Shown here in pieces: positions 1 through 64,000 of a stretch of 64,000 bases of DNA. The translations under genes and the position numbers were made by a program. The first letter of the stretch is position 1. The number at the start of each line of letters is the position of its first letter. The notes below the pieces were generated by a model. The model saw only the letters and a list, made by a program, of their open reading frames with translations, ran no database searches and was not told the origin of the DNA. Location of the stretch: contig NC_086382.1 in the NCBI RefSeq assembly GCF_036588685.1, positions 5,642,001 through 5,706,000 of the forward strand. Direction: 5' to 3'. Source of the stretch: Mytilus trossulus. Its lineage: Eukaryota.

Positions 1-212
1 TTTTTATTTCAATTTAATATGTCGTCAACCGGAAAAATCAATCATGATAATGACCAATACGGCGATAACAATTATTTTCTTGCTGTTGTAACTTTTGGGG
101 ACAAAAAAGGGGGGTAACTGTACGTATTGGAGAAGTGCACTTATCAAGCATTATGTATAATATCATTCAATTTAACGACAGAGATCAACGCAAACATATT
201 CCTAAAGATAAG

Positions 213-350
213 CAGGGGCGTATCCAGCCATTTGAAAAAGGGGGCGGGGGTCCCAACCAAGGACAAAAAAGGGGGGTTCCAACTATATGTCCCCATTCAA
301 ATGCATTGATCGGCCAAAAAAAGGGACACCCCCCTCTGGATCCGCCACTG
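213..350 (+). mobile_element. Short non-autonomous TIR element (MITE), CAGGGGCGGATCCAG family
   Basis: Ends caggggcgtatccag ... ctggatccgccactg are imperfect 15-bp inverted repeats; G/C-run-rich interior; a second copy lies at 1291-1441. No clean TSD. Confidence 0.7.
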
Positions 351-1290
351 GTTAGTGTTGCTGCTTAAAAATATTCAGTAAATATACTATTTTTTCTTCA
401 TATTTTAGATTGATAGTGCTGATTCATTTACAATCCAGTCGGAAGGAAACCTTTTGAAAAAAAACATCAAAACACGGAAGTTGTCTTCCTCACCTCTACA
501 TTTATCAAAAGTTAAACTCTTCGAAAGTTAATTAAGAAATGTGTTTTAACTAAAAATAAAAAGTAAAATGTATTTGCATCAATTGAACATATGCATCTGC
601 ACTATAATTATTAGGTTATCTCCCCTAAGGTAATATATTTAATTTAGATTCTTAACCAATTCATTAAAGAAAAGAAAACCCCGATTGATTTATGCAATGT
701 TAAGTGTGTCGCGCACTTGGTGAGAAGACAAGGTAATAAAGAAAGATTGAAAGAAAGAAAGTATTAGTCGTTAATTATAGAAATGACCGACCGAAAATAG
801 GAGAAAGATCGCGCGAGAACAACTCAGAGTCAGAGACAGTTCGTATGAAGACACGACAGAAATATGTTTTCATTTTGCTTTTAAAAACATTCCACAAAGA
901 AAATTTGGAGCCTCACGTTTTTAAAAAATCCGGGATCAAAAATAAATTAATATCTTTGTTATTATTAAATGTCTTCGTTTAACTGATAAAGTTAAAAGTT
1001 GTGAATTTCATAAGTGAATCTTTTTGACAAGTGGTATGAAATAAATCAATTTGCGCATAAACACTTAGTGATGAAACAATCTTGAACCCTCTTTTCTAAA
1101 CATTCAATACATTTGAAGAAAGTATTTCTAAATTGAAACGGAAAAGTAAAATATGTTCCCATTGAAAAACGACAAGATATATCGATTAAGGTGTAAAAAG
1201 GGTTAACGCTGTAAATATTTACTATTCGTCCGCCGCTAGTACAAATGGGAAACAAAACTTCTGCGACTGTCCATTTTTTTATCATATCAA

Positions 1291-1441
1291 CAGTGGTGGA
1301 TCCAGGGGAAGGGTTTCGGGGGTTGGACCCCCCTTTTTTTGAATGGGAACATATGGCTGTACCCCCCCCCCCCCCCCCACACACACACCCTTTATCATCG
1401 GTTCGAAACCTCCTTTTTGAAAATGGCTGGATCCGCCCTTG
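1291..1441 (-). mobile_element. MITE of the same family as 213-350, opposite orientation
   Basis: Ends cagtggtggatccag ... ctggatccgcccttg; interior tttgaaaatggctggat is the reverse complement of atccagccattt(g)aaaa in copy 1; flanks tatcaa/tatcat may be a degenerate 6-bp TSD. Confidence 0.7.
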
Positions 1442-3281
1442 TATCATTCAGATTTAAGATATGTTGAGTTATAATTGATGACAGTCGAGAGTGTTACCAG
1501 GTCATTAGCCACTTGTACTTCGGTACTGGTATAAATATACGTATATTTTTTTATTGAAATGTTCTGTTGTAAAATAGGGGAAATCTTTCTGTATTAATGA
1601 ACGTATTTCCCCTCATGCAATGATTGATTCCTTAGTATCCGGGGTTGAATTATTACTTTTGTTCCTTTTTTATCAGCTATTCATCGTTGGTATTAAGTTT
1701 TGGATTTTCAAATATTTAGACCTTGATAATTACTGAAGAGACATAAAAAAATATTGAAATGTGTATCTGATGTAACCTGTTCACTGCCGTATACTATATA
1801 CTAGTAATATCATGGATAGTATTTACCCATATTTGAATTGTATTCTCCAATAAATCTTCGTGTAAGAAATCTCACTGTCACTGCTGAAAAATAAAACATA
1901 AGTTTGAAAAAACTAAACAGTTTGTGAGAAGCAGTAACAATTACATTATGACTTTTTTTAGTTTCTAATATTTCTTATATCATCAGCATCAGTAGCAATA
2001 GAAAAACAGAGTGAGAACAATTCAATGAACAATTTTAGAAATAACAAGAGAAAAAAATTGAAGGTAATTATTCAGTTTGGAGAAATATGAATTAAAAGTT
2101 AAGAATGCCAGAATTTACAGTTAGGAAATTATTTTTGTACTTTTTTCAGTTGCAAAAGATTATTGTTCAATCAGTATTAATTGTATATACAATGTATTCT
2201 GAATTCGTTCCTTAATATCATTCGCTTTACTTACAGTTAGGTTAATATGTACACATACTTTTATATTTGCTATTTTCATTGAACTTCAATAAATACATTA
2301 GATATCTATTTGAATTTACTAAAACATGGAAAGTTCTCTCCAAAATGTTAATGCAACCTGAAAGCAAATCAAAGTGGCACGCTTTTAGAAATTCATGGTC
2401 AGATTGTTCATATTTCTCAATCAATGTCATAACAGAGAGGAACAAACATGTGCAGTTAAAGTTGCTTACCGGATTTGCCAACATTTTCTGCACCCAAAAC
2501 AACAACTCTCAATGACATGCTGCAACGGTCTCAAAATTCACAAAAATATACAGTCATGATCACAAAATATTCCTTACTATTTGTAACTATTAAATTTCCA
2601 ATAATAAAGACACTGAATATCGCGAATAACTTTGCAAATCTAATTTAACTTTGTGATAAACAAGTTTTCTAAAATGAAAAATTATCGAATTGGTTTTAAA
2701 AATCTCATTTCTGTCACTATATTTACTCTTCACAACTTTATATAAACTAACTGAGCTTTGTGACACCCACGTGGTTAATCTATCAAGGTAAAATTTGTTC
2801 ATTTAAGAACTTCTAAATGTAAATAGTAACGTCTTTGGTCCCATTTGATGTATGTTTCAAAATAATGAATCAAAGTAACTTAAATTCTTCAATGACATTC
2901 TGCTGAGCAAAAAACCGTAAATAAACTTAAAACGTTTCTGAAATGAGAGCTTTTAGATAAAATCGAGGAGTTATTTCGGGTAGTTACTATTTATGATCTT
3001 AAATTCGTTGTATATCCCAGTACAAAAGTTATTGGGCCACGTTCTTCGAGTTCATCTGCAGTTGTTAGTTCAAAAATTCACGTATCTATCAAGAGAAATA
3101 AATACTGTATATTACTTTCATTTCATTTTATTGTATCGTTCAGTGTATTTATGAATGAGAAATGGGGTTGAGGTGAAAAAGAAAATTAAAAAAAAGTCTC
3201 CAAAATTTGATCCAAAGTAAAATTTTCATACTTTATCTGCAACCATTTAATTTAATCTAAAGAGGTGAAAAAATCATAGTT

Positions 3282-3423
3282 TATAACTGACTATGCAGTA
3301 TGGGCTTTTCTCATTGTTTGAAGGCCGTACGGTGACCTATTATAGTTGTTAATTTCTGAGTCATTTTGGTCTCTTGTGGAGAGTTGGCTCATTGGCAATC
3401 ATACCACATCTTCTTATTTTATA
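3282..3423 (+). repeat. Short dispersed repeat (family B: ctgactatgc...gaaggccgtacggtgacc...ataccacatcttc)
   Basis: Near-identical to 26250-26387, where the same sequence is inserted into an RT reading frame, showing it is mobile. Confidence 0.75.
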
Positions 3424-3529
3424 CATACATGTATATATATGCATTTCAACTCCTTTTTCCATCAAATTGAATTGAAAAGTTCAAGCCTCAAATTATTATT
3501 GAAAAACACAAGGTTTGGCTAACCACAAA

Positions 3530-3795
3530 ACCAGGCTTAACCCACCATTTTTCTCAAAACGTCCTGCACCAAGTCATGAAAATGGCAGTACTTGTTGTAA
3601 TCTTATAATTCGTTCCTGTGTGTGTTGCATTGTTTTTTGTTTTTTGTTGCACTTCGTTTCTGGTGTTTCGTTGTTTCCCTCTAATAGTTGATTTGCTTCC
3701 CTCGGTTTTAGTTTGTAACCCGGATTTGTTTTCTCTCAATCGATTCAATTTATGACTTTCGAAAAGCGGTAATTACTAATGTTGCTTTTATATAT
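3530..3795 (+). repeat. Dispersed repeat fragment related to the 5' part of family B
   Basis: aacccaccatt...cctgcaccaagtcatga resembles aaccccgccacatt...cctgtcccaagtcagga at 26080-26125. Confidence 0.45.
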
Positions 3796-6700
3796 GGCTA
3801 TTTCAATATCACATACATGATTGATAGAGTGTGCTATTGAAAAAGCCATATCAAAAAAGTTTATTATATAAACCTCAAGTAGTATTTTTTTGACATGACG
3901 TTATACAGATTCAGGGTTTGATTCAGCTGCCTTTGCACTGTGCAATGTTCAGTGAGTGATATCAATGACGTGACGTCATACAGATTCAATGTGTGACAAA
4001 GCATTTGCAACCGTGGCGATATCGATATCCTCACAGATGGCTGATACATCACGATTGCCGTTGCTGTATTTACAACTAATTCTATAATATGTTGATTATT
4101 GCTATTTTACGAAATTTTACATTGCTCTTGCAGACTGGTAATTTCCTTTCTCAGCGGAGTCGAGTGGTATGAAAAATCATCACCAGAAACTATGTGGGCA
4201 TGTGGCATGTCGATGAAATTGACATGAAATTGATAGGTAAAATAGCGACAAACATATTACAATTGGTCATCTCAACTCGATTGCGTGTCTCTCTCTCGCA
4301 GTACCTGCTCAAGCGAGAAAATCAATCTCGTTCAAATGATCGACGATAAACTATAAATATTGTTGCGATATAAAGGCTGAAGACTTCAATATTATGACGT
4401 TACGCATCAAACTTTCGGTTTAGTAATGGTAACGTTACTCGACGTAGTTTCAACCGACTTCTGTCCAAAACGTCAAAGCTTTGCACTATTTATAATACAG
4501 CTGGCATTTTGATGTTTTAACTACTTATTTAAAAAAAAATAGACTGTTAACAGGACGGATTAAATATTTTTGACTGATAAACTTGTCATTCTCAATTTTA
4601 TTTATTTCTTCATAATCTTAACTTATTGAAAGTTTATATTTCAAATATTTGTCACTGGCCAAGCATGGCAATTACTGCAAAATGCATATCCTCGATGATG
4701 CTCAGGATTCCGTCAACACAAATATCTAAATCTAAGCCAGTATTAAAGCTGTAGAGACATTAAAGAGTTTAAGTGTTATCAATCCTCCTTCAATTGTAGT
4801 TTTCGAACTACAATTAGCGCATAATTTTAGAATCTTTCTATCCGAAATTACCAACATCCCAAATATGTGTTTTTTTCAGGAGGATTATAATGAAAAATAA
4901 TCCTCGTTCGGGTCTATGGCAGCCACCGCGCTCCTTTTTGCTTGATCTGTAATTTCAATTTCATCTTCAACTTTTGGAAAGAAAACTGCAGTTTGGAATT
5001 ATTTATTTTATCTAAAATTTAAAAGTGATCTCCAGTCCTTGATATAGAATAAGTATTGTTCACATGCGTCTGTTTGTCGGATGCGTGTTAAAAAGACTGT
5101 GAGTGTATACAATAAACATTCGTACTAGCAAAAACATATCTGTTACTAGGTTCCAAACGAAGTCGAAAGGTTCGGTATTATAGATAACTTATTATTTATC
5201 AAAAGCTTCGACGCCTTTAAGATCAGCACATGATTTACAAAACTTTGATAGAAGTCAAATTTTCTTGTTGATTTATTACCTCTTAAAAGAAATTACTAAA
5301 AGTTATCTCCAAAGAATTATATATCATTACACAGGAAGTGTCAAATGTTAAAGACACAAAAATGCTTAACTTTCAGTCAATGGAAAATAAAATTATATAT
5401 AGTACGTGACATTAACATTCCGTGCAAACAAAACCGTTCAATTCGGACGTGGTAATATTTTGGAGAGACATGGACAACTTGATGAAAATTAATGAAGAAT
5501 TTAGCGTTTCCATAACATTAAAGGCTTAAACAAATCTGTAAAAAAAAAATCACATTTCAGTAATAACATTTGTTTTCATAGTTCATTTATCTGTAACAAA
5601 TTAAAAGTACCCTTAATTATCATGTTCCTGGAAACTCTTGAACAATGGATGTGTGTAACATTTAAGGGAGACACGGAGGGTACTGGAAAAAAATAAAATA
5701 AGAGAAACTGTGTCAGAAATAATAATGTGTTCGTAAAATTCAATAAAATCACATCTGCATGTAGAGGTGGCGAACCTTTTCTATGATTTATGTGAACATA
5801 TTGTAATATCGAAGTGCTTGCTTTCATTTTTGTTAAATCAAATTTTCAAATCTTACAGCTTTGTGGAATTTCGAAAATGGCCACTAGATTGCGAACTAAC
5901 ATGATATTTTTCGAAACCGTTTCACAGCATGAATATGATCCTTTTGTATCCAACCTGTACAAATTTTATCGAAATCCATTCAGTAGGTTTTGGTTTTTTT
6001 TCGTATATATTAGGACGGTTAGCTATTGTTGTTACGTCTTACACGGCAAAAATGGCATTATGGATACGAAATCATTGCTTTGTTATGTAATAATACATAA
6101 CATAGAATTTATTAAAATCAGGTTTTATTTAATTTTGATTGAAATGATCAATTAAGACAAGTAATTATTTAATAATACGCAGAATTGGTTTGTTTTTGTC
6201 CTACTTTTGCATCAAGAAATGATCAACGTTACGTCTATATTATTTGAGGACAACATAACCATTTCTACGTTCTTTTTGAAAACAACAAAGAAAAAACATT
6301 TTAAAGTTTTCTCTGATCACACATGTTCTCATTTTTATATTGTACCATCTTTAATTGTAGTGATAATGTGAAGCACTGTGCAAATCATACCATATTTTCT
6401 TATTTTGTATTATATAAAGCATCGATGTTATCAAATTGTGAAATATAAAGCTGAATAAAAACATACTACGTTATCGCCGCCCCTGTCGTCGGATAATCAT
6501 CCCTGTGTCTCGCATTTTTAACTTTGAGTGATCTTCTCAAATGATCTATTATTATTTACTTTTGTAACATTCGTCAGGTTGAAACAATGCCGGTGTTGGT
6601 TATAAATGTTTACATATATAGAACATTCATACGTATGTGTGAGTGTGTAACACTTATCTACGTCATATCGAGGAATTCCGGGGTTTCCCTTAGTATGTTA

Positions 6701-7730
6701 GGCGGTCATGAACCAGTTGCAAAACAAATCGGACGTCCCCACTTTAGACGAGCAATCAACCTGATGACCTGATCAAGCCTGCAGGCAATACACTACAAAT
6801 ACACACACCCCACACACACACACAAGATAAAAGAATTAAAATAACGCAAATCTAGATACATCGTTCACACTTAAAGACAAAAAAGGACAAAAAGTTGAAA
6901 TTGCCGGTATGAAAATACTTGCACAGCTTCTTTAAAGTACAATTTCAACTAATAAATGAATAGTGCTTTCCAAGCTGAAAATGTCGAGAACTATACACAT
7001 CCAGTAAAGACATGAAATTAGCATGTCAAAATATAAGAGGACAATGTTTAGTTAGGTATAATTCTAATTTTGGATGTAACACTTCTTCTGATTTGCTAAA
7101 AGTGTTTTTGTCCATCAGCTCATATACATAATCTTGTCATGTGACCATGACGTCACCAACATGTTTCATCATTTACTATTAAAAAACTGAGTTCAACTTC
7201 ATAAGGAATGATTTTTTTTTTGATTTTTTTTTTGGGGGGGGGGGGGTATTCGAAATAAACTCAAACATATGGTGCGCATTTTGGAACTACACACTAGGCG
7301 ACCCGTGTCAGTGTGCATCAACTTTTTATGTTTTTTCCTGTTGGACATACACAATATTACAGCCATTCCTTCAATATTACAAATCTAAACAAATACACAT
7401 CAAATCAGTACCGATAAAGACATTTTTAACAGATAAAGCAGCAATGCTAATTTGAAAACCTGAATAAAAAGCAATTTTAAAAAGATCCAACAAATAAGAT
7501 AAATCGTTTACGCTCTATAAACAAGTGACAATTCCGACCATGGCATACACTAGTCATTAGGTGTACACGTCTGTATGTTGTTTTCTAGTAGTCTATTTGT
7601 TACTTTTTTGTCGTATTATTGCTGTCTCATTGACGTTTACCATCTCCATTGATTCATGATACATAGCAACCATCATTTAATGATCATAAAATCCAATTTA
7701 AGATACTTTAAAAAAAGCCAAATTATCAAA

Positions 7731-7830
7731 TGCAGTTTATTTTATTTTACACAATTTTTTAACTGGAACTTTCCACGAACTGAATGTCAAAATAAACTGG
7801 TAAGTGTTTTCTTTTAAAGCGCATCACCCA
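7731..7830 (-). repeat. Diverged tandem duplicate of the last ~30 codons of TRIM copy 1, lying in its 3' flank
   Basis: ctggaactttccacgaa...aaaataaac.gg...aagcgcatcaccca occurs at 7763-7830 and again at 7881-7947. Confidence 0.75.
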
Positions 7831-7857
7831 AGTGTGTTTTGTTTGCGAAATGCAGCT

Positions 7858-9792
7858 TTATTCAACTTCACATACGTATACTGGAACTTTCCACGAATTA
7901 AATGTTAAAATAAACCGGTTAGTATTTCGTTTGAAGCGCATCACCCATGGATATCCAGTGATTGTGTTGTCTATATCTGCCACGGGTACGATCTGGATAA
8001 GTTGTCCAGTAGAGGTCAGCTGATGAATATTATGTGAAGCGTATCCTACTACGTATATTTTCCCTTCTTTATCAATTTCCTGATTATACGGATTTGATAA
8101 TTTATCATGGTTGTACTGAAATCCTTTACCCACAGCCGATTCAAAGTTGATCGTGTGTCCCCCCTTACAGTAAATGTATTCACCTTTCTGGTAACTAGTA
8201 ACGAATCGTGTATCTGAGCTTGTTGTTTGTATTTGTTTTATCTTAGCCCCCGTTTCAGCGTTTAACCAAGAAATGGTACCGTTTCTGGCTGTTATGTACT
8301 GATTGTCAACCAAACATAATCCCCACAAAGGAACACTGCTATCTAATGTCTTAACTAATGTTAACGATTTCACATTGATTATAAATATCTTCTCTGTATT
8401 TGAAGACACGGCTACAGTGCAATCATTCACCTTTGTAATATCAGTCGGGGGTTTCAGAATGTTTAATATATCAATTTGTTTCCCATTTGTATCATTATGA
8501 ACCACCCTTTTCTTGTCATGATCGGTTATAATGATGTCGTCGTTAAAGAATATTCCACTGATAAAACTACCTCTAATGTCGATTTTGAACAACACTTTTA
8601 TCTTTTCAGTATGGACGTTTACAGTCTTTAAACCCTGAAAAGACGGCATTTTTTCACTTAAATGTAGGTGACCGAAGCGAACCGTATCTGAAACAATTTC
8701 TGTAGCTTCAAACTTAATAGACACGTCCCTTATTCCTTGTATAACTGTAGACCAATCCTTTTCGAACTGAGGAATTTTCCTTGAAATCTCCTCTAATTTG
8801 ACGAAGCATTGTAGTTCAGATCCCTCGGATAGACACGTTTCAAATAAATTCTTCCAATGATCAAACTTACTCTTCAATGTTAACAATTCTGTGGAATCTT
8901 CACTTAGTCTAAGAAGATTGTCTTTCCTTGCACCATTTATTTCGTCTTTTATCTTATTTTCTATTTTATTCAATTTTTCATTTATTTTTTGGCGCATGTT
9001 TGCAACTTCCATTAAGACAGCATCTGTTTCTTTTTTGAAATTTGTCGTATAATGGTTTCGTTTTTTGACAACTCCATCTAATTTTTTACCTGTTTCGTTT
9101 AACTTATTCATTAGTTCCTGTGCTTTTTTAGACTCCTTTACACCAGATACAGCCTTATCTATGGCAACCACGTGATCGCATTTTCTGTGGTGTACAGTAG
9201 CACAAATGGTACAACATGGCTGGGTGTGATCCTTGCAGTATATTTCTATTGTCTTGTCTGGATGTTCGTCGCAAGTAACAGACGCACAAATATTTGTAAT
9301 AGGCGTTTCTTCATGCATGTCTTTGATCGGTACTATCTTGTGATTTCGCGCCATTTTGTATGATCTGTGATAGTCTTCACAAGTATCACAATATGCTTCC
9401 TGACAAACCGTACACCAAGAAATTGCCTCTTTAGACACATTTTTACCGCTACAAGTATCACAAAGTTTTTCGGTTTTCTTCATTGCTTTCCTATCCATCA
9501 TCGAAACGACAAAATAATTACCCGGCAAAGATCTAGCCCATGTCTCAGGATTCTTCAAATTGTCTCCCATAGGAATAAAGCGACGACATACCGGGCATTT
9601 GAATCCCTTTAAGTTGTTTCCTTTCGCCTTTGAAACAATATATGAACTTATACAAGTCTCACAAAACGTATGAAGGCACGGTAAATACTTTGGCTGTTTA
9701 AATATTTCAAAACATATACTACACGTCAATAAATCGACAAAATCTCCTTTTATGTGTTCAGCTTCTTCCCCCACGTTTAACGATGTCGCCAT
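7858..9792 (-). CDS. TRIM protein copy 1 (RING-Bbox1-Bbox2-coiled coil-NHL-like beta-propeller; TRIM56/TRIM2/3/71-like E3 ligase), 644 aa, intact
   Basis: Long ORF; C3HC4 [21 protein letters not shown]; B-box1 CDTC..CTVC..CDTC..H..H; B-box2 CDEH..C.DH..CCTIC..HH..C.H; helical mid region; beta-rich C-terminus. Start placed at ATG 9792 (MATSLN) by comparison with paralogues; the ORF-track start at 9807 is TTG. Confidence 0.9.
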   Translation of the reverse strand: MATSLNVGEEAEHIKGDFVDLLTCSICFEIFKQPKYLPCLHTFCETCISSYIVSKAKGNNLKGFKCPVCRRFIPMGDNLKNPETWARSLPGNYFVVSMMDRKAMKKTEKLCDTCSGKNVSKEAISWCTVCQEAYCDTCEDYHRSYKMARNHKIVPIKDMHEETPITNICASVTCDEHPDKTIEIYCKDHTQPCCTICATVHHRKCDHVVAIDKAVSGVKESKKAQELMNKLNETGKKLDGVVKKRNHYTTNFKKETDAVLMEVANMRQKINEKLNKIENKIKDEINGARKDNLLRLSEDSTELLTLKSKFDHWKNLFETCLSEGSELQCFVKLEEISRKIPQFEKDWSTVIQGIRDVSIKFEATEIVSDTVRFGHLHLSEKMPSFQGLKTVNVHTEKIKVLFKIDIRGSFISGIFFNDDIIITDHDKKRVVHNDTNGKQIDILNILKPPTDITKVNDCTVAVSSNTEKIFIINVKSLTLVKTLDSSVPLWGLCLVDNQYITARNGTISWLNAETGAKIKQIQTTSSDTRFVTSYQKGEYIYCKGGHTINFESAVGKGFQYNHDKLSNPYNQEIDKEGKIYVVGYASHNIHQLTSTGQLIQIVPVADIDNTITGYPWVMRFKRNTNRFILTFNSWKVPVYVCEVE

Positions 9793-10694
9793 TTTATCAT
9801 CATACAAACATTTATAAAATTTCCTTGTTCAAAGAATTTCAACTGATAAATATCTAAGTACTTACATACTAATTTCAGTGTACGGATGTTGGTACTTTGT
9901 CGAACACTTTATTTATAACAAAAGTATATATCATAATTTTAACGGTGACGTGTTCGTTTGTGTTCTTTGCATTTCTTCCGGGGTCAATGTTTGACTGGCT
10001 AGTTAAAAAAAAACGATGTCAAAATTAAGAGTTTTGTAAATTGAAAACTTATTAAGAAATTATCCTCAAATATTAATAAATAAAAATCTTGTCCTCCTAT
10101 GTGAAATACCCGTAAAAAAGTAAGTAAAAGATGTCAAAAAGAGAAAGATGCTAAGTATTGCGATCAGTTCGTGAAAGATCTGATCTTATATCGTATTATA
10201 AATGCTATCAAATGCAACTTTACGTTAAACTTTGCGCAAAAAATGTTTGTATAATCAACAGCAAAGCAAAGGAAAAACAGTATATGTCTGTAAAAACCAT
10301 TATACTTCCTCAATAACACTGCACAATAAGGTAACAAAAATGCAGAACATTAACATTAGAAAACACAATCATGTGTGAATTATTGATGGAAAAGCACGTT
10401 TTATTTTAGTTAGATTTTACTATACCACACGTCATTGGAAATTGAATCACTAGTTGATCAGGTAGTGTAGAAAGTGTTATCGTATTTCCTCGAGAAAATG
10501 ATCAGAATATTTATGAAATTTGTTTTTTGTTAATATTTAAAGAGGATTTATCGTGAAAGACCACACTATTAAATATCTGTAACAATGGATAAACTGTTAA
10601 TTAGACCACATTATTGTCCTCAAATCTAAGCTAAAACATTGGAGGAAAACGAAACAGAATGTTATCTAAGGGCCCCATTGGAAATAAAATCTCA

Positions 10695-11150
10695 TGTTGG
10701 TTGACCGTTATGGAATAACCGTTTCACTAATGATATCGGATATGTTCCTAACGTCGTAACTACAATTCCCTTCCCTTTCATGAATGTTACTTACCGAATT
10801 AGACAATTTACCGGATTTGTTTAAACATAAGCAACATGACGGTTGCCACTTCTGGAGCAGGATCTGCTTACCCTTCCGGAGCACCTGAGATCACCCCTAG
10901 TTTTTGGTAGGGTTCGTGTTGTTTATTCTTTAGTTTTCTTTGTTGTGTCATGTGTACTATTGAAGACCTGTTGGTGAATTTCCGCTGGTTTTTTGCTATG
11001 GTCGGGTTGTTGTCTCTTTGATACATTCCCCATTTCCATTCTCAATTTTATTGTTGGTCTGTTTGTCCTTTTCATTTTTAGCCATGGCGTTGTCAGTTTA
11101 TAATCAATTTATGAGTTTGACTGTCCCTCTGATATCTTTCGTCCCTCTTT
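10695..11150 (+). mobile_element. Penelope-like retroelement 3' fragment (end of RT plus 3' UTR)
   Basis: Collinear with 26675-27038 (gttgaccgttatggaataaccgtttca...ggagcaggatctgctta...cgtccctcttt). Confidence 0.75.
10961..11051 (+). repeat. Family A short repeat fragment nested inside the PLE 3' UTR
   Basis: tgaagacctgttggtga...ccccatttccattctcaatttta interrupts gtgtactatt|gtt, which is contiguous in the copies at ~26935 and ~18985. Confidence 0.7.
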
Positions 11151-11237
11151 TATTACAAATAAGGTAAACAGTTTAACTCGGTAGGTCCGTTAGTGAAAAA
11201 GGAACGATATTTTTGTTTCGACATCAGAAAAATATGC

Positions 11238-11990
11238 GATATCATCTATGAAACAGATATTCCATAACGGTCAATCAACTCGTGATGGCGTCCGTAGAAT
11301 TTATGAAGGGATGAAATCAACGTCACAATTTGGAACTCTTGGTTTAATTGCTTTCTTGTAAGCAACGACCCTCTATCAAGGAAATCCTGATAGAAAATAC
11401 AAGCCCTTGAATATCTTATCAATTTGGAGATATAAACTCCGTATGCAGGCGCTGCGATAATATTGCTAAATAAAATAGGAAAGTTCACAATAGGGAAGCT
11501 GAAATCATTTCTTCTTTGTAAAGTTTTGTCTTTAACCGACCTTATTGATAATTTATAGATGTAATTCAAAAGATGAGACCAACTTAATTGTATCTGGTGT
11601 ATCCTTTATCTCTAGTTCGATGAAATAGATGCAATCAACATAGTTACAAATTTTGAATTATTTAGTGAGCGAACATCATCTATATACTAGTATAGCGGAA
11701 AGTACAGATTAAGGATATTTCTTCCTCAAATGTTCCAGTATGACGTCAGCCTCATAAGAGTAAAGGAACAAGTCGGTAAGAAAAGCGACACAGTTGGTAC
11801 TCATGGGAATGACGATAGTTTGTGCTCAAAAAGAAATTTGGTATTTTCAACTCTTTGAATCTTTGAAGCCCGCTTTTGATTGCTGATAAAATTAATGTTA
11901 ATTATTTAGAAAGAGGTTTTGTGCAGCACTTGGAAGACCCAGGAATATACTTGTGTTTGTACGGACACTTGTGTAGTGATTATTGACGCT
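11238..11990 (-). mobile_element. Degenerate Penelope-like reverse transcriptase fragment
   Basis: Minus-strand translation yields LHKCPYKHKYIPGSSKCCTKPLSK, QTIVIPMSTNCVAFLTDLFLYSYEAD, a YIDDV-like motif and DFSFPIVNFP..APAYGVYIS..KFYGRHHELIDRY; stops, frameshifts and an internal deletion are present. Confidence 0.75.
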
Positions 11991-13616
11991 CTAATCAAGT
12001 AAAAAAGCTAACTAAAGTACGACATTGAAGAGCATTTATTATCGAAAATTCGAAAGATTTTGCCAAATACTTTCCCGCCTATAATATGTTAGGGGTTATT
12101 GATAAAGATATCATAAAGAACAGGATCTCATTGAAGAATTTTGACCTGTTTGCACGCACCATATATTCAGGCTTAGTACTTCTTGTATGTCTTTTTAATT
12201 ATGTTAATTTAAATGGGACAAATTTCCTTTAAGGATTATGTACCCTTGTGTTGATTCAATGCTAAACATATGGAATTTTTATTGAAAATCCACAGCATTC
12301 ATCCTTTTTCTCTCATATGTGGCAATTTCATGACTGATGGATATAAGATTATTGGATGCAGTACTAGCATTGATGTCCTGAAAACGAACTAAAGAAAGGA
12401 AGCTATTGGTGAAAATTAATTAAAATATGAACCAAATCAAGTACACCTTTGTATTTTGGAATTTATAGGTTACTTAGAACGTTTGGGAAAAAATAAACAC
12501 TAGCACATCATAGAAAAGCCCGTGAGTAATCTATGTTTCAAATTTTATAACAACAATCTCTGTATAAAAGTTTGTGGGTTTTCTATAAAAATCTTGGTTT
12601 AATTGTCACAAAGTACTCTGTTTCTATTAAATGCAACAACACAATTAATAATAATACTTTGCATGAAGTTTCCCCTTGGTATATGTACAAAATGGCCTAT
12701 CTCTATTATTCATTACATCTGTAGTTTTCAAACAATTGAAGTTTGAAAAATTCGTACAAAAATGGTTATAGAAGGGGTCATAAACCTTAATTTCGTTTGC
12801 ATAACTACTAAAGTGTATACTCTAAATATATATATTAAACCATGACCCGCCATAACCTTATTCCTAAATAAAAGTAATTTCACATGTTTTAGCCATTCAT
12901 GTGGGTATTCAATTATACCAATAACATAGTGTCGCGATAGTTACGCTTCTAAATAAGTTCATTATGACATGATCTCTCACGATCTAGTTCACTGTAATAA
13001 AAAAATCAGATCTTGATCTTTCACATTGTGCAGTTGATATGCCGAGAAAAGGAGTTAATCAACAAGGCTATAGTGATTTAACTATTGTTTCACCCTCAAC
13101 TCATATAAAGTCCCTGTCACATGGTAATCATTTACTCTTACATGTTCATCGGAATGTGTCAAGGTTTGCCTATTTTTGTATTGGACATAAGTAATGATTA
13201 AAGTGCTTTATAAAAAAGATGTGTATGCGTTCTGGATATATAATCTGTTTATCTTGATAACAATAAGCTGCCTGATATTTGTATAAGAATGCAAACCATA
13301 CGAATGTCTCACATGTCTCACTGACAATCCTACCACATGTATTTGTTTGTATATGTCAAAAGAACATTTGATTAATACAATAATTTTGAAATATAAAGTA
13401 ATAATCTTAACGGAACATATCAAAATTTGCTAAGTTTCAACTAGTGAAGTATCCAATGTATATATTTAATGCACCTTTTTTCTTTTCATTACTTGTTAAA
13501 GATCGTTATATAACATAACAAAAATCTTTCTGTATTGGTATTAAAATGTACAATTAATTCCATAAGGCTTATTGATATATCTCTCTCTATCTAAATATCT
13601 GCGGTACAGACGAAGT

Positions 13617-13750
13617 AAAATTGAGAATGGAAATGGGGAATGTGTCAAAGAGACAACCCAACCATAGAAATAAAAAAACAGCAGAAGGTCACCAACAGGT
13701 CTTCAATGTAGCGAGAAATTCCCGCACCCGGAGGCGTCCTTCAGCTGGCC
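13617..13750 (-). repeat. Family A short repeat fragment present only in duplication copy A
   Basis: aaaattgagaatggaaatggggaatgtgtcaaagagac... is the reverse complement of family A; absent at the paralogous site ~31666. Confidence 0.75.
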
Positions 13751-13912
13751 ACGTTTACACTCTGTTTGTCCAAAGTCTCTTTGGTGGTTTTATTGTTCTA
13801 TTTTTGTTCTGATGAAATTAGTGCTGGTGGCAGATCTTTTGTTGTGACTTGTTTTTGCCAAATCTATTATTGACTAAGAACGAATATTAAGAGCTTTGTT
13901 ATTGTACAGATA

Positions 13913-14117
13913 CTGTGGATTCATTATTAGTGGGATACCAATTTTCGTGGCTTTCGTTGGTACTGGTAAACAACGAAGTAAAATATTCAACGAATAACAA
14001 ATTTTCTATAGGCTTGTATGTAGAATTCGGCAAAACCACGAAATTAAATATCCACGAACTTGCAAGTTTTCCATAACCCACGAAAATTGGTACCCACGAA
14101 TATAAATGAATCCACAG
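13913..14117. mobile_element. 205-bp MITE with TA target-site duplication (Tc1/mariner-type)
   Basis: TA|ctgtggattcatt ... aatgaatccacag|TA; the paralogous site at ~31838 is empty and reads gaTAcct. Confidence 0.9.
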
Positions 14118-14256
14118 TACCTTTTTCGAAGACTATCTATTTTGGGATTGTTTTTGTTTCTCGTTTGGTTACTATCTCATTGAAGTGTATACCGTCTACA
14201 TCACTACTCAATGCATAATACACCTTAACTCAATGTCACTGTTTTGAATCGATTTC

Positions 14257-14445
14257 AGTTAAGTATGGCGTTCATTATCACTCAATTAGTATATACATTT
14301 GTTTAGGGGCCATCTGAAGGACACCTCCGGGTTCGGGATTTTCTCGCTGCATTGAAGACCTGTTGGTGACCTACTACTATCGTCTTCTCTATGGTCGGGT
14401 TGTTGTCTCTTTGACACATTCCCCATTTCTATTCTCAATTTTATT
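14257..14445 (+). repeat. Family A short dispersed repeat (shared by duplication copies A and B)
   Basis: Matches 31978-32166; absent from the third paralogous block at ~25188; further partial copy at ~21690-21760. Confidence 0.8.
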
Positions 14446-14513
14446 CTGATATTTTATTTCATTACAATACAAATATCAATAACTCATGTATTAGTTTATT
14501 TTAAAGTAACAGC

Positions 14514-14838
14514 TTATTAAATTCCATATATACGTATACTGGAACATTCGAACAATGAAATATTAAAGAAAACGATTAGTATTTTGTTTAAAGCATATCA
14601 CCCAATGACCTCCAGTAATTGTATTGTCGATATCTGGTTAAGGAATGATACGGGTAAGTTGCCAAACACAATCACTTTTGAAACAATATCAGTTCTTATA
14701 CAAGTCTTTCAAAATGTGTAAAGACACGTTAAACATTTTGGATGTAATAATGTTCAGACAAACAGTACACGTCAACAAATTCTCAAAGTCTTCTTTTAAA
14801 GATTCAACTTATTCCTTCACGTTAAACGAAGTCGCCTT
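14514..14838 (-). pseudogene. Internally collapsed TRIM relic (N-terminal RING segment fused to the last ~50 codons)
   Basis: 14690-14836 reads on the minus strand as ATSFNVKE*VESLKEDFENLLTCTVCLN..; 14514-14663 matches TRIM 3' ends (tatactggaac..ttagtatt..atcaccca..ccagt.attgtattgtcgatatctg); ~1.6 kb of the middle is missing. Confidence 0.75.
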
Positions 14839-15006
14839 TTATCCTTGTTACTGACATTCCTAGATAACAAATCTCAATATGTATCTATGTAATGCTTTAT
14901 TGAACAAAATTAATAAAAGAAAAAAGTTACAGAGACGTTTTCAAAAATCATTATTTGAAAGAAAAATGCAGTATTTTAAAACCCATATAGTTATGATAAA
15001 TGTAGC

Positions 15007-16944
15007 TTATTCAATTTCACATACTAGCACTGGACCTGCCGATGCATGAAATGTTAAGAGAAATCGGTTAGTATTTCGCTTGAAGCGCATCACCCAAGGA
15101 CATCCAGTTATTGTACTATCGATATCTGATACTGGTATAATACGGATGAGTTGTCCAGTAGGGGTCAGCTGATGAATGTTGTTTGAGGAGTATCCTACAA
15201 CGTACATATTCCCTTCTTCATCAATTTCCTGATTGTACGGATCTGATAAATTACTGTGTTTATACTCAAAACCTTTACCCAACGCTGACTCAAATTTAAT
15301 AGAGTGGTCTACATTTCTATAAATGTACTCATTTTTCTTGTAACAAGTGACAAATCGTGTGTCTGCGCTTGTTGGTAATTCTTTTATTTTAGCACCTGTT
15401 GCAGCGGTTAACCATGAAATAGAATTATCGTAAGTAGTTATGAATTCATCTTCTACCAAACATAATCCCCACACAGGAGCATTAATATCTAAAGTCTTTA
15501 CCAAAGTTAACGGTTTTACGTTAACTATACAAATCTTCCGTGCATAAGAAGACACGGCTACAGTCCGATCGTTCACTTTACAGATATCTGTAGGATCGGT
15601 CGGAATGTCCAATACTTCTTTTAGCTTCCCGGTTATGTCATGACAAACTATCCTGTTTCGATTATAGTCGGTTATAATGATATCGTCGTTAAAGAATATA
15701 CCACTGATGCAACTACCTTTAATGTCAATTGTAAATATTACTTTTATCTGTCCAGTATGAAAGTTTATAGCCTTAAATCCAGGAAGAGACGGTCTTGTTT
15801 CGTTTAAATGTAGGCGACCGAGGCATTCAATATTTGAAACAGTGTTTGTAGCTTCGAATTCTACCGATAAGTCCTTAATTTCTTTTACAACTTTAAACAA
15901 ATCATTTTCAAACTGTGGCATTCTCCTGGAAATCTCCTCCATTTTGACCAAGCATTGTATATCAGACCCTTGTGACAAACACGCTTCAAATATATTCTTC
16001 CAATGATCAAAAGTATTCTTCAAAACCGATAGTTCAGTAGAATCTTCACTTAGTCTGTGAAGATGTTGTTGTCTTGTACTATTTACCTCTTCTCTTATTT
16101 CATTTTCCATTTTATCCAATTTGTCATTTAATCTTTTACGCATGTTTGCAATTTCTACCAAGACGATATCTATTTCATTTTTGAAATGTGTTGTATTCTG
16201 ATTTCGATTTTTAATAATATCTTCTATTGTTTTACTTCTTTTTACTAACTTTTTGGTAAGTTCCTGCGCATGTGTAGATAGCTTCACACCGGAAACAGCT
16301 GTATCTATGGTAACCACGTGTTCACATTTCCTATGGTGAATAGTGGCACAAACGGTACAACATGACTGGGAGTGATCTTTGCAGTATATTTCGATTGTCT
16401 TGTCTGGATGTTCATCACAAGCAACAAACGCACACACATTTGAACAAGACACATCTTCAATTATGTTTTCAATCGGTACTATCTTATGATTTCGAGACAC
16501 TTTAAAAGTTTTATGATTTGTTTCACACGTATCGCAATATGCTTCTTCACAACCCATACACCATGATGTTGCTTCTTCTTCGGAAACACCTTTACTGGTA
16601 CAAGCATCGCAAAATTTCTCAGCTTTCTTCATTGCTTTTCTATCGATCATCGAAACGACAAAATGATTTCCTGGCAAATTTTTAGCCCATGTCTCAGGAT
16701 TCTCAGTACTGTCTCCAATATGTACAAGGCGATGACATATTGGGCATTTGAATCCCTCTTGGTTTTGTTCCTTCACGGTAGAAACAATATACGTACTTAT
16801 ACAGCTCTCACAAAACGTGTGTAGGCACGGCAAATACTTCGGCTGTTTAAATGTTTCTTCACAAATAGTACACGTTAATAATTCGGAAAAATCTTCATTG
16901 ATAGGTGTAATTTCTTCTTCTACCAAATTAATCGAAGTTGCCAT
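15007..16944 (-). CDS. TRIM protein copy 2, 645 aa, intact
   Basis: Long ORF with RING, two B-boxes, coiled coil and propeller-like C-terminus; paralogue of copy 1. Confidence 0.92.
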   Translation of the reverse strand: MATSINLVEEEITPINEDFSELLTCTICEETFKQPKYLPCLHTFCESCISTYIVSTVKEQNQEGFKCPICHRLVHIGDSTENPETWAKNLPGNHFVVSMIDRKAMKKAEKFCDACTSKGVSEEEATSWCMGCEEAYCDTCETNHKTFKVSRNHKIVPIENIIEDVSCSNVCAFVACDEHPDKTIEIYCKDHSQSCCTVCATIHHRKCEHVVTIDTAVSGVKLSTHAQELTKKLVKRSKTIEDIIKNRNQNTTHFKNEIDIVLVEIANMRKRLNDKLDKMENEIREEVNSTRQQHLHRLSEDSTELSVLKNTFDHWKNIFEACLSQGSDIQCLVKMEEISRRMPQFENDLFKVVKEIKDLSVEFEATNTVSNIECLGRLHLNETRPSLPGFKAINFHTGQIKVIFTIDIKGSCISGIFFNDDIIITDYNRNRIVCHDITGKLKEVLDIPTDPTDICKVNDRTVAVSSYARKICIVNVKPLTLVKTLDINAPVWGLCLVEDEFITTYDNSISWLTAATGAKIKELPTSADTRFVTCYKKNEYIYRNVDHSIKFESALGKGFEYKHSNLSDPYNQEIDEEGNMYVVGYSSNNIHQLTPTGQLIRIIPVSDIDSTITGCPWVMRFKRNTNRFLLTFHASAGPVLVCEIE

Positions 16945-18937
16945 TTGTCTCCTGATAAAAGTTCCTAGTTCAAATACCGACTAATATCTGTACAACAATA
17001 TGTATATATATATATTATAATGTTAAGTGTACCGATAAATATAGTTTGTCGTCTACAAATTCATAATTAATTTGTGAATGATTATGCTTGCTGAAACGGT
17101 CTGTCTATATTCATTACAAAATCACTAGCGAGAATGTTCTGTAGACTGATTCTTAAAGGAGATATACGTATCATAACGTAATATTTATTAAAAGACGATC
17201 ATCAAATTACATTTCGTAAACACACCACAGTTTAACATACTTTTCATACAATTGTTTGACGGTATTTACCACTATTTTCTTCTTTTATATGCTTTCTCTT
17301 AGAAGCATCCCGGTTTTTTGTGTCTTTAAATGATACTTGTACTGTTCAGAAATAGAAAACAAAGGTCATAGAAATTCTGTAATGTACCATAACCCTTAAC
17401 TAAGATTAAAAATCAAGAAGACCTGACAAGCTTACTTTCTCAAATGTAAATGTATACACTCACATACTCAATTTAGATTTACAAACCAATAACGAATTTG
17501 AGGTTAAGAGAGGCTACCCTAATACATTCTATGTTATATAACTGTTTTTGCTATAGATTCATTATTATTTTATTTTATTTTAGAGAACTAGCTCCTTTTC
17601 CTTCTCCATTTGCATCCAGTTCTGATTAGTTGGTTATTGATAATTAGAAAGTGAAAACTAATTAAATAGCACACTGTTCAGTTTAGTTTCTTATTATGAA
17701 TACCTTATATGTCATTGCACTAGTACTTATACTTCATCAGACCTTATTTTTGTTGATCTGCTCAACTTAATGTACACCATATAATAATTCTAGGTAATAA
17801 AACACCTTTACACGGTATGTATAAGCCCCTAAAAATTCGAAGTGACTTGAAATTTTCCACAGAAAAAGCCCATCTTATGGTTCCATTTTTATATGTATTC
17901 GTACATTTCTACTATTTCAAAAAAATTGCCCTGTTAAAGCTTTAGTCAAATCTTAGAAATGTTTCGTGTTTAATGCTCTCCAACTTCGTATATGAATTGA
18001 CCGTCCGTCATTATGATTCCAGATGATCAAATCTTGTTTGCGCAAGTACAAACCTAACTTACTAACATTAATTTTATGTTTAACATATATCTAAACATGA
18101 TTACCACCACATTATAATATCAATCATAATTCTGTATCCTGTCGATATGCATATTTTGACATTGCGCAAATTAATTATTACGTCATAACATTTTATATAA
18201 AAACAAATACATTATGATATTGTATCACATGAAGCGGTTACTAGTATCCTGGGCGTTTCAGTTGGTATATTTTTGAGTTTGTTAGATTGCATTCTTATTA
18301 CCTACACCCATTTTGCATATCAAACCAGTGTAAGTCAAGCAAAAAACAAAACCAAAACTTAAATAAATGAAATACGTTACAGATAAATACATAATGAGAA
18401 TATTCAAATAGTTTATCTTTTGATTTAGATCGACCTCATTTTTGCAGTTCTAAAGATTATTTCAAAAGTCAATGACTGCTGATAAAAGTGGTAACTCTAC
18501 TTAAGAAGTAGTTTAAATATGAAAGTTTTATTATAACGATTAAATAAACAAGTAGTTGGTTCAGTGTAAAATAAAGAAAAAGTGATATTCTTTATCAGGT
18601 TTAGTTTATTATCAAAATATTTAGGAGAATTATATTTATTCGACTAATTCTATTAATCCACTTTTTTCAATTATGATTCTATTTGGAAAGAATTTAACAT
18701 GAATATAATTGAGTTTAAAAGAAAGTTTCTTTGGGAGCTTTTTATGAAAGACGTCATGAATTAATATAAATGAAATGTAAAATTCTGCCTTCCTGTTTAT
18801 CATAGCTTTCAAATTCTACAATATCCACATATGAAAATAACACTATAACTCTTGTACATTCGAATTGCTTTTCTTGATTTATGTTCACTCATCGTCGATA
18901 CACATACTTACCTGCATATATCTATACATTTCCCAGG

Positions 18938-19090
18938 GTGGGGTTCGTGTTGTTTATTCTTTAGTTTTCTATGTTGTGTCACGTGTACTATTGTTTTTCT
19001 GTTTGTCTTTTCATTTTTTAGCCATGGCGTTGTCAGTTTGTTTTAGATTTATGAGTTTGACTGTCCCTTTGGTATCTTTCGTCCCTCTTC
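18938..19090 (+). mobile_element. Penelope-like element 3' terminal fragment
   Basis: ggggttcgtgttgtttattctttag...cgtccctct matches 26888-27036. Confidence 0.75.
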
Positions 19091-19450
19091 CCAACTTATT
19101 CGGTATGAAGAGCTTACAGCTACTTTTCACACTTTACAAAACGCGTAAAAGAGAAAGCTGGTAAATCAATCTTTTGTTAAACAGCATCTCAATCTCTTTC
19201 TAACATGAATTTATTGCAAGACATCAAGACCTTATTGATAAATATTCCATATCAATTTCGCAAAAAATACGTGATGGTATTGAAGTATAGATTCTTTGTG
19301 TATTTGTAAACATTGATAATTAGTACATTTTCGGTAATATACTTTTGGTAGGGTTCGGTGATGTGAATTGAGTTCATTACCAAAAAAGAGAGTACATTTA
19401 CAGAATTGTAGACCACACTTTTAAATTTGAATCAATTTCATTCAGTAAGT

Positions 19451-19532
19451 GATAAAAGCCGACAACAGTCAATTCTGTAAAATATTGGGCCTGTTCAATA
19501 TTTTACAGAATGGACTGTTAGAGGCTTATATC
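19451..19532. repeat. Long imperfect palindrome (~37-bp arms, 8-nt loop)
   Basis: aacagtcaattctgtaaaatattg / caatattttacagaatggactgtt pair at 23 of 24 positions and extend outward with mismatches. Confidence 0.75.
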
Positions 19533-20054
19533 TTACATTAAACATTGTTTAACACACACAAAAAGGTTAAACAAAAGAAAAAGCAAGCTAAGATTTATTT
19601 TCATCAGGTATGAAAATTGTTTTGTGAATAATCTTTTCTTGCATTAAAATATATCCTAAATACTGACCCCTTTAAACAGTAGCTCAACTTACAAAAATAG
19701 ACCAAAAAAAAATGCTGCTGAAGGTAAACAAAATGTTGTTGTCCTCTCCTATTAGTTTCTTGTTTATTCTCGGGTTTTATTTTTACTAGGTGAGTGAGAA
19801 GAAAAGAAAAGCATATGAAGACAGGTTCTTGTTGATAAGAAACCTCTGGAGTGACAATATGTCATCACTTGTATTAAAAAAGAACTGGATGTGGTTTCAA
19901 CTCAAGTCATTGTAATGGTCAAAGTTTTAGAATTGGGGCAGCTACTAGTGCTGCTGGTAAGGCAAAAATAGAAGATCATTTGATAAAAACATTTTTTTAT
20001 TTTTTTTTTCACGGCTTTATTGAAGGTACCCCCTCCCTTACCTCACAAATCCTT

Positions 20055-20307
20055 GGGGACACTAAGCTGTTACCATCTGTGTTATGGACAGTTATGAAAT
20101 TTATCACTGGTTGTTTCAAAAATTTCACTCATCCCCCAAGAATTTCTGGTGATAAACTGTCAAATTTCATACAAATTTATTGGGACACTAAGCTGTTACC
20201 ATCTGTGTTATGGACATTTATGAAATTTTATCACTGGTTGTTTCAAAAATTTCACTCATCCCCCAAGAATTTCTGGGGATAAACTGTCAAATTTCATACA
20301 TATTTAT
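20055..20307. repeat. Local tandem duplication, 2 x ~126 bp
   Basis: gggacactaagctgttaccatctgtgttatggac... starts at 20056 and 20182; near-identical. Confidence 0.9.
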
Positions 20308-21004
20308 TCCAACACCAATTCAACATCAACACTACTAGGCTTCCTCATAGCCTCCTCATAGGGTCCTCAGACATGTATAAATATAACTTATATAACATAT
20401 AAGTACCTATATAAAATATATGATTAATATGAACAAATGAAGAGATACCAACATGCAATCAGTTATATTCTTTTGTTGAAACTTTCAAGAGACTAAATAC
20501 CTGAATATCCAGCCCTCTTCCCCCTCCCCTTTTTTCCTTTTTTTGTCTTTCTGCAAGGTCGTGTCACTCTCTTTTCGCTTATTTGTGCATAGAGTTCCTT
20601 GTGGTTTTTAAATGTTACAGAACGTGCAAATCGGACACACGATTGGTTTGTTTGACAGATAAAATGCGGTAATGTCTTCCTTTATTCTGCTTCCCATATT
20701 CATCGTCGTTCATAAGCGAAGTTGCATTATATATAAGTTGCACTTATATCAGACTTAAAAAACAACTTGTAAATCAACACCGAAACCTGAAAATTATAAA
20801 AACTAGTATAGTTCACTAGTTCATGAAGGAAGTTCTAGATTCGCACTTTGTATACAGGATAAGGTAAAGGTTGTTCATGGCCCTTGTATTGCGGCATGAT
20901 CTATCAAATTTTAGAAGCATTACTTTATTGCTTTTTTTTAAATTTTAATTGTAGTTGAAATTGATGTTAAGAAGAATAAGAGCAACACCAGTGGTCAAGT
21001 TTGG

Positions 21005-21320
21005 GGTTAAGGTCATCACTTAAGAAATTTTACGGTCGCCATCATGAGCTGATTGGCCATTACGACAAAAGTGTGTCATAAATCATATCTGATATTCTTC
21101 CTCAGTCATAATAACCTTCCATCATTACCGAACTGAACAAACGGCGGGTGCCGTATACGGTGCAGAAAAAGCTTACCCTTCCGGAGCACCTGATTTCACT
21201 CCCGGTTTTTAGCGGAGTTCGTGTTGTTTCTTAATTATTATTTATAACTGTTGATGTAAATGTCCTTTGGTTTTGTGAGTCTTTGTTTACTGCTTGGTTT
21301 TGATTGTTATTGTCTTTGAT
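21005..21320 (+). mobile_element. Divergent Penelope-like subfamily 3' fragment
   Basis: Encodes LRSSLKKFYGRHHELIGHY, followed by gcttacccttccggagcacctga as in the other PLE tails. Confidence 0.65.
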
Positions 21321-22082
21321 AACCCAAAGACGGACGAGGATAAATCTTTTGAAAAAAGAAATTCATAAAAGCAACAAAAACAAGACTTACTACGAGCATA
21401 ATCAACTTATTGAATAAGTGCTAAAAGAGACAATCTAAAACATAAAGAAAAATGGCTTTGATATAAGTATTCGTAGTGTTAAAATATCAATTTGATTGTG
21501 ACTGTTTTTCTCCCGAAATCGTTTTGATGATTGGCAACATTATTGTATTGGAAGGTGACTTTTATAAAATGTTTTTTTTAAGTGTCATTTGTTCTTTGGT
21601 TGTATTTTTGTTTACATGATGAAAACAATTGGCCTCTGGCTATGTAAGTCTTGTATGATTTTTGATTTTAGATCATTTATATATTTCAGAGTCTAGTATG
21701 ACGTCCATTATCACTGAACTAGTACATAATTTTTTAGTGGCCAGCTGAAGCACTCCTCCTGATCTTATGTAATGTCTTTACTTATTTTTATTATGTTTGA
21801 TATTTGATGTCTGAAACAGACCTATGATTGTTTCTGCTTTATTTATTCACAACCATTATAGAATCGGGAAGATTAAGATAATTGCAATTGTTGTTGAAGA
21901 CTGCATGTTGCCCTTTAGATGTCTTTCGTATTTCTGAATCATTCGTTTTATTGATTTAGCATTGACGAAAAGCCGAAATTTCCATTATATTTACAATACA
22001 TTGCAACTGTAGGTCAACGATTTATATCATTTTCTGATATTCCATTTTTCAATAAATCGAAGATCAGTTAATCAATACCAGT

Positions 22083-24011
22083 TTAATCAATTTCACACAC
22101 TAGCACTGGAGCACGCGATGCATGGAACGTTAAAAGGAACCGGTTAGTATTTCGTTTGAAGCGCATCACCCAGGGACATGTTACTGTATTGTCGATATCT
22201 GATACAGGTATGATACGGATAAGTTGTCCAGTTGGGGTCAGCTGATGGATATTATTTGAATCGTAGTCTACAACGTATACATTCCCGTCTTGGTCAATTT
22301 CCTGGTTAAACGATCTCAAATTACTATGGTTATATTGGAAACCTTTACCTCCAGCTGATTCTAATTCAATAGAGTAAGTACCATTCCTATAAATGTACTC
22401 ATTTTTCTGGTAACAAGTCACGAATCTAGTATCGCATCCTTTTTGTAATTCTTTTATCTTAGCCCCCGTTTCAGAGTTTAACCAAGAAATTGTGTTAGTG
22501 TCAGAAGCAGTAATGTACTCATAATCCACCAAACATAGTCCCCACATTGGAACACTTGTATCTAAGGTCTTTACTAATGTTAACGGTTTAACGTTAATTA
22601 TGAAAATCTTCTGTGCATAAGAAGACACGGCTACAGTTTGATCATTCACCTTAGTGACATCAGTTGGTTCGTTCGGAACGCTCAATACTCCCGTTTGTTT
22701 GCCGGTATTGTCGTGATACGCAACCCTTCTATTATTATAGTCGGTTATAATGATATCGTCGTTAAGGAATATACCACTGATAAAACTACCTCTAATGTCG
22801 ATTGTAAACATAACTTTTATCTTTCCAGTTTGAAAATTTACAGTCTTGAATCCGGGAAGAGACGGTCTTTTTTCAGTAGAAAGAAGGCGACCGAAACTAA
22901 CAGTGTTTGAAATAAAATCTGTAGCTTCGAACTTTATCGATATGTCCTTTATTCCCTGTATAACTTTAGACAAATCATTTTCTAATTGTGGTATTTTCCT
23001 GTAAATCTCCTCCATTTTGACCAAGCATTGTACTTCAGATCCCTGGGATAAACACGCTTCAAACAAATTCTGCCAATGATCAAAGGTACTCTTCAGAAAA
23101 GACAGTTTAGTAGACTCTTCACTTAGTCTGAGAACATTGACCTTTCTAGCACTGTTTACTTCTTCTTTTATTTTGTTTTCTAGTTTTTCCAATTTTTCAT
23201 TCAACTTTTTACGCATGTTTGTTATTTCGACTAAGACAACATCTATATCTGTTTTTAAATTTGCTGAATTTTTATTTCGGTTTTGAATGATTTCTTCTAG
23301 TTTAAAACTTGTTTCTTTCAATTTCGTCAAAAGTTCCTTTGCTTTTAACGATTCCTTAACACCGGCTACAGCTTTATCTATAGTTATAACTTGTTCACAT
23401 TTTCTATGATGTACAGTAGCACAAATGGTACAACATGGTTGGAAATGATCGTTGCAGTATATCTCAATTATCTTATCTGGGTGTTCGTCGCAAGCAACAA
23501 ACGCACAAATATTTGAAATAGGCGTATCTTCATTTATATTTTTGATCGGAACTATCTTGTGATTAAGCGTCACTTTGAAAGTTTTGTGATTGGCTTCACA
23601 TGTATCGCAATATGCCTCCTCACAAACCGTACACCATGTTATTGCCTTCTGAGAAACATTTTTACGACTACAAGCATCGCAAAGTTTCTCGGCTTTCTTC
23701 ATTGATCTTCTATCAATCATAGAAACGACAAAATGATTTCCCGGCAAATTTCTAGCCCACCTTTCAGGTTTCTCCATTTTGTCTCCAATAGGAACACGGC
23801 GACGACAAACTGGGCATTTGAATTCATTTGTGTGTACATCCTTCACGGTTGAAACAATATAGGTATTTATACATGTTTCACAGAAGGTGTGTAAGCACGG
23901 TAAATACTTTGGCTGTTTAAATGTTTCAAGACAAATAGAACATGTCAATAAATCAGCAAAATCTTCTTTTACAGGATCAACTTCTTCGTTTACTTTAACA
24001 GGAGACGCCAT
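22083..24011 (-). CDS. TRIM protein copy 3, 642 aa, intact
   Basis: Long ORF with the same domain motifs as copies 1 and 2. Confidence 0.92.
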   Translation of the reverse strand: MASPVKVNEEVDPVKEDFADLLTCSICLETFKQPKYLPCLHTFCETCINTYIVSTVKDVHTNEFKCPVCRRRVPIGDKMEKPERWARNLPGNHFVVSMIDRRSMKKAEKLCDACSRKNVSQKAITWCTVCEEAYCDTCEANHKTFKVTLNHKIVPIKNINEDTPISNICAFVACDEHPDKIIEIYCNDHFQPCCTICATVHHRKCEQVITIDKAVAGVKESLKAKELLTKLKETSFKLEEIIQNRNKNSANLKTDIDVVLVEITNMRKKLNEKLEKLENKIKEEVNSARKVNVLRLSEESTKLSFLKSTFDHWQNLFEACLSQGSEVQCLVKMEEIYRKIPQLENDLSKVIQGIKDISIKFEATDFISNTVSFGRLLSTEKRPSLPGFKTVNFQTGKIKVMFTIDIRGSFISGIFLNDDIIITDYNNRRVAYHDNTGKQTGVLSVPNEPTDVTKVNDQTVAVSSYAQKIFIINVKPLTLVKTLDTSVPMWGLCLVDYEYITASDTNTISWLNSETGAKIKELQKGCDTRFVTCYQKNEYIYRNGTYSIELESAGGKGFQYNHSNLRSFNQEIDQDGNVYVVDYDSNNIHQLTPTGQLIRIIPVSDIDNTVTCPWVMRFKRNTNRFLLTFHASRAPVLVCEID

Positions 24012-24829
24012 TGTGTCCTAATTAATAAACTTCCTTGTTCCTTGATACCTACCCGATAAATATCTAAATATAAATACTGATTTATGTGTAAAGAGGTCGA
24101 TAGCTAGCCTTCTATTGATAACAAATGCATATATCTATGTTCACTGTAAAAAAAACCATTGTACACCTCAAAATGATCATTATTCTTTTTAAAAGCAACA
24201 TTATAAGATTCATAAGAGTACACAAACGCGACATGCACTTAAAAAAAATCTTAAGAAAAGACACGTTTTACAATTATTAAAGCATGCTACAGTTCAGAAT
24301 ATTTTGACAGTGAAAGGTAATGAGGGCATTCAATTATCTTTCTACAACTAATGAAAAAATTTAATTGGTTTAGGCGAGCGATTTCTTTATAGAACCAAAA
24401 TGAATGCTTTTGTATTTATAATGGACCTCCACTTAATTTAATAATGTGGCGATATTAAAGCCTCAAAATGTGCCTGTAGATGAAAAAATACCATCGTATA
24501 CACGCCTTGTGCATTGGATGGAGCGAAGGGGGAATTTTGGTGATAGATGGCTGATTAACGTCTAGTGGCAAGTTAATATGCATATTTAGGACGAGAATAT
24601 GCTAATGTACTATGAATATTTACGGTTATTTTACCATACCTTATACTAGAATGACATGAATGACATGCTGAGCCGGATTATTAATGTGCTAGTACACAAG
24701 GTACCTGTCCAAAGGACGACATGTCACCTTACACAGACATATATTCCAACTCCGAGCCCATCATTTTATGCTCTTAAGTCTTAAATACGCGTGCTATAAA
24801 AATAATGCATTAGTTAAGATAATTATGAT

Positions 24830-25380
24830 AATTGATATCTTTCGATCTATCTATCTGCTGTACAGACGAAGTGTACGATTGTGTACAGATGTTACATGTT
24901 GAAACTGTGCTTGTTTAAAGTCGGGAAGCTCGTTAGTGGTTGTATTAAACTATCGTTTTTGGGAGAAATTAATGCTGGTGACAGACCTTTGCTTGTTCAA
25001 TATTTAGTATGGACTAGGAACGAATAAGAGCTTTGTTATTGTACTGACACCTTTTTTTTTAGGACTATATGTTTTGAGATTATTTTTGTTTCTCGTTTGG
25101 TTGCTGTCTCATTAAAGTGTATACCATCCACATCACCAATCCATTCATTATACACCTAAACTTAATGTCATTGTTTTGAATTGATTTCTGATATTTTATT
25201 TTATTACACAATACAAATATTATTAACTCATGTATTAGTATATTAGTTGCAGTTCATTTAATTTTATGCAAGGCTAAAAACCCGTACAAAGGCATGTTTA
25301 ATAAAAATTTTGGTAGTTAAGATGTTTAGACAAACAGTACAGGTCAAGAGAAATCGCCAAAGTCGTCTTTTATAGAGTCA
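24830..25380. repeat. Third, older paralogue of the inter-TRIM block with a reduced RING relic (~25285-25380, minus strand)
   Basis: tatctgc.gtacagacgaagtg, gaacgaataagagctttgttattgtac and aatacaaatat..taactcatgtattag are shared with 13570-14500 and 31620-32220; gacaaacagtac.gtcaa matches the RING relic. Confidence 0.7.
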
Positions 25381-25879
25381 TCATTTATGGTCTATCTTTG
25401 GTAAAGTATATTCAGACTTTTTATAGAGTCATCTTTTATTGAGTCATCCTTGGTAAAGAAAATACAATGCATAGTAGAGCGAAAATGACAAGGACCCTTT
25501 TCATAAATTTTCTAAGACGTTTCTTAGCTTTTGTACTTTCAAAATCAAATACTTTGGTAGATAACTAGAATTGTTGAAGAAAATGTTTTAGACTTTTCAC
25601 TAAGGAGAGACAAGTACGCTTGATAGAAATGTTTTGTTTTAGAGGAAAATATATCACAAAAAAGCTTTAAGAAAAAGGGTACAAGGTACCAAGCTAGGTG
25701 TACTTGTAACTATAGTAGTTACTGATAGCTAGTTCAAACTCTGATTTCAACTTATATATAAATCATGTTTCCTCGACTTCAAAGGGGTATCACTCGGAAC
25801 TATTTGTTAAAAAGCGTCAAATTATTAAAAAGAAGATCAATGTTAGAAGGATAAATACAATTTTAGTTTCTTTATTATT

Positions 25880-27038
25880 ATGAGGCTGACTTCATACAGG
25901 AACTTCTTAGGAAGACAGATAGGAAGTTAGCAATATCCTTTATCTCTACTTTCCGCTATATAGATGATGTTCGTTCACTAAATAATTCAAAATTTGGTGA
26001 CTATGTCGAACGCATCTATCCCATTGAACTAGAGATAAAGAATACAACAGATACTGTTAAGACGGCCTCATATCTTGACAACCCCGCCACATTATTTATG
26101 CATGTGCCTGTCCCAAGTCAGGAGCCTGTAATTCAGTAGTTGGCGTTTGTTTATGTGTTACATATTTGTTTTTCTTTAAAAAAAAATTATATATATAAGG
26201 CCGTTAGTTTTCTCGTTTGAATTGTTTTACATTGTCTTATCTTAACCTGTTATAGCTGACTATGCGGTATGGGCTTTGCTCATAGTTGAAGGCCGTACGG
26301 TGACCAATAGTTGTTAATATCTGTGTCATTTTGGTCTCTTGTGGACAGTTGTCTCATTGACATTCATACCACATCTTCCTTTTTATATTACATCTAGAAA
26401 TTGATCATAAAGGTCGATTGAAAACAAAACTTTACAACAAAAGAGATGACTTCAGCTTTCCAATTGTGAACTTTCCATTTCTAAGTAGCAGCATTCCAGC
26501 AGCACCTGCATACGGTGTATATATATCCCAATTGATACGATATTTCCGTGCTTGCATTTCCTATCATGATTTTCTTGATAGAGGGTTGTTGCTCACAAGG
26601 AAGCTATTAAATCAAGAGTTCCAAATGGTGCAGTTGAAATCATCTCTTCGTAAATTTTACGGACGCCATCACGAGTTGGTTGACCGTTATGGAATAACCG
26701 TTTCACGAATGATATCGGATATGTTCCTTATGTTTTAACTACAATCCCCTTCCCTTTTATAAATGTGACCTACCGAATTAGACTATTTACCGGATTTTAT
26801 ATCTTATAAGCAACACGACGGGTGCCACATGTGGAGCAGGATCTGCTTATCCTTCCGGAGCACCTGAGATCCCCCTAGTTTTTTGGTGGGGTTCGTGTTG
26901 TTTATTCTTTAGTTTTCTATGTTGTGTCGTGTGTACTATTGTTTGTCTATTCGTCCTTTTCATTTTTAGCCATGGCGTTGTCAGTTTATTTTCGATTTAT
27001 GAGTTCGACTGTCCCTCTGGTATATTTCGTCCCTCTTT
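25880..27038 (+). mobile_element. 5'-truncated Penelope-like retroelement (RT C-terminal half + 3' UTR) interrupted by a family B insertion
   Basis: YEADFIQELLRK..FRYIDDV..IYPIELEIK..ASYLD|LHLEID..KTKLYNKRDDFSFPIVNFPFLSSSIPAAPAYGVYISQLIRY; the ORF stops after the RT with no C-terminal GIY-YIG visible. Confidence 0.8.
26080..26387 (+). mobile_element. Family B short element inserted into the RT frame, no TSD
   Basis: Splits tatcttgac|ttacatcta (YLD|LHL) cleanly. Confidence 0.8.
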
Positions 27039-27442
27039 AATAGATTGTGGAATAGATAACCTGAAAAAATAAGTGTATCTAAAGAATCAACTACATAGTA
27101 CTTCACCAGATAGTTCATTAACTCTTTAGACTCTAGATAAGTGAGAGTTTGGCAAAGTTAAAGTCTATAATATATCTGTTGGACGTTTTTTGTCGCAGGA
27201 TTTTGATCTAATTAATGTATACCCATCACCAACATTTCATTCATACATATTGATGTTGATTGAGAGCGTTTGCGTTTGTTAGTATTTGTGGTTTTCCTTT
27301 TGTTGAATTTGCCTTGGATCTCGATATTTTAGTTTTACTTTTTCATAGTAATTAAACGACAGTAATATTAAACAGTTGCTATTATTTTATTGATTCACTA
27401 CGCAGAATTTTGAATACCATATAACAGTTCATCAGTAACAGT

Positions 27443-29386
27443 TTAATCAATTTCACATACTAGCACTGGACCTGCCGATTCATGAAACGTTAGAAGAAAC
27501 TGGTTAGTTTTTCGTTTGAAGCGCATTACCCAAGGATTTGTTACTGTATTGTCGATATCTGATACAGGAATGATACGGATAAGTTCACCAGTAGGGGTCA
27601 GCTGATGGATGTTGTTTGAGCAGTATCCTACAACGTATATATTCCCTTCTCCGTCAATTTCCTGATTGAATGAATTTGATAAATTACTATGGTTATACTG
27701 AAAGTTTTTTCTGGGAGCTGATTCAAATTTTACAGTGAGTTGACCATCCCAATACATGTATTCACTTTTCCGGTAACAAGTGACGAAACGTATGCTAGAG
27801 CCTGTGCCTATTGGGAATTCTTTTATGATAGCACCCGTTTGAGCGTTCAACCAATAAATATAATTATTGTTAACAATCATGTACTCATCGTCTACACAAC
27901 ATAATCCCCACATTTGAACACTTGTATTTAATGTCCTTACCAGAGTTAATGGCTTATAACGTTAATTACAAAAATCTTCTTTGCATTAGACGACACGGCT
28001 ACTGTCTGATCATTCACCTTAGTGATATCAGTCGGTAAGTTCGGAAGGATCAATGCTCCTATTTGTTTGCCGGTTTTGTCGTGATACACGATCCTTGTAT
28101 TACTATTGTCGGTTATAATGATATCGTCGTTAAAGAATATACCACTGATATAATTGCCTCTAATGTCGATTGTAAACATAACTTTGATCTTTCCAGTTAG
28201 AAAATTTACAGTCTTTAATCCGGGAAGAGACGGTCTTTTTTCAGTAGAATGTAAGCGACCGAAGCGAACAGTATTTGAAATAATATTTGTAGCTTCGAAC
28301 TTTACCGATATGTCCTTAATTCCCTGTATAACTTTAGTCAAATCATCTTCGTACTGTGGAATTTTCCTGTAAATCTCCTCCATTTTGACCAAGCATTGTA
28401 TTTCAGAACCCTGGGATAAGCAAGCCTCAAACATAGTCTTCCAGTGATCAAATGTACTCTTCAGGCCTGACAGTTCAGTAGACTCTTCACTAAGTCTGAG
28501 TATATTGACTTTTCTAGCACTGATTACTTCTTCTCTTATTTCGTTTTCTAGTTGATCCAATTTTTCATTTAACGTTTTGCGCGCGTTTGCAATTTCGACT
28601 AAGATACCATCTATTTCGTTTTCGAAATTTGTTGTGTTTTGATTTCGGTTTTGAATAATTTCTTCTAGTTTGTGACTTGTTTCTTTTAACTTCTTCGTCA
28701 GTTCCTGTGCTTTTGTAGATTCTTTTACTCCGGATACGGCTTTATCTATGGTAATAACTTGTTCACATTTTCTGTGGTGTACAGTAGCACAAATGGTACA
28801 ACATGGATGGGAATGATCCTTGCAGTATATTTCGATTAACTTGTCTGGGTGTTCGTCGCAAGCGACAGACGCACAAATATTTGAAATGGACGTATCTTCA
28901 TTTATATCTTTGATCGGTACTATCTTGTGATTTAGTGTCACTTTGAATGTTTTGTGATTGGCTTCACAGGTATCGCAGTATGCCTCCTCACAAACCGTAC
29001 ACCATGCCATTGCCTTTTGAGAAATATTTTTACGGATACAAGCGTCGCAAAGTTTCTCTGCTTTCTTCAATGATCTTCTATCAATCATGGAAACGACAAA
29101 ATGATTTCCCGGCAAATTTCTAGCCCACCTTTCAGGTTTCTCCACGTTGTCTCCAATAGGAACACGGCGACGACATACTGGGCATTTGAATTCATTTAAT
29201 TTTTGTGTGTACATCCTTCACGGTTGAAACAATATAGGTATTTATACATGTTTCGCAGAAGGTGTGTAAGCACGGTAAATATTTTGGCTGTTTAAATGTT
29301 TCAAGACAAATAGAACAAGTCAATAAATCAGCAAAATCTTCTTTTACAGGATCAACTTCTTCGTTTACTTTTACCGGAGACGCCAT
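27443..29386 (-). pseudogene. TRIM copy 4, frameshifted pseudogene (closest to copy 3)
   Basis: Three ORF pieces; relative to copy 3 it has a 7-bp insertion (aattttt, ~29198-29204) and a 2-bp insertion (ta, ~27957). Confidence 0.85.
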
Positions 29387-29699
29387 TTTGTTCTTATCAA
29401 TAAACTTCCTTGTTACCTTACCAATAAGTATCTAAATATAGATAGACAGAATGTCTAACATTGATAACAAGTTCATATATATTTATGTTAACTGTAATAC
29501 ATAAATGTACGCCTCAAAATTACAATTATTATTTCAAAACGCTTAAATAAAAGACGACTGACAGTTTATAAAAAGACGATTTTTTAACGACTTTGATGCA
29601 CCAACTTAACAAACGACTATACCATATATCATTCGAAAGCTTAAAATTAATTGTACTGTCAGTGTTGCCAGGTCGCCAATAATTCGTACGGTGCAGTAA

Positions 29700-30362
29700 T
29701 TGTCGAGTCTGCGATTTTTTTTCTCGCGCAAAAGAGAGACATAGCGATCCTACTATTTCGTCATCGGCGGCGGCGGCAGAGTCCACAAATATTCACTCTG
29801 TGGCTAAACCATTTGAAATTTTAATAACTTTCTTAAACTATTCTGGATTTCTATCAAACTTGGACAGATCATTGTTTATGATCATAATATAGTATCTAGA
29901 AGTAAATTTTGTAAAGAAAAACGTATCCTGTTAATCCGTATTTTACTTATAATTGGACTTAATTTTTTTTCTACCTGTAAATATAACATTCACTCGGTGG
30001 TTAAAGTTTTTAAAATTTTGAATAAATTTCTTAACTTTCCTGGATTTGTACCAAAGTTGGACAGAAGCTAGGTTATGTTCAAAAGCTAGTATCTGTGAAG
30101 GAAATTTTGTAAAACATTATTTCACGCTTTTTTCCTATATTACTTGTAATTGGAATTTACAATAAAGTCTGCAGTTAATGATTTCAAAACATTTATTAGA
30201 CTCATAAGCCATCCTGTATTTTTATCAAACTTGGAAAGAAGCTTCTTACAATCAGAGATAGTAGATCTAGAGGAAATTTTTATTGTATCTTTTTCTCATT
30301 TTTGTTGAGCCTGCGACTAACACAAAAAGTAGTCAAGACACTGGGTTCCTCGGAACTCATTC
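29700..30362 (+). mobile_element. Helentron-associated non-autonomous element (HINE/DINE-1-like) with internal tandem repeats
   Basis: (GGC)n microsatellite near the 5' end; three diverged ~190-bp internal repeats (..aaacttggacaga..tagtatct..aaattttgtaaa); gag(t/c)ctgcga repeated near both ends; 3' hairpin gggttcctcggaactc. Confidence 0.6.
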
Positions 30363-30884
30363 AATTTATTGTTAAATCAAGGTCAAATCTCAAAATTGAG
30401 CATTCCTAAATTTTGCTAGAATAAATCAAAATGTTCTTTTCTGGTACTTGGATGATCATCGGAACCGTATAAAACAACATACCCTAATTACAAAACGAAT
30501 GCAAACTAAAATGTTGATTGTGCATAATTTACAGAAAATTGCATTTCAAAAAAGAAACGTCTTAAAATGATAAAACTGCAATAAAAGATTAATGTTTGAG
30601 GTTTGACTATTTATATGTCAAAAATAGAATAGATTTATCGTTTATAGACGAAGGATTATTTTCATCATTTTAAACTGCAATTAATATAATATACGTCAGT
30701 ATGAAGCTTTAACTGTTGCCCTCAAACCACCATCTTCAAAAAAGGATTAGTTTTCTGGCTAGATACTATTGTCAATGTCGGCAAACAATTATCAAATTTA
30801 TCTAAATAAGAGTAATGTAAGAACTTTAAGGAGCAAACAAAGGTATATAAAATTTTCGAAGGGATGATTTTATCTTCACCATTT

Positions 30885-30972
30885 TGATATCTTGGTTTAA
30901 TTGCTTCCTCTATCAAGGAAATCATAATGATCAGAAAAACAAGCCCGGGAATATCGTTCGATTGAGAGATAT
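30885..30972 (-). mobile_element. Small Penelope-like RT remnant
   Basis: cttggtttaattgctt..ctctatcaaggaaatc..caagccc..gagatata matches 11338-11433. Confidence 0.55.
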
Positions 30973-31185
30973 ATATTGTAAACCAACTTATTTGCGCGAG
31001 CGAGTTATTTTCGTGACTTTCGCGAGGAGAAAAATAAGGCGAATATTAATCGTCGTGAATAATTAAAACTGGGATCGTCTCGTATTTAAAATTTTCAAGT
31101 AAGTATGAAAATAGTGAAAATAAATCGACACGAAGTGGCCTAGAAAGGACTTAACGCGAAATAAAGTATTCGCGAAAACATAAGC
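30973..31185. mobile_element. Degenerate, 3'-truncated MITE rich in cgcga motifs
   Basis: Starts tattgtaaaccaacttatt; interior tcgcga/cgcgaa inverted motifs; ends ...cgcgaaaacataag, cut inside the expected right TIR at the duplication boundary. Confidence 0.5.
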
Positions 31186-32230
31186 ATGTGTCAAGGTTTG
31201 CCTATGTGTGTATTGAACATAAGTAATGATTAAAGTGTTTTATAAAAAAAGATGAGTATGTGTTCTGTATATATATTTTGTTTATCTTAATAACAACAAA
31301 CCGCCTGATATTCGTACACGAATACGAACCATATGAATGTCTCACATGTCCAACTGAAAATCATACCACATCTTCTTGTGTGTATATGTCAAAAGAACAT
31401 TTGTTTAATACCATAATTTTGAAATATAAAGTTATATCTGTTTTAATTTAATTTTAACGGAATATATTAACTTTGCTTAGTTTCAACTTGTGAAGTATCC
31501 AATGTATATATTTAATGCACCTTTTTCTTTTTATTACTTGTACCGTTAAAGATCGTTACATAACATAACAAAAATCTTTTTGTATTGCTATTAAAATGTA
31601 CAATGAATTCCATAAGGCTTATTGATATATATCTCTCTATCTATATATCTGCGGTACAGACGAAGTGAATGCTTGCTACATGTTTATACTCTGTTTGTCC
31701 AAAGTCTCTTTGGTGGTTGTTATGTTTTATTTTTGTTCTGAAGAAATTAGTGCTGGTGACAGATCTTTTGTTGTTACTTTGTTTCTGCTAAATTTATTAT
31801 AGACTAAGAACGAATAAAAGCTTTGTTATTGTATAGATACCTATTTTCGAAGACTATATGTTTTTGGGATTGTTTTTGTCTCTCGTTTGGTTGCTGTATC
31901 GTTGAAGTGTATACCGTCTACATCACTTCTCCATGTTTAATACACCTTAACTCAATGTCACTGTTTTGAATCGATTTCAGTTAAGTATGGCGTTCATTAT
32001 CACTGAAAAAGTATATATATTTGTTTAGGGGACAGCTGAAGGACGCCTCCGGGTGCGGGAATTTCTCGCTGCATTGAAGACCTGTTGGTGACCTTCTGCT
32101 GTTGTCTTCTCTATGGTCGAGTTGTTGCCTCTTTGACACATTCCCCATTTCAATTTTCAATTTTATTCTAATATTTTATTTCATTACAATACAAATATCA
32201 ATAACTCATGTATTAGTTTATAAGTTGCAG

Positions 32231-32553
32231 CTCATTAAATTCCATATACGTATACTGGAACATTCAAACAATGACATATTAAAGAAAACGATTAGTATTT
32301 CGTTTAAAGCATATCAACCAATGACCTCCAGTAATTGAATTGTCGATATCTGGTTAAGGAATGATACGGGTAAGTCCCTAAACACAATCACTTTTGAAAC
32401 AATATCAGTACTTATGCAAGTCTTACAAAATGTGTAAAGGCACGTTAAACATTTTGAATGTAATAATGTTCAGACAAACAGTACACGTCAACCAATTCTC
32501 AAAGTCTTCTTTTAAAGATTCAACTTATTCCTTCACGTTAAACGAAGTGGCCT
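32231..32553 (-). pseudogene. Internally collapsed TRIM relic, duplicate of 14514-14838
   Basis: Same deletion junction (gatacgggtaagt....aaacacaatcacttttgaaac). Confidence 0.75.
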
Positions 32554-32740
32554 TTTATCATTGTTACTGACATTACTAGATAACAGATCGATACATTAAA
32601 CAAATGTCAGTATATAGTATCTATGTAATAATGCTTTATTGAACCAATAAAAGACAAAAGTTACAGAGACGTTTTCAAAAATCATTATTGGAAAGAAAAA
32701 TGCAGTATTTTAAAAACCATATAGTTATGATAGTTGCAGT

Positions 32741-34686
32741 TTATTCAATTTCACATACTAGCACTGGACCTGCCGATGCATGAAATGTTAAAAGAAATCG
32801 GTTAGTATTTCGCTTGAAGCGCATCACCCAAGGACATCCAGTTATTGTGCTGTCGATATCTGATACTGGTATAATACGGATAAGTTGTCCAGAAGGGGTC
32901 AGCTGATGAATGTTGTTTGAGGAGTATCCTACAAATTATATATTCCCTTCTTCATCAATTTCCTGATTGTACGGATCTAATAAATTACTGTGTTTATACT
33001 CAAAACCTTTACCCAACGCTGATTCAAATTTGATAGAGTGGTCTACATTTCTATAAATATACTCATTTTTCCTGTAACAAGTGACAAATCGTGTGTCTGC
33101 ACTTGTTGGTAATTCTTTTATTTTAGCACCTGTTGCAGCGGTTAACCATGAAACAGAATTATCGTAAGTAGTTATGAATTCATCTTCTACCAAACATAAT
33201 CCCCACACAGGAGCATTAATATCTAAAGTCTTTACCAAAGTTAACGGTTTTACGTTAATAATACAAATCTTCCGTGCATAAGAAGACACGGCTACAGTCC
33301 GATCATTCACTTTACAGATATCTGTAGGATCGGTCGGAATGTCCAATACTTCTTTTAGCTTCCCGGTTGTGTCATGACAAACTATCCTGTTTCTATTATA
33401 GTCGGTTATAATAATATCGTCGTTAAAGAATACACCACTGATACAACTACCTTTAATGTCAATTGTAAATATTACTTTTATCTTTCCAGTATGAAAGTTT
33501 ATAGCCTTAAATCCAGGCAGAGACGGTCTCCTTTCGTTTAAATGTAGGCGGCCGAAGCACTCAATATTTGAATCATTGATTGTAGATTCGAACTCTACCG
33601 ATAAGTCCTTTATTTCTTTTACAACTTTAAACAAATCATTTTCAAACTGTGACATTCTCCTGGAATTCTCCTGGAAATCTCCTCCATTTTGACCAAGCAT
33701 TGTATATCAGACCCTTGTGACAAACAAGCCTCAAACATATTCTTCCAATAATCAAAAGTATTCTTCAAAATCGATAGTTCAGTAGTCTCTTCACTTAGTC
33801 TGTGAAGATGTTGTTCTCTTGTACTATTTACCTCTTCTCTTATTTCATTTTCCAATTTATCCATTTTGTCATTTAATCCTTAACGTATGTTTGCAATATC
33901 TACCAAGACGATATCTATTTCATTTTTGAAATTTGTTGTGTTCTGATTTCGGTTGTTGATAATATCTTCTATTGTTTCACTTCTTTTTATTAACTTCTTG
34001 GTAAGTTCCTGCGCATGTGTAGATAGCTTAACTCCGGAAACAGCTTCATCTATGGTAACCACGTGTTCACATTTCCTGTGCTGAATAGTAGCACAAACGG
34101 TACAGCATGACTGGGAGTGATCCTTGCAGTATATTTCGATTGTCTTGTCTGGATGTTCATCACAAGCAACAAACGCACAGACATTTAAACAAGACACATC
34201 TTCAATTATGTTTTCAATCGGTACTATCTTATGATTTCGAGACACTTTAAAAGTTTGATGATTTGTTTCACACGTATCGCAATATGCTTCTTCACACCCC
34301 ATACACCATGATGTTGCTTCTCCTGAAACCCCTTTACTGGTACAAGCATCGCAAAATTTCTCAGATTTCCTTATTGCTTTTCTATCGATCATCGAAACGA
34401 CAAAATGATTTCCATGCAAAATTTTAGCCCATGTCTCAGGATTCTCAGTACTGTCTCCAATATGTACAAGGCGATGACATATTGGGCATTTGAATCCCTC
34501 TTGGTTTTCTTCCTTCACGGTAGAAACAATATACGTACTCATACATCTCTCACAAAACGTGTTTAGGCACGATAAATACTTCGGCTGTTTAAATGTTTCT
34601 ACACAAATAGTACACGTTAATAAATCGGAAAAACCTTCATTGATAGGTGTAATTTCTTCCTCTAACAAATTAATCGAAGTTGCCAT
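32741..34686 (-). pseudogene. TRIM copy 5, pseudogene duplicate of copy 2
   Basis: Nonsense AAA->TAA at 33880-33882; 11-bp tandem duplication attctcctgga (33654-33675) causing a frameshift; nonsense TAC->TAA at 32936-32938; RING His replaced (CLHTFC->CLNTFC). Confidence 0.9.
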
Positions 34687-35187
34687 TTGTCTCCTGATAA
34701 AAGTGCCTAGTTCAAATACAGACTATATATAACTGTAATACAATGTATATATATTATAATGTTATGTGTACCGATTAGGATAGTATGTCGTCTACACATT
34801 CATAATTAATTCGTGAATATGTATGCTTGCTGTAACGGTCTGTCTATATTCATTAAAAAGTCACTAGGGGGAATGTTCTGTAGAGAGATAGACGTACTTC
34901 TTGTTACAGTATTAATTAAAACACGATCCTCAAATTACATTTCTAAAACACACCACATTTTAACATAATTTTCGTACAATTGTTTGACAGTGTTTAACAC
35001 TTTTTTCTTCTTTTATATGCTTTCTCTTAGGAGAATCACTTTTTTGTGTGGCTCTAAATGATATTTGTAATATTTATAAATAGAAAACTAAGGTAAAAGA
35101 CAAAACAAATTGTACTAACACCGTTAACTAAGATTAAAAATCAGAAAAACTGACAAGCTTACTTCATCAAATATAAAAGTATACCCT

Positions 35188-35805
35188 CGCCATCTTGGAT
35201 TGCAAAATCCCATTACAAATTCGGTCTATTGTTTTGCCTAAATCTGCAAATCTGGAATCAGATTTGCAACTTATTGGTTAAACTGTTTATTTATATAGAA
35301 ATCTTGTTGATTTATTGTATAATTCTTATTTTTTTTTTAAATATAAAATTTTGTGTTCTTAGAATCATTTTTTTTCAAATAATACATTTAGGGGAGGTTA
35401 CTCTTTTAGGAAAAAAATATACACTGAAATGATAGGGAAATTTTTTATTTTTACTTCTAGCAAGAAAATAAGTTAGGTGACACAATTTTTTATTTTGATT
35501 TTCTTTTAACATATTATAAAACCGATCATCTCATAATGTATTTCAAAATTCTATTTAATAGAGTCTCAAATGCACACAAATGTTGGGTTTTTTCATGAAC
35601 GATCTTACCAATTTTAGGCAATTTTCAACGACTCGTACCTTGGAAAAGAGAGACGAAAGATACCAAAGGTCAATTAGAAAATAGCACGGGGACGTATACT
35701 TTTTATTATTTATTTTTTTAGAAAAAAGCATAGTAATATCTTTATTTTGGCGAAGAATAAGAAATTTCTATCTCAAGAAAAATATATAACTATGATCTAC
35801 CTTAA
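35188..35805. mobile_element. Probable truncated non-autonomous DNA transposon ending ..gatctacc|TTAA (Kolobok-like)
   Basis: Starts where homology to duplication copy A stops; ends tatgatctacc-ttaa; carries a ~25-bp reversed PLE-tail fragment (aagagagacgaaagataccaaagg, ~35646-35669). The left TIR is not visible. Confidence 0.35.
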
Positions 35806-37680
35806 TACATACATTGGTATATAACGGTTTTTTTTGCCTTTCTAATTTTTCATTTGATTTTTGTGAACTATCTCTCCAGTCCTTTGTCCCAGTGCATCTA
35901 ATCGTGATTTAAAATGTAATTGATAAAATTGAAAAAAATCTGTGAAAAGTTTACTGTACTTGGTCCGAGTACACAGTTATATAGTCCTTAATGTGGACAG
36001 TGTGTTACTTGCCAATTTATGTTATACCCCTTCCAAATTTAATTCTCCATGTTTTATGCCTCATATAGCAAGTTGGGGGGTGAAATGACACTGTAAAAAA
36101 ATTTGGGTCATAAATATTTAGGTAAAGTAGTGATTAGGTCCAGCTGAAAAAGGTCAAAAATTAGCACTTCGGAAGCTGTCAAAAGATTTCAAGACCCCCT
36201 TAACACAAAATTGTCCATATTTTGAGTTAGAGCTGATGAAGTTTTCTATAATTTTGATATAATTTGTCCCAAAAGTAGTACAACACACTGTACAAATGTT
36301 ATTGAGAAAGCGCAGGTGAGATTTTTTTTATTTACATTTATTGTCTAAAAGAAATGCACTACGAAATAACTGTGTACTCGGACCTAAGAGGTGAAATCAG
36401 GAAATATAGAATCTGTACTTTGGCAACTTCCCTGAATGATCTGATGGTGTCAATTTGTCAAATAGCATAAAACTAAAGGATTTAAACTTTTATTTGATAG
36501 AATTTCTGCAAAAATTACCAATTTTGGCATTATATGGTCAAAATAAGCATTTCATAGCTTTTTCAATTTTGATGCATAAGTGGCATTTTGACTTTCTATC
36601 TGACATGTTTTCATGTGTCAATTTTTGTGTTTCTATGCTTTAATCCAGTTGTATTACTCATTTGTGAACTCTGAATCTACAGAAAAGAAGATTATCTCAG
36701 ACAATATGAGCAAAGTGTGTTGTATAAATGACCCTCATCTAACGCCCTGTTTGGATCAAGTTAAATGTGAGGAGCATGGTACATAAAAGTTGAAGTCCAT
36801 AATAAAGACCTCACTAAAATTGTATAAAAAGCATTTAACAATGTCTTTTGTACCTGTTTCATTTCACATAATATCTTTCTTTACCTCTTTAGGATACCAT
36901 GTGGTTCAAATATAAGCCTGTTGAGACTAAAATTGATGCAAGTATTTCACTAAAAAGTGAAAAATCTTTGTATCAGACCATACTGTCTGCTCAAAAAGTT
37001 GAATGTAATAGGCTTTTTGTGCTCAGATTTATTGTATCATGTCACCTGAGTATAGAAATGATAGAAAAGACACAATTTTTTTATTTCCTATAGCTTCAAT
37101 ATGCATTTTTAAATGTAAATATGTGCTATGGCCTAAATTGACCCTAAATTATTTTTAGTCATACTTGGCCTAAGACCCTTTTAAACTAATATGATATGTT
37201 ATTTGTAAGTTTTCTTTCCATTTAAAGTACATTAAGTACATATGTAAGGATTATTTATAATCAAAAAGCTTCACAAATTTAAAATTGCTGGAAAATATTA
37301 CATCTTCATGTAAGGCTCCCCTTCATTGGAAAACCTTCATTTTTAGGCACAGGCTCATATAAATTTGACTTTTGAAAAATTATGCTAAGTCTGATATATA
37401 AAATGAGTACTGTATTGCTTTAAATACATGATGTATTATATATTAAGGCATTTTAAAGTATATTTTTGCAATATTTTAATTTTAAAAGCCCCAAATGTTG
37501 ATAGTTGAAATTTCTCAATTTTAACGTCCAAATTTAACACGTAAAGTTGAATATAGAATTAATCATAGTGTCTATAATATATATCCTATTGCTATGAAAC
37601 TTTGTAAGCAGTCTTATAATATATTAAGCTTTTGTCATACCAAGTTTTATAAAGATTGGGCAACTTTTTCTATCCTATTA

Positions 37681-38131
37681 GGTCCGAGTACACAGTTATC
37701 GTCCTTTGATTTTCGTTGTCCACGAATATAGTCCTTAATGTGGACAGTGTGTTACTTGCCAATTTATGTTATACCCCTTCCAAATTTAATTCTCCATGTT
37801 TTATGCCTCATATAGCAAGTTGGGGGGTGAAATGACACTGTAAAAAAATTTGGGTCATAAATATTTAGGTAAAGTAGTGATTAGGTCCAGCTGAAAAAGG
37901 TCAAAAATTAGCACTTCGGAAGCTGTCAAAAGATTTCAAGACCCCCTTAACACAAAATTGTCCATATTTTGAGTTAGAGCTGATGAAGTTTTCTATAATT
38001 TTGATATAATTTGTCCCAAAAGTAGTACAACACACTGTACAAATGTTATTGAGAAAGCGCAGGTGAGATTTTTTTTATTTACATTTATTGTCTAAAAGAA
38101 ATGCACTACGAAATAACTGTGTACTCGGACC
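37681..38131. mobile_element. Representative array MITE, 19-bp perfect TIR GGTCCGAGTACACAGTTAT (22 bp with flanking TTA/TAA); 15 copies start at 35962, 37681, 39428, 41175, 42922, 45960, 48998, 50745, 52498, 54245, 55992, 57739, 59486, 61233, 62980
   Basis: ttaGGTCCGAGTACACAGTTAT ... ATAACTGTGTACTCGGACCtaa; no coding capacity; missing at two junctions. Confidence 0.85.
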
Positions 38132-41100
38132 TAAGAGGTGAAATCAGGAAATATAGAATCTGTACTTTGGCAACTTCCCTGAATGATCTGATGGTGTCAA
38201 TTTGTCAAATAGCATAAAACTAAAGGATTTAAACTTTTATTTGATAGAATTTCTGCAAAAATTACCAATTTTGGCATTATATGGTCAAAATAAGCATTTC
38301 ATAGCTTTTTCAATTTTGATGCATAAGTGGCATTTTGACTTTCTATCTGACATGTTTTCATGTGTCAATTTTTGTGTTTCTATGCTTTAATCCAGTTGTA
38401 TTACTCATTTGTGAACTCTGAATCTACAGAAAAGAAGATTATCTCAGACAATATGAGCAAAGTGTGTTGTATAAATGACCCTCATCTAACGCCCTGTTTG
38501 GATCAAGTTAAATGTGAGGAGCATGGTACATAAAAGTTGAAGTCCATAATAAAGACCTCACTAAAATTGTATAAAAAGCATTTAACAATGTCTTTTGTAC
38601 CTGTTTCATTTCACATAATATCTTTCTTTACCTCTTTAGGATACCATGTGGTTCAAATATAAGCCTGTTGAGACTAAAATTGATGCAAGTATTTCACTAA
38701 AAAGTGAAAAATCTTTGTATCAGACCATACTGTCTGCTCAAAAAGTTGAATGTAATAGGCTTTTTGTGCTCAGATTTATTGTATCATGTCACCTGAGTAT
38801 AGAAATGATAGAAAAGACACAATTTTTTTATTTCCTATAGCTTCAATATGCATTTTTAAATGTAAATATGTGCTATGGCCTAAATTGACCCTAAATTATT
38901 TTTAGTCATACTTGGCCTAAGACCCTTTTAAACTAATATGATATGTTATTTGTAAGTTTTCTTTCCATTTAAAGTACATTAAGTACATATGTAAGGATTA
39001 TTTATAATCAAAAAGCTTCACAAATTTAAAATTGCTGGAAAATATTACATCTTCATGTAAGGCTCCCCTTCATTGGAAAACCTTCATTTTTAGGCACAGG
39101 CTCATATAAATTTGACTTTTGAAAAATTATGCTAAGTCTGATATATAAAATGAGTACTGTATTGCTTTAAATACATGATGTATTATATATTAAGGCATTT
39201 TAAAGTATATTTTTGCAATATTTTAATTTTAAAAGCCCCAAATGTTGATAGTTGAAATTTCTCAATTTTAACGTCCAAATTTAACACGTAAAGTTGAATA
39301 TAGAATTAATCATAGTGTCTATAATATATATCCTATTGCTATGAAACTTTGTAAGCAGTCTTATAATATATTAAGCTTTTGTCATACCAAGTTTTATAAA
39401 GATTGGGCAACTTTTTCTATCCTATTAGGTCCGAGTACACAGTTATCGTCCTTTGATTTTCGTTGTCCACGAATATAGTCCTTAATGTGGACAGTGTGTT
39501 ACTTGCCAATTTATGTTATACCCCTTCCAAATTTAATTCTCCATGTTTTATGCCTCATATAGCAAGTTGGGGGGTGAAATGACACTGTAAAAAAATTTGG
39601 GTCATAAATATTTAGGTAAAGTAGTGATTAGGTCCAGCTGAAAAAGGTCAAAAATTAGCACTTCGGAAGCTGTCAAAAGATTTCAAGACCCCCTTAACAC
39701 AAAATTGTCCATATTTTGAGTTAGAGCTGATGAAGTTTTCTATAATTTTGATATAATTTGTCCCAAAAGTAGTACAACACACTGTACAAATGTTATTGAG
39801 AAAGCGCAGGTGAGATTTTTTTTATTTACATTTATTGTCTAAAAGAAATGCACTACGAAATAACTGTGTACTCGGACCTAAGAGGTGAAATCAGGAAATA
39901 TAGAATCTGTACTTTGGCAACTTCCCTGAATGATCTGATGGTGTCAATTTGTCAAATAGCATAAAACTAAAGGATTTAAACTTTTATTTGATAGAATTTC
40001 TTCAAAAATTACCAATTTTGGCATTATATGGTCAAAATAAGCATTTCATAGCTTTTTCAATTTTGATGCATAAGTGGCATTTTGACTTTCTATCTGACAT
40101 GTTTTCATGTGTCAATTTTTGTGTTTCTATGCTTTAATCCAGTTGTATTACTCATTTGTGAACTCTGAATCTACAGAAAAGAAGATTATCTCAGACAATA
40201 TGAGCAAAGTGTGTTGTATAAATGACCCTCATCTAACGCCCTGTTTGGATCAAGTTAAATGTGAGGAGCATGGTACATAAAAGTTGAAGTCCATAATAAA
40301 GACCTCACTAAAATTGTATAAAAAGCATTTAACAATGTCTTTTGTACCTGTTTCATTTCACATAATATCTTTCTTTACCTCTTTAGGATACCATGTGGTT
40401 CAAATATAAGCCTGTTGAGACTAAAATTGATGCAAGTATTTCACTAAAAAGTGAAAAATCTTTGTATCAGACCATACTGTCTGCTCAAAAAGTTGAATGT
40501 AATAGGCTTTTTGTGCTCAGATTTATTGTATCATGTCACCTGAGTATAGAAATGATAGAAAAGACACAATTTTTTTATTTCCTATAGCTTCAATATGCAT
40601 TTTTAAATGTAAATATGTGCTATGGCCTAAATTGACCCTAAATTATTTTTAGTCATACTTGGCCTAAGACCCTTTTAAACTAATATGATATGTTATTTGT
40701 AAGTTTTCTTTCCATTTAAAGTACATTAAGTACATATGTAAGGATTATTTATAATCAAAAAGCTTCACAAATTTAAAATTGCTGGAAAATATTACATCTT
40801 CATGTAAGGCTCCCCTTCATTGGAAAACCTTCATTTTTAGGCACAGGCTCATATAAATTTGACTTTTGAAAAATTATGCTAAGTCTGATATATAAAATGA
40901 GTACTGTATTGCTTTAAATACATGATGTATTATATATTAAGGCATTTTAAAGTATATTTTTGCAATATTTTAATTTTAAAAGCCCCAAATGTTGATAGTT
41001 GAAATTTCTCAATTTTAACGTCCAAATTTAACACGTAAAGTTGAATATAGAATTAATCATAGTGTCTATAATATATATCCTATTGCTATGAAACTTTGTA

Positions 41101-44100
41101 AGCAGTCTTATAATATATTAAGCTTTTGTCATACCAAGTTTTATAAAGATTGGGCAACTTTTTCTATCCTATTAGGTCCGAGTACACAGTTATCGTCCTT
41201 TGATTTTCGTTGTCCACGAATATAGTCCTTAATGTGGACAGTGTGTTACTTGCCAATTTATGTTATACCCCTTCCAAATTTAATTCTCCATGTTTTATGC
41301 CTCATATAGCAAGTTGGGGGGTGAAATGACACTGTAAAAAAATTTGGGTCATAAATATTTAGGTAAAGTAGTGATTAGGTCCAGCTGAAAAAGGTCAAAA
41401 ATTAGCACTTCGGAAGCTGTCAAAAGATTTCAAGACCCCCTTAACACAAAATTGTCCATATTTTGAGTTAGAGCTGATGAAGTTTTCTATAATTTTGATA
41501 TAATTTGTCCCAAAAGTAGTACAACACACTGTACAAATGTTATTGAGAAAGCGCAGGTGAGATTTTTTTTATTTACATTTATTGTCTAAAAGAAATGCAC
41601 TACGAAATAACTGTGTACTCGGACCTAAGAGGTGAAATCAGGAAATATAGAATCTGTACTTTGGCAACTTCCCTGAATGATCTGATGGTGTCAATTTGTC
41701 AAATAGCATAAAACTAAAGGATTTAAACTTTTATTTGATAGAATTTCTGCAAAAATTACCAATTTTGGCATTATATGGTCAAAATAAGCATTTCATAGCT
41801 TTTTCAATTTTGATGCATAAGTGGCATTTTGACTTTCTATCTGACATGTTTTCATGTGTCAATTTTTGTGTTTCTATGCTTTAATCCAGTTGTATTACTC
41901 ATTTGTGAACTCTGAATCTACAGAAAAGAAGATTATCTCAGACAATATGAGCAAAGTGTGTTGTATAAATGACCCTCATCTAACGCCCTGTTTGGATCAA
42001 GTTAAATGTGAGGAGCATGGTACATAAAAGTTGAAGTCCATAATAAAGACCTCACTAAAATTGTATAAAAAGCATTTAACAATGTCTTTTGTACCTGTTT
42101 CATTTCACATAATATCTTTCTTTACCTCTTTAGGATACCATGTGGTTCAAATATAAGCCTGTTGAGACTAAAATTGATGCAAGTATTTCACTAAAAAGTG
42201 AAAAATCTTTGTATCAGACCATACTGTCTGCTCAAAAAGTTGAATGTAATAGGCTTTTTGTGCTCAGATTTATTGTATCATGTCACCTGAGTATAGAAAT
42301 GATAGAAAAGACACAATTTTTTTATTTCCTATAGCTTCAATATGCATTTTTAAATGTAAATATGTGCTATGGCCTAAATTGACCCTAAATTATTTTTAGT
42401 CATACTTGGCCTAAGACCCTTTTAAACTAATATGATATGTTATTTGTAAGTTTTCTTTCCATTTAAAGTACATTAAGTACATATGTAAGGATTATTTATA
42501 ATCAAAAAGCTTCACAAATTTAAAATTGCTGGAAAATATTACATCTTCATGTAAGGCTCCCCTTCATTGGAAAACCTTCATTTTTAGGCACAGGCTCATA
42601 TAAATTTGACTTTTGAAAAATTATGCTAAGTCTGATATATAAAATGAGTACTGTATTGCTTTAAATACATGATGTATTATATATTAAGGCATTTTAAAGT
42701 ATATTTTTGCAATATTTTAATTTTAAAAGCCCCAAATGTTGATAGTTGAAATTTCTCAATTTTAACGTCCAAATTTAACACGTAAAGTTGAATATAGAAT
42801 TAATCATAGTGTCTATAATATATATCCTATTGCTATGAAACTTTGTAAGCAGTCTTATAATATATTAAGCTTTTGTCATACCAAGTTTTATAAAGATTGG
42901 GCAACTTTTTCTATCCTATTTGGTCCGAGTACACAGTTATCGTCCTTTGATTTTCGTTGTCCACGAATATAGTCCTTAATGTGGACAGTGTGTTACTTGC
43001 CAATTTATGTTATACCCCTTCCAAATTTAATTCTCCATGTTTTATGCCTCATATAGCAAGTTGGGGGGTGAAATGACACTGTAAAAAAATTTGGGTCATA
43101 AATATTTAGGTAAAGTAGTGATTAGGTCCAGCTGAAAAAGGTCAAAAATTAGCACTTCGGAAGCTGTCAAAAGATTTCAAGACCCCCTTAACACAAAATT
43201 GTCCATATTTTGAGTTAGAGCTGATGAAGTTTTCTATAATTTTGATATAATTTGTCCCAAAAGTAGTACAACACACTGTACAAATGTTATTGAGAAAGCG
43301 CAGGTGAGATTTTTTTTATTTACATTTATTGTCTAAAAGAAATGCACTACGAAATAACTGTGTACTCGGACCTAAGAGGTGAAATCAGGAAATATAGAAT
43401 CTGTACTTTGGCAACTTCCCTGAATGATCTGATGGTGTCAATTTGTCAAATAGCATAAAACTAAAGGATTTAAACTTTTATTTGATAGAATTTCTGCAAA
43501 AATTACCAATTTTGGCATTATATGGTCAAAATAAGCATTTCATAGCTTTTTCAATTTTGATGCATAAGTGGCATTTTGACTTTCTATCTGACATGTTTTC
43601 ATGTGTCAATTTTTGTGTTTCTATGCTTTAATCCAGTTGTATTACTCATTTGTGAACTCTGAATCTACAGAAAAGAAGATTATCTCAGACAATATGAGCA
43701 AAGTGTGTTGTATAAATGACCCTCATCTAACGCCCTGTTTGGATCAAGTTAAATGTGAGGAGCATGGTACATAAAAGTTGAAGTCCATAATAAAGACCTC
43801 ACTAAAATTGTATAAAAAGCATTTAACAATGTCTTTTGTACCTGTTTCATTTCACATAATATCTTTCTTTACCTCTTTAGGATACCATGTGGTTCAAATA
43901 TAAGCCTGTTGAGACTAAAATTGATGCAAGTATTTCACTAAAAAGTGAAAAATCTTTGTATCAGACCATACTGTCTGCTCAAAAAGTTGAATGTAATAGG
44001 CTTTTTGTGCTCAGATTTATTGTATCATGTCACCTGAGTATAGAAATGATAGAAAAGACACAATTTTTTTATTTCCTATAGCTTCAATATGCATTTTTAA

Positions 44101-47100
44101 ATGTAAATATGTGCTATGGCCTAAATTGACCCTAAATTATTTTTAGTCATACTTGGCCTAAGACCCTTTTAAACTAATATGATATGTTATTTGTAAGTTT
44201 TCTTTCCATTTAAAGTACATTAAGTACATATGTAAGGATTATTTATAATCAAAAAGCTTCACAAATTTAAAATTGCTGGAAAATATTACATCTTCATGTA
44301 AGGCTCCCCTTCATTGGAAAACCTTCATTTTTAGGCACAGGCTCATATAAATTTGACTTTTGAAAAATTATGCTAAGTCTGATATATAAAATGAGTACTG
44401 TATTGCTTTAAATACATGATGTATTATATATTAAGGCATTTTAAAGTATATTTTTGCAATATTTTAATTTTAAAAGCCCCAAATGTTGATAGTTGAAATT
44501 TCTCAATTTTAACGTCCAAATTTAACACGTAAAGTTGAATATAGAATTAATCATAGTGTCTATAATATATATCCTATTGCTATGAAACTTTGTAAGCAGT
44601 CTTATAATATATTAAGCTTTTGTCATACCAAGTTTTATAAAGATTGGGCAACTTTTTCTATCCTAAGAGGTGAAATCAGGAAATATAGAATCTGTACTTT
44701 GGCAACTTCCCTGAATGATCTGATGGTGTCAATTTGTCAAATAGCATAAAACTAAAGGATTTAAACTTTTATTTGATAGAATTTCTGCAAAAATTACCAA
44801 TTTTGGCATTATATGGTCAAAATAAGCATTTCATAGCTTTTTCAATTTTGATGCATAAGTGGCATTTTGACTTTCTATCTGACATGTTTTCATGTGTCAA
44901 TTTTTGTGTTTCTATGCTTTAATCCAGTTGTATTACTCATTTGTGAACTCTGAATCTACAGAAAAGAAGATTATCTCAGACAATATGAGCAAAGTGTGTT
45001 GTATAAATGACCCTCATCTAACGCCCTGTTTGGATCAAGTTAAATGTGAGGAGCATGGTACATAAAAGTTGAAGTCCATAATAAAGACCTCACTAAAATT
45101 GTATAAAAAGCATTTAACAATGTCTTTTGTACCTGTTTCATTTCACATAATATCTTTCTTTACCTCTTTAGGATACCATGTGGTTCAAATATAAGCCTGT
45201 TGAGACTAAAATTGATGCAAGTATTTCACTAAAAAGTGAAAAATCTTTGTATCAGACCATACTGTCTGCTCAAAAAGTTGAATGTAATAGGCTTTTTGTG
45301 CTCAGATTTATTGTATCATGTCACCTGAGTATAGAAATGATAGAAAAGACACAATTTTTTTATTTCCTATAGCTTCAATATGCATTTTTAAATGTAAATA
45401 TGTGCTATGGCCTAAATTGACCCTAAATTATTTTTAGTCATACTTGGCCTAAGACCCTTTTAAACTAATATGATATGTTATTTGTAAGTTTTCTTTCCAT
45501 TTAAAGTACATTAAGTACATATGTAAGGATTATTTATAATCAAAAAGCTTCACAAATTTAAAATTGCTGGAAAATATTACATCTTCATGTAAGGCTCCCC
45601 TTCATTGGAAAACCTTCATTTTTAGGCACAGGCTCATATAAATTTGACTTTTGAAAAATTATGCTAAGTCTGATATATAAAATGAGTACTGTATTGCTTT
45701 AAATACATGATGTATTATATATTAAGGCATTTTAAAGTATATTTTTGCAATATTTTAATTTTAAAAGCCCCAAATGTTGATAGTTGAAATTTCTCAATTT
45801 TAACGTCCAAATTTAACACGTAAAGTTGAATATAGAATTAATCATAGTGTCTATAATATATATCCTATTGCTATGAAACTTTGTAAGCAGTCTTATAATA
45901 TATTAAGCTTTTGTCATACCAAGTTTTATAAAGATTGGGCAACTTTTTCTATCCTATTAGGTCCGAGTACACAGTTATCGTCCTTTGATTTTCGTTGTCC
46001 ACGAATATAGTCCTTAATGTGGACAGTGTGTTACTTGCCAATTTATGTTATACCCCTTCCAAATTTAATTCTCCATGTTTTATGCCTCATATAGCAAGTT
46101 GGGGGGTGAAATGACACTGTAAAAAAAATTGGGTCATAAATATTTAGGTAAAGTAGTGATTAGGTCCAGCTGAAAAAGGTCAAAAATTAGCACTTCGGAA
46201 GCTGTCAAAAGATTTCAAGACCCCCTTAACACAAAATTGTCCATATTTTGAGTTAGAGCTGATGAAGTTTTCTATAATTTTGATATAATTTGTCCCAAAA
46301 GTAGTACAACACACTGTACAAATGTTATTGAGAAAGCGCAGGTGAGATTTTTTTTATTTACATTTATTGTCTAAAAGAAATGCACTACGAAATAACTGTG
46401 TACTCGGACCTAAGAGGTGAAATCAGGAAATATAGAATCTGTACTTTGGCAACTTCCCTGAATGATCTGATGGTGTCAATTTGTCAAATAGCATAAAACT
46501 AAAGGATTTAAACTTTTATTTGATAGAATTTCTGCAAAAATTACCAATTTTGGCATTATATGGTCAAAATAAGCATTTCATAGCTTTTTCAATTTTGATG
46601 CATAAGTGGCATTTTGACTTTCTATCTGACATGTTTTCATGTGTCAATTTTTGTGTTTCTATGCTTTAATCCAGTTGTATTACTCATTTGTGAACTCTGA
46701 ATCTACAGAAAAGAAGATTATCTCAGACAATATGAGCAAAGTGTGTTGTATAAATGACCCTCATCTAACGCCCTGTTTGGATCAAGTTAAATGTGAGGAG
46801 CATGGTACATAAAAGTTGAAGTCCATAATAAAGACCTCACTAAAATTGTATAAAAAGCATTTAACAATGTCTTTTGTACCTGTTTCATTTCACATAATAT
46901 CTTTCTTTACCTCTTTAGGATACCATGTGGTTCAAATATAAGCCTGTTGAGACTAAAATTGATGCAAGTATTTCACTAAAAAGTGAAAAATCTTTGTATC
47001 AGACCATACTGTCTGCTCAAAAAGTTGAATGTAATAGGCTTTTTGTGCTCAGATTTATTGTATCATGTCACCTGAGTATAGAAATGATAGAAAAGACACA

Positions 47101-50100
47101 ATTTTTTTATTTCCTATAGCTTCAATATGCATTTTTAAATGTAAATATGTGCTATGGCCTAAATTGACCCTAAATTATTTTTAGTCATACTTGGCCTAAG
47201 ACCCTTTTAAACTAATATGATATGTTATTTGTAAGTTTTCTTTCCATTTAAAGTACATTAAGTACATATGTAAGGATTATTTATAATCAAAAAGCTTCAC
47301 AAATTTAAAATTGCTGGAAAATATTACATCTTCATGTAAGGCTCCCCTTCATTGGAAAACCTTCATTTTTAGGCACAGGCTCATATAAATTTGACTTTTG
47401 AAAAATTATGCTAAGTCTGATATATAAAATGAGTACTGTATTGCTTTAAATACATGATGTATTATATATTAAGGCATTTTAAAGTATATTTTTGCAATAT
47501 TTTAATTTTAAAAGCCCCAAATGTTGATAGTTGAAATTTCTCAATTTTAACGTCCAAATTTAACACGTAAAGTTGAATATAGAATTAATCATAGTGTCTA
47601 TAATATATATCCTATTGCTATGAAACTTTGTAAGCAGTCTTATAATATATTAAGCTTTTGTCATACCAAGTTTTATAAAGATTGGGCAACTTTTTCTATC
47701 CTAAGAGGTGAAATCAGGAAATATAGAATCTGTACTTTGGCAACTTCCCTGAATGATCTGATGGTGTCAATTTGTCAAATAGCATAAAACTAAAGGATTT
47801 AAACTTTTATTTGATAGAATTTCTGCAAAAATTACCAATTTTGGCATTATATGGTCAAAATAAGCATTTCATAGCTTTTTCAATTTTGATGCATAAGTGG
47901 CATTTTGACTTTCTATCTGACATGTTTTCATGTGTCAATTTTTGTGTTTCTATGCTTTAATCCAGTTGTATTACTCATTTGTGAACTCTGAATCTACAGA
48001 AAAGAAGATTATCTCAGACAATATGAGCAAAGTGTGTTGTATAAATGACCCTCATCTAACGCCCTGTTTGGATCAAGTTAAATGTGAGGAGCATGGTACA
48101 TAAAAGTTGAAGTCCATAATAAAGACCTCACTAAAATTGTATAAAAAGCATTTAACAATGTCTTTTGTACCTGTTTCATTTCACATAATATCTTTCTTTA
48201 CCTCTTTAGGATACCATGTGGTTCAAATATAAGCCTGTTGAGACTAAAATTGATGCAAGTATTTCACTAAAAAGTGAAAAATCTTTGTATCAGACCATAC
48301 TGTCTGCTCAAAAAGTTGAATGTAATAGGCTTTTTGTGCTCAGATTTATTGTATCATGTCACCTGAGTATAGAAATGATAGAAAAGACACAATTTTTTTA
48401 TTTCCTATAGCTTCAATATGCATTTTTAAATGTAAATATGTGCTATGGCCTAAATTGACCCTAAATTATTTTTAGTCATACTTGGCCTAAGACCCTTTTA
48501 AACTAATATGATATGTTATTTGTAAGTTTTCTTTCCATTTAAAGTACATTAAGTACATATGTAAGGATTATTTATAATCAAAAAGCTTCACAAATTTAAA
48601 ATTGCTGGAAAATATTACATCTTCATGTAAGGCTCCCCTTCATTGGAAAACCTTCATTTTTAGGCACAGGCTCATATAAATTTGACTTTTGAAAAATTAT
48701 GCTAAGTCTGATATATAAAATGAGTACTGTATTGCTTTAAATACATGATGTATTATATATTAAGGCATTTTAAAGTATATTTTTGCAATATTTTAATTTT
48801 AAAAGCCCCAAATGTTGATAGTTGAAATTTCTCAATTTTAACGTCCAAATTTAACACGTAAAGTTGAATATAGAATTAATCATAGTGTCTATAATATATA
48901 TCCTATTGCTATGAAACTTTGTAAGCAGTCTTATAATATATTAAGCTTTTGTCATACCAAGTTTTATAAAGATTGGGCAAATTTTTCTATCCTATTAGGT
49001 CCGAGTACACAGTTATCGTCCTTTGATTTTCGTTGTCCACGAATATAGTCCTTAATGTGGACAGTGTGTTACTTGCCAATTTATGTTATACCCCTTCCAA
49101 ATTTAATTCTCCATGTTTTATGCCTCATATAGCAAGTTGGGGGGTGAAATGACACTGTAAAAAAATTTGGGTCATAAATATTTAGGTAAAGTAGTGATTA
49201 GGTCCAGCTGAAAAAGGTCAAAAATTAGCACTTCGGAAGCTGTCAAAAGATTTCAAGACCCCCTTAACACAAAATTGTCCATATTTTGAGTTAGAGCTGA
49301 TGAAGTTTTCTATAATTTTGATATAATTTGTCCCAAAAGTAGTACAACACACTGTACAAATGTTATTGAGAAAGCGCAGGTGAGATTTTTTTTATTTACA
49401 TTTATTGTCTAAAAGAAATGCACTACGAAATAACTGTGTACTCGGACCTAAGAGGTGAAATCAGGAAATATAGAATCTGTACTTTGGCAACTTCCCTGAA
49501 TGATCTGATGGTGTCAATTTGTCAAATAGCATAAAACTAAAGGATTTAAACTTTTATTTGATAGAATTTCTGCAAAAATTACCAATTTTGGCATTATATG
49601 GTCAAAATAAGCATTTCATAGCTTTTTCAATTTTGATGCATAAGTGGCATTTTGACTTTCTATCTGACATGTTTTCATGTGTCAATTTTTGTGTTTCTAT
49701 GCTTTAATCCAGTTGTATTACTCATTTGTGAACTCTGAATCTACAGAAAAGAAGATTATCTCAGACAATATGAGCAAAGTGTGTTGTATAAATGACCCTC
49801 ATCTAACGCCCTGTTTGGATCAAGTTAAATGTGAGGAGCATGGTACATAAAAGTTGAAGTCCATAATAAAGACCTCACTAAAATTGTATAAAAAGCATTT
49901 AACAATGTCTTTTGTACCTGTTTCATTTCACATAATATCTTTCTTTACCTCTTTAGGATACCATGTGGTTCAAATATAAGCCTGTTGAGACTAAAATTGA
50001 TGCAAGTATTTCACTAAAAAGTGAAAAATCTTTGTATCAGACCATACTGTCTGCTCAAAAAGTTGAATGTAATAGGCTTTTTGTGCTCAGATTTATTGTA

Positions 50101-52312
50101 TCATGTCACCTGAGTATAGAAATGATAGAAAAGACACAATTTTTTTATTTCCTATAGCTTCAATATGCATTTTTAAATGTAAATATGTGCTATGGCCTAA
50201 ATTGACCCTAAATTATTTTTAGTCATACTTGGCCTAAGACCCTTTTAAACTAATATGATATGTTATTTGTAAGTTTTCTTTCCATTTAAAGTACATTAAG
50301 TACATATGTAAGGATTATTTATAATCAAAAAGCTTCACAAATTTAAAATTGCTGGAAAATATTACATCTTCATGTAAGGCTCCCCTTCATTGGAAAACCT
50401 TCATTTTTAGGCACAGGCTCATATAAATTTGACTTTTGAAAAATTATGCTAAGTCTGATATATAAAATGAGTACTGTATTGCTTTAAATACATGATGTAT
50501 TATATATTAAGGCATTTTAAAGTATATTTTTGCAATATTTTAATTTTAAAAGCCCCAAATGTTGATAGTTGAAATTTCTCAATTTTAACGTCCAAATTTA
50601 ACACGTAAAGTTGAATATAGAATTAATCATAGTGTCTATAATATATATCCTATTGCTATGAAACTTTGTAAGCAGTCTTATAATATATTAAGCTTTTGTC
50701 ATACCAAGTTTTATAAAGATTGGGCAACTTTTTCTATCCTATTAGGTCCGAGTACACAGTTATCGTCCTTTGATTTTCGTTGTCCACGAATATAGTCCTT
50801 AATGTGGACAGTGTGTTACTTGCCAATTTATGTTATACCCCTTCCAAATTTAATTCTCCATGTTTTATGCCTCATATAGCAAGTTGGGGGGTGAAATGAC
50901 ACTGTAAAAAAATTTGGGTCATAAATATTTAGGTAAAGTAGTGATTAGGTCCAGCTGAAAAAGGTCAAAAATTAGCACTTCGGAAGCTGTCAAAAGATTT
51001 CAAGACCCCCTTAACACAAAATTGTCCATATTTTGAGTTAGAGCTGATGAAGTTTTCTATAATTTTGATATAATTTGTCCCAAAAGTAGTACAACACACT
51101 GTACAAATGTTATTGAGAAAGCGCAGGTGAGATTTTTTTTATTTACATTTATTGTCTAAAAGAAATGCACTACGAAATAACTGTGTACTCGGACCTAAGA
51201 GGTGAAATCAGGAAATATAGAATCTGTACTTTGGCAACTTCCCTGAATGATCTGATGGTGTCAATTTGTCAAATAGCATAAAACTAAAGGATTTAAACTT
51301 TTATTTGATAGAATTTCTGCAAAAATTACCAATTTTGGCATTATATGGTCAAAATAAGCATTTCATAGCTTTTTCAATTTTGATGCATAAGTGGCATTTT
51401 GACTTTCTATCTGACATGTTTTCATGTGTCAATTTTTGTGTTTCTATGCTTTAATCCAGTTGTATTACTCATTTGTGAACTCTGAATCTACAGAAAAGAA
51501 GATTATCTCAGACAATATGAGCAAAGTGTGTTGTATAAATGACCCTCATCTAACGCCCTGTTTGGATCAAGTTAAATGTGAGGAGCATGGTACATAAAAG
51601 TTGAAGTCCATAATAAAGACCTCACTAAAATTGTATAAAAAGCATTTAACAATGTCTTTTGTACCTGTTTCATTTCACATAATATCTTTCTTTACCTCTT
51701 TAGGATACCATGTGGTTCAAATATAAGCCTGTTGAGACTAAAATTGATGCAAGTATTTCACTAAAAAGTGAAAAATCTTTGTATCAGACCATACTGTCTG
51801 CTCAAAAAGTTGAATGTAATAGGCTTTTTGTGCTCAGATTTATTGTATCATGTCACCTGAGTATAGAAATGATAGAAAAGACACAATTTTTTTATTTCCT
51901 ATAGCTTCAATATGCATTTTTAAATGTAAATATGTGCTATGGCCTAAATTGACCCTAAATTATTTTTAGTCATACTTGGCCTAAGACCCTTTTAAACTAA
52001 TATGATATGTTATTTGTAAGTTTTCTTTCCATTTAAAGTACATTAAGTACATATGTAAGGATTATTTATAATCAAAAAGCTTCACAAATTTAAAATTGCT
52101 GGAAAATATTACATCTTCATGTAAGGCTCCCCTTCATTGGAAAACCTTCATTTTTAGGCACAGGCTCATATAAATTTGACTTTTGAAAAATTATGCTAAG
52201 TCTGATATATAAAATGAGTACTGTATTGCTTTAAATACATGATGTATTATATATTAAGGCATTTTAAAGTATATTTTTGCAATATTTTAATTTTAAAAGC
52301 CCCAAATGTTGA

Positions 52313-52320
52313 TACATGTA
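52313..52320. other. TA->TACATGTA 6-bp insertion (Tc1/mariner-type excision footprint) in one repeat unit
   Basis: gttgaTACATGTAgttgaa versus gttgaTAgttgaa in the other units; it explains the single 1753-bp period. Confidence 0.75.
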
Positions 52321-55300
52321 GTTGAAATTTCTCAATTTTAACGTCCAAATTTAACACGTAAAGTTGAATATAGAATTAATCATAGTGTCTATAATATATA
52401 TCCTATTGCTATGAAACTTTGTAAGCAGTCTTATAATATATTAAGCTTTTGTCATACCAAGTTTTATAAAGATTGGGCAACTTTTTCTATCCTATTAGGT
52501 CCGAGTACACAGTTATCGTCCTTTGATTTTCGTTGTCCACGAATATAGTCCTTAATGTGGACAGTGTGTTACTTGCCAATTTATGTTATACCCCTTCCAA
52601 ATTTAATTCTCCATGTTTTATGCCTCATATAGCAAGTTGGGGGGTGAAATGACACTGTAAAAAAATTTGGGTCATAAATATTTAGGTAAAGTAGTGATTA
52701 GGTCCAGCTGAAAAAGGTCAAAAATTAGCACTTCGGAAGCTGTCAAAAGATTTCAAGACCCCCTTAACACAAAATTGTCCATATTTTGAGTTAGAGCTGA
52801 TGAAGTTTTCTATAATTTTGATATAATTTGTCCCAAAAGTAGTACAACACACTGTACAAATGTTATTGAGAAAGCGCAGGTGAGATTTTTTTTATTTACA
52901 TTTATTGTCTAAAAGAAATGCACTACGAAATAACTGTGTACTCGGACCTAAGAGGTGAAATCAGGAAATATAGAATCTGTACTTTGGCAACTTCCCTGAA
53001 TGATCTGATGGTGTCAATTTGTCAAATAGCATAAAACTAAAGGATTTAAACTTTTATTTGATAGAATTTCTGCAAAAATTACCAATTTTGGCATTATATG
53101 GTCAAAATAAGCATTTCATAGCTTTTTCAATTTTGATGCATAAGTGGCATTTTGACTTTCTATCTGACATGTTTTCATGTGTCAATTTTTGTGTTTCTAT
53201 GCTTTAATCCAGTTGTATTACTCATTTGTGAACTCTGAATCTACAGAAAAGAAGATTATCTCAGACAATATGAGCAAAGTGTGTTGTATAAATGACCCTC
53301 ATCTAACGCCCTGTTTGGATCAAGTTAAATGTGAGGAGCATGGTACATAAAAGTTGAAGTCCATAATAAAGACCTCACTAAAATTGTATAAAAAGCATTT
53401 AACAATGTCTTTTGTACCTGTTTCATTTCACATAATATCTTTCTTTACCTCTTTAGGATACCATGTGGTTCAAATATAAGCCTGTTGAGACTAAAATTGA
53501 TGCAAGTATTTCACTAAAAAGTGAAAAATCTTTGTATCAGACCATACTGTCTGCTCAAAAAGTTGAATGTAATAGGCTTTTTGTGCTCAGATTTATTGTA
53601 TCATGTCACCTGAGTATAGAAATGATAGAAAAGACACAATTTTTTTATTTCCTATAGCTTCAATATGCATTTTTATATGTAAATATGTGCTATGGCCTAA
53701 ATTGACCCTAAATTATTTTTAGTCATACTTGGCCTAAGACCCTTTTAAACTAATATGATATGTTATTTGTAAGTTTTCTTTCCATTTAAAGTACATTAAG
53801 TACATATGTAAGGATTATTTATAATCAAAAAGCTTCACAAATTTAAAATTGCTGGAAAATATTACATCTTCATGTAAGGCTCCCCTTCATTGGAAAACCT
53901 TCATTTTTAGGCACAGGCTCATATAAATTTGACTTTTGAAAAATTATGCTAAGTCTGATATATAAAATGAGTACTGTATTGCTTTAAATACATGATGTAT
54001 TATATATTAAGGCATTTTAAAGTATATTTTTGCAATATTTTAATTTTAAAAGCCCCAAATGTTGATAGTTGAAATTTCTCAATTTTAACGTCCAAATTTA
54101 ACACGTAAAGTTGAATATAGAATTAATCATAGTGTCTATAATATATATCCTATTGCTATGAAACTTTGTAAGCAGTCTTATAATATATTAAGCTTTTGTC
54201 ATACCAAGTTTTATAAAGATTGGGCAACTTTTTCTATCCTATTAGGTCCGAGTACACAGTTATCGTCCTTTGATTTTCGTTGTCCACGAATATAGTCCTT
54301 AATGTGGACAGTGTGTTACTTGCCAATTTATGTTATACCCCTTCCAAATTTAATTCTCCATGTTTTATGCCTCATATAGCAAGTTGGGGGGTGAAATGAC
54401 ACTGTAAAAAAATTTGGGTCATAAATATTTAGGTAAAGTAGTGATTAGGTCCAGCTGAAAAAGGTCAAAAATTAGCACTTCGGAAGCTGTCAAAAGATTT
54501 CAAGACCCCCTTAACACAAAATTGTCCATATTTTGAGTTAGAGCTGATGAAGTTTTCTATAATTTTGATATAATTTGTCCCAAAAGTAGTACAACACACT
54601 GTACAAATGTTATTGAGAAAGCGCAGGTGAGATTTTTTTTATTTACATTTATTGTCTAAAAGAAATGCACTACGAAATAACTGTGTACTCGGACCTAAGA
54701 GGTGAAATCAGGAAATATAGAATCTGTACTTTGGCAACTTCCCTGAATGATCTGATGGTGTCAATTTGTCAAATAGCATAAAACTAAAGGATTTAAACTT
54801 TTATTTGATAGAATTTCTGCAAAAATTACCAATTTTGGCATTATATGGTCAAAATAAGCATTTCATAGCTTTTTCAATTTTGATGCATAAGTGGCATTTT
54901 GACTTTCTATCTGACATGTTTTCATGTGTCAATTTTTGTGTTTCTATGCTTTAATCCAGTTGTATTACTCATTTGTGAACTCTGAATCTACAGAAAAGAA
55001 GATTATCTCAGACAATATGAGCAAAGTGTGTTGTATAAATGACCCTCATCTAACGCCCTGTTTGGATCAAGTTAAATGTGAGGAGCATGGTACATAAAAG
55101 TTGAAGTCCATAATAAAGACCTCACTAAAATTGTATAAAAAGCATTTAACAATGTCTTTTGTACCTGTTTCATTTCACATAATATCTTTCTTTACCTCTT
55201 TAGGATACCATGTGGTTCAAATATAAGCCTGTTGAGACTAAAATTGATGCAAGTATTTCACTAAAAAGTGAAAAATCTTTGTATCAGACCATACTGTCTG

Positions 55301-58300
55301 CTCAAAAAGTTGAATGTAATAGGCTTTTTGTGCTCAGATTTATTGTATCATGTCACCTGAGTATAGAAATGATAGAAAAGACACAATTTTTTTATTTCCT
55401 ATAGCTTCAATATGCATTTTTAAATGTAAATATGTGCTATGGCCTAAATTGACCCTAAATTATTTTTAGTCATACTTGGCCTAAGACCCTTTTAAACTAA
55501 TATGATATGTTATTTGTAAGTTTTCTTTCCATTTAAAGTACATTAAGTACATATGTAAGGATTATTTATAATCAAAAAGCTTCACAAATTTAAAATTGCT
55601 GGAAAATATTACATCTTCATGTAAGGCTCCCCTTCATTGGAAAACCTTCATTTTTAGGCACAGGCTCATATAAATTTGACTTTTGAAAAATTATGCTAAG
55701 TCTGATATATAAAATGAGTACTGTATTGCTTTAAATACATGATGTATTATATATTAAGGCATTTTAAAGTATATTTTTGCAATATTTTAATTTTAAAAGC
55801 CCCAAATGTTGATAGTTGAAATTTCTCAATTTTAACGTCCAAATTTAACACGTAAAGTTGAATATAGAATTAATCATAGTGTCTATAATATATATCCTAT
55901 TGCTATGAAACTTTGTAAGCAGTCTTATAATATATTAAGCTTTTGTCATACCAAGTTTTATAAAGATTGGGCAACTTTTTCTATCCTATTAGGTCCGAGT
56001 ACACAGTTATCGTCCTTTGATTTTCGTTGTCCACGAATATAGTCCTTAATGTGGACAGTGTGTTACTTGCCAATTTATGTTATACCCCTTCCAAATTTAA
56101 TTCTCCATGTTTTATGCCTCATATAGCAAGTTGGGGGGTGAAATGACACTGTAAAAAAATTTGGGTCATAAATATTTAGGTAAAGTAGTGATTAGGTCCA
56201 GCTGAAAAAGGTCAAAAATTAGCACTTCGGAAGCTGTCAAAAGATTTCAAGACCCCCTTAACACAAAATTGTCCATATTTTGAGTTAGAGCTGATGAAGT
56301 TTTCTATAATTTTGATATAATTTGTCCCAAAAGTAGTACAACACACTGTACAAATGTTATTGAGAAAGCGCAGGTGAGATTTTTTTTATTTACATTTATT
56401 GTCTAAAAGAAATGCACTACGAAATAACTGTGTACTCGGACCTAAGAGGTGAAATCAGGAAATATAGAATCTGTACTTTGGCAACTTCCCTGAATGATCT
56501 GATGGTGTCAATTTGTCAAATAGCATAAAACTAAAGGATTTAAACTTTTATTTGATAGAATTTCTGCAAAAATTACCAATTTTGGCATTATATGGTCAAA
56601 ATAAGCATTTCATAGCTTTTTCAATTTTGATGCATAAGTGGCATTTTGACTTTCTATCTGACATGTTTTCATGTGTCAATTTTTGTGTTTCTATGCTTTA
56701 ATCCAGTTGTATTACTCATTTGTGAACTCTGAATCTACAGAAAAGAAGATTATCTCAGACAATATGAGCAAAGTGTGTTGTATAAATGACCCTCATCTAA
56801 CGCCCTGTTTGGATCAAGTTAAATGTGAGGAGCATGGTACATAAAAGTTGAAGTCCATAATAAAGACCTCACTAAAATTGTATAAAAAGCATTTAACAAT
56901 GTCTTTTGTACCTGTTTCATTTCACATAATATCTTTCTTTACCTCTTTAGGATACCATGTGGTTCAAATATAAGCCTGTTGAGACTAAAATTGATGCAAG
57001 TATTTCACTAAAAAGTGAAAAATCTTTGTATCAGACCATACTGTCTGCTCAAAAAGTTGAATGTAATAGGCTTTTTGTGCTCAGATTTATTGTATCATGT
57101 CACCTGAGTATAGAAATGATAGAAAAGACACAATTTTTTTATTTCCTATAGCTTCAATATGCATTTTTAAATGTAAATATGTGCTATGGCCTAAATTGAC
57201 CCTAAATTATTTTTAGTCATACTTGGCCTAAGACCCTTTTAAACTAATATGATATGTTATTTGTAAGTTTTCTTTCCATTTAAAGTACATTAAGTACATA
57301 TGTAAGGATTATTTATAATCAAAAAGCTTCACAAATTTAAAATTGCTGGAAAATATTACATCTTCATGTAAGGCTCCCCTTCATTGGAAAACCTTCATTT
57401 TTAGGCACAGGCTCATATAAATTTGACTTTTGAAAAATTATGCTAAGTCTGATATATAAAATGAGTACTGTATTGCTTTAAATACATGATGTATTATATA
57501 TTAAGGCATTTTAAAGTATATTTTTGCAATATTTTAATTTTAAAAGCCCCAAATGTTGATAGTTGAAATTTCTCAATTTTAACGTCCAAATTTAACACGT
57601 AAAGTTGAATATAGAATTAATCATAGTGTCTATAATATATATCCTATTGCTATGAAACTTTGTAAGCAGTCTTATAATATATTAAGCTTTTGTCATACCA
57701 AGTTTTATAAAGATTGGGCAACTTTTTCTATCCTATTAGGTCCGAGTACACAGTTATCGTCCTTTGATTTTCGTTGTCCACGAATATAGTCCTTAATGTG
57801 GACAGTGTGTTACTTGCCAATTTATGTTATACCCCTTCCAAATTTAATTCTCCATGTTTTATGCCTCATATAGCAAGTTGGGGGGTGAAATGACACTGTA
57901 AAAAAATTTGGGTCATAAATATTTAGGTAAAGTAGTGATTAGGTCCAGCTGAAAAAGGTCAAAAATTAGCACTTCGGAAGCTGTCAAAAGATTTCAAGAC
58001 CCCCTTAACACAAAATTGTCCATATTTTGAGTTAGAGCTGATGAAGTTTTCTATAATTTTGATATAATTTGTCCCAAAAGTAGTACAACACACTGTACAA
58101 ATGTTATTGAGAAAGCGCAGGTGAGATTTTTTTTATTTACATTTATTGTCTAAAAGAAATGCACTACGAAATAACTGTGTACTCGGACCTAAGAGGTGAA
58201 ATCAGGAAATATAGAATCTGTACTTTGGCAACTTCCCTGAATGATCTGATGGTGTCAATTTGTCAAATAGCATAAAACTAAAGGATTTAAACTTTTATTT

Positions 58301-61300
58301 GATAGAATTTCTGCAAAAATTACCAATTTTGGCATTATATGGTCAAAATAAGCATTTCATAGCTTTTTCAATTTTGATGCATAAGTGGCATTTTGACTTT
58401 CTATCTGACATGTTTTCATGTGTCAATTTTTGTGTTTCTATGCTTTAATCCAGTTGTATTACTCATTTGTGAACTCTGAATCTACAGAAAAGAAGATTAT
58501 CTCAGACAATATGAGCAAAGTGTGTTGTATAAATGACCCTCATCTAACGCCCTGTTTGGATCAAGTTAAATGTGAGGAGCATGGTACATAAAAGTTGAAG
58601 TCCATAATAAAGACCTCACTAAAATTGTATAAAAAGCATTTAACAATGTCTTTTGTACCTGTTTCATTTCACATAATATCTTTCTTTACCTCTTTAGGAT
58701 ACCATGTGGTTCAAATATAAGCCTGTTGAGACTAAAATTGATGCAAGTATTTCACTAAAAAGTGAAAAATCTTTGTATCAGACCATACTGTCTGCTCAAA
58801 AAGTTGAATGTAATAGGCTTTTTGTGCTCAGATTTATTGTATCAGGTCACCTGAGTATAGAAATGATAGAAAAGACACAATTTTTTTATTTCCTATAGCT
58901 TCAATATGCATTTTTAAATGTAAATATGTGCTATGGCCTAAATTGACCCTAAATTATTTTTAGTCATACTTGGCCTAAGACCCTTTTAAACTAATATGAT
59001 ATGTTATTTGTAAGTTTTCTTTCCATTTAAAGTACATTAAGTACATATGTAAGGATTATTTATAATCAAAAAGCTTCACAAATTTAAAATTGCTGGAAAA
59101 TATTACATCTTCATGTAAGGCTCCCCTTCATTGGAAAACCTTCATTTTTAGGCACAGGCTCATATAAATTTGACTTTTGAAAAATTATGCTAAGTCTGAT
59201 ATATAAAATGAGTACTGTATTGCTTTAAATACATGATGTATTATATATTAAGGCATTTTAAAGTATATTTTTGCAATATTTTAATTTTAAAAGCCCCAAA
59301 TGTTGATAGTTGAAATTTCTCAATTTTAACGTCCAAATTTAACACGTAAAGTTGAATATAGAATTAATCATAGTGTCTATAATATATATCCTATTGCTAT
59401 GAAACTTTGTAAGCAGTCTTATAATATATTAAGCTTTTGTCATACCAAGTTTTATAAAGATTGGGCAACTTTTTCTATCCTATTAGGTCCGAGTACACAG
59501 TTATCGTCCTTTGATTTTCGTTGTCCACGAATATAGTCCTTAATGTGGACAGTGTGTTACTTGCCAATTTATGTTATACCCCTTCCAAATTTAATTCTCC
59601 ATGTTTTATGCCTCATATAGCAAGTTGGGGGGTGAAATGACACTGTACAAAAATTTGGGTCATAAATATTTAGGTAAAGTAGTGATTAGGTCCAGCTGAA
59701 AAAGGTCAAAAATTAGCACTTCGGAAGCTGTCAAAAGATTTCAAGACCCCCTTAACACAAAATTGTCCATATTTTGAGTTAGAGCTGATGAAGTTTTCTA
59801 TAATTTTGATATAATTTGTCCCAAAAGTAGTACAACACACTGTACAAATGTTATTGAGAAAGCGCAGGTGAGATTTTTTTTATTTACATTTATTGTCTAA
59901 AAGAAATGCACTACGAAATAACTGTGTACTCGGACCTAAGAGGTGAAATCAGGAAATATAGAATCTGTACTTTGGCAACTTCCCTGAATGATCTGATGGT
60001 GTCAATTTGTCAAATAGCATAAAACTAAAGGATTTAAACTTTTATTTGATAGAATTTCTGCAAAAATTACCAATTTTGGCATTATATGGTCAAAATAAGC
60101 ATTTCATAGCTTTTTCAATTTTGATGCATAAGTGGCATTTTGACTTTCTATCTGACATGTTTTCATGTGTCAATTTTTGTGTTTCTATGCTTTAATCCAG
60201 TTGTATTACTCATTTGTGAACTCTGAATCTACAGAAAAGAAGATTATCTCAGACAATATGAGCAAAGTGTGTTGTATAAATGACCCTCATCTAACGCCCT
60301 GTTTGGATCAAGTTAAATGTGAGGAGCATGGTACATAAAAGTTGAAGTCCATAATAAAGACCTCACTAAAATTGTATAAAAAGCATTTAACAATGTCTTT
60401 TGTACCTGTTTCATTTCACATAATATCTTTCTTTACCTCTTTAGGATACCATGTGGTTCAAATATAAGCCTGTTGAGACTAAAATTGATGCAAGTATTTC
60501 ACTAAAAAGTGAAAAATCTTTGTATCAGACCATACTGTCTGCTCAAAAAGTTGAATGTAATAGGCTTTTTGTGCTCAGATTTATTGTATCATGTCACCTG
60601 AGTATAGAAATGATAGAAAAGACACAATTTTTTTATTTCCTATAGCTTCAATATGCATTTTTAAATGTAAATATGTGCTATGGCCTAAATTGACCCTAAA
60701 TTATTTTTAGTCATACTTGGCCTAAGACCCTTTTAAACTAATATGATATGTTATTTGTAAGTTTTCTTTCCATTTAAAGTACATTAAGTACATATGTAAG
60801 GATTATTTATAATCAAAAAGCTTCACAAATTTAAAATTGCTGGAAAATATTACATCTTCATGTAAGGCTCCCCTTCATTGGAAAACCTTCATTTTTAGGC
60901 ACAGGCTCATATAAATTTGACTTTTGAAAAATTATGCTAAGTCTGATATATAAAATGAGTACTGTATTGCTTTAAATACATGATGTATTATATATTAAGG
61001 CATTTTAAAGTATATTTTTGCAATATTTTAATTTTAAAAGCCCCAAATGTTGATAGTTGAAATTTCTCAATTTTAACGTCCAAATTTAACACGTAAAGTT
61101 GAATATAGAATTAATCATAGTGTCTATAATATATATCCTATTGCTATGAAACTTTGTAAGCAGTCTTATAATATATTAAGCTTTTGTCATACCAAGTTTT
61201 ATAAAGATTGGGCAACTTTTTCTATCCTATTAGGTCCGAGTACACAGTTATCGCCCTTTGATTTTCGTTGTCCACGAATATAGTCCTTAATGTGGACAGT

Positions 61301-64000
61301 GTGTTACTTGCCAATTTATGTTATACCCCTTCCAAATTTAATTCTCCATGTTTTATGCCTCATATAGCAAGTTGGGGGGTGAAATGACACTGTAAAAAAA
61401 TTTGGGTCATAAATATTTAGGTAAAGTAGTGATTAGGTCCAGCTGAAAAAGGTCAAAAATTAGCACTTCGGAAGCTGTCAAAAGATTTCAAGACCCCCTT
61501 AACACAAAATTGTCCATATTTTGAGTTAGAGCTGATGAAGTTTTCTATAATTTTGATATAATTTGTCCCAAAAGTAGTACAACACACTGTACAAATGTTA
61601 TTGAGAAAGCGCAGGTGAGATTTTTTTTATTTACATTTATTGTCTAAAAGAAATGCACTACGAAATAACTGTGTACTCGGACCTAAGAGGTGAAATCAGG
61701 AAATATAGAATCTGTACTTTGGCAACTTCCCTGAATGATCTGATGGTGTCAATTTGTCAAATAGCATAAAACTAAAGGATTTAAACTTTTATTTGATAGA
61801 ATTTCTGCAAAAATTACCAATTTTGGCATTATATGGTCAAAATAAGCATTTCATAGCTTTTTCAATTTTGATGCATAAGTGGCATTTTGACTTTCTATCT
61901 GACATGTTTTCATGTGTCAATTTTTGTGTTTCTATGCTTTAATCCAGTTGTATTACTCATTTGTGAACTCTGAATCTACAGAAAAGAAGATTATCTCAGA
62001 CAATATGAGCAAAGTGTGTTGTATAAATGACCCTCATCTAACGCCCTGTTTGGATCAAGTTAAATGTGAGGAGCATGGTACATAAAAGTTGAAGTCCATA
62101 ATAAAGACCTCACTAAAATTGTATAAAAAGCATTTAACAATGTCTTTTGTACCTGTTTCATTTCACATAATATCTTTCTTTACCTCTTTAGGATACCATG
62201 TGGTTCAAATATAAGCCTGTTGAGACTAAAATTGATGCAAGTATTTCACTAAAAAGTGAAAAATCTTTGTATCAGACCATACTGTCTGCTCAAAAAGTTG
62301 AATGTAATAGGCTTTTTGTGCTCAGATTTATTGTATCATGTCACCTGAGTATAGAAATGATAGAAAAGACACAATTTTTTTATTTCCTATAGCTTCAATA
62401 TGCATTTTTAAATGTAAATATGTGCTATGGCCTAAATTGACCCTAAATTATTTTTAGTCATACTTGGCCTAAGACCCTTTTAAACTAATATGATATGTTA
62501 TTTGTAAGTTTTCTTTCCATTTAAAGTACATTAAGTACATATGTAAGGATTATTTATAATCAAAAAGCTTCACAAATTTAAAATTGCTGGAAAATATTAC
62601 ATCTTCATGTAAGGCTCCCCTTCATTGGAAAACCTTCATTTTTAGGCACAGGCTCATATAAATTTGACTTTTGAAAAATTATGCTAAGTCTGATATATAA
62701 AATGAGTACTGTATTGCTTTAAATACATGATGTATTATATATTAAGGCATTTTAAAGTATATTTTTGCAATATTTTAATTTTAAAAGCCCCAAATGTTGA
62801 TAGTTGAAATTTCTCAATTTTAACGTCCAAATTTAACACGTAAAGTTGAATATAGAATTAATCATAGTGTCTATAATATATATCCTATTGCTATGAAACT
62901 TTGTAAGCAGTCTTATAATATATTAAGCTTTTGTCATACCAAGTTTTATAAAGATTGGGCAACTTTTTCTATCCTATTAGGTCCGAGTACACAGTTATCG
63001 TCCTTTGATTTTCGTTGTCCACGAATATAGTCCTTAATGTGGACAGTGTGTTACTTGCCAATTTATGTTATACCCCTTCCAAATTTAATTCTCCATGTTT
63101 TATGCCTCATATAGCAAGTTGGGGGGTGAAATGACACTGTAAAAAAATTTGGGTCATAAATATTTAGGTAAAGTAGTGATTAGGTCCAGCTGAAAAAGGT
63201 CAAAAATTAGCACTTCGGAAGCTGTCAAAAGATTTCAAGACCCCCTTAACACAAAATTGTCCATATTTTGAGTTAGAGCTGATGAAGTTTTCTATAATTT
63301 TGATATAATTTGTCCCAAAAGTAGTACAACACACTGTACAAATGTTATTGAGAAAGCGCAGGTGAGATTTTTTTTATTTACATTTATTGTCTAAAAGAAA
63401 TGCACTACGAAATAACTGTGTACTCGGACCTAAGAGGTGAAATCAGGAAATATAGAATCTGTACTTTGGCAACTTCCCTGAATGATCTGATGGTGTCAAT
63501 TTGTCAAATAGCATAAAACTAAAGGATTTAAACTTTTATTTGATAGAATTTCTGCAAAAATTACCAATTTTGGCATTATATGGTCAAAATAAGCATTTCA
63601 TAGCTTTTTCAATTTTGATGCATAAGTGGCATTTTGACTTTCTATCTGACATGTTTTCATGTGTCAATTTTTGTGTTTCTATGCTTTAATCCAGTTGTAT
63701 TACTCATTTGTGAACTCTGAATCTACAGAAAAGAAGATTATCTCAGACAATATGAGCAAAGTGTGTTGTATAAATGACCCTCATCTAACGCCCTGTTTGG
63801 ATCAAGTTAAATGTGAGGAGCATGGTACATAAAAGTTGAAGTCCATAATAAAGACCTCACTAAAATTGTATAAAAAGCATTTAACAATGTCTTTTGTACC
63901 TGTTTCATTTCACATAATATCTTTCTTTACCTCTTTAGGATACCATGTGGTTCAAATATAAGCCTGTTGAGACTAAAATTGATGCAAGTATTTCACTAAA

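What the first reader, a model, noticed from the sequence alone, without database searches (positions are those of the whole stretch)
35962..64000. Young macrosatellite built from a MITE + spacer module, starting exactly at a MITE terminal inverted repeat
Seen: at least 28 kb of near-identical 1,747-bp units, each a 451-bp element with perfect 19-bp TIRs plus a ~1.29-kb spacer. The left edge of the array is the first base of a left TIR (tgtactt|GGTCC), and its flank is unrelated to the spacer end (cctatta|GGTCC) that precedes internal copies. Inference: the MITE ends defined the array. Either a block of satellite was moved here as a composite/macro-transposon using the outermost TIRs, or two MITE copies flanking a captured segment seeded expansion by unequal exchange or rolling-circle amplification. 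Either would be a transposon-end-driven way of creating or relocating satellite arrays.
Basis: partly seen in the sequence, partly recalled or inferred. Interest (0 to 1): 0.8.

Follow-up and report, generated by a model that had tools for sequence, protein, structure and literature searches.

The report
Mussel KolobokP transposon multimer array
The 1.75-kb "macrosatellite" is a real, very young tandem array of a non-coding mussel DNA transposon whose 451-bp end-repeats each carry their own inverted ends; this composite-like transposon type (KolobokP) and its habit of forming such arrays were described in 2022, so it is a large example of a known thing.

Summary
From window 35962 a near-identical array runs 35,505 bp: 19 copies of a 451-bp element (M, perfect 19-bp inverted ends) alternating with a 1,296-bp segment (S). 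It starts at the first base of an M end.

Genome-wide, M occurs alone, as M-S-M, and as M-(S-M)n blocks up to 71 kb. Perfect 4-bp target duplications flank 7 of 10 solos and 13 of 17 blocks; offset control gave 21 of 624. M-less S-S junctions come in four structural forms, each losing M plus 0-5 flanking bases, as excision footprints would.

This matches the KolobokP "composite-like" DNA transposons of Kojima & Bao 2022: ~450-bp terminal direct repeats with their own inverted ends, GG..CC termini, short target duplications, solo repeats, multimers, repeat-less junctions with microdeletions, and abundance in bivalves. M is the terminal repeat, S a non-coding internal region, the array a multimer.

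No autonomous partner was linked. Other first-reader notes of this scan flagged similar composites elsewhere in this genome. Interest is low to moderate.

The parts
35958..35961 (.). ACTT, the presumed left copy of the 4-bp target-site duplication (inferred; the right copy is hidden by the gap)
   Evidence: The flank reads ..ctgtactt|GGTCC. The 4-bp duplication rule comes from 20 of 27 other insertions.
35962..36384 (+). First terminal repeat (M/LTDR), 423 bp; both 19-bp inverted ends are intact and there is a 28-bp deletion just inside the left end
36385..37680 (+). First internal segment (S/INT), 1,296 bp, non-coding
   Evidence: No ORF over 64 aa, no Pfam match over a curated cut-off, and no Rfam hit.
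37681..38131 (+). Reference full-length M/LTDR, 451 bp; inverted ends at 37681-37699 and 38113-38131; termini GG..CC
35962..64000 (+). Multimer array (M-S)n, 15 M copies in the window; it continues to C10:5713466 (19 M, 20 full S plus one cut S; 35,505 bp)
44654..44676 (+). M-less S-S junction, type A (TATCC-TAAGA-GGTG): M plus 5 flanking bases absent
47692..47714 (+). Second M-less S-S junction, same type A; together the two make two adjacent 3,038-bp M-S-S units
52313..52320 (+). 6-bp insertion giving TACATGTA in one S copy (1,302-bp S)

Best explanation
The array is a multimer, (LTDR-INT)n-LTDR, of a non-autonomous KolobokP-type 'composite-like' cut-and-paste DNA transposon of a Mytilus mussel. 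The '451-bp MITE' is the element's long terminal direct repeat (LTDR), which carries its own 19-bp inverted ends. The '1.29-kb spacer' is its non-coding internal region (INT).

Inferred history: one LTDR-bounded unit inserted at target ACTT. It then grew in place by unequal exchange between the repeated LTDR/INT modules to at least 19 LTDRs, so recently that units differ at only a few bases. Some internal LTDRs were cut out, leaving INT-INT junctions with small one-sided deletions; one such product was then duplicated as a 3,038-bp unit.

Shown: the architecture, the target duplications, the solo, monomer and multimer forms, and the several footprint types.

Inferred: the insertion at this locus, growth by unequal crossover, and the enzyme being a Kolobok DDD/E transposase (with a possible role for the His-Me nuclease) supplied in trans.
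For: Architecture. M is 451 bp with perfect 19-bp inverted ends and GG..CC termini.

Dispersal. There are 895 exact end matches genome-wide (457 + 438) against 0 for the reversed control.

Forms. Solo M copies sit in unrelated flanks. M-S-M and M-S-M-S-M blocks are bounded exactly by M ends.

Target duplications. A perfect 4-bp duplication flanks 7 of 10 solos and 12 of 16 blocks, with 0 of 26 matching at 5 bp and an offset control of 21 of 624. The 71-kb C7 array is also flanked by ACAT/ACAT, giving 13 of 17 blocks.

Junctions. The S-to-M and M-to-S junctions are length-invariant in all 100 listed of 170 hits and all 100 listed of 173 hits, spread over at least 55 loci. The 55 pattern hits for M-less junctions include 54 true S-S junctions that fall into several forms: TATTA 29, TAAGA 9, TATTAAGA 11, TATAATAAGA 4 and TTTTA 1, which are M plus 5, 5, 2 or 0 flanking bases lost; the 55th hit is unrelated. 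All length variation among 14 S monomers from 4 loci sits at that junction. The C95 and C10:69.0M blocks contain M-less junctions inside a single target duplication.

Coding. No ORF, Pfam or Rfam signal in the unit.

Published match. Kojima & Bao 2022 report LTDR about 450 bp, own TIRs of 11-18 bp, 5'-RR..YY-3' termini, target duplications of 3-5 bp, solo LTDRs, (LTDR-INT)n-LTDR and LTDR-(INT)n-LTDR forms, INT-INT microdeletions at either tip, LTDR excision taking 1-5 flanking bp on one side, non-autonomous families of 1.7-3.3 kb, and richness in bivalves including Mytilus. The genome has at least 150 His-Me finger nuclease (PF05551) matches, many in 3.6-4.65-kb tandem arrays.
Against: No autonomous element sharing this LTDR or its inverted ends was identified. 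None of the 150 scored PF05551 matches lies in the one candidate, the 3.3-kb segment between two M copies at C3:92.13 Mb, and that segment could not be fetched. Superfamily membership therefore rests on architecture, not on a transposase link.

The inverted end is 19 bp, against the published range of up to 18.

Four of 17 blocks and 3 of 10 solos lack a matching duplication.

The two M copies of one old block are closer to each other (98.7%) than to any other M (at most 96.5%). That is also what an LTR retroelement would show.

The right end of this particular array is unassembled.
Confidence: 0.82

Rival explanations
1. It is an opportunistic composite unrelated to KolobokP. A MITE of some other 4-bp-duplication superfamily inserted twice, about 1.3 kb apart, around host DNA. 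The outer ends then mobilised the pair, and arrays grew by unequal exchange.
For: It shares the structural evidence of the best explanation: blocks flanked by target duplications, solos, and footprints. No transposase link to Kolobok was obtained. S has no detectable relation to any coding sequence.
Against: The element matches KolobokP in several independent, specific traits at once: the about 450-bp repeat length class, RR..YY termini, short TIRs, duplication length, one-sided microdeletions, and a bivalve host with many KolobokP-type nuclease arrays.
Confidence: 0.09
2. It is a non-autonomous LTR-type retroelement (TRIM/LARD-like). M would be the LTR and S the internal domain. Solos would arise by LTR-LTR recombination, and arrays by unequal exchange between LTRs.
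For: Terminal direct repeats, a 4-bp duplication, many solos, and tandem forms that share one repeat. Within-element M-M identity is higher than between elements. Tandem TRIMs and solo repeats are reported in bivalves (PMC6934838, passages read).
Against: The termini are GG..CC, not TG..CA. The inverted ends are a perfect 19 bp. By inspection there is no polypurine tract next to the 3' repeat and no TGG-type primer site next to the 5' repeat. There are several independent precise losses of M within 0-5 bp of its ends, which reverse-transcribing elements do not produce.
Confidence: 0.05
3. S was an ordinary 1.29-kb satellite first, and M later inserted site-specifically into its monomers.
For: S-S arrays without M exist on C7, C14 and C95. 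An S-S joint with a 1,291-bp period is also seen in contigs of two other organisms' runs.
Against: No S-S variant gives the observed M flanks (TATTA|M|TAAGA) with a 4-bp duplication. The M-S junctions are invariant while the S-S junctions vary. The S-S arrays examined lie inside M-bounded blocks flanked by target duplications: C95, C10:69.0M and C7.
Confidence: 0.03

Closest known systems
KolobokP composite-like DNA transposons (Kojima & Bao, Mob DNA 2022; PMC9587614; outline/abstract, Results parts 1-2 and Discussion part 1 read)
   Same: LTDR-INT-LTDR architecture with an about 450-bp LTDR that has its own short inverted ends; RR..YY termini; 3-5-bp target duplications; solo LTDRs; (LTDR-INT)n-LTDR and LTDR-(INT)n-LTDR multimers; INT-INT junctions with small one-sided deletions; non-autonomous families of 1.7-3.3 kb; abundance in bivalves, including Mytilus.
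   Different: This family is non-coding and its autonomous partner was not found here. The inverted end is 19 bp, against up to 18 reported. The arrays are very long (at least 35.5 kb here, 71 kb on C7). The loss at INT-INT junctions is 0, 2 or 5 bp, against '3 or 4' as the usual published case. Whether this exact family is already in their supplementary tables or in Repbase could not be checked, because supplements are closed.
Tandem LTR-retrotransposon / TRIM arrays (PMC6934838 passages; PMC11899658 seen only as a search listing)
   Same: Terminal direct repeats, solo repeats, tandem units sharing one repeat, and growth by unequal exchange.
   Different: No TG..CA termini and no PBS/PPT. The repeat has long perfect inverted ends and is itself lost precisely, as by excision.
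Bacterial composite transposons (IS-flanked), as discussed in PMC9587614
   Same: Two copies of a self-sufficient end module mobilise what lies between them, and the module can also move alone.
   Different: Here the modules carry no transposase, are always in direct orientation, and form long multimers.
Satellites born from transposon dimers or multimers (McGurk & Barbash 2018, PMC5932611, seen only as a search listing and as cited in review passages of PMC12628747)
   Same: A transposon in tandem provides the substrate for expansion into a satellite-like array.
   Different: Those dimers arise mainly from double insertions at one site. Here the tandem-prone architecture is built into the element.
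Tandem-repeat-containing MITEs of bivalves (DTC84; PMC3879986, seen only as a search listing)
   Same: A bivalve mobile element that carries and disperses tandem repeats.
   Different: There the short repeats lie between two arms of one MITE. Here the whole MITE-like repeat is part of each 1.75-kb unit.

Membership tests
KolobokP (Kolobok superfamily) | [quoted passage not shown] | tested here: met
   M-S-M at C6, C1:92.29M, C2:27.66M, C11, C4 and C5, each with a perfect 4-bp duplication
KolobokP (Kolobok superfamily) | LTDR length about 450 bp (or about 660 bp) | tested here: met
   451 bp in 14 of 15 window copies
KolobokP (Kolobok superfamily) | Each LTDR has its own short terminal inverted repeats (11-18 bp reported) | tested here: met
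   Perfect 19-bp inverted ends, one base above the reported range
KolobokP (Kolobok superfamily) | Termini 5'-RR ... YY-3' | tested here: met
   GG...CC
KolobokP (Kolobok superfamily) | Target duplications of 3-4 or 4-5 bp without strong target specificity | tested here: met
   4 bp in 20 of 27 insertions, 0 of 26 at 5 bp, 12 different tetramers, TACT the most frequent
KolobokP (Kolobok superfamily) | Solo LTDRs, (LTDR-INT)n-LTDR and LTDR-(INT)n-LTDR multimers | tested here: met
   Solos; multimers on C1, C2, C3, C7 and C10; a block with a run of M-less S-S junctions between terminal M copies on C95
KolobokP (Kolobok superfamily) | INT-INT junctions / LTDR excision with a few flanking bases lost on one side | tested here: met
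   Junction forms lose 5 bp (left tip), 5 bp (right tip), 2 bp or 0 bp
KolobokP (Kolobok superfamily) | [quoted passage not shown] | tested here: inconclusive
   The genome holds at least 150 PF05551 matches, many in 3.6-4.65-kb arrays.
LTR retrotransposon derivative (TRIM/LARD) | LTR termini TG..CA | tested here: not met
   GG..CC
LTR retrotransposon derivative (TRIM/LARD) | Primer binding site after the 5' repeat and polypurine tract before the 3' repeat | tested here: not met
   By inspection only: S starts TAAGAGGTGAAATC and ends ..TTTTTCTATCCTATTA. No tRNA-complement search was run.
MITE (generic) | Short, non-coding, inverted ends, target duplication, many dispersed copies | tested here: met
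   True of M alone, but M is also the terminal repeat of a larger element
Classical satellite DNA | Long head-to-tail arrays of a non-coding unit | tested here: met
   At least 35.5 kb here and 71 kb on C7, though each examined array is one transposon insertion flanked by a target duplication

The most novel reading that the evidence does not exclude
Non-coding KolobokP derivatives may be a regular birth route for mussel macrosatellites. A single 2.2-kb insertion grows in place to tens of kilobases because nuclease or transposase supplied in trans by the genome's many autonomous KolobokP copies keeps cutting at the LTDRs and provokes unequal sister-chromatid repair. LTDR excision then strips the repeats out, leaving a 1,291-1,296-bp satellite with no visible transposon ends. 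The C7 array, where runs of different footprint types repeat as higher-order units, would be that process caught midway.
Probability: 0.25. Interest if true: 0.5.

Novelty: new member of a known kind. Interest (0 to 1): 0.27.

Why it matters
It assigns a striking 'macrosatellite' to a published transposon type. It also gives a clean, countable example of that type's predicted behaviour in a chromosome-level mussel assembly:
- arrays of 35 kb and 71 kb, where every array with both ends assembled lies inside one 4-bp target duplication;
- several independent footprints where the terminal repeat was lost.

For annotation, such arrays should be masked as KolobokP multimers rather than reported as new satellites. 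For biology, the family is a good substrate for testing the 'induced unequal crossover' idea, because it is non-coding and must depend on enzymes supplied in trans.

Tried and rejected
Tandem Repeats Finder cannot see the 1.7-kb period because its longest period is 500, so the array was mapped by exact end matches in a script.

Right end. I followed the array past the window. It stops at a 100-N gap, so the composite-model prediction for this locus is untestable. The unplaced contig C338, made of the same variant, turned up by itself and was not used to fill anything.

LTR reading. I held this at about 35% until. It was rejected on termini, the lack of PBS/PPT by inspection, and the several precise M losses.

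S-first satellite. Rejected because no S-S variant yields the M flanks with a 4-bp duplication, and because the S-S arrays examined sit inside M-bounded blocks.

Rfam and Pfam scans of the unit found nothing.

Superfamily by literature. A search for Sola and Ginger termini gave no usable table. My recollection that Sola and Ginger make 4-bp duplications is from memory only and became irrelevant.

Literature for this exact Mytilus family. Searches found no description of it. Its supplementary family tables are closed, so the family may already be catalogued there or in Repbase.

Autonomous partner. There is no + / - pair of exact ends 1-10 kb apart among the first 100 listed end matches, which cover C1 and part of C2. 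The PF05551 search lists no match inside the C3 candidate; 130 of its 280 candidates were not scored.

Reads. All runs were Logan contigs, so depth cannot give copy number or confirm array length.

One C14 flank fetched at a guessed coordinate (L106) showed no unit homology, so the left end of the C14 array stays unresolved. The C14 array and the C7 low-end first guess (L096) were left out of the tally. C7 was added.
Full report
1. What is in the window

The 19-bp string at 35962 and its reverse complement each occur 15 times between 35962 and 63430. They pair up as the ends of a 451-bp element, M; the first copy is 423 bp. M copies are separated by a 1,296-bp segment, S. Fourteen unit spacings were measured:
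- ten are 1,747 bp;
- one is 1,719 bp, because the first M has a 28-bp deletion just inside its left end;
- one is 1,753 bp, from a 6-bp insertion in S;
- two are 3,038 bp.

The 3,038-bp units are M-S-S. At their S-S joint, M and 5 further bases are missing, giving TATCC-TAAGA-GGTG instead of TATCC-TATTA[M]TAAGA-GGTG. Against the majority sequence the 14 full M copies carry 3 substitutions in all, and the S copies carry 5. The 36 kb left of 35962 has no similarity to the unit (best hit 19 bp, E=0.13), and the flank reads ..ctgtactt|GGTCC.

2. The right end

The window is G000:C10:5642001-5706000. The array continues with four more units that match the majority sequence exactly. It stops at C10:5713466, at position 1,048 of S, against 100 N. 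The sequence beyond the gap is unrelated and contains a tRNA-Leu gene.

The assembled array is 35,505 bp, with 19 M copies, 20 full S copies and one cut S. Its true length and right junction are unknown. I did not try to recover the hidden junction.

In run X1 a 577-bp contig with no differences and a depth of 18.6 (neighbouring single-copy contigs are about 20) crosses the left junction. X1 may be the sample the assembly was made from. All runs were contigs, so depth gives no copy number. The summed depth over M and S is 10^3 to 10^5 times that of the flank in runs of four differently coded organisms, so both modules are abundant in related taxa.

3. The family in the genome

The 19-mer has 895 exact matches (457 + 438), against 0 for the reversed control. 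Sampling loci gave the following.

- Solo M copies in unrelated flanks, 92-99.6% identical to the window's M.
- M-S-M and M-S-M-S-M blocks that start at M base 1 and end at M base 451.
- Longer blocks on C1, C2, C3, C7, C10 and C95.

For target duplications, the last 4 bases of the left flank equal the first 4 of the right flank in 7 of 10 solos and 12 of 16 blocks. None of the 26 matches at 5 bases. The same comparison at offsets of 1-12 bases matches in 21 of 624 trials. The 71.3-kb C7 block (C7:522613-593917) adds ACAT/ACAT, giving 13 of 17 blocks.

The failures among blocks are C1:57.36M, C2:25.59M, C1:99.84M and C2:83.5M. The failures among solos are L066, L067 and C3:19.16M. Three partial solos (L062, L064 and the internally deleted L070) were seen; L070 is counted, while L062 and L064 are not because their left ends are missing. 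Twelve different tetramers occur, with TACT five times.

The S-to-M junction pattern has 170 matches and the M-to-S pattern 173 (controls 0). All 100 listed of each have the same length, with 98 of 100 reading TATTA and 94 of 100 reading TAAGA. The listed S-to-M hits fall in at least 55 separate loci on 12 contigs (C1-C11 and C13), mostly with one junction each, which means M-S-M. So S has been spread through the genome inside M-bounded units, all descended from one M-S-M ancestor. Long arrays are the exception.

4. M is cut out

A pattern spanning the S-S joint finds 55 places (control 1 + 1). The forms are:
- TATTA: 29
- TAAGA: 9, including the two in the window
- TATTAAGA: 11
- TATAATAAGA: 4
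- TTTTA: 1
- unrelated: 1

Relative to TATTA[M]TAAGA these are, in order: M plus the right 5 bases lost; M plus the left 5 bases lost; M plus 2 bases lost; and M alone lost with one base changed.

Anchor-to-anchor lengths of 14 monomers from 4 loci are 1,291, 1,294, 1,296 or 1,747 bp, fully accounted for by the junction form. All length variation therefore sits at the place M occupies. None of the M-less forms can produce the observed M flanks through a 4-bp duplication. The M-less joints also lie inside blocks bounded by M and a single duplication: C95 with TAAT, C10:69.0M with TACT, and C7 with ACAT.

They are therefore derived, by several independent precise removals of M. That is what excision footprints of a cut-and-paste element look like, and a retroelement does not produce them. 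On C7 the forms recur in a fixed order, which indicates later amplification of already-excised units.

5. What it is

A note of this scan on another window named 'KolobokP', and led to Kojima & Bao 2022 (PMC9587614). I read the outline and abstract, Results parts 1-2 and Discussion part 1. They describe a Kolobok lineage, especially rich in bivalves (with Mytilus galloprovincialis and M. coruscus listed), with these features:
- an internal region between two long terminal direct repeats of about 450 or about 660 bp;
- each repeat has its own 11-18-bp inverted ends and 5'-RR..YY-3' termini;
- target duplications of 3-4 or 4-5 bp;
- many solo LTDRs;
- multimers of the forms (LTDR-INT)n-LTDR and LTDR-(INT)n-LTDR;
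- INT-INT joints with microdeletions at either tip;
- LTDR excision removing 1-5 flanking bases on one side;
- non-autonomous families of 1,738-3,261 bp.

Every architectural feature was tested here and met: M is 451 bp, has 19-bp ends with GG..CC termini, makes 4-bp duplications, and the M-S-M monomer is 2,198 bp. S has no ORF over 64 aa, no Pfam match over a curated cut-off, and no Rfam hit. This is therefore a non-autonomous family.

The genome has at least 150 matches to the His-Me finger nuclease model PF05551, many in tandem arrays with periods of 3.6-4.65 kb. KolobokP-type coding multimers are thus plentiful and could supply enzymes in trans.

What I could not do is tie M to a particular autonomous family. 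One block at C3:92.127-92.141 Mb has a 5,508-bp period that reads M-S-M-X, with X equal to 3,310 bp. M-X-M would be 4,212 bp, inside the published 4.0-4.7-kb range for autonomous elements.

6. How the array most likely formed

Shown: the left end is an LTDR end. The family inserts as LTDR-bounded units with 4-bp duplications. Blocks of all sizes keep one duplication. LTDRs are lost precisely.

Inferred: a unit inserted at ACTT, about 1.3 kb from the start codon of a broken RING/B-box gene copy. It then expanded in place by unequal exchange, or by the nuclease-induced unequal repair that Kojima & Bao propose. One LTDR was excised, and the resulting M-S-S unit was duplicated. The near-identity of the units points to very recent growth, although assembly polishing of a repeat cannot be excluded.

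At several positions the array differs from the variant carried by most of the summed depth of laid contigs, for example at 36019, 36293 and 36319. It is therefore a private sub-lineage, not the family's master sequence.

7. Rivals

It is disfavoured by the many specific matches to KolobokP (0.09).
- An LTR-type element is disfavoured by the termini, the missing PBS/PPT and the excision footprints. The higher M-M identity within old blocks would fit it, but that is equally expected from homogenisation in units that expand and contract (0.05).
- An S-first satellite is disfavoured by the junction logic and by the bounded arrays (0.03).

8. Verdict

It is a member of a transposon type published in 2022, multimers and repeat excision included.

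The novel content is limited. It consists of an uncharacterised (or at least unverified) non-autonomous family in this mussel, array sizes of at least 35 kb and 71 kb inside single target duplications, and a clear series of footprint types.

Other first-reader notes of this scan, none followed up, describe what look like the same or sister composites elsewhere in this genome. I did not check them.

Noticed in passing
window 7858-34686, minus strand: Tandem cluster of five intronless paralogous genes with a RING finger and B-box. Three are intact at 642-649 aa (7858-9807, 15007-16944, 22083-24011). Two are split or broken (27443-29214, 32936-34686). The array starts about 1.3 kb beyond the start codon of the last, broken copy.
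   Followed up: partly
window 52313-52320: One S copy has a 6-bp insertion that turns GATAGTTG into GATACATGTAGTTG, that is TA-CATG-TA. From memory this resembles a Tc1/mariner-type excision footprint (a TA duplication with a few element bases left between). It is absent from all sister units.
   Followed up: no
L061 8567-10000 (G000:C10:5713567-5715000): Right of the assembly gap lies a repeat of about 1.3 kb: the first 110 bases recur at 9888-10000. It carries a tRNA-Leu gene (9551-9631, minus strand) and a second tRNA-like stretch near 8680-8800 that ARAGORN did not call.
   Followed up: partly
G000:C8:72,902,000-73,119,000: More than 60 intact 153-aa His-Me finger nuclease ORFs (PF05551) in one array of over 200 kb, with periods of 3,610 and 4,073 bp. 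The 463-bp difference is about one terminal repeat, the same repeat-present/repeat-lost pattern as the 1,747 and 1,291 bp seen here. Similar arrays are on C1:96.35M, C2:79.37M, C4:92.1M, C10:3.62M, C48, C303, C319 and C504.
   Followed up: no
G000:C3:92127354-92140567: Block flanked by AACT/AACT with a 5,508-bp period that reads M-S-M-X, with X of 3,310 bp unread. It is the best candidate for an autonomous or larger relative that shares this terminal repeat.
   Followed up: partly
G000:C7:522613-593917: A 71.3-kb array of the same family inside one ACAT duplication. The M-less junction types recur in a fixed order (about four TATTA, two to four TATTAAGA, one TAAGA), which is a higher-order repeat of roughly 9-12 kb.
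   Followed up: partly
G000:C95:229936-241489 (L059, L060, L095): Block flanked by TAAT/TAAT in which most internal M copies are gone (four TATAATAAGA joints and one TAAGA). One terminal M is interrupted by a 290-bp insertion. One S is interrupted by about 2.6 kb of foreign DNA, with a 4-base overlap of S coordinates at its edges.
   Followed up: partly
runs X2, X3, X6 laid on window 34462-37680: M and S are both present at very high summed contig depth in runs of three other coded organisms. X3 and X6 also hold an S-S joint with a 1,291-bp period, so the family and its M-less form are shared among related mussels.
   Followed up: partly
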